Positions 1-64,000 of a stretch of DNA of 64,000 bases are shown one piece after another. The notes beneath the pieces were generated by a model. It did not search any database and was not told the DNA's origin. It saw nothing but the letters and a program-made list of their open reading frames with translations. The DNA comes from an uncultured Verrucomicrobiae bacterium. GTDB lineage: Bacteria; Verrucomicrobiota; Verrucomicrobiia; Chthoniobacterales; UBA10450. Location of the stretch: NCBI GenBank assembly GCA_963726745.1, contig CAVSDR010000003.1, forward strand, positions 832,001-896,000, read 5' to 3'. Numbering within the stretch: position 1 is the first letter of the stretch; the number at the start of each line of letters is the position of its first letter. The position numbers were made by a program, and so were the translations under genes.

Positions 1-126
1 CATGATCAGAATCACCAGCACCCGCGCGCTGATGAAGGTAAGCAGGAAGGCGAGGAAAACGCGGCGCGCGAGCTTGCGCACCGGCAAGGGCGAGGTCGCG
101 GGCGCTGGGGAATTTGCGGAATGCAT
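1..126 (-). CDS. 5' part of a membrane protein, truncated by the window edge
   Basis: Manual translation from ATG at 126: MHSANSPAPATSPLPVRKLARRVFLAFLLTFISARVLVILIM, a basic stretch then a hydrophobic helix, open to position 1. Confidence 0.5.
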   Translation of the reverse strand, partial: MHSANSPAPATSPLPVRKLARRVFLAFLLTFISARVLVILIM

Positions 127-217
127 GATCTTGCTGCCTAACGAGTCGTCAAGCCGGCGTCCGGCATCGATTCGTTGGCTCGCCCAGAGAGGAGCGCGCC
201 CCGGCGCTCTTGGCAAC

Positions 218-1042
218 TCAGAGACCGGCCGGATGGCGGGCAGCGAAGCCGCCGGGATCGCGTCCTTCCGCATGCCAGCGCGGGCCGACGTTGCCGCCGC
301 GGCGGAAATCGGTCGTGTCCAACCGCAGCCCGGCAATGACCGCAAAAGTGTGGCCCGGGCGCGCGTAGATCGTGACCCAACGGCCGCGACCGCGCTCGCC
401 ATAGCGCAGGAAATCGCTTGAGGGCAGCGGCGTGGGCAACACCCCGGCATGATGCAGCGCAAAGGAAACCGTGCCCGAGCAATCATAGCCGCGATCCTGG
501 AAAGAGCCGTGGCCACCGCCCCAAACATACGGTTTCCCGCGCAAGCCATTCGCCGCCCAGATCGCGCGCTTGACGCTCTCTGGCGCGTTCGCGGGCGCGT
601 AGGCCACGCCGCCGCGGAGCACCGCGCGATTGCCGGAAACCACTGGCCGGCCCCCGCGATTGCCGGCCTGGCGCGGCTGGTCCTCCTCGCTCTCGTCGAG
701 CATTCCGCCGCGCTCCCGGTGCGGCCCCGCCGGATGCGGGACCCGGCCGGTAAAATAGGCGGCAGCTTCCGGTTCCTCGGGCTCGCGCTCCGCTTCGTCG
801 ACGATCTCCGCGTCGTAGACCGGAGCGCGGCGCGCTGCGGATTGGAAAGCGACCCGCAAAGGCGCGGTCGCGACCGTGTGGACCACGGCGTGCGCCACGA
901 GAAAAGGTTGCAAAACCACCCGCACCGGGTTGCGCGTCGCGCGCCGGCGCGAGCGCGCCTCGGCCCCCGCAGGCAGCATCACGAGGAGCGCGAGCGCCGC
1001 CACGACGCCCCATCTTGCTGGCTGTTTCCCTGGAAAGTTCAC
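218..1042 (-). CDS. Secreted NlpC/P60-like peptidoglycan endopeptidase (paralog 1)
   Basis: PYVWGGGH, YDCSG (catalytic Cys) and GHTFAVIAGLRLDT; signal-peptide-like N-terminus; start (GTG at 1042) uncertain. Confidence 0.8.
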   Translation of the reverse strand: MNFPGKQPARWGVVAALALLVMLPAGAEARSRRRATRNPVRVVLQPFLVAHAVVHTVATAPLRVAFQSAARRAPVYDAEIVDEAEREPEEPEAAAYFTGRVPHPAGPHRERGGMLDESEEDQPRQAGNRGGRPVVSGNRAVLRGGVAYAPANAPESVKRAIWAANGLRGKPYVWGGGHGSFQDRGYDCSGTVSFALHHAGVLPTPLPSSDFLRYGERGRGRWVTIYARPGHTFAVIAGLRLDTTDFRRGGNVGPRWHAEGRDPGGFAARHPAGL

Positions 1043-1121
1043 CCGCTTCGAGAAAGCGGGTCGCGGGCCAAGCGGAAAAATTTCCCGCGGCCCCGGCAAG
1101 GAAACTGCACCTCCCGCGGGC

Positions 1122-2732
1122 ATGTTCCGCCTCCTCCGCCGGCCTTTTCTCGCGGCGCTGGGCGCAGGGCTGCTCCTCGCGCTCGCCCAGTCGGCGCGCG
1201 CGGTCATCCTCCTCGGCAGCGGCGATCCCGCGGCGAATACCACCGCACCGGCGGGCGCTCTCGGCGATGGCGGCTGGAATTACGTCGGCCGCTTCGGCTG
1301 GAGTCTCGGCACCGCCATTGGCCCGCATCATTTCATCACCGCGAAGCATGTCGGCGTGCCCGCGAACGACTTCATCTACCAGGGAAAGGCGTACGCCATT
1401 CGCGGCGCGGTCGAGGATCCCGTGGGCGATCTGCGCATCTTTGAAATAGACGGCACTTTCCCAAGTTACGCCCCGCTCTACACCCGCGGGGAGGAGCTCG
1501 GGCGCGACCTCGTGCTCATCGGTCGCGGCTCGCAACGCGGCGCGCCGGTGTTTCTCGCGGGCATTTTGCGCGGCTGGCTGTGGGGGCCGGGCGACTCCGT
1601 CCTGCGCTGGGGCGAGAATCAGGTGAGCGCGGTCAATGGGACGACATTTCACTGCACCTTCGACGCCGGCCGCGGGCCGAACGAGTGCGCCCTTTCGCCC
1701 GGCGATTCCGGCGGCCCGGCTTTCGTGCGCGAGGAGGGCGTCTGGAAGCTGGCGGGAATCAACCACGCGATCGACAGCTCTTTTGCCGCGACCGCCAGCG
1801 GCCCCGGCCTGGAGGCGGCGCTCTTCGACGGCCGCGGATTTTTCGACGCCAGCGGGCGTTTGCTCACCGGGACCGCGCCCGCGCCCACCGGTTTTTATTC
1901 GATGCGGATCTCGAGCAAGCTCCCGTGGATCCAGAGTGTGATCGCGCCCGCGCTGGCGAACATCTCTGCGCGCGCTTTTGTCGGCGCCGGGGGCGAGGTG
2001 GCGATTGCCGGCTTCATCATCGAAGGCGATGCGACGCAGGAGAAAGCGGTGCTCCTGCGCGGGATCGGCGCTTCGCTGGCGGTCAACGGCGTCCCCGTAG
2101 CCAGCCGGCTGGCCGACCCGGCCTTGCGCCTGCACGACGACACCGGCGCGGTGCGCGCGCAAAACGATGATTGGCAGGAGGTCGACGCAGCGGCGATCGC
2201 GGCCACCGGACTGGCCCCGGGCGACGCCAAAGAGGCGGCGATTCTCGCGCGCCTGCGGCCCGGGCGTTACACCGTCATCCTCTCTGGCGCCGGCGGCCAA
2301 AGCGGCCTCGGGCTGGTGGAAGTCTACGACCTCGAGCCGACCGGCGCCTCGCGCCTAACGAATCTTTCCACCCGCGCGCGCACCGGCGCGGGCGACAACG
2401 TGCTCATCGGTGGGATCGCCTTTCACAGCAGCACCAATGCGCTTCTGCTCCGCGCGCTCGGGCCCAGCCTGGGCGCGCTCGGCGTGAGCGGCGCAATGGC
2501 TGATCCTTCGCTGGAGCTGCGCAACAGCGACGGCGCGCTCGTGGCCAGCAACGAAGCCTGGCAGCAAGATGACCACGCGGCCGAGCTGCAGTCGCGCGGC
2601 CTGGCCCCGGCCGACCCACGCGAAGCCGCGCTCCTCCTGCGGCCAGCGCCCGGGAGCTACACCGCGATCGTGCGCGCGGCCGGCGAGCTTTCCGGCGTCG
2701 TTTTGCTCGAGGCTTTTCTGGTCCAGCCCTAA
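1122..2732 (+). CDS. Secreted trypsin-like (S1) serine protease with two C-terminal N[IL]S[AT]R repeat domains
   Basis: Signal peptide; ITAKH, DL and GDSGGP triad motifs; two ~120-aa repeats beginning LANISAR and LTNLSTR. Confidence 0.8.
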   Translation: MFRLLRRPFLAALGAGLLLALAQSARAVILLGSGDPAANTTAPAGALGDGGWNYVGRFGWSLGTAIGPHHFITAKHVGVPANDFIYQGKAYAIRGAVEDPVGDLRIFEIDGTFPSYAPLYTRGEELGRDLVLIGRGSQRGAPVFLAGILRGWLWGPGDSVLRWGENQVSAVNGTTFHCTFDAGRGPNECALSPGDSGGPAFVREEGVWKLAGINHAIDSSFAATASGPGLEAALFDGRGFFDASGRLLTGTAPAPTGFYSMRISSKLPWIQSVIAPALANISARAFVGAGGEVAIAGFIIEGDATQEKAVLLRGIGASLAVNGVPVASRLADPALRLHDDTGAVRAQNDDWQEVDAAAIAATGLAPGDAKEAAILARLRPGRYTVILSGAGGQSGLGLVEVYDLEPTGASRLTNLSTRARTGAGDNVLIGGIAFHSSTNALLLRALGPSLGALGVSGAMADPSLELRNSDGALVASNEAWQQDDHAAELQSRGLAPADPREAALLLRPAPGSYTAIVRAAGELSGVVLLEAFLVQP

Positions 2733-3409
2733 GCCGTCGCTCGCCGCCGCCGCATTCTCAAAGTGCCGGCTAAAAGGAGCGCGCCCGCCAGCAAAACCGA
2801 GACCGCCGGTTCCGGGACGGCGCGGACGTTATCGATCCCAACCTGGCCGACGAGGATGTCGCCATTGGAATTATTCGCTGCGATTTCGTTAATGAAACGC
2901 ACCTCCGCGAGCCCGGTGGAAAAAAGCGTGTTGTAAGCCGGCGGGCCGGCCACTGGGATGAGATTCGTCGGCAGAAGGGAGAAGGTGAAATGCTGCCAGC
3001 CGCTGCCCGGCGCGAGCACCGCCGCGGTCGTGAGGTAGGCCGGCGCCCCCATGCTGAGCGAGCCCTTGAAAGCCAGCCGGATGGAGAGCGACGTCGGGCC
3101 GAGATTTTGCAGGTCGACCTCGATCGCGGTCACGCCGGCGGCGAGATAATTGCCGAGCCATTGCGTGCGATTGAAAGCGGTTAACCTTCCGCCCGCGCCC
3201 CCGCCATCAGAGATGATCTGGAGGAAACGATCGCCTGCGCCCGCCGGTCCACCATCGGCCACATTCAAGACCGGCGGCGCGCCGCCGACCCCGCCATTGC
3301 CCCAGCCGGCGAGGGTGCCGCCTTGGAAATTGTCGACCTGCCCGAGAGTGATCGCCCGCGCCGATGAGACTGCGAGCAGGAGGAAAGACGCGACCGCGGA
3401 GCGAAGCAT
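2729..3409 (-). CDS. PEP-CTERM sorting domain protein
   Basis: Signal peptide; C-terminal VPEP, transmembrane helix and basic tail RMRRRR. Confidence 0.85.
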   Translation of the reverse strand: MLRSAVASFLLLAVSSARAITLGQVDNFQGGTLAGWGNGGVGGAPPVLNVADGGPAGAGDRFLQIISDGGGAGGRLTAFNRTQWLGNYLAAGVTAIEVDLQNLGPTSLSIRLAFKGSLSMGAPAYLTTAAVLAPGSGWQHFTFSLLPTNLIPVAGPPAYNTLFSTGLAEVRFINEIAANNSNGDILVGQVGIDNVRAVPEPAVSVLLAGALLLAGTLRMRRRRATA

Positions 3410-3442
3410 CCGCAGAGTCTAGGGAACGTCCCCGCCGGCACG

Positions 3443-4732
3443 CTAGCGCAAACCCGAGGGCAGTCGCGGCGAAGCCAGGAGCTCGGCAAATTCCCGCCAG
3501 CGTTTCTGCGGCTGATCGCTCGTGCCGCCGCGCGCCTCCAGGTAGTGGCGCACCAGGTCTTCGCCGAGGTTGTAGTTGATCACGTAGCTGCGATAGCGCT
3601 GGATAAATTTCACCCGCTGCTGCGCGCGCGCCGGGTCCATGAGCGCGTATTTTTCCAGCCAGGCGCGCGCTTCCGTTTCGCTCATCTTGCCGTCGACCAT
3701 TTGACGCGCGGCTTCGTTCGCAGCGTAGCCGAGCTGGTTTACCAATTCCTGGACGGCGTAATATTCATCGACTCGTTCTGGATCGAGCCCGGCCGCGGGC
3801 CAAAGGATTTCCTGCTCGAATTTCCGCCGTTCCGCCGGGGTGAAGACGACCTCTTTGCCGAAATTAGCCGACCCCTCGGCGATGAGCGATTGCGGGGAGA
3901 AAAGCGGGTAAACCGTGAACTCCCGCCAGCCGCGATCGCGCACGAGATTTTTCTCGAGCAGGACGTTGTAAACGTGGTGGCCGGGGTAGCCCTCGTGCGC
4001 CGCGAGATCGATCGCGCGGTCGATGTAGATCGGCAGGTCGGTGTTCACCTGGATGACGCTGCGGTAGCCGCCCTGATACCAGTTGTAGCCGCCCCACGGT
4101 TTCCCGGTGACGTATTCCACGGTGAAGCTCTCGTCCGGCGGGAGCGCGATCTGCGCGGCGGTGCGCGCACGCGTCTCCGCGATCGCGCGTTGGAAGACGC
4201 TGTCTAATTTTTCCTTCGGGATCACGAAGTCCCCGCGCCACTTCTCGTAGCGCGCGGCCAGCGTTCCCTCGCCCGGGATTTTACCGTCCAGCTGCGCGAG
4301 GATTTTCTCGAAGTGCTCCGCGGGATAAGTCGGCGCAACCGCGTCGTAAAGCGCGCGCGACTCTTCGTCGAAGGTCATCTTCGTGCCTCCGAGCAGGCGC
4401 ACCCGCGCCGCGAGCGCCGCTAGTTGGTGCTGCAAATAAACCTGCCGCAGCCGCTCCATCGGTTCCGCGGGCAGCGGCATTTCGCCCAAGGCGCCGGCCG
4501 CAGCTGTGGCCTCGCGGCCGATTTCCGCGAGCGGCTTCTTCTCAGCGGTCGCGGCCGCTTTCCACTCCGCCGGGCCATAGTAGGCATCGACGTAATCCGG
4601 GTCGTGCTCGCCGAGGGCGAGGACCAGTTTCGCGTAGTTTTCCGCGGTCTTGTCGAGGGTCACGGGAGCGGCCGCGCGCGCGCCCGAGGAAGTCCAAAGG
4701 GAAAGCAGCGCCAACAAAAAACCAAGTCGCAT
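3443..4732 (-). CDS. Secreted DUF885-like putative zinc metallopeptidase
   Basis: Signal peptide MRLGFLLALL; AHEGYPGHH and downstream AEG zincin motifs. Confidence 0.7.
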   Translation of the reverse strand: MRLGFLLALLSLWTSSGARAAAPVTLDKTAENYAKLVLALGEHDPDYVDAYYGPAEWKAAATAEKKPLAEIGREATAAAGALGEMPLPAEPMERLRQVYLQHQLAALAARVRLLGGTKMTFDEESRALYDAVAPTYPAEHFEKILAQLDGKIPGEGTLAARYEKWRGDFVIPKEKLDSVFQRAIAETRARTAAQIALPPDESFTVEYVTGKPWGGYNWYQGGYRSVIQVNTDLPIYIDRAIDLAAHEGYPGHHVYNVLLEKNLVRDRGWREFTVYPLFSPQSLIAEGSANFGKEVVFTPAERRKFEQEILWPAAGLDPERVDEYYAVQELVNQLGYAANEAARQMVDGKMSETEARAWLEKYALMDPARAQQRVKFIQRYRSYVINYNLGEDLVRHYLEARGGTSDQPQKRWREFAELLASPRLPSGLR

Positions 4733-4814
4733 GCCGATGCCATAGATGTTCCGGCGCGAAAACGCCAGCGGGGCCAAAAGCGACGTCGCCTGCGATTCCT
4801 CTAGAGCACCGCTT

Positions 4815-5330
4815 ATGAAAATCCCCCTGTTTTGCCTGCTGGCGAGCGCATCCCTCCTCCTGGCTGCGCCGGAAGAAACCACCCACATGGCTGGACGCAC
4901 GCTCAAGGCGCCCGGGCCTCCGGGTTACATGGACGTGCAAGACAAGGACAAGGCGATGGACCGCGCGGTCGACGAGGCGCACAAGTCGCTCGGCTTTTTC
5001 GTGGCCGCGCTCCAGGCGAAGAAACCGGACACGCACGACTTCGAAATCAAGGCTGCCTTCATCGATGGCGAGAAAGCCGAGCATCTCTGGATCGATCAAG
5101 TGCGCTGGGACGGAAAGGTCTTCCATGGCCGGGTGAACAACCAGCCGCTCGATGTCCGGAGCGCGCGCCTCGGGCAGCGCGTGAAGATTGAGCCGAAGGA
5201 TGTCTCCGACTGGATGTTTGTGAAAGGCGACAAGCTCATGGGCGGCTTCACCACCCGCGTGCTCTACGCCCGTCTCTCGCCGGAAGAGAAGGCGCAATTT
5301 GTGAAAATGGCGGAATTCAAAATCGATTAA
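4815..5330 (+). CDS. YegJ/DUF2314 family exported protein
   Basis: Signal peptide; EHLW, G.VNN.P, VSDW and GGFT motifs. Confidence 0.75.
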   Translation: MKIPLFCLLASASLLLAAPEETTHMAGRTLKAPGPPGYMDVQDKDKAMDRAVDEAHKSLGFFVAALQAKKPDTHDFEIKAAFIDGEKAEHLWIDQVRWDGKVFHGRVNNQPLDVRSARLGQRVKIEPKDVSDWMFVKGDKLMGGFTTRVLYARLSPEEKAQFVKMAEFKID

Positions 5331-5332
5331 AC

Positions 5333-5635
5333 ATGAACCTCCCAACGAAATATTTTCTCGTCACCACGCTCGCGCTTGCGGGACTTTTCCTTGGCGGCTG
5401 CACCTATGGACCCGGGGGCGGCGTGGGCGTTTACGCCTCTTCCTATCCGAGCTATCGGGGCTACTACCGCGACTACGGCTACAGCGGCGCCCCGTTCTAT
5501 GGCTACCCGCGGGCCTACGGCACGAGCATCGTCGTCTCTGGCCGGAACTACTCCCGCGGCTACGGCCGGCACCATTATCGCGGGCACCGTCGAAACTACG
5601 GGACTCGCTCCTGGCGCGGGCCGAGGTATCGTTAG
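5333..5635 (+). CDS. Small Tyr/Gly/Arg-rich lipoprotein
   Basis: Lipobox LGGC after a hydrophobic stretch; low-complexity YGR-rich mature part; operon-like spacing. Confidence 0.65.
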   Translation: MNLPTKYFLVTTLALAGLFLGGCTYGPGGGVGVYASSYPSYRGYYRDYGYSGAPFYGYPRAYGTSIVVSGRNYSRGYGRHHYRGHRRNYGTRSWRGPRYR

Positions 5636-5641
5636 GCCGCG

Positions 5642-6154
5642 ATGAAACTGTGGAATGAAGCCCCGGACCTGACCAAGGGTCTGGTTGCCGGCGCGGCGGC
5701 CGGTTTGCTCGCCTCCTTCATGATGGAGCAATTCCAGGCGCTCTGGTCGAGCGTGGGGAAAAGCTTCCAGGACCCGAAGGAAAAGACAAAGCGCCGGCAA
5801 AAACCGACCACGGTGAAAGCGGCGGATGCGGTCGCGGAGAAAATCGTGGGCACGAAAGTGCCGCGGAAACATCAGCAACTCGCCGGCGAAGCGATGCACT
5901 ACGCCATGGGCACCGGCTCTGCAGCGCTTTACGGCGTGGTCGCAGAGGTTTTCCCGCCGGCTACCGTGGGCGAAGGGACCGCCTTCGGCACCGCCGTCTG
6001 GCTGGCGGCTGACGAAGGGGCGCTCCCGGCGCTTGGGCTGACCAAGTCGCCGGCGCAGATTCCGGTGAGCACGCACGTTTACGCGCTCGCCTCCCACCTG
6101 GTCTACGGATTCGTGGTCGAAGTCGTCCGCCGCGGGATCCGCAGCGCGCTTTAG
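5642..6154 (+). CDS. DUF1440-like membrane protein
   Basis: KGLVAGAAAGL, MHYAMG and ASHLVYG with hydrophobic helices. Confidence 0.7.
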   Translation: MKLWNEAPDLTKGLVAGAAAGLLASFMMEQFQALWSSVGKSFQDPKEKTKRRQKPTTVKAADAVAEKIVGTKVPRKHQQLAGEAMHYAMGTGSAALYGVVAEVFPPATVGEGTAFGTAVWLAADEGALPALGLTKSPAQIPVSTHVYALASHLVYGFVVEVVRRGIRSAL

Positions 6155-6168
6155 CCAGCAAGATCGGG

Positions 6169-7221
6169 CTAGCGCATTTCGCCGGCCATGACGTCGCGCT
6201 CCTTGAGGATGAGCGCGAACGGCTCCAACGGCATCGGGTCGTCGTGCTCGAGGTATTCCGCGCAGACACCGAAGAAATCCGCCTCGGTCGTAACCCGGCG
6301 GATGCGATGAAGGAAGGTGCCGGTTCCCTCGACCCCCAGCCCGATGAAGTTGAGATACTTCTTCATGTTCTGGACCTGCGCGGCCTCACGCACTTCGCCG
6401 CGCACGCCGACGGCGGCATAGAGCGCGCGGATGTATTCGAGGACATCGCGGCCCCGCGGGACGAAGACCGGCAAGCCCGCGCGCCGCTCGCGAATTTGCC
6501 GGAAGAGCCAGGGATTACGGATCACGCCGCGGCCAATCATGAGTCCGCGCGCGCCGCTTTGCGCGAGCACTTCATCGGCTTTCGCCGCGGAATAGACGTT
6601 GCCATTCGCCAGCACCGGGCAGCCCAGCGTCTCGACCGCGCGGGCGACAAACTCGTAGCGTGGCGCGCTCCGATACATCTCCTTGACCGTGCGCGCGTGC
6701 ACCGTGACCAGGTCTAACGAGTGCCGCGCAAAAACAGCCAGCAACTTGTCGAAGTTCTCCGCATCCTCAAAACCGATCCGCGTCTTTACGGTGAACGGGA
6801 TCGCGATTGCCTCGCGAAGCGCGCCGAGGATGCGGTCGATCCTCTCGGGCTCGCGCAGCAAACCGCCGCCGGCGCACTTCCGGTAAACGATCGGCACCGG
6901 GCATCCGAGATTGAGATCGATCGCGGCCACCGGATGCTGCTCGAGCTCGCGCGCGGTGCGCACCAGCGCGGGAATGTCGTTGCCGATCATCTGCGCGATC
7001 ACCGGCCGGCCGGTGGGATTTTGCGTGATCGAGGAAAGGATCACCGGATCGAGGCGCGATTGCGGGAGCACGCGGAAGTATTCCGTGAAATAAACCTCGG
7101 CGTTCCCGTAGTGGCTAACGAGGCGCATGAACGGCAGGTCGGTCACGTCCTGCATGGGCGCGAGCGCGAGGACCGGCCCCGGCTGGGCGAACAAGCGGTC
7201 GAAGACAGCGCGCGCGTTCAC
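6169..7221 (-). CDS. tRNA-dihydrouridine synthase family protein
   Basis: LAPM, DLNLGCP, TVKTRIG, TVHART, ANGNV and MIGRG motifs. Confidence 0.9.
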   Translation of the reverse strand: MNARAVFDRLFAQPGPVLALAPMQDVTDLPFMRLVSHYGNAEVYFTEYFRVLPQSRLDPVILSSITQNPTGRPVIAQMIGNDIPALVRTARELEQHPVAAIDLNLGCPVPIVYRKCAGGGLLREPERIDRILGALREAIAIPFTVKTRIGFEDAENFDKLLAVFARHSLDLVTVHARTVKEMYRSAPRYEFVARAVETLGCPVLANGNVYSAAKADEVLAQSGARGLMIGRGVIRNPWLFRQIRERRAGLPVFVPRGRDVLEYIRALYAAVGVRGEVREAAQVQNMKKYLNFIGLGVEGTGTFLHRIRRVTTEADFFGVCAEYLEHDDPMPLEPFALILKERDVMAGEMR

Positions 7222-7871
7222 TTCGCCGCGGAGGAATATTTCGGCTGCTTCACCTGCTTGCGGATCGCCTCGAAGATTTTCCGGATGCCGATGCGGCTGG
7301 CTTTCTCCGCCAGGAAAGGTGGGAGCCCGCCGCCGCTATCAGTGAAGATGGAGTAGGTCGCGCGCGTGGTCCCGTTCGCCCCGGGCTCGAGCAGCCAGCC
7401 GCCTTCGCACAGCGCCACCCGCTGCACGCCCTCGCGCAGCGGCGGCCCGAGTTCGTTTGCCGGTTCCCAGCGCACCCGGTAGATCGGGCCCTCGGGGCCG
7501 AGCCATTTTTCGTTGCGCGAGACGAGAGTGTAATCGCGATCGCTCACGATCGGGAAGGCCAGCCGTTGATAGGCGACCATGCGGTTCTTCTCGCGTTTCA
7601 AGACCCGCACCTCGGAGGTGTAAGGCATGAAATGCGGATATTCCTCGGAGTCGTCGATGACCGCGAAGACGACCGCCGGCGGCGCTTCGATCACGCCCGT
7701 GGCTTTGAACTCGCGTAGCTTCGATTCGCTGCGCGCCCGGCTATAGAGGGTCAAGCCCCCGCCGCTCATCTCCTCGGTCCACTCGCCGGTCTCGGCCGCG
7801 AAGGCCTGTGCACCGCACGCGAGCAAACAGACCACGACGACGCCGCGAAGATTTTGCCAGCGCCCTCTCAT
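7218..7871 (-). CDS. Exported START/SRPBCC lipid-binding domain protein
   Basis: Signal peptide; EFKATG, P.VSDRD, G.WLLEP and D.GG.LP pattern. Confidence 0.7.
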   Translation of the reverse strand: MRGRWQNLRGVVVVCLLACGAQAFAAETGEWTEEMSGGGLTLYSRARSESKLREFKATGVIEAPPAVVFAVIDDSEEYPHFMPYTSEVRVLKREKNRMVAYQRLAFPIVSDRDYTLVSRNEKWLGPEGPIYRVRWEPANELGPPLREGVQRVALCEGGWLLEPGANGTTRATYSIFTDSGGGLPPFLAEKASRIGIRKIFEAIRKQVKQPKYSSAAK

Positions 7872-8971
7872 TAACTCTCGCCAAAGCTAAAGCGCAGGGC
7901 CTTGTGCAGACGCTCCGGCAGCGCCGGCAGATTGCGCCGCTCGATCAGAAAAGTGATCACGCCGGCGAGCTCGCGAAAGACGTAATTTTTGTTCACCGCG
8001 CCCTGGAGATATTGCTCGCCGCTGCTCCCGCCGGTGCCCACGCGGGTGCCGATCATCCGCCGGACCATCTGCAGGTGGCGATAGCGGAAATTAGCCAGCT
8101 GCTCGTCGATTTCGATCAGCGCATTCAGGAGCGCGAAAGGCAGGCGGAAGAGCGGCTCATCGCGATAGAGCATGATGAACAGGGCCGAGCGCAGCGAGGG
8201 CGGGGACCACTCGCCGGAGCCGTCGCGGAAGAAGAGGCTGTCAAACTTGCCTAACAAGTCCTCACGATCATCGCGCTCGGAAAGGCTGGCCGCGAAGAGC
8301 TCGCGATAATGCTGCCAAAAATGCCCGCCATCCTCCGTCCCGGTGGAGCGCCCGTCGCTTTTTTCCTCGCGCCAGTCGTCCCAGAAATTGCCGTCAAAAA
8401 ACGGCGCACGCGCCAGCCAGCGCTCGACCATTTGCAGGATCGACGGGCGTTCCTCGACCGCGCCGATCTTGGCCGCGTCCCCGGCGTTGAACCCGCCCAG
8501 GTCGGTGCGCTTGTAATACTCCGGCCGGAAACGCTGCTCCATCCGCAGGCCGAGCGCGGCCTCGATCTCGCGGAATTGCACGCTCTGGAAACCGGAAGCG
8601 CCGTGGAGCAGCTCGCGGAACTCGAGGAAATCGAGCGGCGTCATCGTCTCGAGCACGTCGACCTGGTGATTGAGCAGCTTCCAGATTTCAACCACGCGCT
8701 TCAGACGATGGACCACGCGGTTCAAGTCGGGCCCGTCGTCGTCCGCGGCCGGTTTGCTCAGGACTTCGGCACAGGCCGTGAGCTCATGGAGGATCTGCTT
8801 GAACCAAAGCTCGTAGGCCTGGTGGACGATGATGAAGAGCATCTCGTCGTGCGCGATCAGCTTTCCTTCGCGCAGGCTGAGCGGTTTTTGCAATTCCAGC
8901 AGTCGCTCGATCCCGAGGTAGTCGCCGTAGTATTGCGGCGTGCGTTCGCCGGGGTGCATCGGGCATTCCAC
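7871..8971 (-). CDS. kynA: Tryptophan 2,3-dioxygenase
   Basis: HDEMLFIIVHQAYELWFKQ, ASGFQS.QFR and RMIG...GTGGSSG..YL. Confidence 0.92.
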   Translation of the reverse strand: MECPMHPGERTPQYYGDYLGIERLLELQKPLSLREGKLIAHDEMLFIIVHQAYELWFKQILHELTACAEVLSKPAADDDGPDLNRVVHRLKRVVEIWKLLNHQVDVLETMTPLDFLEFRELLHGASGFQSVQFREIEAALGLRMEQRFRPEYYKRTDLGGFNAGDAAKIGAVEERPSILQMVERWLARAPFFDGNFWDDWREEKSDGRSTGTEDGGHFWQHYRELFAASLSERDDREDLLGKFDSLFFRDGSGEWSPPSLRSALFIMLYRDEPLFRLPFALLNALIEIDEQLANFRYRHLQMVRRMIGTRVGTGGSSGEQYLQGAVNKNYVFRELAGVITFLIERRNLPALPERLHKALRFSFGES

Positions 8972-9014
8972 GCGCGCAGTCTCGCGCAGGCCACCGCGCA
9001 GAGCAATGCACGCG

Positions 9015-12000
9015 CTAGGGCGCGGGCTCGACCCGGTAGAAGCCGCGCGGCTGCAGGACCGCGCCGAAATCAGTCAGCAAGATGTCGCCCCCGGTGCCGA
9101 TGAGTTGGTCCTCGAAGAGGCTCCAGGGCGCCCCCAGGAAATCCTCCCGCAAGTCGAGCCGATAGGTGCGCCCGGCCACGCTGCGAAAGGCGAGCACGAC
9201 GTCGTTCCCGTCGCGCAGGACCGCGGTGAAGGCCAGCCGGCTGACGGGATTTTTCGGGTCGGTCCCGGCGCGAAACTCGCGCCCATTGCTCTCACCATCG
9301 CCATCGAAATCATCCTGCGCGCGGGAGCGATCGCTCGCGAGGCCGGCGGCGTGGCCGAAATGCGCCAGCATGTAGCCATCGGGGAGGCCATCGCCATCGA
9401 CGTCGCCGCCGGCCACGGCCAGGGGAGCGGAGAAGCTGGAGGTGTTCCCCAGCGGATCGGTCGCGGTCGCAGTCGCCACCACGCCCGGGGAGAGCGCGGT
9501 GGCTAACGAGACGTTGAAGACCAGCTGGCCGCTGCCGTCGGTCGTGCGATTGATCGTGCCGAGGAAGGTGCGGCCCTGGCTGCCGCTGGCGCTCGCGAAA
9601 AACTCCAGCCGATAGCTCGTGCCGGCGGCGCTCGTGAGGCTGCCGGCAAGATCGCAGCCGTCGGGATTTCCCGGTGGGCTGGCCGTGGCCGCGCTCAGCA
9701 CCGGTGCCGCTTGCAGGTTGTTCCCGCCGCCGAAGAGTCCGATGCCGTTGAAGGCGTTGGCAAAAATGGAGTTGCCCGAGACCGTGTTCCGCACGGGGTT
9801 TAGATCGCCAATGGTGACGCCGTCGCCCTGGTTGCCAGCGATGAGATTGCTCGCGCCCGCGGTGCTCCCGCCGATGAGGTTCCCGCTGGCGCCCTGGTAA
9901 ATCCCCACGCCGGAGAAGGCGTTGCCTAACGAGACGGTGCCGGTGGCATCGAAGCCGATGGTGTTGCCCTGGACGACATTCCCATCGGACCCGGCGCCCA
10001 GGATAATGATCCCGCTGTTTAAATTCCCGGAGATGACGTTGCGGGCGCCGGCGCGGCCGCCGATCTGATTGCCGTGCGCGCCGCCGAAGATGCCGACGCC
10101 GGAGAAGTGGTTGCCTAACGAGCCCTGGCCGGTGGCATCGGTGCCGATGTAATTTCCCTGGACAGCGTTGTTCGAGGTCGCGCCATCGAAGAAGGCGAGG
10201 CCATCGCCGCCATTCCCGGAGATGAGGTTGCGCTGGGTGGGCGAGCTCCCGCCCACGAGGTTGAGCTGCGCGCCGTCGAAGAGGGAGACGCCGGCGTAGC
10301 CATTCCCGAGCGCGGCCTGGCCCGTTGAATTCGTGCCGATGAAGTTGCCCTGCACGAGGTTCGAGCTCGTGCCGGGGCCCGCCACGATCACGCCCTCGGC
10401 CGCGTTCCCCGAAAGGAGGTTCCCCGGGCCGATGAGGTTGTTTTTGGCGCCGTCGTAAACCGCCACGCCGGAGTAGCGATAATTATTTGGCACATCCGCG
10501 AAACCGTTTCCCAGCGAGGCACTGCCGCTCGCATCGGTGCCGATGAAATTACCCTGCACATTGTTGTGCTCGGTGCCGAAGCCGCTCACGGCGATGCCGC
10601 CGCCGGCGTTCCCCGAGATGAGGTTGCGCGCCGCCGCCGTCGCCCCGCCGATGAGGTTATCGTGGGCGCCGCCGTAAAGGCTCACGCCGGGATAGAAAAT
10701 GTGATTCACCGGATCGAGGAAACCGTTCCCGGCCGCGCTGGTGCCCGCGGCGTCGGTGCCGAGGTAATTTCCGGCCACGACATTGCCGGTGGCGCTACTC
10801 CCATAGAGGAGCACGCCAGCGAGGTTGAACCCGCGGATGACAAGATTGCGCAAGGCGCAGCCGCTCTCCCGCAGCACGAAACCCGCGGCGCTCACCAAGC
10901 CGTCGTTCTTCATCAGGGAACCATCGAGCACCACCTCCGGGCCGGCGGGATTCGTATTGCCGGAGAAACTGGTCTGCGTGGCGCCGTCGAGAGTGGTCCC
11001 GGCGCCGGGCGCGGTCAGGAGTGACGTCGGTTGAATCGTGAACACGCCGCCGGCAAAACCGGGATCGCTCGCAGGGATGTTGAAGACGAGGACGGTCGGC
11101 AAAGGCGAGAGCGCCATCGCGCGATCGACACTGAAATAGAGCGCGCTGCGCAAGCTGCCCGGGCCGCTATCGCGCGTGTTCGTGATCACCGCGCTCGGCA
11201 ATGGCGAGGGCGCGCCATAGACCGCGCCGAGCCCGGCGCGGTCGAGCGTGCTCAAGGTGCGGTCGAAGACGTTCCCCATGAGATCGGCAAACTGCGCGTA
11301 AGCCGGCAAGGGCGTGATCGTGTCCACCTTCGGATCGAGCGCGAGCGCGTTCCGCCGGTAGTGCATCACCGAGAGAAAGTCGTAGCTGCCCTGCGCCGTC
11401 GAGCCGGGGACGATGGTAAAGTTTGGCTGATCGGCCGGGGCGATATTGCTGAAATTGATTGTGACGTAGCTGTCGCGATCGGTCCGCTGCATCTCGTGCC
11501 ACAGCCCAAGCGCATGGCCGGCCTCGTGGCAAATGGTGCCGCGGTTCCACGCGTTCGGCCCGAACTCGAGGAACTGTTCCCCGCCAGCCATCCCGACAGC
11601 GCTGGAATAGCCGCCGCCTAACGAGTTGTTCTGCCGGACGGTGACGTAGTTTGCCTGCGCGCTGGTCGACTCGAGGAATTGCACCCCGGCCCAGGCCTCC
11701 CACTCGCGCACGCTGTCGCGGAATTGCCGCATCTTCGCCGCGGTGATGGTGCCGTTCGTGACCTGCGCGGGATCGAAGCGGAATGGAATCTTGCCCGCCG
11801 TCCATTTGAAGGCCGAGCCGCCGGGCGTGACCGCGTCGGTCTCGAGCTTGCGGCCGCGGCCGTCGCGCTGGGCGAGCAATTGCTCCCGCCAGGCGCGCAG
11901 CTGCGCCGGCCGCACACCCACATCGCCAAAGCGGAGCACGCGCGCGCCTTTTTCCTGCGTGGCCAGCAGGCGATCGTAGACCGCCAGGTCGTCGTCAAAA

Positions 12001-12080
12001 CCGGCGGCCCGGGTCGAGGAGAACGCTGCGAACGCGAGCCACGCGGTCGCACACCAGCACCGCAGTTGTGCATTTTTCAT
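9015..12080 (-). CDS. Secreted astacin (M12A) metalloprotease with parallel beta-helix repeats and a C-terminal DxDGDG domain
   Basis: HEAGHALGLWH zinc motif, SVMHY Met-turn, repeated N.VQGN.IG units, DVDGDGLPD...EFRAGTDP tail. Confidence 0.85.
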   Translation of the reverse strand: MKNAQLRCWCATAWLAFAAFSSTRAAGFDDDLAVYDRLLATQEKGARVLRFGDVGVRPAQLRAWREQLLAQRDGRGRKLETDAVTPGGSAFKWTAGKIPFRFDPAQVTNGTITAAKMRQFRDSVREWEAWAGVQFLESTSAQANYVTVRQNNSLGGGYSSAVGMAGGEQFLEFGPNAWNRGTICHEAGHALGLWHEMQRTDRDSYVTINFSNIAPADQPNFTIVPGSTAQGSYDFLSVMHYRRNALALDPKVDTITPLPAYAQFADLMGNVFDRTLSTLDRAGLGAVYGAPSPLPSAVITNTRDSGPGSLRSALYFSVDRAMALSPLPTVLVFNIPASDPGFAGGVFTIQPTSLLTAPGAGTTLDGATQTSFSGNTNPAGPEVVLDGSLMKNDGLVSAAGFVLRESGCALRNLVIRGFNLAGVLLYGSSATGNVVAGNYLGTDAAGTSAAGNGFLDPVNHIFYPGVSLYGGAHDNLIGGATAAARNLISGNAGGGIAVSGFGTEHNNVQGNFIGTDASGSASLGNGFADVPNNYRYSGVAVYDGAKNNLIGPGNLLSGNAAEGVIVAGPGTSSNLVQGNFIGTNSTGQAALGNGYAGVSLFDGAQLNLVGGSSPTQRNLISGNGGDGLAFFDGATSNNAVQGNYIGTDATGQGSLGNHFSGVGIFGGAHGNQIGGRAGARNVISGNLNSGIIILGAGSDGNVVQGNTIGFDATGTVSLGNAFSGVGIYQGASGNLIGGSTAGASNLIAGNQGDGVTIGDLNPVRNTVSGNSIFANAFNGIGLFGGGNNLQAAPVLSAATASPPGNPDGCDLAGSLTSAAGTSYRLEFFASASGSQGRTFLGTINRTTDGSGQLVFNVSLATALSPGVVATATATDPLGNTSSFSAPLAVAGGDVDGDGLPDGYMLAHFGHAAGLASDRSRAQDDFDGDGESNGREFRAGTDPKNPVSRLAFTAVLRDGNDVVLAFRSVAGRTYRLDLREDFLGAPWSLFEDQLIGTGGDILLTDFGAVLQPRGFYRVEPAP
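9770..10800 (-). repeat. Intragenic degenerate tandem repeats (about 5 units of ~55-65 aa, beta-helix)
   Basis: Recurring N.V.GN.IGT.ATG...LGN...GV.....A..N.IGG.....RN.ISGN units in the translation. Confidence 0.75.
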
Positions 12081-12150
12081 GGGAGAATTTTCCTTTCGCC
12101 CGCGACCCGGCAGCATGCCGGAAAAGCCCCTCTCCTGGCAAGCTCGCTGA

Positions 12151-12447
12151 CTAAAACGCGAGCGCGCCGCGGAGGTAAAACGCGAGGAACGCCAGGAGGA
12201 GGCCGATCGCCGCCAGCCACCAGATCCAGCGCAGGCCGTGCGGCCGCGGCGATTTGCCGCCAAACTCGCGCGCAACGAACTCCTCGTAATCGAAATCGTC
12301 GTCGGCCTCGGGCAGGTCGAGCGCGTCCACGTGCGCTGCATCTTCGCGCCAGCCGGAGCGTTCATCCGCGCCGCACTCCGGGCAGGCGAGGGCGCGCGGC
12401 GGGACCTCTTCGCCGCAGACTGGACAAATTTCGGGCGCGCGGCTCAT
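12151..12447 (-). CDS. Zinc-ribbon protein with C-terminal membrane anchor
   Basis: CPVC-x10-CPEC, acidic linker, terminal hydrophobic helix; ATGA overlap with the upstream gene. Confidence 0.75.
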   Translation of the reverse strand: MSRAPEICPVCGEEVPPRALACPECGADERSGWREDAAHVDALDLPEADDDFDYEEFVAREFGGKSPRPHGLRWIWWLAAIGLLLAFLAFYLRGALAF

Positions 12448-12852
12448 CGCAATTCGCGCCGGACGACAAATTTCAAAGCCGACCAAGTGGCGTCGACCGC
12501 ACAGACTTTGATGTCGACCAACCCCAGCGGGAGAATGATCTCGCGCAGCAAATCCTCGGTGAGGTCGGTAGCCACGCCGGACGTTTTTTTCGGCCAGGAA
12601 ATCCAGAGCGCCGCGTCCGGCGCGATCTCTGGGCGCAAAGCCACGAGCCGCTTTTCGAGCGCCGCGCGCGAAGTCACGAAACAGGTGAACCAGCTGGCTA
12701 TTTTTCCCGGGGCGCGCCGACCAGGCGATCGTCTGCTCGGCCGGCAACTCGAGGAGCGCGCGGTAATTCTCCGGCGGATGCTCGACCGCGACGCGCAGGC
12801 CATCGCGGTAACCGAGTTTCTTCCAGAGCGGAGTCTGCGAGTAGCCGGCCAT
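12444..12852 (-). CDS. DUF3052 family protein with a +1 frameshift near 12680 (probable sequencing error)
   Basis: MAGYSQTPLWKKLG...VHLF continues in another frame as VTSRAALE...WISWPKKTSGV.TDL...LVDIKVCAVD.TWSALK. Confidence 0.75.
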
Positions 12853-12920
12853 AGGTGCGGGTTGCGAGGGTTGCCGAACGATTGGAGCATGACCTCGCCT
12901 ACGCCGGCCACTTCTATTTT

Positions 12921-15014
12921 ATGAACGCAAAACTTCTTCTCGTCCTCCTCGCCTTCGCCGCGCACGCCCACGCGCAAAGTCCGTCGCCCGCGCCCGCGGC
13001 CGGGAAGCGCGCTTTCACTTTCGAGGACATGATGAAGCTGAAACGCGTGGGCGCGGCGGCGCCGTCGCCCGATGGCAAATGGGTCGTCTTCGACGCGGTC
13101 GACGTCGACCTGGCGGAGAATTCCAAGAAGTCGCACCTCTGGATTGTGCCTGCGGCTGGCGGCGAGGCGCGGCGTTTGAACCGGACGGAAAACCAGGAAG
13201 AGCGGCCGCGTTTTTCCCCTGATGGGAAGCAGCTCATCTTCACTTCGAAAGCAACCGATCCGACGCAGATCTGGATGGCTGATTTCGACAACGCAGCCGG
13301 CGCGATCAAGGGCGCGCCGCATCAGGTGACGAATCTTTCCACCGGCGCTGATGGCGGGATTTGGTCGCCGGACGGGAAGCACATCGTTTTCCTCTCGAGC
13401 GTTTATCCGGAGTGCAAAGACGATGCCTGCAACAAACAGCGCGAGGAAGCGCAGGCGAAGAGCAAGGTGAAGGCGAAGATTTTCACCCGGCTCTTCACGC
13501 GCCACTGGAGCAGCTACAGCGATTTCAAGCGCAGCCATCTCTTTGTGATCAGCGAGCACTCGCGCGCGGAGCAACCGGAGAGCACGCCGGCGATGGATTT
13601 GACCCCGGGCGACCACGACGTCCCGCCGTTTAATCTTGGCGCGCCGGACATGTATGCGGTCTCGCCCGACGGCCAGGAAGTGGCCTACACGAGCAACGTC
13701 GACGCGCAGGAAGCCACGAGCACAAACAACGAGATTTTCCTGGTCCCGATCACCGGCGGCACACCGAAGAAAATTTCCACCAGCCCCGGGAATGATCACA
13801 CCCCGCGTTACTCGCCCGATGGAAAGTTGCTCGCCTGGCTCTCGATGGAACGCGCTGGCTTCGAGGCCGACCGGAACCGGTTGATGATTTACCAGCGAGA
13901 TGGCGGCGCGCTGCGCGAGGCGACGGCGGGCTGGGATCGCTCAGTCGGGAGCTACCTCTGGACGACCGATTCGGCCGGCTTTCTCCTCGCTGCCGAAGAT
14001 CACGGCGAGGCGCCGATTTACTCGCTCGCGCTTGAAGGCAAGCCGAAGGAGCTCGCACGCCTGCATGCGGATGACCTGGCGCTGCCGGCCGATGGCAAGA
14101 CGCTTTTCTTCAGCCGCGTTTCCGCGACCGCGCCGAGCGAAATCTGGCGGCTCGATCTCTCCTCCAACCAGCCGGCGGCGGTCACGAAAATCAACGACGC
14201 GCTGCTGGCCGGGATCGCGCTGCAACCGCTGGAGCCATTCACTTTCAAAGGCGCGAAAGGCGAGGAGGTCCAGGGGTTCCTGGTCAAGCCGCCGAACTTC
14301 CAGCCTAACGAGAAGTATCCCCTGAAGTTTTTGATCCACGGCGGGCCGCAAGGCGCCTGGGGCAATAGCTGGAGCTACCGCTGGAACCCGCAGCTCTTCG
14401 CCGCCAGCGGCAACTACGTCGTGGTCATGATCAACTTCCACGGCTCCACCGGCTACGGGCAGAAATTTACCGACGCGATCAGCGGCGACTGGGGCGGCGC
14501 GCCCTACGAGGATTTAATGAAAGGGCTCGACTACGCGGAGCAGACCTACCCATTCATCGACCAGACGCGCGAGGCTGCGCTCGGCGCGAGCTACGGCGGC
14601 TACATGGCGAACTGGATCATGGGCCACACCGATCGCTTCCGCTGCATCGTCTCGCACGATGGGATGTTCAATACCGAGGCCGCTTACGGGACCACCGAGG
14701 AGCTTTGGTTCCCGGAGTGGGAGTTTAAGGGCACCCCATGGGAGAACCGCGAAAACTACCGCAAATGGTCGCCGCATCTCCACGCCGACAAATTCAAGAC
14801 GCCCACGCTGGTGGTGCATGGTCAGCTCGATTACCGGCTCGATGTAAGCGAAGGCCTCCAGCTCTTCACCACGCTCCAACGCCGCGGCGTTCCCTCGAAG
14901 ATGCTCTACTTCCCGGACGAAGGGCATTGGGTGCTCAAGCCACAGAACGCACAGCTCTGGTATAAAACGGTCAATGACTGGGTCGACCAGTGGTGCGCAG
15001 TGAAGGGGAAATGA
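12921..15014 (+). CDS. Secreted S9 family (dipeptidyl/prolyl oligo-) peptidase
   Basis: Signal peptide, SPDG propeller repeats, IHGGP, GASYGG, DYR and DEGH catalytic motifs. Confidence 0.92.
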   Translation: MNAKLLLVLLAFAAHAHAQSPSPAPAAGKRAFTFEDMMKLKRVGAAAPSPDGKWVVFDAVDVDLAENSKKSHLWIVPAAGGEARRLNRTENQEERPRFSPDGKQLIFTSKATDPTQIWMADFDNAAGAIKGAPHQVTNLSTGADGGIWSPDGKHIVFLSSVYPECKDDACNKQREEAQAKSKVKAKIFTRLFTRHWSSYSDFKRSHLFVISEHSRAEQPESTPAMDLTPGDHDVPPFNLGAPDMYAVSPDGQEVAYTSNVDAQEATSTNNEIFLVPITGGTPKKISTSPGNDHTPRYSPDGKLLAWLSMERAGFEADRNRLMIYQRDGGALREATAGWDRSVGSYLWTTDSAGFLLAAEDHGEAPIYSLALEGKPKELARLHADDLALPADGKTLFFSRVSATAPSEIWRLDLSSNQPAAVTKINDALLAGIALQPLEPFTFKGAKGEEVQGFLVKPPNFQPNEKYPLKFLIHGGPQGAWGNSWSYRWNPQLFAASGNYVVVMINFHGSTGYGQKFTDAISGDWGGAPYEDLMKGLDYAEQTYPFIDQTREAALGASYGGYMANWIMGHTDRFRCIVSHDGMFNTEAAYGTTEELWFPEWEFKGTPWENRENYRKWSPHLHADKFKTPTLVVHGQLDYRLDVSEGLQLFTTLQRRGVPSKMLYFPDEGHWVLKPQNAQLWYKTVNDWVDQWCAVKGK

Positions 15015-15050
15015 TTGCCCGGTCGCAAATGAGATGATATTTTGTCTCAA
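15015..15050 (+). promoter_or_regulatory. Putative sigma70 promoter and inverted-repeat operator of the TA operon
   Basis: TTGCCC-17 bp-TATTTT with extended -10 TG; TGAGA-N10-TCTCA (15030-15049) spans the -10; ATG lies 7 bp after the -10. Confidence 0.5.
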
Positions 15051-15446
15051 ATGAAAGCCGGCAGCCGCAAGCTCCTCACGCCGCAGCAATTGGTTCAAGT
15101 GGTCCAGAAAGGTCTGGATTTGGGCGAATTGGAAAAACTGCGCGCCGAGCTCGGCTTGCCGCTCGATCAACTGGCGGAAAAACTCGGGATCGCCCGCGCC
15201 ACCTTGCATCGGCGGAAAGCAGCCGGCCGCCTCGGGCTTGATGAGTCGGACAAGGTGCTGCGTTTCGCGCGTCTGTTTCACCAGGCGGAGAAGGTCCTCG
15301 GCGGCGCGGAGGAAGCGCGGCAATGGCTGGCCGCTCCGCAGTATGGCCTCGGCGGCGCGGTCCCGCTGGATTACGCCCGCACCGAAGTGGGCGCGCGCGA
15401 AGTGGAGAACCTGCTCGGCGCGATCGAGCACAGCATCTATTACTAA
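15051..15446 (+). CDS. Xre/MbcA/ParS-type antitoxin
   Basis: HTH (LAEKLGIARATLHRRK), A..WL..P...LGG..PLD and G..EVE.LL; directly upstream of a RES gene. Confidence 0.88.
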   Translation: MKAGSRKLLTPQQLVQVVQKGLDLGELEKLRAELGLPLDQLAEKLGIARATLHRRKAAGRLGLDESDKVLRFARLFHQAEKVLGGAEEARQWLAAPQYGLGGAVPLDYARTEVGAREVENLLGAIEHSIYY

Positions 15447-15912
15447 ATGCCGGCCGGCTGGCGGATCGTGAAGGCGCCATACGCGGCCGTCGCTTTCAGC
15501 GGCGAAGGCGCACGCCGCTGGCGTGGACGCTGGCACTCGCGCGGGACCGCGGTGGTTTACCTGAGCGAGCACCAATCGCTCGCCGCGCTCGAGCTTTTCG
15601 TGCACCTCCGGCCGCTCCCGGTGCGGGGCGATTACGTGCTCGCGGGCGCGGAGTGGGACGAGGACTTCATGGAGAGCTTGAGCGCGCGGCAATTGCCAGC
15701 GGATTGGCGCCTGCTGCCGCCGGGACCGGCTACGGCTGCGATCGGCGATCGCTGGGTCCGCGAAGCCCGCTCCGCGGTGCTGCGCGTGCCGAGCGCGATC
15801 ATCCCGACGGAGTCGAACTTCCTCTTCAATCCCGCGCACCCCGACTTTCGCCGCATTCGCCTGCGCAAGCCGGCACCGTTCGCCTTCGATCCCGCGGCTG
15901 CTGCCGGCGTGA
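15447..15912 (+). CDS. RES domain toxin; an extra C near 15892 causes apparent read-through
   Basis: WRI, SGEGA...GRW, VYLSE..SLA.LE, VPSAI.P.E.N.L.NP.H; removing one C gives the typical end FDPRLLPA* at TGA 15910-15912. Confidence 0.85.
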
Positions 15913-15966
15913 ACCGCGGCGGAGATTGTCTCGCGCCGCGTGAACGGATAGAACGCGCACAGCCCA

Positions 15967-18071
15967 ATGAATTGCTCGCTCCGGATCGTTGGTCTGCTCG
16001 CGCTCATCTCGCTGGCTGTTTCCGCAAACGCCGCGCCGGAGGCGACGCTTGTCCCTTTCCGGTTAGAGGCGCCGCAGGCACAGGCGGTTTTCCTCGCGGG
16101 CGAATTCAATCATTGGAGCACGAGCGCCACCCCGATGCAGCGCGACGGCCAGGGCCGCTGGAGCGTGAGCGTGCCCCTGCTTGAGGGGCAGCACAGCTAC
16201 AAGTTTCTGATCGACGGAAAGTGGGAGATCGATCCGATGAATCCCGAGGTCACGACCGATGGCTTCGGCGGGAAAAACTCGGTCGTGAAGGTGATCGACG
16301 ATCGGATCGATCCGGTAGTCGAGGAGAAGGACGCGGTCGGCGCAGAAGCGGCGCGGCTGCTCGGGCAAGGCGAATTCGCAGCGCTCGAAAAACGCGCGCA
16401 GGAATATCGCGAAACCAAGGCGTGCTATTCCGATGGCCTCTGGATGTTGACCAATTTCTACGACGGCTTGGGCGCGGAAAACGAAATGCGCGACCATGCG
16501 GATTGGCAGCCTTGGTTTGAAAAAATCGAGCGCTGGGGCCGCGAGTTTCCCGAATCGATCACGCAGCCGGTGGTATTGGCAAACGGCTGGCGCAAGTATG
16601 CCGAAGAGGCGCGGAGCGTGGCGCCGCCGGGCGATGAAAAGGCGCGCGCCACTGGCCAGGGAACGCCTCGCAAAAGCGCGCACCATCCTTAAGGCGGCCG
16701 AGAATTTGCCAGCGCGTTGTCCGGTCTGGTATTCGGCCATGCAACAGCTCGCGCTCGCGCAGGGCTGGGAGCGCGAGGAATTCGAAAAGCTGCTGGCCGC
16801 GGCTGCGGGCGCGGAGCCGACCTACTATTCCTATTACGCGAATGCGGCGCTCTATTTTCAGGGCCAGGGGCGCGGCGCGTGGGAGAAAGTGGCGGAAGAG
16901 GCAGCCGAGAAATACGATCCCGCGGAAGGCATGGCCGCGTATGCGCGCACCGTTTGGTTCATGGAGCCGCGCTTCGGGAACCTCTTCGCGGAATCGGTCG
17001 TCGCCTGGCCGAAGCTGCGCCAGGGCTTTCTCGAGATCGAGAAGCGCTACCCGAATTCGCGTTGGAATTTAAATGCCTTTTGCCGCTTTGCGGTCCGCGC
17101 GGGCGACCGGCAAACAGCCAGCGAGCTCTTCGCTCGCATCGGCGCGAAGGGCGACCCGGATTGGGGCGGCTACGCGAGCTATGAGATGGCGCGGCTCTGG
17201 GCCGACCCGGCGACGCCTTCCTGGCGGATCGCTCCCATCCGCACGCTCAAGCCGAAATCGATCGTGCACGCCCTCGCCTTCTCGCCGGATGGCGGTGGTG
17301 TTTTCCGCCGATGGCAAGATGCTCGCGGCTGGGGCCGGTCAAACCTGGCGACCGACGGAGCCGGGCGTGGCCAAGGTCTGGGAAGTCTCGAGCAAACAAG
17401 AGATCGCCGCGGGCAAACCCACCGGCGTGGTCTGGAAAGTCGCCTTCACCCCGGATGGCAAAACCCTCGCGCTCTCCGGCGGGCAATGGGAAAGCCAGGC
17501 CGAGTCGAGCCTGCTCGACCTGGCGACGAAACAACTCCGCGCGCTTCCCTGGACTACGGGGCACGATCACGTGCTCAAGGGCGTGGCCATCTCGCCGGAT
17601 GGGGAGTCGCTGGTGACGGATTGTTATCAATCGATCACGGTCTGGAGTTTGACCGAGAACCGCGTTGTCTTCGAGCAGCGGAAGGTGCTGAAGGATTTCG
17701 TCCTAAAGCTCGCCTTCGCGCCCGACGGCAAAACGCTCGTGACCTGCGGCGCACCGATGCGCGGGCACAATGATGCCGAGCCGGGCGAGCTCACGCTCTG
17801 GGACACGACAACATGGAAACCGCGCAGCCCGCGCGCGCAAACCGATGCCGGCGGTCTGGTGGCGGTGGCTTATTCCGCTGATGGAAAGTGGATCGCGGGC
17901 GGCGGCTACGATCGTGCGGTCCACGTCTGGGACGCAGCGACCTTGGAGTCGAAAGTGATCTACCTCGGACACGAGGACATGATTGATGCGGTCGCCTTCT
18001 CGCCCGATGGCGCCATCCTGGCCTCCGGCGGCTACGACGGCACGATCAAGCTCTGGCGTTTCCCTCGTTAG
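15967..18071 (+). CDS. Secreted multidomain protein: CBM48-like, DUF4034-like helical and WD40 propeller domains; two frameshifts (~16650, ~17295)
   Basis: V.LAGEFN.W...G.HSYKF.IDGKW..DP.NP in ORF 15967; helical region continues in ORF 16496; WD40 repeats in ORF 17073. Confidence 0.65.
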
Positions 18072-18183
18072 GCCGAAATTTAGCCTACTCGTTGTCCGCC
18101 GGGGGAGGAAGTGCTTGGCCGGCACGCCTGTTGACCAATCAAGCGTTGAGAGATTGGGCGATTGCGCCAAAATTACCCTCCCG

Positions 18184-19638
18184 ATGCAGCCCACCATCCT
18201 GATCGTCGATGACGAGAAGCACACCCGCGATGGCATGCGGCGTTTGCTCGAGGATGAATATGACGTCTATGTCGCGGGCGACATCGCCGGGGCGATGGAT
18301 GTGCTCGAGCGCGACCCAGTCGATGTGCTCATTACCGACCTGCGCCTCGCGGGCGACGACGGGATGAACTTGATCGAGCGCGCGCTGAAGATGGGCCGCC
18401 CGCCGATTTGCATCATGATGACGGCCTACGGCTCGGTCGACACCGCAGTCGAGGCGATGAAGCGCGGGGCCTACGATTTCGTGACCAAGCCGTTGAACCT
18501 CGACAAGCTCGAGATTCTGATCGCGCGCGCGCTCGCTGGACGGAAGATGGAGCAGGAAAATCGCTCCCTCCGCCAGCAGGTGGACGAGCGGTTCGGCCTG
18601 GAAAACATCATCGGCGAATCGCCCGCGCTGCACGAAGTGCTTACCACCATCCGGCAGGTCGCGCCCTCGAATGCAAACGTGCTGCTCGATGGCGAGAGCG
18701 GCACCGGCAAGGAACTGGCGGCGCACGCGATCCACAATCTCAGCCGGCGAAGCAAGGCCAAGTTCGTCGCGGTGCACTGCGCCGCGCTCTCGCCGACGCT
18801 GCTGGAGAGCGAGCTTTTCGGGCACGAGCGCGGCGCTTTCACCGGGGCGCACGAGCGCCGCCTGGGCCGCTTCGAGCAGGCCAACGGCGGCACCATTTTC
18901 CTCGATGAGATCGGCGAGATCGACCCGAGCACGCAGGTGAAATTGCTCCGCGTGATCAGCGAAGAGCGCTCCTTCGAACGCGTGGGCGGGAACCAATTAT
19001 TGAAAGCCGATGTGCGCCTGGTCGCGGCCACCAACAAGGATCTCGCGAAGCTCGTGAGCGAGGGAAAATTCCGCGAGGACCTCTTCTTTCGGCTGAACGT
19101 GGTCCACATCACGATGCCGCCGTTGCGCGACCGGAAAGAGGACATCCCGCTGCTGGTGCGCGGCTTCCTGAAACACTTTTGCCGGGTGAACGATAAGCCG
19201 CTGCTCGACCTGACGAGCGACGCCATGAGCTTGCTGCTGAACCACAATTGGCCCGGAAATGTGCGTGAGCTCCGGACCGCGATCGAGCACGGCGTGGTCA
19301 TGGCCAACGGCCCCAAGATCACCGTGCGCGAGCTGCCCATGAGCGTGCGCCAGAACGCGACCGCGAACTTGCCCGCCGGGATCACGCCGGCGCGCGCCTG
19401 GAGCGAGCGCCCGAGCCCGCTCGACCTCCACGAGACCGAGCGCCGCCTGATCATGCAGGCCCTGGCCACGACCAAGGGGAACATCACCGCCGCGGCAAAA
19501 AAGCTCGGGATTAGCCGGCGCACTCTGCACCGAAAGATCAATGAAATGAACGCCGAAAAGGACGCGGCCACGGCCGCGGAAAATCCCGCAGCGACGGGCG
19601 CCGCGGACGAAGAGATTGCTCGACTTCCCGGGGAATGA
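18184..19638 (+). CDS. Sigma54-dependent NtrC/AtoC family response regulator
   Basis: Receiver domain, GESGTGKE, ESELFGHERGAFTGA, WPGNVREL and Fis-type HTH. Confidence 0.93.
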   Translation: MQPTILIVDDEKHTRDGMRRLLEDEYDVYVAGDIAGAMDVLERDPVDVLITDLRLAGDDGMNLIERALKMGRPPICIMMTAYGSVDTAVEAMKRGAYDFVTKPLNLDKLEILIARALAGRKMEQENRSLRQQVDERFGLENIIGESPALHEVLTTIRQVAPSNANVLLDGESGTGKELAAHAIHNLSRRSKAKFVAVHCAALSPTLLESELFGHERGAFTGAHERRLGRFEQANGGTIFLDEIGEIDPSTQVKLLRVISEERSFERVGGNQLLKADVRLVAATNKDLAKLVSEGKFREDLFFRLNVVHITMPPLRDRKEDIPLLVRGFLKHFCRVNDKPLLDLTSDAMSLLLNHNWPGNVRELRTAIEHGVVMANGPKITVRELPMSVRQNATANLPAGITPARAWSERPSPLDLHETERRLIMQALATTKGNITAAAKKLGISRRTLHRKINEMNAEKDAATAAENPAATGAADEEIARLPGE

Positions 19639-19682
19639 CATCGACAAATCCCGCGTGCTCATCCTGCCGTTAATCTCTCGTC

Positions 19683-21419
19683 ATGCCTGGTCCCGCTGAC
19701 TTCATCCAACGTTCGGTGCACGCCCTCGAGGCGGGTGGTCTTGCGGTCTGGGTGCGACGCGGCCTGGCCTTCCTCGTGATCGTCTTGCTGGCTCTTTTTT
19801 ATCTGATCCACGAGTTCCGCGGCCTGGCCACTTCGCAGGCGATGGACCAGGCGCAGATCGCGCGCAATCTTGCCAACGGCGAAGGCTTCCACACCGATCT
19901 CATCCGCCCGCTGGCCATCGGCCAGTTGCAGCGCGCCAACAAGGATGTCGCCCGGCGCATCTGGTCGGATACCTACAACGCGCCGCTCCCGCCGCTGGTC
20001 AACGCGGTCGCGCTTCGCCCGCTCAAGAGCCATTGGAAAATGTCGCCCGCGGAGGTGGTTTACTCCGGCGACAAGATCATCGCATTTTTCTCGATCTGCT
20101 TCTTCCTCGCCTCGGTCGCGGTCCTCTTTTTCGTCGCCCGCCGGCTCTTCGACGACCGGCTCGCGATCCTCGCCTGCGCGCTCATTCTCCTCTGCGATAT
20201 GATGTGGCAATACTCGCTCTCGGGTTTGCCGCAGATGCTGCTCCTCTTCCTTTTTAACAGCACGCTCTACGTGCTCGTGCGCGCGGTCCAGGCGCAGGCC
20301 GCCGGCGGCCGTGTGGGCCTTTGGCTGGCCGCGGTCGGCGCTGGTTTCGGGCTGCTGGCGCTCGCGCACGCGCTCACCATCTGGATCTTTTTCGCAGCGC
20401 TGGTCTACGCAGTGTTCTACTTCAAGCCCCGCGGCTGGGCGGCGCTGATCATCCTCGGAGTGTTCCTGCTTTTCTATGCGCCTTGGCTCTTGCGCAATTT
20501 CATCCTCACCGGCAATCCCGCGGGCGTGGCCTGGTATTCCGTCCTCGATGGAATCAACCAATCCGAGGCCGGCTACATGCGGCATCTCTCGATTGATTTC
20601 TCCACGATCACGCCCGGCCTGTTTAAGAATAAATGGACCGGCAATCTGCGCACGCAGCTCGGCGGTGTCTTTGGCTACCTCGGCTGGAGCGTGGCCGCGC
20701 TTTCCTTCTTCATTAGCCTGCTCCATCTCTTCAAGCGCCGGGAGACGGCGGCCATGCGCTGGCTGGTCCTGGCGATGTGGGCCGGGGCTGCTCTCGGGAT
20801 GGTGGTCTACGGCGTACACGAGGAACAAGGCGTGGCCGCGAACCAGCTTTACCTGCTTTTTGTCCCGATCATGACCTGCTACGGCCTGGCTTATCTCCTG
20901 GTGCAATGGAACCGCCTGGAGATTTCGATGAAGCTCGCGCGCATCGGCTTCATTACCCTGCTCTTTCTCCTCTGCGCGCTGCCGATGTTGCTGAACATGT
21001 TCCTGCCGCAGACGAACCGGCCTGGGGTGCATTGGCCGCCTTACATCCCGCCGTTTATTTCCGTGCTGAACGACTGGATGCGCCCCGAGGAAGTGATCGC
21101 TTCCGACATGCCGTGGGCGGTCTCGTGGTATGCCGATCGCCGCTCGATCTGGCTTCCGGAAACCGTTCCCGCATTCACTGAGCTGCACGATTACGGCGTC
21201 GTCGGTGCGCCGCTTAACGGCCTCTACCTTACGCCCGTCAGCGGCAGCCAGAATACCCTCAGCGACATCCTCAAGGGCGAGTATCGCGACTGGGCTGCGG
21301 TCATTTTGCGGAGTATCGATATCTCGAAGTTCCCGCTGAAGTGGGCTACGCTCCTCGGGCTGGAAGGCGAGTGCGTTTTCTTCGCCGATGTCGACCGCCA
21401 GCGCCTGCCTGCGCCCTAA
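19683..21419 (+). CDS. GT-C (GT39/ArnT-like) multi-pass membrane glycosyltransferase
   Basis: D.AQIARNL..GEG and PLPPL near the N-terminus; more than 10 hydrophobic segments; soluble C-terminal domain. Confidence 0.6.
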   Translation: MPGPADFIQRSVHALEAGGLAVWVRRGLAFLVIVLLALFYLIHEFRGLATSQAMDQAQIARNLANGEGFHTDLIRPLAIGQLQRANKDVARRIWSDTYNAPLPPLVNAVALRPLKSHWKMSPAEVVYSGDKIIAFFSICFFLASVAVLFFVARRLFDDRLAILACALILLCDMMWQYSLSGLPQMLLLFLFNSTLYVLVRAVQAQAAGGRVGLWLAAVGAGFGLLALAHALTIWIFFAALVYAVFYFKPRGWAALIILGVFLLFYAPWLLRNFILTGNPAGVAWYSVLDGINQSEAGYMRHLSIDFSTITPGLFKNKWTGNLRTQLGGVFGYLGWSVAALSFFISLLHLFKRRETAAMRWLVLAMWAGAALGMVVYGVHEEQGVAANQLYLLFVPIMTCYGLAYLLVQWNRLEISMKLARIGFITLLFLLCALPMLLNMFLPQTNRPGVHWPPYIPPFISVLNDWMRPEEVIASDMPWAVSWYADRRSIWLPETVPAFTELHDYGVVGAPLNGLYLTPVSGSQNTLSDILKGEYRDWAAVILRSIDISKFPLKWATLLGLEGECVFFADVDRQRLPAP

Positions 21420-21444
21420 CGACCGCTCTCCCCTTCCCTTTGCG

Positions 21445-22833
21445 GTGACCACTCAAGCGAACAAACTTTTCGGGACCGATGGCGTGCGCGGCGTGGCCAA
21501 CGTCGAGCCGGTCACCGCCGAAACCGCGCTCAAGCTCGGACGCGCCGCCGCGCACGTTTTTACCCAGCTCAATCCGCGCACCCGGCCGGCCGATGCGCGG
21601 CCGAAGATCGTCCTCGGGAAAGACACGCGCCTCTCCGGCTACATGCTGGAGAACGCGCTCGTGGCCGGGATCACTTCGCTGGGCGTGGACGTGCTCGTGA
21701 TCGGGCCGCTGCCTACGCCGGGCGTGGCCTACATCACTCGTTCGTTGCGCGCCGACGCCGGCATTGTCCTCTCGGCCTCGCACAATTCCTATGAGGACAA
21801 CGGGATCAAATTCTTCCGGCACGACGGCTACAAATTAGACGACAAGATCGAGCACGAGATCGAGCGGCTGGTCTTCACCGGCGAGATCGACAACGTCCGC
21901 CCGACCGCGGGCAACATTGGCCGCGCCACCCGGATCGACGACGCGCTCGGACGTTACGTGGAATTCGCCAAGGCCAGCTTCCCGCGCGGGATGTCGCTCG
22001 AGAAAATGCGGATCGCGGTCGATGTGGCCAATGGCGCCGGCTACAAATCGACCCCGTGCATTCTGCGCGAACTCGGCGCGGACGTGCTCGTCTTTCATAA
22101 CGCGCCGAACGGGACGAACATCAACGCCCATTGCGGCAGCACCCACCCGGAGGAAATCCAGCGGCTGGTGCGCGAGACCGGGGCGCACGTTGGCCTAACG
22201 AATGATGGCGATGCCGACCGCGTGCTCCTGTGCGACGAGAACGGCGAGACCGTGGATGGCGACGAAATCCTGGCGATTGCCGCGATCGATCTCCTGCGCT
22301 CCGGGCAACTGCGCGAAAACACCCTCGTGGCCACGGTCATGAGCAACTTCGGCCTGGATGAGGCGCTCGAATCCGCCGGCGGCAAAGTTTTGCGCACGAA
22401 AGTGGGCGATCGCTACGTGATCGAGGAAATGGTCCGGCGCGACCTCAACCTCGGCGGCGAACAAAGCGGCCACATGATCTTCCGCGACTACAGCACGACC
22501 GGCGACGGCATTGTCAGCGGGCTGCAAATCCTGCGGATCATGAAGGCGACCGGGAAACCTTTGAGCGAACTCAAGCGCTGCCTGCAAAAGTATCCGCAGG
22601 CGCAGCGCAATCTTCGCGTCAAAGCGAAGCCTCCATTGGAGGAAATGCCCGCGGTCTTGCAGCTGGTGAGCGCGGCCGAACGCGAGCTGAACGGCAAAGG
22701 CCGCGTGCTCCTGCGCTACTCCGGCACGGAGCCGAAGATCCGTTTGCTGATCGAGGGCCGCGAGCGGACGCAAATCGACCAGCAGGCCGACCGGATCGCG
22801 GAAGCGATCGAGCGCGCGATCGGCGCGTCCTAA
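21445..22833 (+). CDS. glmM: Phosphoglucosamine mutase
   Basis: LFGTDGVRG, GKDTRLSGYM, SASHN, DGDADR, GGEQSGH and RYSGTEP. Confidence 0.95.
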   Translation: MTTQANKLFGTDGVRGVANVEPVTAETALKLGRAAAHVFTQLNPRTRPADARPKIVLGKDTRLSGYMLENALVAGITSLGVDVLVIGPLPTPGVAYITRSLRADAGIVLSASHNSYEDNGIKFFRHDGYKLDDKIEHEIERLVFTGEIDNVRPTAGNIGRATRIDDALGRYVEFAKASFPRGMSLEKMRIAVDVANGAGYKSTPCILRELGADVLVFHNAPNGTNINAHCGSTHPEEIQRLVRETGAHVGLTNDGDADRVLLCDENGETVDGDEILAIAAIDLLRSGQLRENTLVATVMSNFGLDEALESAGGKVLRTKVGDRYVIEEMVRRDLNLGGEQSGHMIFRDYSTTGDGIVSGLQILRIMKATGKPLSELKRCLQKYPQAQRNLRVKAKPPLEEMPAVLQLVSAAERELNGKGRVLLRYSGTEPKIRLLIEGRERTQIDQQADRIAEAIERAIGAS

Positions 22834-22841
22834 ATTTTTCC

Positions 22842-23546
22842 ATGACTCTCCATCGCATCATCGAGGCGTTGCTCTTTAGCGCTCAAAAACCGCTGACCAC
22901 GCGGGAATTAGTCAGCGCGATCAAAGGCGCGGGCGACGAGGAGGAACTCGTGCCGAACGAGTTTGGGAAGGTGAAGGAAGCGGAGGTCGCCGCGGCGCTC
23001 GAGGAGCTCAAGGTGGAGTTGATCGAGCAGGGCCGCGCGTTCCAATTGCTCGAGCGCGCCGAGGGCTGGCAACTCGCGAGCGACCCGGCCTACGCGCGCT
23101 GGGTGCGACAACTTTTTCCGGCGGTCAAGCCCGCGCGCCTGACCCCGCCGGCCTTGGAGACGCTCGCGATCGTGGCCTACCGCCAGCCGATCACGCGCGC
23201 GGACATCGAGGCGGTGCGCGGTGTCGCGGTCGATAGCGTGCTCCAGAGTTTGATGGAGCGCGGGTTGGTGAAAATCGCCGGGCGCGCCGAGGTCCCCGGG
23301 CGGCCGTTGCTCTACGAGACGACGCAGTTTTTCCTGGATCACTTCGGCTTGAAGAATCTCGACGAACTCCCGAACGCGCAGGAACTCCGCAAGCGCTACC
23401 TGCCGACGGCCGCCCCGGCGGCGCCGCCTGCAGAAGAACCGGTGCAGGCGGAGTTGCCCACCGCGGAGGGGACGGCGGAATCGCCCAGCGAGGCGCCGGC
23501 GGAAGAACCCAAGCCGCCGAGCGAAGAAGAAGCGCCCGCTTCCTAA
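22842..23546 (+). CDS. scpB: SMC-Scp complex subunit ScpB
   Basis: IEALLF, LETLAIVAYRQPITRADIEAVRGV, PGRPLLY.TT..FL.HFGL. Confidence 0.93.
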   Translation: MTLHRIIEALLFSAQKPLTTRELVSAIKGAGDEEELVPNEFGKVKEAEVAAALEELKVELIEQGRAFQLLERAEGWQLASDPAYARWVRQLFPAVKPARLTPPALETLAIVAYRQPITRADIEAVRGVAVDSVLQSLMERGLVKIAGRAEVPGRPLLYETTQFFLDHFGLKNLDELPNAQELRKRYLPTAAPAAPPAEEPVQAELPTAEGTAESPSEAPAEEPKPPSEEEAPAS

Positions 23547-24569
23547 ATCCGCGACCACCTCGGGTTCGCGCAGACGCGGCGGCGTTGGATTTTCGCCCTC
23601 GTCGCGCCCGCCGCCCACGCGGACTTTTTTCATCTCCACCTTGATGAAGCTGAGGACGACCGGCGCCAGGATGATGCCGGCAATGCCCATGAGCCGGTCG
23701 CCAATCAGGAGCGCGAGCAAGGTGAGCCACATCGGGTGATGAATCCGGCCGCCGATGATGTTGCTGTTTAAAAAATACTCGAGCTTGTGGATGACCACGA
23801 GGAAGACAAAGGCCCACGCGGCCAGCTTTGGCGAGATGGTGAAGGCGATCCCGATGATGACGGTGTTGCTGATGATGTTGCCGATGATCGGCAAAAGCCC
23901 GCAGAAGAAAGTCAGGATAATGACCACGGTGGCGTAGCGCAGGCCGCAGGCGAGGACGAAGACCGCGGTCAGGGTGGTGTTGATCGCGGAGATGATCAGC
24001 TGCGCGCCGATGACGATTTCGAAGCTGCGGTAGAAGGAGCGAAACCGCTCCCGGATGAGCGTGGTGTAGTAGGAGTAAAGATCGTTCGGCTTTCGCTGGC
24101 GCTCGCGTTCCGGCTCGAAGTGGGGATTGAGGAAAACGCCCACGGCCACGACCACGCCGATGACCAGGAAGAGGAATTCCTTGGTCGCGATCTTGACGTA
24201 GAGACCCAGGTTCCCGAGGACATCGCGCACGCTGTCGAGCGCCACTGCGCGCAGGCCTTCCATGTCGGTGAAGGGCAACTCCACGCCCCGCGCCTCGGCG
24301 TATTTCACGACTACGGGCACCGCCGTTTCCACGATCTCGGGCAGGACCACGAGGGCGCGCTTAAGGAAGAAGACGAACCCGGAAAAGCCGACCGCGAGCA
24401 GGACGATGAAGAGTGTGACCGCGATCCATTTCCGGCCGAAGAAGGTGAGCTTGCTGAGCGCGAAATAGCAGAAGAGCGCGGCCAGGAACGGCGTGGCCAA
24501 CTGCAGGGCGGCCGCGAAAATGAGCAGCAGCGCAAAGACGAGGTAGGAGATGGCGACAGGGCGTTGCAC
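23543..24569 (-). CDS. AI-2E (PerM) family transporter; stop probably lost through one extra base near 23545
   Basis: Multiple TM helices, LPIIG, EY.L...IIG....HP and G.AGIILAP; as written it reads through antisense to scpB, and deleting one T gives GAT TAG. Confidence 0.75.
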
Positions 24570-24657
24570 AGAGTTTCCGCGGGCAGACTATTCTCGAAAG
24601 CACGCGTCGGCTACGGACGAATTCTCGCCCGACATCGCCGTCCGAGGCGCGGAGAAA

Positions 24658-25209
24658 TTAGGCGGCAAGACGCGCGGCGTCTTTATGCCCGAGGATGCGC
24701 ACGGTTTGCTGGAGCTGCTCGACCTCGAGCGGCTTCTTCAAGACGGTCACCGGGCCATGGGCAAGGATGCGGTCGAGCATTTCACTGTCCGGATAACCCG
24801 TGATGATCACGATCGGGAGTTCCGGGTCGATCTTCTTGGCCGCGGCGTAGACGTCGTCCGCAGGGCCATCGGGCAATTTGAGATCGAGAAAGAGCAGGTC
24901 AAAGCGCTGCTTGTCGAGCGCGGCCAGGGCTTCCTTGACGGTGCCCACGACCACACGGCTAAAGCCGATCTTCTTGAGGAAGAGCTTGAAGAGGCTCTGG
25001 AGGCTTTCGTCGTCATCGACCACGAGCACGGTCGGCTGACCGGCCTTGTCCTCCTTGAGGATGTCCTTGTCGAGCGAGGCCTTTTTGATCCGCCACCGGC
25101 CGCCGATCTGAATCGCCGGGAGCTGCCCGCGTTGCACAAGATAGTAGACGGTCGGCAAAGGGATCCGCAGGTATTTCGCGGTTTCCTTAACCGTTAAGAG
25201 GTTGTGCAT
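24658..25209 (-). CDS. Excisionase-like (HTH_17) DNA-binding domain fused to a receiver domain
   Basis: LLTVKETAKYLRI...TVY..VQRGQLPA.QIGGRWRI followed by LVVDDD...LFLDL...ITG...KP. Confidence 0.85.
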   Translation of the reverse strand: MHNLLTVKETAKYLRIPLPTVYYLVQRGQLPAIQIGGRWRIKKASLDKDILKEDKAGQPTVLVVDDDESLQSLFKLFLKKIGFSRVVVGTVKEALAALDKQRFDLLFLDLKLPDGPADDVYAAAKKIDPELPIVIITGYPDSEMLDRILAHGPVTVLKKPLEVEQLQQTVRILGHKDAARLAA

Positions 25210-25267
25210 GGGCGAGGTTTCAGCAGAGCGAAACTCGGCGAGCAAGCCTTTTTCGTCTTCGGTTTTG

Positions 25268-25296
25268 AGAATTTCGGGTTTGCGCTTGATTGTCAA
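25268..25296 (-). promoter_or_regulatory. Putative sigma70 promoter of the HTH-receiver gene
   Basis: Perfect TTGACA, 17-bp spacer, weak -10 AATTCT. Confidence 0.4.
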
Positions 25297-25431
25297 TGTC
25301 CCTTTCTGAAACCCGGATTCTAGGAGCGAATTCGACTCCTGCGGGCGGAGCGAAAGCTGCACGCGTGATTCCGGTAGCCCCAGATATGCTGCTGGACAAG
25401 GGGAGTCGCAGAGATAACCGTTTTGACTTCC

Positions 25432-26055
25432 ATGAGCGTCCTGTTCTTTAAGCGTTTCCTCCAGCGGCCCTTTCAGGTCGCCTCGATCATTCCCAGTTCC
25501 AAGGCGATGGTCGAGCGCGTGGCCAGCAAAATGGATTTTTCGCAGCCGCGCGTGATCGCGGAATACGGACCGGGCGAAGGCGTCCACTCCCGGGAGATCG
25601 CCCGCCGGATGGGCCCGGGCTCGACCTTGATCCTTTTCGAACTGGACCCGGATCTCTCGCGCGATCTCGAGCGCCAGTTTGCCCACGACCCCCGGGTGCA
25701 CGTGATCCACGGCAACGCCGCGCAGCTCCCGCAAGAACTCGAACGTCTCGGCGTGCCGCACTGCGATTACATCGTCTCCGGCATTCCCTTTAGCATTCTC
25801 GACCTGGAGAAGAAGCGCGCGCTCCTGCAGAAGACCTACGACGCGATCGTCCCCGGCGGCAGCTTCATCATCTACCAGGTGACGAACGAACTGCGGCAGC
25901 ATGCGACCCACTTCGAGCACGCGAAATCGGAGTATTTCCTGCAAAACATTCCGCCGATGTTCATCACCGTCTTCACCAAGGCCGTGGCGCGGAATGGCGC
26001 GAGCCATTCGGCCATGCCAGCTCCGACACAGGTTCCGCTCAAGCAAACGGCATGA
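25432..26055 (+). CDS. Class I SAM methyltransferase, phospholipid N-methyltransferase (PmtA-like)
   Basis: SIIPSS, EYGPGEG, IVSGIPF, PGG.FI.YQ and N.PP motifs. Confidence 0.8.
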
Positions 26056-27474
26056 GTTCTTCCGGCGCGGTTCGCACGGAAAAGGACTCGATGGGGGAAA
26101 TGTCCGTCCCGGAGGCGGCGCTCTACGGCGCCTCCACCCAGCGCGCGGTCCTGAATTTTCCGGTCAGCGGTTACCGTTTCCCGCGGCCCTTCATCCGTGC
26201 GCTCGGCCTGCTCAAATGGGCCGCCGCGCAGGCAAATCACGATCTCGGCCTGCTCGAGGCGCATCGCTCGGCGCTGATCGTGCAGGCAGCGGAGGAAGTG
26301 ATCGAGGGGAAATGGGACGACCACTTCCCGCTCGACATCTTCCAGACCGGCTCGGGCACGAGCACGAACACCAACGCCAACGAGGTGATCTCGAACCGTT
26401 GCTGCCAGCTCGCAGGCCAGCCGATCGGCGCGCGCGACCCGGTGCACCCGAACGACCATGTGAACATGGGGCAGTCGAGCAACGACGTGATCCCCTCGGC
26501 GATTCACCTGAGCGCAGCCGAGGAACTGAAGAACAGCCTGCAACCTGCGCTCGAGAAATTAGCGCGCGCGTTCACCGCGAAGGCGGAGGAATTCCACGAC
26601 GTCATCAAGATTGGCCGGACGCACTTGATGGATGCGACCCCGGTGCGGCTGGGCCAGGAATTCGGCGGCTACGCGCAGCAGATATCCTACGGCGCGGAGC
26701 GCGCGCGCAAGGCGATCGCCGCACTCGAGGAGCTGCCGCTCGGCGGGACCGCGGTCGGCACCGGGCTTGAATCGCCACCAGGATTTCCCGGCGAAAGTGA
26801 TGCGCCATCTCGAGCAGCGCACCGGCATTGCTTTTCGCGAAGCGACAAACCATTTCGAAGCGCAAGGCGCCAAGGACGGGATCGTGGAAGCGAGCGGCCT
26901 GCTGAAGACGATCGCAGTCAGCCTTTTCAAAATCGCCAACGACTTGCGTTGGCTGAGCAGTGGCCCGCGCTGCGGCCTCGGCGAGATTCAATTGCCCGCG
27001 ACGCAACCCGGGAGCTCGATCATGCCAGGGAAAGTAAACCCGGTGATCTGCGAGTCCGTGATGATGGTCTGTTCGCAGGTGATCGGCAACGATGCCTGCG
27101 TGACCTGGGCCGGCGCCAACGGCAACCTTGAGCTGAATGTGATGATGCCGGTGATGGCGCACGATCTTCTCGAGAGCATTCGCCTCTTGAGCAACGCCTC
27201 CGAAATGTTTGCCGAGAAATGCGTGCGCGGAATCGAGGCGAACCGCGAACGTTGCGCGGAGCTGGTCGAGCTGTCCATGGCCATGGTCACGAGCCTGGCG
27301 CCGAAGATTGGCTACGATCGCGCAGCCGAGATCGCCAAGGAAAGCGCCAAGACTGGACGAACCGTCCGCGAAATTTGCCGGGAACGCGCGGTTTTGCCGG
27401 AGGCGGAACTGGAAGCGGCGCTGGATCCGGTAGGCATGACGGAGCCGGGCGGCAGCGGATCGGCCGGCGGTTAG
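26052..27474 (+). CDS. fumC: Class II fumarate hydratase with a +1 frameshift near 26767
   Basis: [38 protein letters not shown] and GTAVGTG, then LN...[11 protein letters not shown] in the next frame. Confidence 0.92.
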
Positions 27475-27507
27475 ACAGCGACTTGTCCTGGCGGCAAAAG
27501 TTTCCCC

Positions 27508-27882
27508 ATGGTTGCCAATTTTCACGGCCCGCAATTCTCCGGCGGCGCCAACATCGCGATCAAGTGCCCCGCGCATACTTACGAGGCCACGGTCGCATTT
27601 TACCGCGACACCCTCGCGTTGCCGGTGATCGAGGAGGAGACCGACGGCGTTATTTTCCAGTTCGGCCCGATGCGCCTGTGGATCGACCGCGTCCCGAACC
27701 TGAGCCACCCCGACATTTGGCTGGAGCTGGAAACGAACGACACCGAGGCCGCTGCCTCTTACTTGAAGATCAACGGCGTGCCCCGTCGCGACGAAGTCGA
27801 GCAATTGCGGGAAGATTTCGACGGCTTCTGGATCAGCGATCCGGCGGGCGTGATCCATCTCGTCGTGGGCGACGAGGATTAG
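27508..27882 (+). CDS. VOC/glyoxalase superfamily protein
   Basis: VAFYRDTL.L and terminal WISDPAG; 124 aa. Confidence 0.7.
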   Translation: MVANFHGPQFSGGANIAIKCPAHTYEATVAFYRDTLALPVIEEETDGVIFQFGPMRLWIDRVPNLSHPDIWLELETNDTEAAASYLKINGVPRRDEVEQLREDFDGFWISDPAGVIHLVVGDED

Positions 27883-27897
27883 CCAGCGCTTTCGGCG

Positions 27898-28765
27898 CTA
27901 GGAAAGCGCTTCCGCGACCCGGGGCGTATTGAAGAAGAGATCCTCGAAGGTCGGCTGGAAAGCGCCGCCCGGGCTTTCGCCAATGACAAAACGCGGGCTG
28001 GGCTCGCGTTGTTCGGCGCAGAAGATTTCCATCCCGCGCCGGTCGAGTTTAGCCAGCAAGCTCTCGACCGCGCCGCGCGCCAGCTCGGGCGTGTTACAAT
28101 CGCGGCTCAGGTGGCCCATGACCACGCGCTCGATCTTGTTCCCGGGCAGCAACTGCTCGATCACCGCCGCGGCCGCAGTGTTCGAGAGATGCCCGTGACG
28201 CGACATGATCCGCTGCTTCACCGGCCAAGGGCGGAATTGGCAGGCCTGGAGAAGTTTCTCGTCGTGGTTCGTTTCGATCACGAGGGTGTGCACTTCGCGC
28301 AAGCCGCTCGACCAGCATCTTGGTCGCATGGCCGAGGTCGGTGATGAATCCGAGACCGCAACGTCCCGCATGGAAAGCGTAGCCGACCGGTTCGACTGCA
28401 TCATGCGGCACAGGAAAGGTCTGCACATGGATGTCGCAGATATCGAACTCGGCTCCGGTGCGAAAGATCCGCCAATTCCGGTGCCCGCCGAGCGCACCGC
28501 AACGGATCGCCTCGGCGGTTAGCGCGTTGCAATAGATCGGCACCTGCCATTTCCGGCAGAGCACTTCCAGGCCGCAAACATGATCGCCATGCTCATGCGT
28601 CAGAAGCACGCCATCGAGTTGTTCTGGGCGCACCCCGCAAACTTCCAGGCGTCGCACCAGCTGGCGCGCGCTCAAGCCGCCATCCACCAGCAGCCGGCAA
28701 TGCTCGGTCGCGATCAGGGCCGCATTCCCCGCGCTGCCGCTGCCGAGAATGGTGAGGCTGAACAC
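27898..28765 (-). CDS. MBL-fold metallohydrolase (YycJ/WalJ-like) with a +1 frameshift near 28301
   Basis: LGSGSAGN, THEHGDH, PHDA and TDLG, then ETNHD, GHLSN and GHLSRDCN in the next frame. Confidence 0.85.
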
Positions 28766-28908
28766 GCAGCGATGTTTACCGAATTGCCCGGAGGACACAA
28801 ACGGAAAGGAATTTCGCCGCGCGCCTTTTTCCCGAAAAACCGCGCGCGCCTCGGCTCGGCCGACTTCGCCGCTTGCACTCCGCGAGCGCACGAGGCAGCA
28901 TCGGCGCG

Positions 28909-29448
28909 ATGAAAAAAATCTTTTCCCTGCTCGTCGGCGCCGTTGTCCTTTTCCACGTTCACACCGGGTTCGCCGATGAGGCCAGCCATCGGCAAAGCGC
29001 AGAAGCGCTCCTCGGCTCCATGGGGATGGAAAAACTCCTGGCCCAATCAGTCGACCAGATGCTGCAGATGCAGGTGAAACAGAACCCGGCGATCGCCCCG
29101 TTCCAGACGGAGATGCGCGGCTTTCTCGATAAATACATGAGCTGGGAGAGCATGAAGGCGGACATGATCAAGGCCTACACCGAGGAGTTCACCGAGCAGG
29201 AACTCAAGGACCTGACCGCGTTTTACCAGACCCCGCTGGGCCAGAAGACCGTGCAGAAAATGCCTTCGCTCATGAGCAAGGGCGCCGAGCTCGGCCAACG
29301 CCGCATCCAGGAGCATCTCCCGGAATTGCAGGCTGCGATCGCTGCGAAAGGCGCCGCCGCCGCGGGAGCTGGTGCCGCCGCGGCCCCGCAAACCGCCGCC
29401 TCGCCCAAGGCGAGCGCGAGCGCTTCCGCTTCACCCGCCAAGAAGTAA
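28909..29448 (+). CDS. DUF2059 family exported protein
   Basis: Signal peptide; Y...FTEQEL..L.AFYQTPLGQK; Ala-rich tail. Confidence 0.8.
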   Translation: MKKIFSLLVGAVVLFHVHTGFADEASHRQSAEALLGSMGMEKLLAQSVDQMLQMQVKQNPAIAPFQTEMRGFLDKYMSWESMKADMIKAYTEEFTEQELKDLTAFYQTPLGQKTVQKMPSLMSKGAELGQRRIQEHLPELQAAIAAKGAAAAGAGAAAAPQTAASPKASASASASPAKK

Positions 29449-30147
29449 CGGGCCCGAGCGGCGAGCGGTGAGCGCGAGAATGCGCGCTTTTTTGCCGGCA
29501 TAATCCAGCGCACGAAAAGTCCGGATCTCCTCGAGGCGGCGCAGGCCGTTGAGGGTATCGAGGAATTTCGTGTAGCTCCCGGCCAGCTCCCCGGTCTCGG
29601 CATAACGTCCGCGCAAATCCCGGCAGCGATACGCTCCGGGATTTTTCGCGGCGAAAAGGTGGAAGCGCAGCCAGCGCCGATCGGTCCGCGAGACCTTTTG
29701 CGTCTTCCGAAAGAAGGCCACGAAAAGCAGGAGCACGAGATAGGTATCGACCTGCGCCTGCAGCTCGAGATTGCGCGCATACTCCTCCGCGTGGATCTCG
29801 CGCGCGCCTTGCTGGAATTGCAGGGCCGCGTGCAGCGCATGGTTGATCTCCTCCACAAAGGCGATCAGCGAGCGGATGTTCGCGTCGCTTAACCCATTCC
29901 GCGGGTCGTGCCGCTCGAGCTGCTCGATCAGCCAGCGCGAGTAATAAATGCCGACGTAAAGCTGGTCGTCCGCGCGCCGGAGAAAAGTGCGCGCGAGTTC
30001 GCTGAGCTCGCGCGCGGAAGCGCCAGCGGCTTTTGTCAGTTGCGCGCAGCGCGGCCCATCGATCAGGCAATCCTCAAGGTTGATCCCGACCTGCGCATAG
30101 GTCCGCTCAAAGAGTTTTTGGATCTGGCTGAAGAGCGTCTCGTTCAT
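29431..30147 (-). CDS. Hypothetical protein with a zincin-like EExxH...ELQA.VD motif
   Basis: Natural-looking composition; ATGA overlap with the upstream gene; VEEINH and LELQAQVD. Confidence 0.65.
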   Translation of the reverse strand: MNETLFSQIQKLFERTYAQVGINLEDCLIDGPRCAQLTKAAGASARELSELARTFLRRADDQLYVGIYYSRWLIEQLERHDPRNGLSDANIRSLIAFVEEINHALHAALQFQQGAREIHAEEYARNLELQAQVDTYLVLLLFVAFFRKTQKVSRTDRRWLRFHLFAAKNPGAYRCRDLRGRYAETGELAGSYTKFLDTLNGLRRLEEIRTFRALDYAGKKARILALTARRSGPLLLGG

Positions 30148-30836
30148 CCCAGAAGAGAGGATGCGCTCGCACTGTCGAGATTGAGCAGGCGATCGGTCAG
30201 GTCATTCAGCGCCAGGCGCACTTCGCGGAAGCGGTCGGCTAATTCTTCGAAGACATCGCTCAACTCGCAGCGGCGCGCGGTCGCGTGGGACGAGACGAGC
30301 TGGTAATTACTCCGCCCCACCTGCTCGTAAAACTTCAGGTCGGGCGCGCCCCGCAGGCTGCGGCGCTGCGTATTTTCGTGGAAGATTCCGCTGAGGAATA
30401 ACGAGTAGTTCCCCACGTGCGCCCGCAGGAGGAAAGCCTGCTCGGAAGAGGCGCGGGTGAGCGCGATCAACATGTCGGAAATATATTGCCGGCCGCGTTC
30501 CGGCGGCAGGTGCGGACTTTGCAGGCCGTTCATGCGCGAGAACGTTTCCAGGAGCGAGGCGACGTAATCGCAGAGCTTGCGGTCGTTAATCCCGGCCTGC
30601 TGGAGCACGTAACGCGCGAGCACGTAAAAGTAGAACTGCGAGGAAATCGCCAGCTGCCCGGCGTTTTCCAGGATCGCCCGGATGAGCCGTGGGCTGTCGA
30701 GCACGGCGTCGCGCGTCTCGGCGTCGCCCAGCAGATCTGCCAGCGAGACCGACTCGGTTTGCGAGCGCGCCAGGGTGCGCACCACAAAGTCAAAATCCGC
30801 CGCGGTAAACCGCTCCCGACAATTCGCTCGAATCAT
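30144..30836 (-). CDS. Hypothetical helical protein
   Basis: ORF from MIRANCR; DYVASLL, VGNYSLFLSGIF and YE.VGRSNY; coupled to the downstream gene. Confidence 0.65.
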   Translation of the reverse strand: MIRANCRERFTAADFDFVVRTLARSQTESVSLADLLGDAETRDAVLDSPRLIRAILENAGQLAISSQFYFYVLARYVLQQAGINDRKLCDYVASLLETFSRMNGLQSPHLPPERGRQYISDMLIALTRASSEQAFLLRAHVGNYSLFLSGIFHENTQRRSLRGAPDLKFYEQVGRSNYQLVSSHATARRCELSDVFEELADRFREVRLALNDLTDRLLNLDSASASSLLG

Positions 30837-30939
30837 CGAGATCGGAGTATGAGCAGGCGCCGGGCCGTTGGCAAGAAAGCCTGCCGCCGGTGAAGTTGCC
30901 GGCTCTTTTTCGCCTAACGAGTCGTGGGCCCGGCGGCCG

Positions 30940-31458
30940 CTAGAGACCGGCGGGGTGGCGCGCCTCAAAACCGCGCGGCGTGCGCGGCGTGGCCTGCCAG
31001 CGCGGCGCCCAATGCCGGTCGCGCCGCATCGTGTTCCAAGCGGTCGTGTCCAGCCGCAGCCCGGCGATGACCGCGAAGGTGTGGCCATTGCGCGCGTAGA
31101 CCGTGATCCACTTGCCCTGCCCGCGATTCCCGAAGCGCCGGAAATCGGACGAGCTCATGGGCGACTTCACGATCCCGGCGGCTCCGAGCGCATACGAGAT
31201 CGTGCCCGAGCAATCGTAGCCGGAATCGCTGAAAGAACGGTGCCCGCCGCCGTAGCGATACGGTTTCGAGCGAAGCTGATTAGCCGCCCAGATGGCGCGC
31301 TTCACTTCCAGCGGGGCCTGCGCCGGGGCGAGCGCGAGATTGCCGCGCAACGTCGCGCGCGTGCCGGGCACGGTAGGGCCGTTTTCTGGAAAAGGGGACG
31401 CCTGCGCGAGCGTGGCCAGGCCCAGAAAGCCGAAGGCGAGAAAATGGGGGATTTTCAC
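30940..31458 (-). CDS. Secreted NlpC/P60-like endopeptidase (paralog 2)
   Basis: PYRYGGGH, YDCSG and GHTFAVIAGLRLDT; ends ARHPAGL like paralog 1. Confidence 0.82.
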   Translation of the reverse strand: MKIPHFLAFGFLGLATLAQASPFPENGPTVPGTRATLRGNLALAPAQAPLEVKRAIWAANQLRSKPYRYGGGHRSFSDSGYDCSGTISYALGAAGIVKSPMSSSDFRRFGNRGQGKWITVYARNGHTFAVIAGLRLDTTAWNTMRRDRHWAPRWQATPRTPRGFEARHPAGL

Positions 31459-31514
31459 GGGCTGTTCTTTAGCCGGGAAGGCGGCAAAAGCCAGCGATTT
31501 CCCCCAGCGCCGGC

Positions 31515-33047
31515 TCACAGGGTTTTCAGGAATTCCACCAGCGCTTCCTTCTCTTCGGGCGTGAGCTCAGTGCCGTAGAGATGCCCCCCATTTCCCTCGC
31601 CCCGCCGGCGGGTGTCGAAGAGAAAGAAAGTGTCGGCTAATTCCCCGCGCGGCCCGAGGCGGCGCGGCTCCGGTTCCTTCCAACCGACTTTCACCGGATC
31701 GAAAACGTCGTAGCCGCGGTGAAAGGTGACCGGGCGTTCCGCCGGCGGATTGAGCAAATCGCGCAAAGTCGGCACGGAACCGTTGTGGAGATAAGGCGCG
31801 CGCAGCCAGAGGCCGTCGAGCGGCGGCGAGATGTAGCCATACGGATCGAGCTCGGTCATCGGCGGCCGGTCGATGCCCATCTCCTTCACTTTCCGGTTCG
31901 CTTCTTCCGCAGCTGCTTTCGACCAGGAATGCATCCGCTCCTCGTCCGTGCCGACCTCGGCGATGGGGATGACTTTGTTCGTGCGGTCGCCGCGCGGCTC
32001 GTGGCAACCGGCGCAATCCCGCGCGTAGATGCGGCTGCCAGCTTCCGCCCGGACCGGATCGATCGGATGCGTCGCCGCGAAAGGCCACGCGGGCGGCGGG
32101 AGATCGCTCAAGTAGCGGTCGAGGTCGGCCATGCGCTGGAGGAACCACGGGCGCGGCGGCGCGCCCAGACCCATCGCGGAATCGATCAAGACCGAGCGCA
32201 CCGCGGGCGTGTCGCCGGTCCAGTTGAGCAGCATTTGCCGGCCGTTTTTATCCTTCCCGCTGCGAATCCCGAGATTCCAGATCGAAGGAAAATCGGTCGG
32301 GCCGACGCTGTTGTCCTCCTTCTGCTGGGTCATGAAATACTTCGTTAGGTTCATCGCGTCGTCGCGGCCGGGGCCCCACGCCGGCTTGGCCGTACCGTCC
32401 CCGACGAAACGCTCCATCCAGGTGAACTGCTTCTCCTGCTCCAGGAGCGCCTTCCTGGTGAAAGGAATGAGCACGTAGCGGTAGATCTGGCGGTCGAGGA
32501 AGCTGAGGCCGCCATTCCCGTACTGGTTGCCGCTAACCAGGCGGATTTCGTTCATCAAGGTCTCGGAGTTAAAGCGCGGATCGTGCGCCGCCTTGAACAT
32601 AAAACGGAGGACATCCTGGAGATTATTCGTATGCCCGGGAGCAGCCGCCACGACCTTGGGTGTCTCTTCCTCGCTGAGGCGATAGGTCGCGGTGTGGCAG
32701 ACGGCGCAGTTATTTGTCACCCGCTCGAAGCCCACGGTCTTTTTCGAGAAACCGACCGGCATCTCCGCGCCTTCTTCCCAGATGATTCCAAAGGAAGTCC
32801 AGCCGCCCGGTCCTGGCAGGAGATCGGCGAAAAGCCGCGGCATTACCAGCCAGATGAAGTAAGGCAGCCCGCGATCACCTTCCGCGCCTAACGAGCCGTA
32901 TTTAAATTGCTCTTCCTCGCTGGCGAAGACCTGCGGCCGCTCGCGGAAAAATTTCACCCAGGTGAGCCAGCCGCCAAAAGCCGCGAGCAGAACCAACGAG
33001 ATCAGGCTCACCCCGAGGAAGCGTTTGGTTTTAGGCGACAACTTCAT
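31515..33047 (-). CDS. Membrane-anchored diheme cytochrome c, RoxA/MauG-like (paralog C)
   Basis: N-terminal TM; CAVCH and CAGCH; PPLDGLWLRAPYLHNGSVPTL; GNGGH.YG...ALVEFLKTL. Confidence 0.85.
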   Translation of the reverse strand: MKLSPKTKRFLGVSLISLVLLAAFGGWLTWVKFFRERPQVFASEEEQFKYGSLGAEGDRGLPYFIWLVMPRLFADLLPGPGGWTSFGIIWEEGAEMPVGFSKKTVGFERVTNNCAVCHTATYRLSEEETPKVVAAAPGHTNNLQDVLRFMFKAAHDPRFNSETLMNEIRLVSGNQYGNGGLSFLDRQIYRYVLIPFTRKALLEQEKQFTWMERFVGDGTAKPAWGPGRDDAMNLTKYFMTQQKEDNSVGPTDFPSIWNLGIRSGKDKNGRQMLLNWTGDTPAVRSVLIDSAMGLGAPPRPWFLQRMADLDRYLSDLPPPAWPFAATHPIDPVRAEAGSRIYARDCAGCHEPRGDRTNKVIPIAEVGTDEERMHSWSKAAAEEANRKVKEMGIDRPPMTELDPYGYISPPLDGLWLRAPYLHNGSVPTLRDLLNPPAERPVTFHRGYDVFDPVKVGWKEPEPRRLGPRGELADTFFLFDTRRRGEGNGGHLYGTELTPEEKEALVEFLKTL

Positions 33048-33050
33048 CGG

Positions 33051-34616
33051 TCAAAAAGTCTTGAGGTATTCCACCAGCGCGTCCTTCTCCGCCGGCGAGA
33101 GCATCGTCCCGTAGGCGGCGCCTTCGTGGCCCGTATTCAGGTTGCCCTCGTTGCGCTCGCGCGGCGTTGCGCCCTCGCGCGGCTGGGTTTCGTAACGAAA
33201 GAAATGCCGTGGATTGGCCGGGTCATCGAGGCTGGTGCCATCCTCCCGGAAATGCCCGGGCTCAGAGACAAAGCCGAGCTTCGCCTGGTCGTAGACATCG
33301 TAGCCGCGGTAGAAAACCTGCGGCCGCTCAGCCGCGGGATTGAGCAGGTCGCGCATCGTTGGCACAGAACCGTTGTGCAGATAGGGCGCGCGCGCCCAGA
33401 CGCCGTCGAGCGGCATGTTTGCGTAGCCGTAGGTTTTGCGGAAACGATGGAAGCGCCACGGGTAGCCGGCGTAGAGGTTGTTCTGCGAAGCGGCCAGCTG
33501 GTGCGTGTAGGAATCGAGCCGATGCCGGTCGGTCCCGATCTCAGCGATCGGCACCACCTGCCCGACCTGCGCGCCTTCGAAATCGCGGCCGCTACGCCCG
33601 TGGCAGCTCGCGCAGTATTGCGCGTAGATCGGCGCGCCTTGGGCCGCGCGCGCCTGGTCGATCGCGAAAGGATACTTTGGCGGCTCCTTGGTCAGGAGCC
33701 AGCTCTCCAGCCGGCTTACTTGTTTTAAGTCGATCGTTGGCGGAAACGTGCCGGTGCCGAAGGAGGCGCTCTTGTTTCGTTCTTCCATCTTGTCGTTATT
33801 CCCATCCCAATGCGCGTGCAGCCCGCGCTCTTTCCGCTGCCCTTGCAGCCAGATGGAGGGGAAATCGCACAAGCCCACCAGCTCCCGCGTTTCCAGCTTC
33901 TCCAGCGGAAACTCGAGCAGCGTCTTCGCCGGCGTGAAAGTATCGGTGCGGCCGGGACCTTGGGCTGCTTCCCAATCAAGAAAACGAAAATGACCCGCGA
34001 GAAGTAAGAGCCGCTCGCGCATTAGCGGAATGGCGTAGAAGCGCATGATCTGGCGGTTGAGGAAATCGTAGTCCGCCCCGATGCCTTGCATCTCCGCCAT
34101 GAGGCGATCAGCAGTAAAGCGCTGGTCCGCGGCACAAGCGAAGACAAAGCGTTCAAACGCGCCCAGGTCGACTGTGTTCGACGGCATCCCGGTGTGGAAC
34201 ACCGGCGGGCTCGCGGGGGTTTCCCGCACGGAGCCGACATGGCAGATGGCGCAGTTTAGGAAGACGCGATTAATCCCCTGGGTGTTCCGCTGCGAGACTC
34301 CCACCGGCAAATCCTTCCCGTCCTCATAGAGAAAACCTAACGAGACGTATTCTTTTCCCGGGACATATTGCTTTCCGGGCAAATACTCCGGAAACATTTT
34401 AGGCAGCACTTTCCAAATCCAGATCGGGATCCCGGATTCCCGCTCGCCGCCGGTGGAACCATACTTGAAGTGCTCCTCGAGGTCGGCATAAAGCACCGGC
34501 TGGTCGCGGTTAAAACGCTGGAGATAATGCAAGGCCACGAGCGTGAGCAGGGCCACCCAGACAAGGAACACGAAACGCCAGCGCGCCTTCCGTTCTTCTA
34601 GGTCCGGCTCAGCCAT
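33051..34616 (-). CDS. Membrane-anchored diheme cytochrome c, RoxA/MauG-like (paralog B)
   Basis: N-terminal TM; CAICH and CASCH; PLDGVWARAPYLHNGSVPTM; NTGH...ALVEYLKTF. Confidence 0.85.
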   Translation of the reverse strand: MAEPDLEERKARWRFVFLVWVALLTLVALHYLQRFNRDQPVLYADLEEHFKYGSTGGERESGIPIWIWKVLPKMFPEYLPGKQYVPGKEYVSLGFLYEDGKDLPVGVSQRNTQGINRVFLNCAICHVGSVRETPASPPVFHTGMPSNTVDLGAFERFVFACAADQRFTADRLMAEMQGIGADYDFLNRQIMRFYAIPLMRERLLLLAGHFRFLDWEAAQGPGRTDTFTPAKTLLEFPLEKLETRELVGLCDFPSIWLQGQRKERGLHAHWDGNNDKMEERNKSASFGTGTFPPTIDLKQVSRLESWLLTKEPPKYPFAIDQARAAQGAPIYAQYCASCHGRSGRDFEGAQVGQVVPIAEIGTDRHRLDSYTHQLAASQNNLYAGYPWRFHRFRKTYGYANMPLDGVWARAPYLHNGSVPTMRDLLNPAAERPQVFYRGYDVYDQAKLGFVSEPGHFREDGTSLDDPANPRHFFRYETQPREGATPRERNEGNLNTGHEGAAYGTMLSPAEKDALVEYLKTF

Positions 34617-34627
34617 GCGCGCTCCAC

Positions 34628-35068
34628 TCAGTCCACCGGAAACTCCAAGGCGAAATCAATCAGCCGCTTCTTGCTCCAGAAGACCTTGCCCAGGTAAGTC
34701 CCGGGCGCGACCAGACGGATTTCATCCCGGATCCAATGGGCCACGAGCGAGGTCTCGGAATAATCCAGGACGATGCACTCCTTCTGGTCCATCCAGCTGG
34801 GTCCTTTGTAAACTTTTGCCAAAATGGCACTCAGGCCGAAGGGAAGAATCTTGTTTCGGAGCACTCCTTTGGCCGGATCAAAGACCTTCCCCTGCCAGGC
34901 GAAATGATTGACGAAGGTCGCAATCTCATCGGTGAAACGCGTTCCCGGGGCGACGATTGCGGTGCCTTTAGCTTCCCCGCTGGGGATTTCGCCGGCTGGA
35001 GCCTGGAGAAATAACTCATCCAGCTGTTCCTGCGTCATCTTCATCAACTCGGCGACAGTGTTTGGCAT
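34628..35068 (-). CDS. Small hypothetical protein, probably beta-rich
   Basis: AGGAG ribosome-binding site before ATG at 35068; WQGKVF, IVLDY, IRDEIR and YLGK. Confidence 0.7.
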   Translation of the reverse strand: MPNTVAELMKMTQEQLDELFLQAPAGEIPSGEAKGTAIVAPGTRFTDEIATFVNHFAWQGKVFDPAKGVLRNKILPFGLSAILAKVYKGPSWMDQKECIVLDYSETSLVAHWIRDEIRLVAPGTYLGKVFWSKKRLIDFALEFPVD

Positions 35069-35089
35069 AGGTCTCCTTTCGTTAGGCAT

Positions 35090-37270
35090 TCACAGCGTCT
35101 TCAGGAATTCGATCAGCGCGCGCTTATCTTCATCGGCAAGGTCGGTGCCGAAGTAATGGCCTTTGTCTTCCACGAAATCGGGACACTTATTCGCCGCCAG
35201 CATCTCTGGCACGGCCTTGATCAGTTCTGCAGTCGCTTCATCGCCCTCCAGGTGGCGCGCCTTGATCGCGACGAAGGCTTTCAGGAGTTTTGCCTGAATG
35301 GCCACGAGGTCACCCAGGTCCGGCTTTAAATTAGCCAGCAAGTTCACTGGCGTGCCTTTCGGCACCGGGCCGAAGTTCAGGTAACCATCCTTATCCGCAA
35401 AAACGCGCAGCGGCTTGGGAACAAATTCCTTTGCCAGGTGGAGGTAACACTCGTTCTCGGTGCGCCAGATGGAATTCCGGCCCGGCCGTTTCTCCGGCCA
35501 GAGAAGCTTCTCTGCCGCATCCTGGAACGCGGCCAGCCTTCCGCCTACCGAAGGATCGCCATTGAAGTTCCCGAGCGCGTTGTTATGCAGGAACGGCGCA
35601 GAACTCCAAATGCTCACCAGGGACGGCGTGCGGTAGTAGCCGGCCCCGACGTCGCGCTCGGCCGGCTTGTAGCTGATCGGCTGAGTTTCGTCGAAAGGAT
35701 TCAGGAAACTCATCTCTCCGGGGCGCGGCAGTTCTTTGTAGGTCTTGGAGGAGAAGTTATCCCAGATGTGGCCGGCCATGGCGTTGGTCCCAAAGGCGCG
35801 CGCGGAGTTCGTCTTAATCTGGTCGACCGGATAACGCTTTTCGTTCGAGAGGAAATTATCCTGGAGGAACTCGGGCTTCATGACCTCGGCCAGGAACCAG
35901 GCTTTTCCTTCGGCCGATTGCGGGTCGGTGCCCGCGGGCGGTTGCTTGCTGGAATGGCAACCGGCGCAGCTATTGGCAAAGACTTGCCGGCCACGATTCA
36001 TCACGGTGGCGTCCTGGGTGATGAAGGTCGCGCCGCCCGGCGCGTCGGCTAATTTGTAAGGCTGCAAGCGGCGAAAGAAGGCCGCGATGTTCCCCAGCCG
36101 TTCCTCCGTCGCGCGCCAAAAGACAGAGTGCTCGCGCGCATACGGAATCTCGAACGGCTTCTGCGGGAGCAGCCCGATGAGGCGATTATGCCGGGTAAGC
36201 CAATACTCCGAGAACATGCCGATATTCACGTAAACCCGGATGGTCGCGCCGGGCACGCCGATGGAATCCGCGCCATCCTTGAGGATGTGCGCAACCGGCA
36301 TGACCGACTCGGTCCCGGGCAATGCGAGGGTGCCGCCGGCGAGGGTTTCCTCGTGGGCGATGCGCTCGCGTTCCCCGAGAAGGAAGATGGCATTGATCGC
36401 GTTCGGATTATTCAAGTGATCGGTCGCGATGCGTGAGGTGTCGGAAGTGCCCGGGGGCTGCGCCCGCAGCATTTCGTAGAAGAAGCCACCCTTAGCCACG
36501 TTCGGGGCGAAGACGCGGCCCTCGCGCAGGTATTGGTTCCCGATCGCGGAGGCGAGATTCTCCCAGCCCGGGTTCTCGGGATCAGCCGGCGGATTGGTCG
36601 GCAGCGGCGCGATATGGCAAGCCCCGCAGGAAACGCCTACGCGGTATGGCCTAACGAGCGATTTTTGGTTGTAATAGGAAGGATCGTTCAGATAGCGGTT
36701 GCCATCCCACTTCTGGCGCGCCGCGGCATCGAAAGCCGGATTCGGGAAGAGGCGAAACCCGAGCACGCCGGAGGCCTTGCCGTAAACTTTTTCATCGATC
36801 CCCGCCGGTTCCGGCTCGACCGGCTGATCCAGCCAAAGTCCAAACTCATCCGGCTGGCTCGCGGCGCGGAAGCCCGGCTGGTTGATCACCCCCAGAGTCT
36901 TGAAGCGTTCTCCGCGCGGATACTTTCGGTTATCCAGCGTCTTCAAAAGATCCATCAAGCCAAAGCTGTCCTGCGCGACTTCGTTCCAAAAATGCTGGTT
37001 CCCGCCGGTCCAGAGATTCCAGGCATTCCGCCCCATGATTTCCTCCGGCAGGAGCACCAGTCCGCCGTCCATTTTGGCAAAGACATCCTCGGTTACCTGC
37101 GGAAAGTCTCTTGTCGTTAGGCGGGCGGCTTTGGCTTCATCCACCGGGTCGCGATCGCAACCGCTGGCGAAGAAGAGGAAGAGGAGGAGCGCACCGCCGA
37201 GATAGAGCTTCCACGTGCGACCGTGGCTCACGGCTGCCGGGCTGCTTTGCGTTGGGGGAAACGCGTTCAA
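35090..37270 (-). CDS. Large lipoprotein diheme cytochrome c, RoxA/MauG-like (paralog A)
   Basis: Lipobox-like FFASGC; CGACH and CAGCH; YYRTPSLVSIWSSAPFLHNN; GHYFG...ALIEFLKTL; start uncertain. Confidence 0.82.
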   Translation of the reverse strand: MNAFPPTQSSPAAVSHGRTWKLYLGGALLLFLFFASGCDRDPVDEAKAARLTTRDFPQVTEDVFAKMDGGLVLLPEEIMGRNAWNLWTGGNQHFWNEVAQDSFGLMDLLKTLDNRKYPRGERFKTLGVINQPGFRAASQPDEFGLWLDQPVEPEPAGIDEKVYGKASGVLGFRLFPNPAFDAAARQKWDGNRYLNDPSYYNQKSLVRPYRVGVSCGACHIAPLPTNPPADPENPGWENLASAIGNQYLREGRVFAPNVAKGGFFYEMLRAQPPGTSDTSRIATDHLNNPNAINAIFLLGERERIAHEETLAGGTLALPGTESVMPVAHILKDGADSIGVPGATIRVYVNIGMFSEYWLTRHNRLIGLLPQKPFEIPYAREHSVFWRATEERLGNIAAFFRRLQPYKLADAPGGATFITQDATVMNRGRQVFANSCAGCHSSKQPPAGTDPQSAEGKAWFLAEVMKPEFLQDNFLSNEKRYPVDQIKTNSARAFGTNAMAGHIWDNFSSKTYKELPRPGEMSFLNPFDETQPISYKPAERDVGAGYYRTPSLVSIWSSAPFLHNNALGNFNGDPSVGGRLAAFQDAAEKLLWPEKRPGRNSIWRTENECYLHLAKEFVPKPLRVFADKDGYLNFGPVPKGTPVNLLANLKPDLGDLVAIQAKLLKAFVAIKARHLEGDEATAELIKAVPEMLAANKCPDFVEDKGHYFGTDLADEDKRALIEFLKTL

Positions 37271-37330
37271 GCCAGCCGCAGGTGTAACCTTTTCCGCGGC
37301 CCCCTCACAAGGAGAAACATCCCGCGGCGT

Positions 37331-40061
37331 CTAGGTCTGGAGCGCTTCCTCCAGCCAGGCGGGCATGGAAGTGCCGAGATGTCTTTGCACCGCGCGCACG
37401 AAGCCGGCGAAATCCTCCACCGGGTCCGGACAGATGAGATTCATCGTGTGCCGGCCGAGCATGCGATAACTCTCGAACTGCGACTCGCTGAAGAATTGAT
37501 CGGTCGTGCTCTCGTGCGGGAAGAGCTTGTTGCTTTTGAAATACTCGTAGACGTCGCGCGGCTCCGCGCCGTAGCAGGCGGGCTTCAGGTAAACCAGGAT
37601 GCCATCAGGCGCGCCCTCACCGTCGACTGGCGAGTAGCAGCACGCGCCCGATCGCGGCGTGACAGCCGCCCGCGCCGCCCGGCGGCTGATCGTTCCGGCC
37701 ATAGATGCGGATGTCGTCGAACTCGATCGAAATGCCGAGATCGATCCGGATTTTGCGCACGGCATCGCCGAGATCGGCGAAAGAGCATTCCGGATCCTGG
37801 CCGGCGTCGCTGACTACGAGGTAATGGCAGCGCCGCAGAACCATTTCGTAAAGCCCGAGGTTCTCGAAATGTCCTCCGTCGGATAGGTAAACGTAGGGAT
37901 TGCACTCGTTCGTTAGGCCGAAGGCTTCGGCAAAGATCGGGCGCACGCTGAAGTTCGGGTAACTCAGCTGAAAAGTATTGTCCCCCGCCGGCCCGGGGTT
38001 ACCCAGCCATGCCCCCAGGCGGACGTTCAGCAAGGTGAGGATAAAGGTGACCAGCGGCGAGGAATGGTAGCCCATGTTTGGGCTCGCGGCCGCGCCGGAG
38101 ATGGTGATGGCCGTGCCTAACGAAAGCTCGCCACCGTAGCGGCAGCCCGCCGGCGCGACCAGCCGGCGATAGCCGACTTCATACGACCCGCAATGCAGCG
38201 GCGAAATGGTGAAACTGGCCGCCTTGCGGTCCTGCCAGGCCAGCCGCTTTCCGCTGACGAGGTTGAGCGCAACGTTCACCACCGGGAGAAGTCGCCGGCT
38301 AAATTTCTCCGGTGGCCAGACGAAACGCATGGCCACGTTGTCCTTCTCGTCGAAGCCGGTAAACGGATTCGGGCACCGGCGGCGATTGGAAGCGCCCAGG
38401 TAGGCGCGGATGAGCCGGTCGCGATACATCGCGTGCAGGGAAAACTTGTTCGTGTTGATCAAGTGCGCCATCGCCAGCCCGAAGAGCGCCAGCCCGGCAG
38501 CCACGCAGCTGAGCAGCGAAAGCGGCGTGTAGAGGATGACGTTGAGGTATTCCACCGTCTCGCCGAGGACGGCAGAGCGATCCTGCAGATTCCACGGCAA
38601 TGCGAGGCTTTGGCCGATGTGTTTCACCATCCAGGTGGTCCCTTTGGTGATGAAGATCATGAGCACGAGGACGAACAGCAGCGCCGCCAGGCTGGTCGCC
38701 TTCGAGAGAAGGAGCGCGAGCGGCCCGGCTTTGCCTTTTTCCTTGTCGTTCGCCGGGATGTAGCTGCTCCGGCTGGCCAGAATAGTCAGCAACCCGGAGA
38801 TCGCGCCCGCCGCCAAAGTGCTGCCTAAACGCACCCCACGCGAGAGCAGGAGCGGGCCGAAAACGAGCAGGCCGCTCATCAGGACCCAGCCAGCCGCAAG
38901 CGCAAGAAACCAGCCGGTCGCGCGGCCCCACCATTCGCGATCGGGATCGCCGGTCCACCGGCTGGAGATGCCGGCGAAGACCATGATCGCGAGAAAGAAA
39001 AACGAGAGAAACAGCGGCACCGCAAGGCAGGTGTAGAGCTCGGCTTTGGCGGTGGGTTGATTAAAAATTTTCGTTGCCCCCAGCCAGAGAAGCCAGCCGC
39101 CCACGCCGCCGGAGACAACAACGGCGATGAACTCCTTGAAACGAAAGCCATGCGCCCGCAGGAGCGAAGTGGCCCACGAGATCAGGTGCATCACCACCCC
39201 GAAAAGGACGAAGGGATACTCCGAGCGGAACTCCGTCCAGCCGAAGAAGCGCCAGGCAATCAAAGGCCGCTCGTAGTAACGCCACCAAGCCCAGTGCAGG
39301 GTGATGCAAATCGCCGCCAGCAGCATCGGCAGGAGGCAGAAGAAGAGGAAGCGATTCTGGCTCCAGCGGCGGTTCCCACCGCAGGGAAGATTCAGGCCCA
39401 TGTAGGCCACGCTCATCGCGATGCAGAGCCCGCCGGCGAGCAGCGGGTAGACTGAATACGGCGGCGGCGAGAGCATGAGCGTGGCGGTGTAAAACCACGG
39501 CACCGTGAGCATCGCCGCGAGCAGCGGCAGGAGGACACACCAGTTTAGCAGGAGATTGCGCAGGTAAGTGCCGATGAGCGTCCAGGTGTCGGCGGAGAGC
39601 AGGCCCAGGCGCGGGCTTAAGTAGTTTGAGTAACTGCGGAGGTTTTGGATCGGTTCCGGCTCGGGGTTGGGCCGCGCCTTTGGCTCCGGTTGCGCCAGCC
39701 GCGCGGTCACTTCGCTCAAGCCGCCATCGGCATTCCCGATCCAGGCCGCGAGCCAGCCGCCGATGTAACCGCCGCCCGACACGGTCGAGAGATAATGAAA
39801 TTGCGGGAGCAACCCGATCCGCGCCAACCCCTGGAGCACGCCCAGGGAAAAGGTCGCGCTCCGGATGCCGCCGCCGGAAATACAAAGTGCTGCCTGTTTT
39901 TCCTCCAAGGCATGGACGGCCGACCAGTAGGCCGGCAAAGCTTCCTCGGGGATATTCCCAGAGGATTCGTTAGGCAGCGGCCCATGCAGCCGGGCAAATT
40001 CCTCCCGCAAAACTTCGTGCAGTGGCAGCGAAGGGTTGACCGGGGAAGGAGGCGTCTCCAT
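37331..40061 (-). CDS. Patatin/cPLA2-like lipid acyl hydrolase with a large central membrane domain; +1 frameshift near 37640
   Basis: SGGGIRSA oxyanion loop, STVSGGGY nucleophile, DGGHFENLG; about 10 TM segments between them; tail FPHESTTDQFFSESQFESYR in the next frame. Confidence 0.82.
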
Positions 40062-40162
40062 GCCGTGCGGACTGCACCCAGTCTTACCGAAGCGTCTCCG
40101 GTAAGGCAAGCTCGTTAGTCCAACGGCGCTTTACGCGCGTCGCTGCGCCTTAGGCAGCGAGA

Positions 40163-40254
40163 TGGCGGAAGGGGTGGGATTCGAACCCACGGTGGGTTTA
40201 ACCCCACGTTCGATTTCGAGTCGAGTGCCTTAAACCGGGCTCAGCCACCCTTCC
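40163..40254 (-). tRNA. tRNA-Ser (anticodon CGA)
   Basis: Acceptor stem GGAAGGG/CCCTTCC, loop CT-CGA-AA, long variable arm, GGTTCGAATCC T-arm, encoded CCA. Confidence 0.95.
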
Positions 40255-40276
40255 TCTCGATTGCGCTTGCGGGGTG

Positions 40277-40304
40277 ATTATGCTGGAGCCCGCTTATTTT
40301 GCAA
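40277..40304 (-). promoter_or_regulatory. Putative sigma70 promoter of tRNA-Ser
   Basis: TTGCAA-16 bp-CATAAT about 22 bp upstream of the tRNA. Confidence 0.5.
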
Positions 40305-40315
40305 CGCCTCTTGCG

Positions 40316-41642
40316 TCACGAAAAAGTTGCGTGCGCCAGCCATCCCAGCGCGAGCAGATCCAGCAGCAGCGCGCCAGCCAGGAGCGCCTCGAGCATCCGC
40401 GGGACCCGGCGCAACCAGTCGTTAGCCAGCGAGATCAGGAGGAACGGCAAAAGCGGGAGGAAATAGCGCCCCTGGAAACCCTGCACGCGCGGCGCGCCCA
40501 CGGCATTCCACATCGAATAAATCGCGAACTCCGCGGCCACGAAACCTGCGAGCGCCGTCGCGAAAAAGAGCGCGCGCATGGGCCAGGAGAGGCGCAACGT
40601 TCCCGGCTCCAGCAGGCAAACGCCAAGTGCGAGGAGCAGCAAAAATCCCAGCACGAGGAACCATGGCAGCGGGAAATTGAGCCAGCCGAAAACGCCGATC
40701 ATTTCCCGCAGGTGATTCACGCCGAGCTCGCGCAGGTCGGTCAGCATCGCGCCGAGAAACCTCGCCCGGAGCCTGCTGGAGAAGCGCCAACTGGCCCGCG
40801 GGATTGGTCGTGATTCCCGGGCGCATCTGGTTGAAAAGCGCGGGCAATTGCGCGCTCCAGGCGAGATACGGCACGATGAAGGCGCTGGCTAAAAGGGCGC
40901 GCAAACCCCAGCCCCGCGTCCCGGTGCGCCCAGGCAGCGCGAAGACCGTCAAGACCAGGAGCGGCGCGCGCGTTTGCGAAAGCAGGAGCGCCAGCACCAC
41001 CAGCCACACCTGTTCGTCCAGCGTGAGCGTCCCCCGGCTGCGCGCGCGCAAGAGTTCCGCGCACCAAAGAAAAGCCAGCGGGATGGTCACGCTATCGGCG
41101 CTCACGACGCCCAGTTGAAAAAGCAGCATCGGAATGAAAGCGAAAACTCCCAGCGCCTCCGCCCCTGGCGGGAGGCGCCGCAAAGCGAGCACGAGCAAGC
41201 CCGCGCCGCAGAGCGCGCCGGCCAACCGGGCTGCGTAGAAAAGCACCAGCGGCCGGTGTTCCACCGAGCGGACGAGCGCGATCGCCGCGGCCTGCGGCAG
41301 GTAAGTCACCGGCGAGTAGAGCGCGCTCCCGGGAAAATTGGCCCACGCGCGCTTGTGCGGACGCAGGCGCACCTGGCTGCCGAGGCGAAACTGGCCGCGG
41401 CTGGTTTCGATCTTTGCCGCGCGCGGGAACTCGCCCGCGGCGGTCGCAAGTTGCAGCAAGCTGGCCGGCAATTCCCCGCCGACGACGCCTCCCGGTCCGC
41501 GCTGCGCGAGCCATTGGCCTTCCGAGACCTGGTAGGCGCGGAAGAAATGGCTCGGCTCATCCGCGCCGCGAAACGGTCCGGTCACGAGGGGAAACGCGAG
41601 CGCAAAAGCGAAAACGGCGAAGCTGGCGAGGCGCGTTCTCAT
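40316..41642 (-). CDS. DUF2142 family (GT-C-like) membrane protein with a +1 frameshift near 40765
   Basis: PFRGADE.SHF.RAY, YSP..YLPQA and S.D; next frame gives IG.FGWL...GFQGRYFLP. Confidence 0.75.
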
Positions 41643-41793
41643 CCGTAGAGGGCGAAGGTGGGGAGTTTTCCCCGCCGGGGCGAGCCGCAAAAGCGAAAGC
41701 GCCGGCTAATTTTAGACAGCAAATTGGGCGGAAAAGGCGGTTTCTCCCTCGTAAAAAAATGTTACAATTCTGTGCTTGAGCGGGGCTGCCTGA

Positions 41794-41879
41794 GCACCCC
41801 ATCTTGTAGACCGCTCGGGCAGCTCCCCCAGCATCTTGTTGTTCCCGGTTCTTCACGGGTTGTGCACAGGATGCTGGCT
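41794..41879 (+). promoter_or_regulatory. Three putative NrdR boxes upstream of nrdJ
   Basis: gcACCCCATCTTGTag (41794), ccCCAGCATCTTGTtg (41826, 32 bp later) and inverted gcACAGGATGCTGGct (41864), similar to the acaCwAtATaTwGtg consensus. Confidence 0.6.
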
Positions 41880-41943
41880 GGGCTGTTCACGGTTCTTCGC
41901 CGTTTTTCACACCAACCGTTCACCTTTCAACCGTCGACCCGTC

Positions 41944-44900
41944 ATGATCCAACTCAAACCCGGCCTCCAACCCGCTTCCTTCTCGTCTTCCGCCAAGCCG
42001 CGCGTGCGCAGCAAGAGCCGGAACCGAAAAAAGCCGGCCGGCCTCCGCTTTGACCGCGTTTTCAGCAACGCCAAAGTCGCGCCGTTCGACCAGATCGAAT
42101 GGGAAAAACGCACCGCGGAGATCACCGACGACGCCGGAAAAGTGATCTTCAAGCAGGAGAACATCGAGGTGCCGAAGTCGTGGAGCGCGCTCGCGACCAA
42201 GATCGCGGTCTCGAAGTATTTCTACGGCGACATCGCCAACGGGACCGATCCGCTCAAGGGCGGCCGCGAAACCTCGGTGCGTCAGCTGATTCACCGCGTC
42301 ACCCGCACGATCACCGACTGGGGCATTGCCGACGGCTATTTCGCCGACGCCGCGACCGCAGAAACGTTTTACGACGAGCTCACCTGGCTCTGCCTGAACC
42401 AACATGGCGCCTTCAATTCGCCGGTCTGGTTTAACGTCGGCCTCTACCACCAATACGGCACCGGCCGCGAGGCGGGGCTGGGCAATTTCTTCTTCAACCG
42501 CGAAACCGGCCAGGCTGAGCGCGCGACCTCGCAGTACGAGTATCCGCAGGGCAGCGCCTGCTTCATCCAGAGCGTGGAAGACACCATGGAAGACATCATG
42601 CGCCTGGCGATGAGCGAGGCGATGCTCTTCAAATACGGCAGCGGTACCGGCAGCGATTTGTCCACCCTGCGGAGCACGCGCGAAAAGCTCAGCGGCGGCG
42701 GGAAACCGAGCGGCCCGCTCTCGTTCCTCAAGGTCTACGACCAGGTGGCGAACGTGGTGAAGAGCGGCGGCAAAACTCGCCGCGCGGCGAAGATGAACAC
42801 GCTCAAGGACTGGCATCCGGACATCGAGGAATTCATCGATGCGAAGCAGAACGAGGAGCGCAAAGCCTGGGCCTTGATCGAGCAGGGTTACGACGGCAGC
42901 TACAACGGCGAAGCCTACGGCTCGGTGATGTATCAGAACGAAAACCTGAGCGTGCGCGTGAGCGACGAGTTCATGAACGCCGCGGTCGAAGGCCGTGAAT
43001 GGTGGACCAAGCGCGTGCGCGACGGCGTTCCCTGCGACAAGAAAGATGCGCGCACCCTCCTGCGGAAAATCGCCGAGGGAACGCACGTCTGCGGCGATCC
43101 CGGGATGCAGTTCGACACCACGATCCACAAGTGGCACACCTGCAAAGGCACCGCCCGGCAGAACTCGACCAATCCCTGCAGCGAATACCTGTTCCTCGAC
43201 AACACCGCCTGCAATCTCGCCTCGCTCAACTTGATGAAGTTCAAGGGCGCGGACGGCGTTTTCGCGGTCGAGCGCTTCAAGGCAGCTTGCCGGCTGTTTA
43301 TCACCGCCCAGGAAATCCTGGTCGATAACGCCAGCTACCCGATCAAGGAGATCGCCGAGAATTCGCACATCTTCCGCACCCTCGGCCTCGGCTTCGCCAA
43401 TCTCGGCTCGCTCATCATGAGCTACGGCTACGGCTACGACAGCGCGGAAGGCCGCGCGCTCGGCGGCGCGATCACCTCGATCATGACCGGCGAAGCCTAC
43501 GAGCAGAGCGCGCGCATGGCCAAGGCGATGGGCCCCTTCCCCGGCTACCGCGACGCGCGTTGCAGCGGCGTGGCCAAGCCAAAGGCGAAGGACAACGTCG
43601 CGCCGATGCAGGAAGTGATCGAACTCCACCGCGCGGCGGTGAACGAGATCCAGCCGAACGAAGAGTTCGCCTACCTGAAGGACGAAGCCGCGAAAGTCTG
43701 GGACTCGGCCGCCTCGTTAGGCCAGAAGCACGGCTACCGGAACGCGCAGGTCACCGTCCTCGCGCCCACGGGCACGATCAGCTTCCTGATGGACTGCGAC
43801 ACCACCGGGATCGAGCCCGACATCGCGCTGGTTAAATACAAACTCCTGGCCGGCGGCGGCATGCTCAAGATCGTCAACCAGACGGTGAAACCCGCGCTCG
43901 AGAAACTGGGTTACAACTCCGAGGAGATCGAGCGGATCATCGCCCACATCGATGCCTGCGACACGATCGAGGACGTGACCGACAGCGACGGCTCGACGAT
44001 CTCTTCCGGGCTCAAGCCGGAGCATCTCGCGATCTTTGACTGCGCTTTCAAGCCGCACCGCGGCCAGCGTTCGTTAGGCTACATGGCGCACTTGCGGATG
44101 ATGGCGGCCGCGCAGCCCTTCCTGAGCGGCGCGATCTCGAAGACGGTCAACATGCCGGAGACGGCCACGGTCGACGAAATCATGCACACCTACGTCGAAG
44201 GCTGGCGCCTCGGCCTGAAGGCGATCGCGATTTACCGCGACGGCTCGAAGCGTTCCGCGCCCTTGAACACCAAAAAGACCAAGGACATGGGCGGCCTCAT
44301 GGAAGCGGCGGCGATCGCTCGAGCGGCCGGAGCAGGCGCTCGAGCTGCGCATCCTCGAACTCGAGAACGAGATCAGCAATCTCCGCGGCAAACCGACCCG
44401 CCACCGCATGCCCGACACGCGCATGTCGCTGACGCACAAGTTCGAGATCGCGGGCCACGAAGGCTACATCACCGTCGGCCTCTACGAGGACGGCATGCCC
44501 GGCGAGCTCTTCATCCAGATGGCCAAGGAAGGCAGCACCATCGGCGGCTTGATGGACACGGTGGCTACGCTCACCTCGCTCTCGCTGCAATACGGCGTGC
44601 CGCTGGAATCGATGGTCAAGAAGTTCGCCTACCAGCGCTTTGAGCCGAGCGGTTTCACCAAGAATCCCGACATCCGCAACGCCACCAGCATCACCGATTA
44701 CGTCTTCCGCTGGCTCGGGTGCCAGTTCATCAAAGGCTACAAGGAAGCGACCGCGCCCCATCGGACGCAGCCGGAATTGCCGATGAAGGAAATCCCGGAC
44801 ATGGAGAAGAAGGCGGTCAATCGCCCGGTCTCCGACCTGCCGCGGACCGCGGAGAAGGAAGTGCTCGACGTGATCACGAACCACGTCTCGAACGACGGCT

Positions 44901-45067
44901 TACCGAGTGTGAACGGCGGGGGCCACACCCACGCCGAGCGCGTGAAGGAAGCGCTTGGCTCGACCTTCATGGAAACGCCCTGCTCCCATTGCGGGAGCGA
45001 GAAAGTGATCCGGGCCGGCGCCTGCGGCGTCTGCACCGAGTGCGGCACGAGCCAGGGCTGCAGCTAG
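41944..45067 (+). CDS. nrdJ: Adenosylcobalamin-dependent class II ribonucleotide reductase with TSCPD and zinc-ribbon C-terminus; +1 frameshift near 44315
   Basis: FNSPVWFN, SACFI, GGKTRRAAKM, TNPCSEY, APTGTI and SGAISKTVN; next frame gives GELFI..AKEGST, FEPSG and C..CG.......G.C..C..CG. Confidence 0.92.
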
Positions 45068-45092
45068 CCCCAACCTCAGTCGCTCAAGAAAG

Positions 45093-45126
45093 AAGGCGCG
45101 CGGGATTACACCCGCGCGCCTTTTTG
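45093..45126 (+). terminator. Rho-independent terminator after nrdJ, possibly bidirectional
   Basis: AAGGCGCGCGGG-ATTACA-CCCGCGCGCCTT then a T run; A-rich 5' flank; between convergent genes. Confidence 0.85.
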
Positions 45127-45146
45127 TTGAGCCGCCCGCGACGCGG

Positions 45147-48100
45147 TTACGGATTGATTCCGTTGCCCGCTTTGCTCCGCACGATGATGGCGTCGCCGCC
45201 GTTGATCGTGCCGTCGCGGTTGACGTCGTAGCGGAAGTTCGTCCCGTCAGTCAACTGGCCGGAATTGCTGCGCGTTTGCTGGGCATCACCCGCGTTGACC
45301 GTGCCGTCGCCGCTGGTGTCGCCGATGAGGAAGCCCATGACGGCGTTGACTGAGCTTAGGACCCCGCCGCCGGTGACTGCCGTTACATTGGTCGCAGTGA
45401 GGGTGAGCTTCTGCTGATCGCCCACGCCGGTGAGATTAACCAGCATGTCGTTTCCGCTGAAGGTGACCGCGCCCGCGGTGCCGACACCGGCCGAGACGGA
45501 AGCATTTCCGCTCTGCAACGGCCGGTCGAAATGCAGCACGGCGGTGAAGTTGCCGCCAGTCCTCGGCTCCACGCCGGAACCATTGAGGAGCATTTCGGTG
45601 TCAAACGAGCCGGCTGCGCCGTGGGCCGCGCGGGTGCCCGCGCCGATGAGCACCGGCACGCCCGGCACCGCGGCGCTGCAGGCATTGGGCAGGCGAACGT
45701 TGCTCACGCCAATGTCGTCCAGGTAAAAGCCTTTAAACTGCGCGCCGGGATCCGAGACGAAGCGCCAGCGGAACTGGATGGTGTCTCCCGGCGCGAGGCC
45801 CGTGAGCAGATGGCAGCGCCGTCCATAGCTGGTGATGTCCGCCGTGGTCCAGGTGTTGCAATCCACCCCGCCAGCCGCCGCCGGCCCGGTGATGACCGTC
45901 TTGGAGGCCGGGTAGCCGCAGGCGTTCGCCGCGGGCGAACCCGTGCAATCGAGCGCGGCGTAATCCGCAGTGATGTCGGAGACCATGCATCCATTAGCCG
46001 TCGAGTTGGTCGGCGCAGGCACGTCCGTCCAGGGACCGCCGTTGCGCGAGTATTCGATCGCGACGCCATCCCAGCCCTTCTCGAGCTGGTGCCGTTCCCA
46101 ATAGGTGAGGTTGATCGAGCTCGCGCCCACGGTAAGCACGGGCGTCTCCGCGGCGGAACATTGGTTGTTGGCGTAAAGCGCGTTCGGGCCCGGGCCGGTG
46201 TTGCGATAGGCGTAGCCGCCGCCGCTGGTGTGGTTCGCGCCTGCGTCATCGGCGGTTTTCACGATCCGCCAGGTCGCGTCCGTGGTATTGCCGGCGCCGC
46301 TGGGATTCAGCCGCAGGAAGGAAGTGGCGTCGCCGCCGCCATCCGTCCATGCGCCGGGAGAGGCCGACGTGCCGGCAGCGTAGGCAGTGCCGGCGACGTG
46401 TAGGTTATTCAAGTCCTCGTTGCCGCCGCAGGCGCCGCCATTGCCGGTGGTATTATCCTCCGCGCGCACCACGTAGTAGTAGGTATTCCCGCCGATGAGG
46501 TTGTCGGTGTCGGTATAGCTGGTTCCTGCCAAACAGCCGGCCACACGGTTCGCCGGTGCGGGTGTGAAATCCGGCACGGTGCCGCGGTAGACATTGTAAC
46601 GCAGGGTCGAATTGAGCGGGCAACCAGCGGACCCCGGCGTCCAGTTGAGCGTGATCCCACAAGCCGGGCCATCGAGACTGCTGGCGCGGTTCAAACCCGC
46701 GAAGGTCGGCCGGATGGTGCAATTCCCCGTGGCGGTCGCGCTGGCGGCGCTGCTGCGCACGAGCGCCTGGCAACGTCCGGCGCCATCGGTCGCCGCAAGC
46801 ACGCGATAACTATAGGTCACGCCTCCTTGCACCGTGGTGTCGGTAAAGCTGGTCGCCGAGCCAGCGACAAAGCCGACCGGCTGGTAAAGCCCTTCGCTCC
46901 CGGCGGCGCCGAGGGCACGCTCGATCGCGTAACTGCCCGGCGCGGGAGAAATAGCCGACCAGTTCACCTGGAGCTGGTTCGGACCTATGGCCGAGACCGC
47001 GCCGATGACAGGCGCGCTTGTGGGCCGCGCCGTGCAAGTCGTCGGCTGGCATTGCCCCGCGGGAAAAGCAGCCGAACCCACGCGCGTGTGCCAGTTGGCG
47101 TTGGAGGTGCCGCCGGCGGCGTAATACTCGTTTACGTGCCAGAAAGTGCAGTCGTCCGCGGGATCGATGCTCGTGCTGGTGTAATCGCCCCAGCGTCCCG
47201 GCGAAAGACCGGCGGGATCATTCACGATGTTGCGCGTGCCGGTGAAGATGATCGCCTCGGGCGCGGTCATGGTCCCGAGCGGGTCGGCCTTCGCCCGGGC
47301 GGTGTAGCGGATGGAATGCGCGTCCGTCAGTTCCACCGTTCCGGTGGCGCTGTAACCCACGAGAATGTTTTCCCCGCCATCCATCGCGATCGATGGCATC
47401 CAGCGCGAGCGCCCATTCGGCGCATCCGCCACGGTGCCCTGCTGGTAGGTGCAAGGGTAGGTCGCGCAGACCGCATCGGGCGTTCCAGAAATCCGGAAGT
47501 CATACCAGCGCACCCCGGAGACCACGCCCGCGATGTTTGGATCGACCGAATGAGAAACAACCAGCGACTCGTGATCGACGAAGTTGCGGTAGGCCAGGCG
47601 GAACATCAGCCGGTCGGCCAGCGAATCGATCGTAAAGGCGCTTTGCGGCTGCGGAATGCAATTGCCGCCCCCGCAGGCGGCGCTGGCCGCGGCGATTGGC
47701 ATTTTCGCCTGCAACGTGCGCGTGGTGTTGGCCGCGTTCGCGAAGTCCACCTTCATTCGATAGAGATACATCCCATCGGAGTGGATCGAGGTGAAGATGC
47801 CGGGTGCGCCGCCCGGCGGCGGGGCGAAGCCGTCCAAGTCTGCCGGCAAATGCCCGCCCTCGAGCGGGTCCACAATCACCTGCCAGGTCGCCGTCGGATT
47901 GCCCGCGAGCATCTTCGTGCGGTCCATCGCGCCGAAGAGACCGCCGACGAAGCCGCCGGAGGTGTTCACGAAATTGTGCGCCATCACGTAATAAGCGTCG
48001 GTCCAGACGCCGTAGTGCGGATAGTCGCCGAAGTTGCCATTCGGCACCGCAAAGGCGTAGCGCGCATAGGTCCCCGCGGCATTGGCCGAGGTCGAGACAG

Positions 48101-48932
48101 CGACGCATTGATAATAGAAACCGCCCGAGACCGCGGAGGTAAACTGCGAGATCATCCAGCGGTTCGCGACCTTGTCATACAGCACCACGGGGTCGCCGGA
48201 GTTTTGCGTCTGGCAAGGCCCGCCAAAGCCGGCCCAGAGGGTGTTGATGTTCACCGGCCCCACGATCGAGGTCGCGACCTTGGTCGTGCGATTGAGCGAC
48301 CAGACCTGGTAGCGCGAGTTCACCGTCTCAACGTATTGGTCATTCCCGACCGAGCCGTTGTTGTCCGGCGGGAAGCTATTCGACCCGGCGATGCCCTCGA
48401 AGTTAAAGCCGGCCACCGGCGCCGCGGCCGTGGTCACCAGGCGGCTGGCGGTTTTTGCCGCGGGCGCGACTTGCGTTACCGGGTCCGACAGCTCGGAGCG
48501 CGGGATGCGCGCGGCCGGTAATTCCAGTTCTGGCAACTGCTCGGCCGCGGGCTCGGGCAGCGCGATCTTGGCCAGCTCCGTCAGCGGCGGCGAGAGGTCG
48601 AAATTAGCCGGCGAGATCGAGTAGACCGTCTGGCCCATGCGATTTGTCGCTTCGCGCACGGTCGGATGCTGCGGGAGATTTTGCGCCCGCGGCGCGCTCG
48701 CCGCCGGGGCGGAGGCTCCCACGGTGGTCATGGCCGCGCTGCCGCGCACGCTTTCACCCTTCTTCTTTAGGAGCGCCAGGTTGCTGGCTATTTTTGGCGG
48801 CGCTTTGTCGATGGGATTTGGCAGCGCGCCCAGCGCCAGGAGCGCCAGGAGGCTGCCGATGAGGCAAAACGTCAGTGCGAGCAACGCACGGATGCCGAAG
48901 AAAGCGGAAGGGACAGAGGGTGTTCTTTTCAT
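45147..48932 (-). CDS. Large secreted Cys-rich protein with fibronectin-III-like domains and C-terminal dockerin-like repeats
   Basis: MKRT..SAFF leader with hydrophobic helix; PPD.NG.VG, RWGDY; F.D..V..G.TY.Y.V FnIII motifs; [13 protein letters not shown] and [12 protein letters not shown]. Confidence 0.8.
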
Positions 48933-49076
48933 AGTTTGGGACGGAGGTTCGCGCGAGCGCCAGCATGTCAGATTGGGCCCGCTGGTGGCAGCAAAAAACT
49001 GCGCGACCACGTCTGGCCCGCGCGAAGAGGATTGCGCCCAAGCCCGCTCCGCGCTTCCAATGCCGGGCCAGTGCCC

Positions 49077-50387
49077 ATGATCTCCGCCTCGCCTGCTTCC
49101 CGCCGCCCTTGGTATCGCGTTCTCTATCTTCAGGTGCTGGTCGCGGTCGCACTCGGCATTCTCGTGGGCCATTTCTTCCCCGAGTTTGGCCGGGCGCTCA
49201 AGCCGCTCGGCGACGGCTTCATCCGCCTGGTGAAAATGATCATCGCCCCGATCATTTTTTGCACCGTGGTCCACGGGATCGCCTCGATGCGCGACCTGAA
49301 AAAGCTCGGGCGCGTCGGCGGCAAGACGCTGCTCTACTTCGAGGTCGTTTCCACGATTGCGCTCCTCATCGGCCTGGTGGTGGTCAACCTCCTCAAGCCC
49401 GGCGCCGGCTTCAACATCGACCCGCGCACGCTCGATCCGGGGATCGGGCGCGGCTACGCCCAGGCGGCGCAAAACCACTCGTTAGTCGACTTCCTGCTCA
49501 ACATCATTCCCCGCTCTTTCTTCGACGCTTTCGCCACCGGCGATCTCCTTCAGGTTCTGCTCGTTTCCATTCTCACCGCCTTCGCCATTTCCTTCCTCGG
49601 TCCGCGCGGGCAACCAATCCTGCGCGTGGTCGCGACCGGCGCGGAAATCTTTTTCGGGATCATGCGCCTGATCGTAAAAGTGGCGCCGCTGGCCGCCTTT
49701 GGCGCGATGGGATTTACCGTCGGCAGCTACGGCCTGGGCGCACTCCATCGCCTGCTCGCGCTCATGCTCGGCTTTTACCTCACCGCCGGCATTTTCGTGC
49801 TGGTGGTCCTGGGCACGATCGCGGCCGCGGCCGGCTTCTCGATCTTTCGCTACCTCGATTACATCAAGGAGGAAATCCTGCTCGTTCTCGGCACCAGCTC
49901 CTCGGAAACCGCGCTTCCGGGAATGCTGGCAAAATTGCGCCGGCTCGGCTGCGCCGAATCGACCGTCGGCCTGGTCATTCCCACGGGCTACAGCTTCAAC
50001 CTCGACGGCACCAACATCTACATGACCATGGCCGCGATCTTCCTCGCGCAGGCCACGAATACGCCGCTCGACCTTCGCCAGCAGCTCACGCTGCTCCTCG
50101 TCGCGATGATCTCCTCCAAGGGCGCCAGCGGCGTCACCGGCGCGGGCTTTGTCACGCTCGCGGCCACCTTATCGGCCGTGCCGGTGATCCCGATCGAAGC
50201 GCTCGCGCTCCTCGTGGGGATCGATCGTTTCATGAGCGAGTGCCGCGCGGTGACGAACCTCATCGGCAATGGCGTGGCCACGATCGTAATCAGCCGCTGG
50301 GAGGGCGAGGTCACGCCGGCGCAGTTGCGGGAGAAATTGCGCACGCCGGCGAGCTTCCTCGATCTCACGCCCGAAGGCGCTGGCTAA
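49077..50387 (+). CDS. dctA: C4-dicarboxylate:H+ symporter (DAACS family)
   Basis: [47 protein letters not shown] and DRFMSECR. Confidence 0.93.
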
Positions 50388-51283
50388 ATGCCGCGCGGAG
50401 GCGTCGGGCGGCGGAAAATCATCCACACGCCCAGGAGCACGAGCGCGCCGCCTGCGAGTTGCCAGAGCGAAAAACTCTCGCCGCCCAGCAGCCATCCGAT
50501 GGCGACGGCGCCCGGCGGAGTAATCAGCGAGATCGTCTGGAGCTTGTTCACCGCGATTCGCGGGAGCAGCCAGTAGAGCAGGAGAAAGGTCAGCGCCGAG
50601 CCGACGATCGCGAGATAAAGCAGGCAAAAAACCGCCAGCCCGCTCCAATGGAAGGCGAGCGGGTTTCCCTCCACCACCAGCCCGAGCGCAAGCAGCGGCA
50701 CCGCGCCGAAGATCATTTGCCAGGCGGCGATCATCGCCGGCGCCAGCGCGAGCGCGCGCTGCTTCAGGAGCACATTCGAGAACGCCGCGCCCGCGCCGCC
50801 GAGCGCGATCCCCAGCCCGCCCCAGAACGGCAGCGCGCCGCTGTGCGAAAAAAGCCGCGCGCAGATCAAAGCCACGCCCGCGATCGCCACCAAAGCGCCG
50901 CCTAATTGCCGCCCGCGCAGCGGTTCCGCCGGGAGCAGCCAGTGCGCGAAGACCATCCCGAAGACCGGAATCGTGGCCTGCAAGACCGCGGCCAGGCCGG
51001 AGGAAACGTTGAGCTCGCCCCAGAAGAGCAGCCCGTAGTTCACCGTGAACATGAGCACGCCGGTAAAGCCGAGCAGCTGCCAGTCGGCCCGCGTTCTCGG
51101 CAGCAGCCGCACCCGGCCTAACGAGACCGCGACCAGGACCACGAACGCCAGGAGGAAGCGAATCGCGGCAAAAGAAATCGGCGGCAAATCCGCCAGCCCC
51201 ACCTTGATCGCGAGCCACGTCGAACTCCAGACGACGCAGAGCGTGGCGTAAGCCGCCAAGATTTTCCACCGGCCGGCGCCCAT
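50384..51283 (-). CDS. EamA/DMT family transporter
   Basis: WSSTW, AIRF, two-repeat 10-TM topology, LGGE. Confidence 0.88.
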
Positions 51284-51289
51284 TGTTCG

Positions 51290-52393
51290 TTAGGCCAGGA
51301 CCGCCGGCGCCGGGATTTCTTCACGCGGAAGCGTGATCGTAAACACGGAGCCTTCGCCGAGCGTGCTCTCGACCGTGAGATCGCCGCCCATCGCGCGCGT
51401 CAGCTCGCGGCTGATCGAAAGCCCCAGGCCGACGCCCCGTTGCCGCGAGTCGATCCGCTGCCGGTCCACCTGCACGAACGGCTCGAAGATGCGCTCGAGA
51501 TGTTCCGCCGGGATGCCGTAGCCGGTGTCGCGCACGCGGATGCAACCGCGCCGCGCAGCGGCCTCGCATTCCACCGAGACGAGGCCGCCACGCGCGGTGA
51601 ACTTGATCGCATTAGTCAGCAAGTTCAGCAGCACTTGCTGGAGCCGGTCGGGGTTCGCCCGCACCGCCAGGTCGGGGTCGCAACCAACTCGCGAATAGGC
51701 GATCCCGGCTTCGTGGAACTTTGGCGTGAGCAAGACCTCCGCCCGCTGGACCGCGCGCTGCACCGGCACCGTTTCGGTGCGCATCTCCGCCTGCCCGGAT
51801 TCCAGCCGGGCAAAGTCGAGAATGTCGTTTAACAGGCGCACCAGCTCCTCGCTCGCCTGCCGGATGGAGCGCAGGTCGCCGATCTGCTCCTCGTTCAAAG
51901 GACCACTCGCGCCAGTCGTAAGCAGGTCGCAGTAACCGGTGATCGCCTGCAGCGGCGTGCGCAATTCATGCGACATCATCGAGAGGAATTTCGCCTTCGT
52001 GTCGCTGGCTGTTTCCGCCAGTTTCCGCGCCTGGATCAATTCCTCCTCGAAGCGCGTCCGCTGGAGCATGCGCATGAAGATGCACTCGTTCACCGCTGCT
52101 GCGCCCCCGGTGCGCCGGACGGCGTTCGCCAGCACCGGGATGTCCGTGCCCGCGCGCGAACGGAGCGAAAGGTAAACCTCCTCCACCTCGCCCTTGAGCT
52201 TTAGGATCGGAAAGAAATGCGTGTGGTAAAAAATCTTTCCGCCCACTCCGCAAAGGAGCTCGAAGTGTTGTCCCACCAATTCCTCCGGTTCGTTGCCCAG
52301 GAGGTGCGCCAGGGTGCGATTGCACGCGGTGATCTTGCCGTCATCGGCAAAGGCGAGATACCCGCACGGGGCCTGGTCTAACGAGGGATCCAT
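51290..52393 (-). CDS. Cytoplasmic PAS-domain sensor histidine kinase
   Basis: RsbP-like PAS (APCGY...IFYHTHFFP); SHELRTPL, NLLTNAIKF, DTGYGI and GLGL. Confidence 0.9.
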   Translation of the reverse strand: MDPSLDQAPCGYLAFADDGKITACNRTLAHLLGNEPEELVGQHFELLCGVGGKIFYHTHFFPILKLKGEVEEVYLSLRSRAGTDIPVLANAVRRTGGAAAVNECIFMRMLQRTRFEEELIQARKLAETASDTKAKFLSMMSHELRTPLQAITGYCDLLTTGASGPLNEEQIGDLRSIRQASEELVRLLNDILDFARLESGQAEMRTETVPVQRAVQRAEVLLTPKFHEAGIAYSRVGCDPDLAVRANPDRLQQVLLNLLTNAIKFTARGGLVSVECEAAARRGCIRVRDTGYGIPAEHLERIFEPFVQVDRQRIDSRQRGVGLGLSISRELTRAMGGDLTVESTLGEGSVFTITLPREEIPAPAVLA

Positions 52394-52409
52394 CCGACAG
52401 GGGCCGCGC

Positions 52410-53213
52410 TCAAGCCGCCGCCAGATACTCGCGCATCACCGCGATGGTTTCGTCCGGATGGCTCATGTGCGGGCAATGCCCGATCGCCTCCATCTGATGG
52501 TAGGTGCTCCCTGCCAGGTGCGCCTCCAGGTAACGCCCGGCCGCCAGCGGCGCGATCGTGTCCTCGGAGCATTGCATGATCAACGAGGGCACGGTCGCGC
52601 GGTCAAGATCGGCCCGGTTATCGGACAGGAAAGTTACCTCGGCGAAGCGGCGTGCGATCTTCGGGTCGGTCGAGCAAAAGCTCTCCTCGAGCTCGGCCGC
52701 GAGCTCGGGGCGATCGGGGTTCTTCATTACTGCGGGCGCGAGGAAGCTGGCCCAGCCAAGGTAATTTTTATCCATCATCTCGAGCAGCCCCTCGATGTCC
52801 GCTCGCTCAAAGCCGCCCACGTAAGGCGGATCGTTGATGTAGGACGCCGAGGGCGCCACCAGCACCAACTGCTTAAAGCGTCCCGGCTCGCGATTCGCCG
52901 CGAGGATGCCGACGACGCTGCTGACGGAGTGGCCCACGAAAATCACCTCGTGCAGATCGGCCGCAGCGCAGATCTCGAGCACGTCCTGCGCGTAGCCCTC
53001 GAGCGAGTCGTAGCGTTTCGGATCGTACGCCGCGAGGTCGCTTTTCCCCGAGCCGACGTAATCGAAGAGCACGATCTTGTAGTCGCGCTCAAAGGCCGGT
53101 GTGATCCAGCGCCACATGTTTTGATCGCAGCCGAAACCGTGGGCAAAAAGCATCGGCTGCGTCCCTTGACCGAAGATGCGGACGTTGTTGCGGCGCAGAA
53201 TGTCGGCAGTCAC
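52410..53213 (-). CDS. RsbQ/KAI2-like alpha/beta hydrolase
   Basis: RNNV, AHGFGCDQNMW, GHSVS and GHCPH.SHP. Confidence 0.88.
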   Translation of the reverse strand: MTADILRRNNVRIFGQGTQPMLFAHGFGCDQNMWRWITPAFERDYKIVLFDYVGSGKSDLAAYDPKRYDSLEGYAQDVLEICAAADLHEVIFVGHSVSSVVGILAANREPGRFKQLVLVAPSASYINDPPYVGGFERADIEGLLEMMDKNYLGWASFLAPAVMKNPDRPELAAELEESFCSTDPKIARRFAEVTFLSDNRADLDRATVPSLIMQCSEDTIAPLAAGRYLEAHLAGSTYHQMEAIGHCPHMSHPDETIAVMREYLAAA

Positions 53214-53268
53214 CGGGGAAAGTTAAGCGGGGATGCGGCGCACGGGAAGCGTTTCCCCATCTTGCCGG

Positions 53269-55092
53269 CTAATTTTCCCGGGCGCGGGCGATCCACGCGT
53301 CCACCTGCTGCTCGAGGATCTCCAGCGGGAGCGCGCCGCTCTTCAAGACGGTGTCGTGGAACTCCCCTTCGCGGAAACGGCTGCCCAGTTCCCGCTCGGC
53401 CCGCGTGCGCAATTCCTGGATCTTGAGCATCCCGACCTTGTAGGCGCAGGCCTGCCCGGGCGAAACGATGTAGCGCTCGACCTCCGCGGTGGTTTCCTTT
53501 TCGCCCATGCCGGTCTTTTCCTCCATGTAAGCGATCGCCTGCTCGCGCGGCCACTTTTGCGCATGGATCCCGGTGTCGACCACCAGGCGCACCGCGCGGA
53601 ACATTTCCCCCTGCAGGCGGCCGAGATCGCCAAAGGGATCGCCTTCATACCAGCCGGCGTTTTTTGCCAGCCACTCGGCGTAGAGCGCCCAGCCTTCCGT
53701 GTAGGCGGTAAAGGGGATGATCTTCCGGAATTGCGGCACGCCGGTGATCTCCTGCGCAGTCGCGAGCTGAAAATGGTGTCCCGGCACGCCTTCATGGTAG
53801 GCCAGCGTCGGCATGCCCCAGCGCGGGTTCTCGCTCAGGTCGCGCAGGTTCGCGTAGAACACGCCGGGCCGCGTGCCGTCGAGCGCCGGCGGCTCGTAGT
53901 AGGCGCCCGCGAACGTCGCTTCCTTGAACTCGGGCACGCGGCGCACTTCCACTTTTGCGCGCGGGATGGTGCGGAAATGCTCGCGCGAACGCACCAGCGC
54001 CTGGTCGATCAGGCGGGTGTATTCCGCCAGCGCCGCCTCGCGCCCGGCGTCGTCATTGGCGAACAGGAAACGCGGGTCCGCCGCGAGCGCTTTCATCGCC
54101 GCGCCGATCGGCTGCCCGGCATAGCCATTGGCGTCGAGTAACGCCCGCATCTCGCCCTCGATCCGCGCCACCTCAGCCAGGCCTAACGAGTGGATCTCCG
54201 CGGGGTTCAGGCGCGTGGTCGTGTTCTGCCGGAGGAGATGCGCGTAATACTCCGCGCCGTCCGGCAATTTCCAGACGCCGTCGTCCGTGGTCGTCTTTGG
54301 CAGAATGCCGGAGAAATAGCCGGCCAGCTGGCGGTAGGCCGGGTAAACCTCCCCCGCGATCGCTTCCTCGACCCGGCGCTGGAAGTCGGCCCGTTGCGCT
54401 TCGCTCAAGCCCTCGATTTTGGCCGCGCGCCGCTGGAAGGAAGTCGCGAGGATGTTCTCCGCCGGCGGCGTGGCCACGAAGTCGTTCATCTCCTTGAGCA
54501 CCTTCTCGACCACGAAACGCGGCGGCAGAATGCCCTTCTCCTCGCGCACCCGCAGCCCCTCGATCAAGCCCTCGAACTGCGGCCCGACCGCGTGCAGCCG
54601 CTCGAGGTAATACTCGGCGTCGCGCGGTTTCCGCAGCCGATGGGTGTTGGCCATGAACGACGGGAAATTGCTCTGCACGCCGAAGAGTTGGTTCACCGGG
54701 TAGTCGTGCCATTGGAATTTTTCGCCTTCGAGTTGCACCTCCAGGAACCAGCCGAGCACGGCGGTCGAGAGGCGTTGCGATTCGCTCTGCCGGTCAGGCG
54801 AATACGCGCGCAGATGAGCCACGTCGCGGCGCAGCCGGTCGAATTGCGCGCGCTGATGCGCCGGCGAGAGGTCGTCGAGTTTCCCGCTGTGGCCGGTGAT
54901 CCCGAACTGCTCGACCAGCCCGACGCTGGTCAGGAGCTGCGGCTGATCGAAGAGGAACTCGAGGAAAACTTTCTCGTAGAAAACGTTGAGCGACCACGGA
55001 CGGAACCAGATCGCGTTCGCCACGAAGACCGCCGCGACCAGCAGACACAGAAGAACGATTCCACCAAGCCACTTGCCGACGCGCTTCAACAT
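53269..55092 (-). CDS. DUF885 family protein
   Basis: N-terminal TM; YHEGVPGHHFQ, EGWALYAE, RLVVDTGIH and PGQACAY. Confidence 0.88.
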   Translation of the reverse strand: MLKRVGKWLGGIVLLCLLVAAVFVANAIWFRPWSLNVFYEKVFLEFLFDQPQLLTSVGLVEQFGITGHSGKLDDLSPAHQRAQFDRLRRDVAHLRAYSPDRQSESQRLSTAVLGWFLEVQLEGEKFQWHDYPVNQLFGVQSNFPSFMANTHRLRKPRDAEYYLERLHAVGPQFEGLIEGLRVREEKGILPPRFVVEKVLKEMNDFVATPPAENILATSFQRRAAKIEGLSEAQRADFQRRVEEAIAGEVYPAYRQLAGYFSGILPKTTTDDGVWKLPDGAEYYAHLLRQNTTTRLNPAEIHSLGLAEVARIEGEMRALLDANGYAGQPIGAAMKALAADPRFLFANDDAGREAALAEYTRLIDQALVRSREHFRTIPRAKVEVRRVPEFKEATFAGAYYEPPALDGTRPGVFYANLRDLSENPRWGMPTLAYHEGVPGHHFQLATAQEITGVPQFRKIIPFTAYTEGWALYAEWLAKNAGWYEGDPFGDLGRLQGEMFRAVRLVVDTGIHAQKWPREQAIAYMEEKTGMGEKETTAEVERYIVSPGQACAYKVGMLKIQELRTRAERELGSRFREGEFHDTVLKSGALPLEILEQQVDAWIARAREN

Positions 55093-55172
55093 CCCGGGAG
55101 AACACCGGAAGCCGCGCGCGCGGTCAAGCCGGGGCTTGAAGCGGCCGCAGTTCACGCGGAAAGCATTGCTCG

Positions 55173-55961
55173 ATGAAGCTTCCTTACTTCGAAGTCGCGG
55201 CCTTCAGCCCACGCGCTTTTGCCGGCAATCCCGCGGGCGTTTGCCTCCTGGAGGAATGGCTCCCGGATGCGGTCATGCAGGCGATCGGCGCGGAGAATAA
55301 CCTCGCCGAGACCGCTTTCGTCGTTCCGCAAGGCGACGACTTTGGCCTGCGCTGGTTTACGCCCACGAGCGAGATCGATCTCTGCGGCCACGCCACCCTC
55401 GCCTCCGCGCATGTGCTCTTCCGGCATCGCGGGCTCGCGGGCGACAGCGTGCGCTTTCATTCGCCGCACAGCGGCCCGCTCGGGGTCGCGCGCGTCGGCG
55501 ACCGCCTGGTGCTCGATTTTCCCACGCGCCCGGTCGCGCCCTGCCCAGTCACGGAGGAAATAGCCAGCGCCCTGGGCGCGCGGCCGGTGGAGCTTTTCCA
55601 GGCGCGCGATTACCTCGCGGTCTTCGAAAACGCCGCGCAAATCCGCGCGCTCCGGCCGGACATGGCGCAGCTGATCTCGCTGCCTAACGAGGGCGTGATC
55701 GTGACCGCGCCGGGCGACGATTGCGATTTCGTTTCCCGCTTTTTCGTGCCGCACCACGGAATCCCGGAGGACCCGGTCACCGGCTCGACTCACTGCAATC
55801 TCATCCCCTTCTGGGCCGAGCGGCTGGGCAAGACCACCCTCCATGCGCGCCAGATTTCCGCGCGCGGCGGCGAACTTTTCTGCGAACTCCGGGGCGACCG
55901 CGTCCGCATCGGCGGCCACGCCGCGACCTACCTCACAGGCGAAATCGAAATCCCGGACTAA
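55173..55961 (+). CDS. PhzF family isomerase
   Basis: GNPAGV, NLAETAF, LRWFTP..EIDLCGHATLA and EDPVTGS. Confidence 0.92.
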   Translation: MKLPYFEVAAFSPRAFAGNPAGVCLLEEWLPDAVMQAIGAENNLAETAFVVPQGDDFGLRWFTPTSEIDLCGHATLASAHVLFRHRGLAGDSVRFHSPHSGPLGVARVGDRLVLDFPTRPVAPCPVTEEIASALGARPVELFQARDYLAVFENAAQIRALRPDMAQLISLPNEGVIVTAPGDDCDFVSRFFVPHHGIPEDPVTGSTHCNLIPFWAERLGKTTLHARQISARGGELFCELRGDRVRIGGHAATYLTGEIEIPD

Positions 55962-56674
55962 CGAACAAAACTCGCGCCGTTAATGTCGAGCACCGCGCCG
56001 GTCATCGAGGCCGGCGCTTGCAGCGCGAGATAGGTGATCACGTTGCCTACTTCCTCCGCGCTGGCCACGCGGCCGAGCGGGATCTCTTTCAACAAAGCCT
56101 CGCCCCCGCGGCTGCTCAGGTATTCCTCCGCCATCCCGGTCATGGTGAAACCGGGCGCGACCGCATACGCCAAAATCCCTTCGCCCGCGAAGCCGCGCGC
56201 GATCGACTTGGTCACGCCCACGAGCGCTGCCTTCGACGCGGCGTAATGCCAATGCTCCGGCGAATCGCCGCGATAAGCTGCGCGGCTAACGACATTCACG
56301 ATCCGCCCGCCGCCGCCGCGCGCGCGGAAATGGCAAACCGCCAGCCGGCAAAGATCGGCCGCGGCCTGGAGATTGATCTGCATCGTCCGCTGCCAGAGCG
56401 CGCGCCAGCTTTCCGCGCTCTCGCCCACGGAAGCGCGCTCGTAGATCCCGGCATTGTTGATCAGCACGTCGATCCGGCCGTCGAGCCGATCGAGCGCTTC
56501 CTGCCACAGATGTTCCGCCGCCTCGGGCTGCGACAGGTCGGCCGCGAGCTGCATCTCGCCGTCTATTTTCGAGCCGTGACCTACCACGCGTGCGCCCTGT
56601 CGCTCGAGTTCCACGCGCGCGGCCGCGCCGATCCCGCGCGTGCTTCCGGTTAATAAAACATGCGTCGCACTCAT
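55958..56674 (-). CDS. Short-chain dehydrogenase/reductase
   Basis: TGSTRGIG, NNAG, YAASK and APG. Confidence 0.9.
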   Translation of the reverse strand: MSATHVLLTGSTRGIGAAARVELERQGARVVGHGSKIDGEMQLAADLSQPEAAEHLWQEALDRLDGRIDVLINNAGIYERASVGESAESWRALWQRTMQINLQAAADLCRLAVCHFRARGGGGRIVNVVSRAAYRGDSPEHWHYAASKAALVGVTKSIARGFAGEGILAYAVAPGFTMTGMAEEYLSSRGGEALLKEIPLGRVASAEEVGNVITYLALQAPASMTGAVLDINGASFVR

Positions 56675-57747
56675 TTTTTCGGCTCCGATTCCTGCAGCAA
56701 CTTCACCAGGTCATCCTTCCAGAGCGCCGCGAGCGTGTGGCTCCCGTGCCCACGCGTCTGCTCGCTCCGCGGGACCACGAGCGCGCGGCCGTGCGGCACG
56801 CGCTTGATCTCGCGCTCGAGAATCTCGAGCTCGGGCGGATTGATCAAGTCGTCGGCAAAATTGATCGCGAGAAGCGGCGCCTTGATCTTTTCCAAGCCGG
56901 GGCCGGGATCGTAATCGTGCGAAGCCTCGACCGCGTAGAGCACGTCGGTGGCGTCGGCATTCTTCAGGTAAGCCTCGACGTATTTATCCAGCGCCTCGTC
57001 CGTTTCCTTGAGCGTCGGCGTCTCGTTTTGCCTAACGACTGGATTGCTGCTCATGAGCCAGAGCATCTCGCCGGCCGTGCGCAGGCTCGGCGGTTGCGCG
57101 GCATATTCGCCTTCGTTCCACTTAGGGTCGTTCCGGATCGCGTCGATCACCAGCCGCCGCCAGGCGCGATTCCGCCCGGAAATTTGCGCGGGCAAACTGG
57201 CCAGCGGCAGGAGCGCGTCCATGAACTCCGGATAGGTCTCGCCCCAGAGCCAGGTGTGCATCCCGCCCATCGATGTGCCCATGACCAGGCGCGCGTGATC
57301 CACGCCCAGGCCGTCGGCCAGGAGCTGGTGCTGCGCCTTGATCATGTCGCGATAGCCGTAGCGCGGGAATTTTGCGTGCAACCCTTCGCTCGGGCGGGAC
57401 GACTTTCCGTGGCCAATGCCGTCCGGCAGGACGATGAAAAACTTCGCCGCGTCGAGCGGCTGACCGGCGCCGAAGAGTTCGCCGGCGAATTCCGGCCGGA
57501 TGAAATTCGAGCCGTTGCCGGTGGTGCCGTGGGTGATCAGGACCGCGTTGAGCGCGTGGCCTTGCGCGTCCTTTTTCAGCGTCCCGACGGTGCGGTAATG
57601 GATCCGCAGCTCAGGCAATTTCTCGCCGGAGGCGAACTCGAAATTCTTGAGCGTGTAATCGGCTTCCTGCGGCGCGGGATACTCCGCCGCGCGGACGGCG
57701 GCGAAAGGAAAAGCGAGAAGGGCGACTGCGAAAAGCTTCAGGTTCAT
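56671..57747 (-). CDS. Exported homoserine O-acetyltransferase-like alpha/beta hydrolase
   Basis: Signal peptide; F.SGE.L...Y.T.G, GTSMGG, DD and GHGSH. Confidence 0.8.
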   Translation of the reverse strand: MNLKLFAVALLAFPFAAVRAAEYPAPQEADYTLKNFEFASGEKLPELRIHYRTVGTLKKDAQGHALNAVLITHGTTGNGSNFIRPEFAGELFGAGQPLDAAKFFIVLPDGIGHGKSSRPSEGLHAKFPRYGYRDMIKAQHQLLADGLGVDHARLVMGTSMGGMHTWLWGETYPEFMDALLPLASLPAQISGRNRAWRRLVIDAIRNDPKWNEGEYAAQPPSLRTAGEMLWLMSSNPVVRQNETPTLKETDEALDKYVEAYLKNADATDVLYAVEASHDYDPGPGLEKIKAPLLAINFADDLINPPELEILEREIKRVPHGRALVVPRSEQTRGHGSHTLAALWKDDLVKLLQESEPKK

Positions 57748-57778
57748 TTTGTGAAAGCGCTGCCTAAATTCTTCGGGA

Positions 57779-58666
57779 ATGATCCACGTCCTCGATACCC
57801 GTCAACTCGGCCGGCCCGGGATCATCGCTGCGACTGCGCTGGAAACAGCCGAAGGCCTGGCGCTGTTCGACACCGGCCCGGAGTCGACCTTCGCGACCAT
57901 CGAAGCGGAACTGCAGCGGATCGGCGCGCACGCGGCGGACGTGCGCCATGTGTTCCTGAGCCACATTCACTTCGACCACGCGGGAGCTGCGTGGCGTTTC
58001 GCTGAGCTGGGCGCGACGGTTTACGTGCATCCGCGCGGTGCCCGGCATCTGCTCGATCCGGCCAAGCTGGTGGCCTCGGCCACGCAGATTTTTGGCGACG
58101 AGATGGAGCGGCTCTGGGGCCGGGTGCAGCCGGTGCCGCCCGAGCGTTTGCGCGTGCTCGAGGATGGCGCGCGCGTCCGCCTCGGCGCGGTCGAAGTGCG
58201 GGCGGTGGCGACGCCGGGACACGCGAGCCATCATCACGTCTACTATTGGGACGACGTGCTCTTCGGCGGCGACATTGCCGGCGTGCGGCTCGGGCGCGGA
58301 CCGGTGATTCCACCCTTCGTGCCGCCGGAGTTGCAGGTCGAGGAATGGCTCCAATCGATCGCCCGGATGCGCGCGCTCGCGCCGGCCACGCTTTACCTGC
58401 CGCATTTCGGCCGGGTCAACGATTCGTTAGCCGACCACTTCGACGCGCTCGAGGAACGGGTGCGCCGCTGGGCCGATTGGTTCCGCGAACGCCAGTCGTT
58501 GACCGAGGCGGAGCTGGTGCCGGCTTTTGCCGAACAGGAACACGCGGAACTGCGCGCCGGTGGAGCCGACGCGGAAGGGGTGCTTGATTATGAAGCCGCC
58601 GATCCCAGCGCAATGGCGGTGACTGCGGCGCTCCGCTATTGGCGCAAGAAACAGGCGACAAATTGA
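57779..58666 (+). CDS. MBL-fold metallohydrolase
   Basis: [19 protein letters not shown] and PHFG. Confidence 0.88.
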
Positions 58667-59647
58667 TGCTCTATTCCATTCTCGATCTTTCCCCGGTGCG
58701 CGAAGGGGGCAATGCCGCGGAGGCCTTCCGCCACTCGGCCGACCTCGCGGTGCACGCGGAGCGCTGGGGCTACACGCGCTATTGGCTGGCGGAGCATCAC
58801 AACATGCCGGGGATCGCGAGCGCCGCGACCTCGGTGGTGATCGCGCACGTCGCCGCGGCCACGAAGACCATCCGCGTCGGCTCCGGCGGCGTGATGCTGC
58901 CGAACCACGCGCCGCTGGTCGTAGCTGAGCAATTCGGCACGCTCGAATCGCTTTACCCGGGCCGGATCGACCTCGGGCTGGGCCGCGCGCCGGGGACGGA
59001 TCAAACCACCGCGCGCGCGCTCCGGCGTTCGCTCGGGAGCAACGGCGACACTTTCCCCGACGATCTGCTCGAGTTGCAGGCGTATTTCCGGCAGGAGGTG
59101 GGCGCGGTCAGCGCGGTTCCCGGGCGCGGGCTGGAGGTGCCGATCTACTTGTTAGGCTCGAGTGATTTCAGCGCGCAACTGGCGGCCGAGCTCGGCCTGC
59201 CGTTCGCCTTCGCCTCGCATTTCGCGCCCGATTATCTGCCGGTGGCGATTGCGCTCTACCGACAAAATTTCAAGCCTTCCAAGGCGCTGGCAAAACCACA
59301 CCTGATCGTCGGGATCGGGTTGTATCTTGCGGAGACGGATGCGGAAGCGGCGCGGCTTTTCACCTCCGCGCAGCAGATGGGGCTGGCGTTGATCCGCGGT
59401 CGCCCCAGCTTGCTGCCACCCGCCGGTGGAGAGCATGGAAGGGCGCTGGAATCGCGGAGAGGAAAATGCCGTCCGCCATCGCGGGACCTACGCGATCGTG
59501 GGATCGCCGGAAACCGCGCGCGCGAAATTAGCCAGCATTCTCGAGGAGACGGGCGCGGATGAATTCATCGCCGTAAGCCAGATCTACGACCACGCGGCGC
59601 GGCTCCGTTCCTACGAGCTGGGCGCGGAAGTTTTCCGCTCGCTCTAG
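58666..59647 (+). CDS. Luciferase-like monooxygenase (LLM class) with a +1 frameshift near 59420
   Basis: [28 protein letters not shown] and GLGRAPG; C-terminus ...VGSPE...GADE...RLRSYEL in the next frame. Confidence 0.88.
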
Positions 59648-59653
59648 CACTCG

Positions 59654-60061
59654 TTAGGGCAAAGGCGGCGGACCGCCGGGCCGATGCTGCCGCCGGAGCA
59701 TCTCCTCGTGGTGCGCGCGCATTTTTTCCAGCTCGGCCAACTGCGCGGGCGTGAGCAGCGGCTTCATTTGCTCGTGCGATTGCTCCATCGCCTGGCGCAC
59801 CCGCTGGGTGGTCTCGCCGCGGATGCCTTCGAGCTGCGCGCTCAGCTGCTCGACGATCGGATCGATCGCGCGCGCCTGGTCCGGAGTCAGCTTCAGTTGC
59901 TCGCGCAAATGCAGCCGCATCCGGTCATCCAACGGTCCGCCGTGCGGTGGTCCGCCGCGGCGGTGCATCTGGTGCGCCGCGCCCAGGAATCCGGTGGCGA
60001 TGCCGGCGAGGTAAACCACCACGAGCGCGACCGCGATCCAGATTTTAGCCGACGCGTTCAT
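59654..60061 (-). CDS. Membrane-anchored Spy/CpxP-like (LTxxQ) protein
   Basis: N-terminal TM; LKLTPDQ and LTPAQ; ATGA overlap with the anti-sigma gene. Confidence 0.75.
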   Translation of the reverse strand: MNASAKIWIAVALVVVYLAGIATGFLGAAHQMHRRGGPPHGGPLDDRMRLHLREQLKLTPDQARAIDPIVEQLSAQLEGIRGETTQRVRQAMEQSHEQMKPLLTPAQLAELEKMRAHHEEMLRRQHRPGGPPPLP

Positions 60062-60360
60062 TGCCAGCTCCCAGCTTCGATCACGCGATCGGCCATGGCG
60101 TAGGCGGTGGCGGTGGGCGAATCGATTTCTTCGACCTGCTGCAGCTGCCACCAGGCGGCCGAGCCGGCGCAGGCTCCGACGAGCAAGGCCGCGACCGCAA
60201 TGCGCCGGAGGAAAACAGCCAGCACGCCGCCGTTTGACGGAGCGTAGCCGCGCGCGCGCGCGAGCACGCGCGTGTCGAAACCGAAGGGCATTTCCGCGCC
60301 CGGCGCTTCCGCCCGCGCGGCCGCGCGCAGGAGGCGATCGAGTTCATCCGACGCGGGCAT
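60058..60360 (-). CDS. Putative single-TM anti-sigma factor
   Basis: LDRLLRAA...P.GFDTRVLAR then a TM helix; overlaps the ECF sigma stop. Confidence 0.65.
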   Translation of the reverse strand: MPASDELDRLLRAAARAEAPGAEMPFGFDTRVLARARGYAPSNGGVLAVFLRRIAVAALLVGACAGSAAWWQLQQVEEIDSPTATAYAMADRVIEAGSWQ

Positions 60361-60946
60361 CTTCCTCCTTTATCCGCGCCAGGAGCGCTTTCAATTTCTG
60401 CCGTGCACGAAAGGCGCGCACTTTCACGAGCGCGCCGCTCCAGCCGGTGAGCGCGCGAATCTCGGCGACGCTTTTGCCTTGGAGATATTGCAGGTCGATG
60501 ACGAGCCGTTCGGCTGGGGCGAGGCGCTCGAGCAGACGCGCCACGAGATCGCGCGCGGCGTAGCTCTGGTCCGGCGCCAAGTCGCTGTCTGTTTGCGCAA
60601 GATTGGCCATGACCGCGGCCTGCTCTTCGCTCAGGTCGGCGTGGCGCAATTCCGGGCGCGCCTTCTCCGCGGCGATCTGGTTCAGGCAGGTGTTGATCGC
60701 GATCCGCGAGACCCAATGCTCCAGCGGGACGGCGCCGGAGTATTGCCCGAGTTTTTGGAAAATTTTCACGAAGATCATCTGGCAAAGGTCCTCCTCGGCC
60801 GCGCGCGCCGGACGATGCGAACGGACCAGCCGGGCCACGAACGGGTAGAGATGCTGCAGGAGCGCCCGCGCGGCTGCTTCTTCTTCGCGCCGCGCGCCTG
60901 CCACCAGCGCAGCCACGTCGACCTCATCAGCCATGCGTTCCACCAT
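60344..60946 (-). CDS. ECF sigma factor
   Basis: AEEDL.Q..F.K, W..RIAIN.C, G.SVAEI...G.....VKVR..RAR. Confidence 0.9.
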   Translation of the reverse strand: MVERMADEVDVAALVAGARREEEAAARALLQHLYPFVARLVRSHRPARAAEEDLCQMIFVKIFQKLGQYSGAVPLEHWVSRIAINTCLNQIAAEKARPELRHADLSEEQAAVMANLAQTDSDLAPDQSYAARDLVARLLERLAPAERLVIDLQYLQGKSVAEIRALTGWSGALVKVRAFRARQKLKALLARIKEEDARVG

Positions 60947-60966
60947 GCATCCACTCTGTGGGAGAT

Positions 60967-61031
60967 GACAGGCGCCCGGCCGCGGCGGTTACAAAAAAAA
61001 CTTTTGTAACCAAAAGCCCCTGTCGCTGGTC
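60967..61031. promoter_or_regulatory. Back-to-back divergent ECF-type promoters
   Basis: Inverted repeat GGTTACAAAA-N5-TTTTGTAACC (60987-61011); TGTAACC-N16-GGTC on + and TGTAACC-N16-TGTC on -. Confidence 0.7.
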
Positions 61032-61086
61032 AAACCCTGCAAGCACCCGCGCTCCGGCGCACCAACCAAGAAAGACAACCAGCAAG

Positions 61087-61509
61087 ATGAAACGACAACT
61101 CCTAGCACTCGCCGCCTGCAGCGCCCTCGCGCTCGGCTCCACCTTTACCCTGCTCGCCGGCGAGCCGGAACCCGGCCGCGGCCCGGGCTACGGTGAGCAC
61201 CACGGCGGCATGCGCGGTCACGGTCCCGGCCCCATGGGCGGAAATCCGCTCGAGCACCTAACCAGGGAGTTAAACCTGACCGAGCAGCAAAAAACGCAGG
61301 TCGCGCCGATCGTCGAGCAGGCCAAGCCGCAGATCAAAGCAATCCACGAGGAAGCGATGCAGAAAATGCACGCGGTGATGGAAAACGCCACGGCGCAGAT
61401 TCGCCCGCTGCTCACGGCCGAGCAGCAGACCAAACTCGACGCGATGAAAAAGGCGCACGAGGACGAGATGAAGGCCCACCAGGAGATGGACCAAGCCAAG
61501 GCCAAGTAG
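61087..61509 (+). CDS. Spy/CpxP family periplasmic protein
   Basis: Signal peptide, His/Gly/Met-rich linker, LNLTEQQ and LTAEQ. Confidence 0.8.
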   Translation: MKRQLLALAACSALALGSTFTLLAGEPEPGRGPGYGEHHGGMRGHGPGPMGGNPLEHLTRELNLTEQQKTQVAPIVEQAKPQIKAIHEEAMQKMHAVMENATAQIRPLLTAEQQTKLDAMKKAHEDEMKAHQEMDQAKAK

Positions 61510-61530
61510 CTTTCGGCAGAGAAAAGGCAG

Positions 61531-61564
61531 GCAGCGGTCGCCGCGAGGTGGCCGCTGCTTTTTT
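61531..61564 (+). terminator. Rho-independent terminator
   Basis: GCAGCGGTCGCC-GCGA-GGTGGCCGCTGC stem with a GNRA loop followed by TTTTTT. Confidence 0.8.
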
Positions 61565-61586
61565 CTCTCCTGCTCCTGAGCAGGAA

Positions 61587-62447
61587 TTACGTGCTGCGCT
61601 CGATCGGCATGCCGACGCGATTCCCCCACTCGGTCCAGGAGCCGTCGTAATTGCGCACGTTCTCGAGGCCGAGGAGGTAGGTGAGGACAAACCAAGTGTG
61701 GCTCGAGCGCTCGCCGATGCGGCAATAAACGATCGTCTCCCGGTCCGAGGAAACACCGCACTCCTCCTGGTAAATCTTGGCCAACTCGTCGGCTGATTTG
61801 AAGGTGCCGTTGTCGTTGGTCGCAGTTTTCCACGGGACGCTCTTCGCTCCGGGGATGTGGCCGCCGCGGAGCACGCCTTCCTGCGGATACTCCGGCATGT
61901 GGGTGATCTCGCCTTTGAATTCGCCCGGCGACCGCACATCGATCAACGGCTTCCCGGCTTTGCTTTGCGCGAGCGCTTCATCGGCGAAGGCGCGAATCTC
62001 CTGGTCGTAGCGCTTTGCCGGCTCCGGATATTTTGTGGCTTCGAACTTCGGCACTTCACGCGTCATCGGCCGGCCTTCGGCTTTCCATTTGTCGCGGCCG
62101 CCGTTGAGGATTTTCACCTTCGTGTGGCCAAAAAGCCGGAAAGCCCAGAGCGCGTAGGTGGCCCACCAGTTGGCCTTGTCGCCGTAGAAAACGCAGGTGG
62201 TCTCGGGCGTGATCCCGTGGCGCGAGCAAAGCTCGGCAAATTTAGCCGGCGAGATGTAATCGCGAATCAACGGGTCCTGCAGATCGCTCCGCCAATCGAT
62301 GTGGACCGCGCCGGGAATGTGCCCGGAGTCATAGAGCAGGATGTCCTCGTTTGACTCGACGATCCGCAGGCCGGGATCGTTCAGGTGCTCGGCCAGCCAG
62401 GAGGTTTCGACGAGCGCCTCAGGATGGGCGTAAGAGTGAGTGGCCAT
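61587..62447 (-). CDS. Two-domain rhodanese/thiosulfate sulfurtransferase
   Basis: Two GHIPGA motifs, [15 protein letters not shown] and YDGSWTEW. Confidence 0.92.
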
Positions 62448-62495
62448 GCGGTGAACTTCCGCCCGCCGCCGTCGAGCGGCAAGGCGATTGTCCCG

Positions 62496-63722
62496 CTAAC
62501 GCCGCCGCCGGCCGTAGCTGTAGCCGCCGTGCGTCCGCCCGCCGCCGATGGCGCGTTTGCCCGAGCCGGTGACCGATTCCGGCTCGAAGAGCGCGGTGTA
62601 TTTGTAATCGAAGCCCTCGAGCTTGAGGCGCGGAATCTTCGCGCCGATGAAGCGCTCGATCGCCTGGAGCGAGCCCAACTCTTCGCCGTTCATGAGCGTG
62701 AAAGCGTCGCCTACTTTCTGCGCGCGACCGGTGCGGCCGATGCGGTGGACGTAGTCTTCGCTGTGCTCCGGCACGTCGTAATTGATCACGTGGCTGATCC
62801 CGGCGATGTCGATCCCGCGCGCAGCGATATCGGTCGCGACCATGATCTCGTATTTGCCGCTCTTGAAGCCTTCGAGCGCCTCGACGCGTTCGCGCTGGGT
62901 GCGGTTGGAATGCAGCACGGCGACCGAGTGCTTCCCTTGCTTTAAGCGGACGGCGATTTTGTCGGCGCCGTGTTTCGTGCGCGAAAAAATGAGCGCGCTG
63001 TCAAAGTTCGTCCGCTCGAGCAGCGCCATCAGAAGATCGAATTTCTGGTCCGCCGCTACCGGGTAGACCGCGTGGGTCACGGTTTCGGCGGGCGAGCGTT
63101 GCGCGCCAATCTCGATCGTCTCGGGATTGCGCAGGACCCAGGATGCGAGGCGCTCGATCTCCGGCGGGAGCGTGGCCGAGAAAAGCAGCGTTTGCCGATC
63201 GGTCGAGATTTGCTCGACGATCCGGCGCACATCGGGAAGGAAACCCATGTCGAGCATGCGATCGACTTCATCGAGCACGAGGACGTTGACGCTGCGCAAG
63301 TTCATCGCGCCCTGCTCCAGGAGATCGAGCAAGCGGCCCGGCGTCGCGCAAACCACATCCACGCCGGACGCGGCCTCCTCGCGTTGCTTCCCGTAGCCGA
63401 CGCCGCCATGGACCAGCGAAACACGCAGATCGGTGAAGCGGCCGTAATCGCGGAAAGCAGTCTCGACTTGGGCCGCGAGTTCGCGCGTCGGCTCGAGCAC
63501 GAGGCAGCGAAAGGCGCCGTGTTGCGCCAGGTTCGTCAGGATGGGCAAAGCGAAGGCAGCGGTTTTGCCAGTGCCGGTCTGGGCGGTGCCAATCAAGTCT
63601 TTGCCCGCGAGGACGACCGGAAACGCCCGCAGCTGAATCGGCGTCGGGTCAGTAAATCCCATCGCCAGGGTGCCCTGCACGACTTCATCGGAAAGGCCAA
63701 AATCACGAAAACTCACGGGCAC
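62496..63722 (-). CDS. DEAD-box RNA helicase (RhlE-like, DEVD variant)
   Basis: Q motif, AQTGTGKT, PTRELA, TPGRL, DEVD, SAT, ARGID and HRIGRTGR. Confidence 0.93.
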   Translation of the reverse strand: MPVSFRDFGLSDEVVQGTLAMGFTDPTPIQLRAFPVVLAGKDLIGTAQTGTGKTAAFALPILTNLAQHGAFRCLVLEPTRELAAQVETAFRDYGRFTDLRVSLVHGGVGYGKQREEAASGVDVVCATPGRLLDLLEQGAMNLRSVNVLVLDEVDRMLDMGFLPDVRRIVEQISTDRQTLLFSATLPPEIERLASWVLRNPETIEIGAQRSPAETVTHAVYPVAADQKFDLLMALLERTNFDSALIFSRTKHGADKIAVRLKQGKHSVAVLHSNRTQRERVEALEGFKSGKYEIMVATDIAARGIDIAGISHVINYDVPEHSEDYVHRIGRTGRAQKVGDAFTLMNGEELGSLQAIERFIGAKIPRLKLEGFDYKYTALFEPESVTGSGKRAIGGGRTHGGYSYGRRRR

Positions 63723-63817
63723 ACGCTACGCAGATAAGCGCCTCACACAACGCAGCGCCTAACAACTCCCGCAGGAACCGTTGCTAGAGCAACCGGCGCT
63801 TTGTGCGAAGCTGCGCG

Positions 63818-64000
63818 ATGTCCGGAAAGCTCCGCATCCTGGTCCTGGCGGACACGCACAACCATCTCCCGCCCCAGCTGGCCGCTCTCGCCGAGGGCGC
63901 GGATGAGATCTGGCACTTGGGCGATGTCTGCGATCCCAGCTTGCTGGCTATTTTGCGGAAAGTCGGGCCGCCGGTCACGGTGGTGCGAGGAAATTGCGAC
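63818..64000 (+). CDS. YfcE-like metallophosphoesterase, 5' part truncated by the window edge
   Basis: Manual translation MSGKLRILVLADTH...HLGDV...VRGNCD shows DxH, GD and GN motifs. Confidence 0.85.
   Translation, partial: MSGKLRILVLADTHNHLPPQLAALAEGADEIWHLGDVCDPSLLAILRKVGPPVTVVRGNCD

Follow-up and report, generated by a model that had tools for sequence, protein, structure and literature searches.

Iterated words have been described in several bacterial groups, and we summarise them here from the available portions of the sources cited. USS of the Pasteurellaceae and DUS of the Neisseriaceae are found in thousands of non-palindromic copies without orientation bias (PMC7811141, PMC2817400, PMC1939737, PMC12616744); they originate by point mutation, have graded flanks, inflate the tripeptides that they encode (PMC2817400), are scarce in acquired DNA and are reported to be evenly spaced, in organisms with competence genes. 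A molecular drive has previously been proposed for both, and the available text of PMC1939737 treats sequence-biased uptake as established in just two proteobacterial families. HIP1 and the alternate HIPs of cyanobacteria occur unpolarised in coding DNA at about one copy per 1-2 kb, the alternate words being sporadic in some lineages (PMC4390886, PMC5861425), while Chi, KOPS and AIMS are strand-biased octamers, short and non-palindromic, that are over-represented genome-wide (PMC5861425). Here we describe two words dispersed through a verrucomicrobial genome; a literature search found no published report of them.

Dispersed sites in the window and the genome

The window, that is, the whole stretch of 64,000 nucleotides that was analysed, belongs to the MAG of a soil bacterium of the Chthoniobacterales (Verrucomicrobiota), which is 95% complete and is labelled G000 here. 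All 38 CTAACGA sites (motif A) of the original prediction are real, exact matches, 23 on the + and 15 on the - strand, with coordinates correct or off by at most 1 base; 100 dinucleotide shuffles gave 2.81 ± 1.38 sites, with a largest count of 8. As had been counted, 28 of the 38 carry the full CCTAACGA, and 24 carry GCCTAACGA. The GC content of the window, given earlier as ~66%, was measured at 64.2%. The sites had been described as lying in varied frames and also between genes, and we find 29 in coding sequence (four frames), 6 in stop codons and 3 in intergenic DNA, classes that rest on our own gene calls and of which the first includes the site at 40419, more likely a stop. A second iterated word, motif B (SAWNTYGYYGGCTAWTT), is in register with motif A on G.CTA and has about 2,500-2,580 copies in the genome. 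The features of the window are as follows.

138..59657, both strands (23 + and 15 -): motif A, CTAACGA at 38 scattered sites, from exact matches; the genome profile gives the consensus GCCTAACGAGT
21416..21422, +: motif A forming the TAA stop of a PMT_2 gene
51287..51293, -: motif A forming the TAA stop of a histidine kinase gene
55958..55964, +: single motif A copy terminating two convergent genes, TAA on + and TAG on -
5629..5635, -: motif A forming the TAG stop of a + strand gene; the same at 18065-18071
752..63954, 20 on + and 30 on -: motif B, 50 dispersed sites from a mixture model, called at a posterior >0.5, so that some of the 50 are false
127..147, +: hybrid site in which the common G.CTA core links B's left arm to the right part of A
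55673..55693, +: hybrid site within a PhzF-family gene
40416..40436, -: hybrid site supplying the TAA that terminates the DUF2142 ORF 40422-41690
41695..41726, no strand assigned: inverted, overlapping motif B pair in an intergenic stretch

Motif A is not confined to the window, since all 7 contigs of the genome carry CTAACGA, 2,025 copies in total at 0.45-0.70 per kb. The enrichment withstood the check for codon bias, genes holding 1,461 copies where 20 synonymous shuffles gave 123 (12-fold) and a codon-pair Markov model expects 583. A generic CTAA/TTAG bias does not account for it either, as the count exceeds Markov expectations 10-fold at order 3 and 5-fold at order 4. Together, the shuffle tests and the genome profile support the earlier view of a DNA-level signal independent of reading frame. 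The consensus is GCCTAACGAG, with an invariant core and graded flanks; near-misses of the core are no more frequent than expected, or less so, and no cloud of decayed copies was found in the genome. No polarity was detected, the strand counts in negative-skew stretches being 531 vs 504 (65 vs 13 for other 8-mers there) and the Spearman coefficient with GC skew 0.07.

In core genes, motif A builds up through substitution, contrary to codon preference and with no strand polarity. It employs the two rarest Leu codons (TTA 2.8%, CTA 1.3%), can be aligned gap-free with synonymous codons of relatives and inflates the tripeptides that it encodes (PNE 247 vs 97, SLG 765 vs 465). In codon alignments the motif was present at none of 52 sites in motif-poor G062 and at 26 of 76 in motif-rich G013, and in the relatives' alignments the amino-acid difference at motif codons was 0.36-0.48, compared with a background of 0.26-0.28. 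A polymorphism run, in which the contigs compared mix distant relatives, gave a shared fraction of words of 0.17.

With GC3 and gene content as proxies for newly acquired DNA, motif A is depleted 4-fold in the lowest-GC3 genes and missing from accessory stretches up to 32 kb long; 8 gaps exceed 7 means (1.8 expected), the largest being 32 kb. The single 16S gene contains no copy, where <1 is expected anyway. Motif B is kept in accessory regions that lack A, its depletion there being much milder, and it is evenly spread, with 2 gaps above 7 means (2.4 expected) and no long-gap excess. Conversion of A into B as a change of dialect was rejected, given that none of 99 pure-B sites of G000 has A in a relative and none of 132 A sites found only in relatives is B in G000. 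A dif candidate at a GC-skew peak was rejected as an origin of B, since it overlaps a stop codon and is not conserved in 4 relatives; no dif site was identified.

Motif A marks one family, represented by 301 genomes, within which its density varies more than 100-fold; densities reach 0.6-1.7 per kb. Motif B is abundant in only 2 of the 301. The remaining Verrucomicrobiota are at background, which the backwards-pattern control of these searches inflates, genomes outside the family holding 0-5 copies. The word is thus lineage-specific, as originally proposed, within the Verrucomicrobiota, but not beyond them, as a Gemmatimonadaceae contig carries it at ~1 per kb. Among 12 viral loci from two scans, the sole GC-rich, word-rich locus has 8 of its 11 copies in an attC array.

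Local exclusion and likeness to integron sites

Each of the two words excludes further copies of itself over ~400 bp in every orientation, a length scale for which every mechanism has to account; A-B pairs show no mutual exclusion. For motif A, pairs 12-300 bp apart occur at 0.50 of the baseline density, and among 500 control 7-mers only two words of the same motif go lower; the effect is alike in all four orientations. Within single genes, 14 pairs lie less than 100 bp apart, compared with 51.5 expected. Inverted pairs of the kind found at terminators were not enriched (4 opposite-strand pairs <30 bp vs about 17 expected), and nothing convincing emerged as a preferred spacing or period below 250 bp. 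Three relatives taken together show weaker exclusion, 0.69-0.74 at distances under 300 bp from 78 pairs, and G149 by itself shows little; in pooled metagenome loci the effect is clear only below 100 bp (0.41; 0.84-0.99 beyond). A toy fragment model with a length of 430 bp and partial redundancy matches the exclusion profile, an agreement that indicates consistency only because the parameters were fitted.

Motif A equals the R box (GTTRRRY) plus spacer of the attC and attI sites of this order's integrons. R and L boxes of integron sites are described in the available text of PMC4792948. At 32 loci, CTAACGAG is carried by 22 of the 25 attI-like sites and by almost all of the 26 R'' ends of attC sites; because CTAAC and two non-T letters were fixed in the search pattern, these counts test mainly the GAG. 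True att sites make up ~16 of the 2,025 copies; no partner box or hairpin was found at the dispersed copies, and a single A-B pair has the attI spacing. Scored with the motif B matrix, the distal inverted arms in 24 attI sites give 1.1 (shuffles -3.9 ± 0.8), a score reached by 2 of 300 column permutations, and one outgroup attI contains two near-perfect B copies. The G at -5 of motif B is near-invariant, and most attI arms have T there. ATCTAACGA is found in 6 of 13 attC sites of G000 yet is not enriched genome-wide (7 vs 6.8), and the R'-type word CTAACCA is not enriched in G000 either. In G028 the word is confined to att sites. The integron array of G000 itself has a median cassette length of 525 bp.

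Putative readers and competing explanations

Since the words are present in thousands of copies and the first matches the integron recombination site, they are presumably read by some protein, probably in DNA uptake or recombination. No reader was identified among the integrases and PilX cassettes examined. G000 has intact comEC, dprA, type IV pilins and pilus ATPases, and comEC is present in 40 of 41 genomes, with or without the motif. PilV/W/X cassettes were rejected as the two readers, since they were found in 17 of 50 genomes, were absent from many A-rich ones and were present in A-poor G062; the presence of the two PilX-type cassettes tracks neither A nor B in this search of 50 genomes with one query protein, in which a negative means not found with that query. 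The nuclease-HhH ComEA-like protein of G000 ends before the HhH domain. Within the family, 16 of 19 A-rich genomes and 6 of 16 A-poor ones have this protein at full length, and intI splits likewise (16/19 vs 7/16), in a panel selected by trait, with non-independent kin and 6 mid-density genomes excluded. As for methyltransferases, G000 shows a single N6/N4 enzyme, a single C5 enzyme where a contig ends, and type I fragments, none of them identified as cognate to A or B; signature motifs of mutS and mutL are present.

The reading that we favour, with a probability of roughly 45%, is a DUS-like drive in which a putative sequence-biased reader would act on short DNA fragments, most likely in natural transformation. 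The uptake-like interpretation of the original prediction thus stands as the best single reading of the genome statistics, and the search yielded no reader, receptor or cognate methyltransferase. Motif A would be the binding preference of a protein that chooses short DNA pieces for recombination into the chromosome. If word-bearing fragments of a few hundred bases were favoured, alleles creating the word would spread and those breaking it would be replaced; a second copy on one fragment would add less, which would produce local exclusion, and accessory DNA, lacking homologous donors, would remain empty. Motif B would represent another drive, independent of the first and served by a different reader, in few lineages. 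A reader of A tuned to the cassette-end word in these soils would explain why two phyla share that word. Against uptake, a self tag would not be expected to recur in two phyla, and receptors working in parallel ought to produce exclusion between A and B, which is not seen. The same spacing arises from any process that is satisfied by one site per ~400 bp.

Somewhat unlikely, in our estimation, is the wider proposal that an integron-linked reader wrote the two half-sites of attI independently into core genomes of abundant soil bacteria in two phyla, either as an uptake receptor harvesting cassette-bearing DNA or as an att-binding factor moving between lineages. Such a reader would constitute a sequence drive targeting mobile cassettes, not self DNA. 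Transformation is described as supplying chromosomal integrons in the available text of PMC12614218, and a third case of uptake bias, in common soil Verrucomicrobiota and with an integron-site word, would tie DNA uptake to cassette traffic. With two independent words that each exclude themselves in a single genome, and with densities spanning 100-fold over 301 genomes, the family offers a comparative panel for finding the readers.

Among the rivals, an integron integrase or other att-binding tyrosine recombinase in the cell could be the reader, with A and B as its half-sites and with binding or strand exchange biasing gene conversion over a few hundred bases toward the site-bearing allele. The occurrence of CTAACGAG in attI-like sites and attC R'' ends, the high scores of attI arms for B and the alignment of A and B on G.CTA, resembling R and L boxes, argue for this, as does the travel of integrons between lineages, which fits a cross-phylum word; the available text of bioRxiv 10.1101/2022.09.11.507474, which deals with secondary attG sites, reports IntI recombining non-canonical genomic sites. 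We nevertheless judge it unlikely: no intI was found in G000 (95% complete), IntI is above cut-off in 9 of 11 outgroup genomes without the dispersed word, and neither IntI presence nor IntI clade (11 changes vs 9.9 shuffled) tracks motif density. In addition, ATCTAACGA and CTAACCA are not enriched, the G at -5 of B mismatches the attI arms, and selection would be expected against insertion hot spots inside genes.

A methylation- or nicking-directed repair ratchet, as in Elhai's HIP1 model, would let a new site mark its own strand as template unless an older site lay within signalling range, so that sites would build up to about one per kb. In the available text of PMC4390886 the model expects local exclusion and a ceiling of about one site per 1,000 nt, and the observed densities reach 0.6-1.7 per kb. 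The evenness of B and its presence in accessory DNA would suit a process acting on any resident DNA, its patchiness suggests a mobile determinant, and the mutS/mutL motifs were found. This explanation is quite improbable, given that both words are non-palindromic, long and graded, unlike methyltransferase targets, that G000 has few methyltransferases, and that two signals feeding one MutSL pathway ought to exclude each other.

Very doubtful is direct selection for binding sites of an abundant protein with a chromosome-organising or protective role, at most one site being needed per ~400 bp, as A tolerates deserts of up to 32 kb, its density varies >100-fold within the family and no preferred spacing or clear period is seen below 250 bp. 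Local exclusion and the lack of a long-gap excess for B are in keeping with such selection, and so is the sharing of sites at identical tripeptides beyond independence (25 in both, 12 and 15 in one only, 28 in neither; odds ratio 3.9, p 0.007). An origin as an artefact of codons, dicodons or composition, or as remnants of inserted cassettes, is refuted by the use of the rarest Leu codons, four coding frames, stops and spacers and by gap-free alignment to synonymous codons, even though dicodon counts absorb part of the signal (674 vs 403 in the commonest frame) and about 16 copies are true att sites.

Comparison with known systems

Motif A is, like Chi, KOPS and AIMS, a short non-palindromic word over-represented genome-wide; it is none of these, as it has no strand bias where control words are skewed in the same stretches, and its exclusion is similar in all orientations. 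With the HIPs it shares density, coding location and lack of polarity, and motif B their sporadic occurrence; identity with HIP1 was rejected because motif A is not palindromic. It is also longer and graded, and no cognate methyltransferase was identified among the few of G000. CTAACGAG is identical in this order's attC R'' ends and attI simple sites, and motif B is similar to attI arms. Unlike att sites, which take A or G two bases ahead of the core, the dispersed copies favour G there, lie in core genes without partner box or hairpin and do not track intI. The DUS-like drive that we favour draws on likeness to USS and DUS in the features given at the outset, from copy number and point-mutation origin to scarcity in acquired DNA; of the competence genes, comEC, dprA and pilins are present in G000, whose ComEA-like protein is cut before its HhH domain. 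Unlike them, motif A is without terminator-type inverted pairs and a known receptor, serves as a stop codon on both strands, is common to two phyla, equals an integron site and shares its genome with a second, independent word.

Distribution and maintenance of motif A

The 38 CTAACGA sites originally predicted for the window were all recovered as exact matches against 2.8 expected, and 28 of them carry the full 8-mer CCTAACGA, as had been claimed. The enrichment is not confined to the window: in the assembly to which it belongs (G000; 3.41 Mb in 7 contigs, the window being C3:832001-896000) the word occurs 2,025 times, on every contig, and is the top 7-mer, 15-fold over an order-2 and 10-fold over an order-3 Markov model. 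Its profile (motif A) is G(0.87) C(0.75) CTAACGA G(0.64) T(0.44), followed by A/T at +11. Using 2,973 genes from our own, imperfect gene caller, 1,461 in-gene copies were counted versus 123 after synonymous shuffling and 583 under a codon-pair model, an excess over both nulls. Motif A shows no strand polarity, in stretches where other words are skewed. One-mismatch variants of the core were mostly at or under expectation, while flank variants and also CTAACAAG were enriched; motif A is therefore under active maintenance in G000.

On the same gene calls, motif A forms 180 of 877 TAA and 124 of 1,061 TAG stops, and together with a second iterated word, motif B, it accounts for several hundred TAA/TAG stops. 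It also encodes 491 of the 765 SLG and 184 of the 247 PNE tripeptides, both of which are inflated. Stop codon usage in G000 is nearly equal at 64% GC (TAG 1,061, TGA 1,035, TAA 877). GTAC, another word, occurs far less often than expected (517 vs 6,272 within coding DNA), and its frequency is 0.16-0.43 times the expected one across G000 and six relatives; an orphan predicted N6/N4 methyltransferase at C3:981 kb is a candidate for the enzyme behind this. At 31515-37270 of the window, three genes encoding RoxA-like cytochrome c domains stand in tandem.

The 10-mer GCCTAACGAG, which gives an undercount wherever the final G is relaxed, was found in all 301 genomes of one Chthoniobacterales family, at densities between 6 copies in 2.6 Mb and over 400 per Mb. 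It occurred 0-14 times in 16 genomes belonging to different families within the order, and 0-5 times in 199 genomes taken from the phylum outside the family, the two sets having three genomes in common. In a metagenome contig picked because it held two copies, and whose proteins cluster with Gemmatimonadaceae, housekeeping genes over a 20 kb stretch hold 20 copies of the word.

In codon alignments with relatives (~72% DNA identity; 100-295 kb per relative, not whole genomes), G000 sites were present at 26/76 positions in G013, 14/72 in G015, 3/43 in G005, 3/18 in G017, 0/28 in G046 and 0/52 in G062. Where a site is lacking, mostly ungapped synonymous codons stand in its place; amino-acid differences were more frequent at motif A codons than in the background.

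Spacing and the second word

The density of A-A pairs was 0.3 of baseline under 80 bp and came back up near 400 bp, also inside single genes and in every orientation. A linear form (425 bp), an exponential form (174 bp) and a step (334 bp) fitted almost equally well and so do not decide the shape of this exclusion, which is weaker or shorter-ranged in relatives and metagenome loci. Deserts of motif A in G000 lie in polysaccharide and giant surface-protein clusters.

A mixture model over all 26,137 CTA sites of G000 yielded motif B, SAWNTYGYYGGCTAWTT, with ~2,580 copies, in register with motif A on the shared G.CTA core. After its left arm the enrichment is 42-fold for CTA and 7-fold for TTA. 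The strict pattern occurs 376 times in G000 and 84 times in G046, an unpublished genome from a different genus; none of the other 299 genomes has more than 29 copies. G046 uses a differing dialect, with 1 of 21 sites common to both. Motif A sites carry the B left arm at 153 of 2,025 positions in G000 versus 2 of 390 in B-free relatives. B-B pairs are depleted like A-A pairs, A-B pairs are not (1.0-1.3), and the ten longest A deserts hold 105 B sites versus 123 expected. Motifs A and B thus answer to different readers or steps.

Integron sites and a possible recombinase explanation

Outgroup matches to the word are R'' ends of attC recombination sites within cassette arrays. At 32 loci, 22 of the 25 attI-like sites and almost every one of the 26 attC ends contain CTAACGAG. 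Two integron platforms without the integrase gene intI were located in G000, outside the window and each adjoining a similar small gene pair:

C6:736573-745330, 13 homogeneous attC sites and attI
C4:149590-151070, attI and one attC

No intI was found in G000 despite these sites. That an att-binding recombinase writes the word would account for the shared sequence, but it is rather unlikely. Three results speak against a simple integrase explanation: IntI is present in 41 of 60 panel genomes, including 9 of the 11 outgroups that lack the dispersed word, motif A density is not tracked by the IntI tree, and there is no enrichment of ATCTAACGA, the variant at 6 of the 13 local attC sites. In 24 attI sites the distal arm is closer to motif B than controls are, but in most of them lacks the G at -5; this link is weaker than that between motif A and integrons. 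The attI position varies by genome (~145 bp upstream of intI or downstream of its 3' end), and attI sites carry an extra inverted arm (L155-L184). Eight attC cassettes, likewise of this type, form an array on a viral-collection contig that also has tail-like genes (L217:1-3600).

A candidate drive and known systems

An uptake-type drive is our leading but tentative reading, with a probability of roughly 0.45. One site per fragment of a few hundred bases would suffice to favour that fragment, and the word would spread; its spacing would then reflect fragment size, and its identity may point to cassette harvesting. Sequence drive on short fragments fits the orientation-free local exclusion, the core-genome bias and the graded consensus, and is matched by a toy fragment model with fitted parameters. 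Uptake is the known process of this kind (PMC7811141). A repair ratchet accumulating the word appears less probable even than the recombinase, and a structural protein needing it is the least probable of the three.

G000 encodes comEC, dprA and type IV pilins, a presence that does not discriminate; relatives of its ComEC belong to Chthoniobacterales, Spartobacteria or Verrucomicrobiae, with Verrucomicrobiota in 11 of 12 loci. Its ComEA-like protein is truncated, the nuclease-like part standing alone at C4:17230-17874 with an HhH remnant at C2:230178-230280. Family-wide, a nuclease-like domain (SNase-type by eye) is fused to a ComEA-type HhH domain (L120-L134). Two paralogous three-gene minor-pilin cassettes, patchy in the family, did not track the word when sought with one query protein in 50 genomes:

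C3:584383-586936, first cassette
C6:623578-626133, second cassette

Among the listed openly available papers on uptake sequences in Verrucomicrobia, Udaeobacter or Gemmatimonadaceae, on non-palindromic iterated words and on genome-wide integron cores, and among those listed for the word itself, none describes such a signal. Motif A appears to work like the USS and DUS, but two features of those systems are absent from it and the likeness is one of genome sequence; we therefore place it beside them and not among them.
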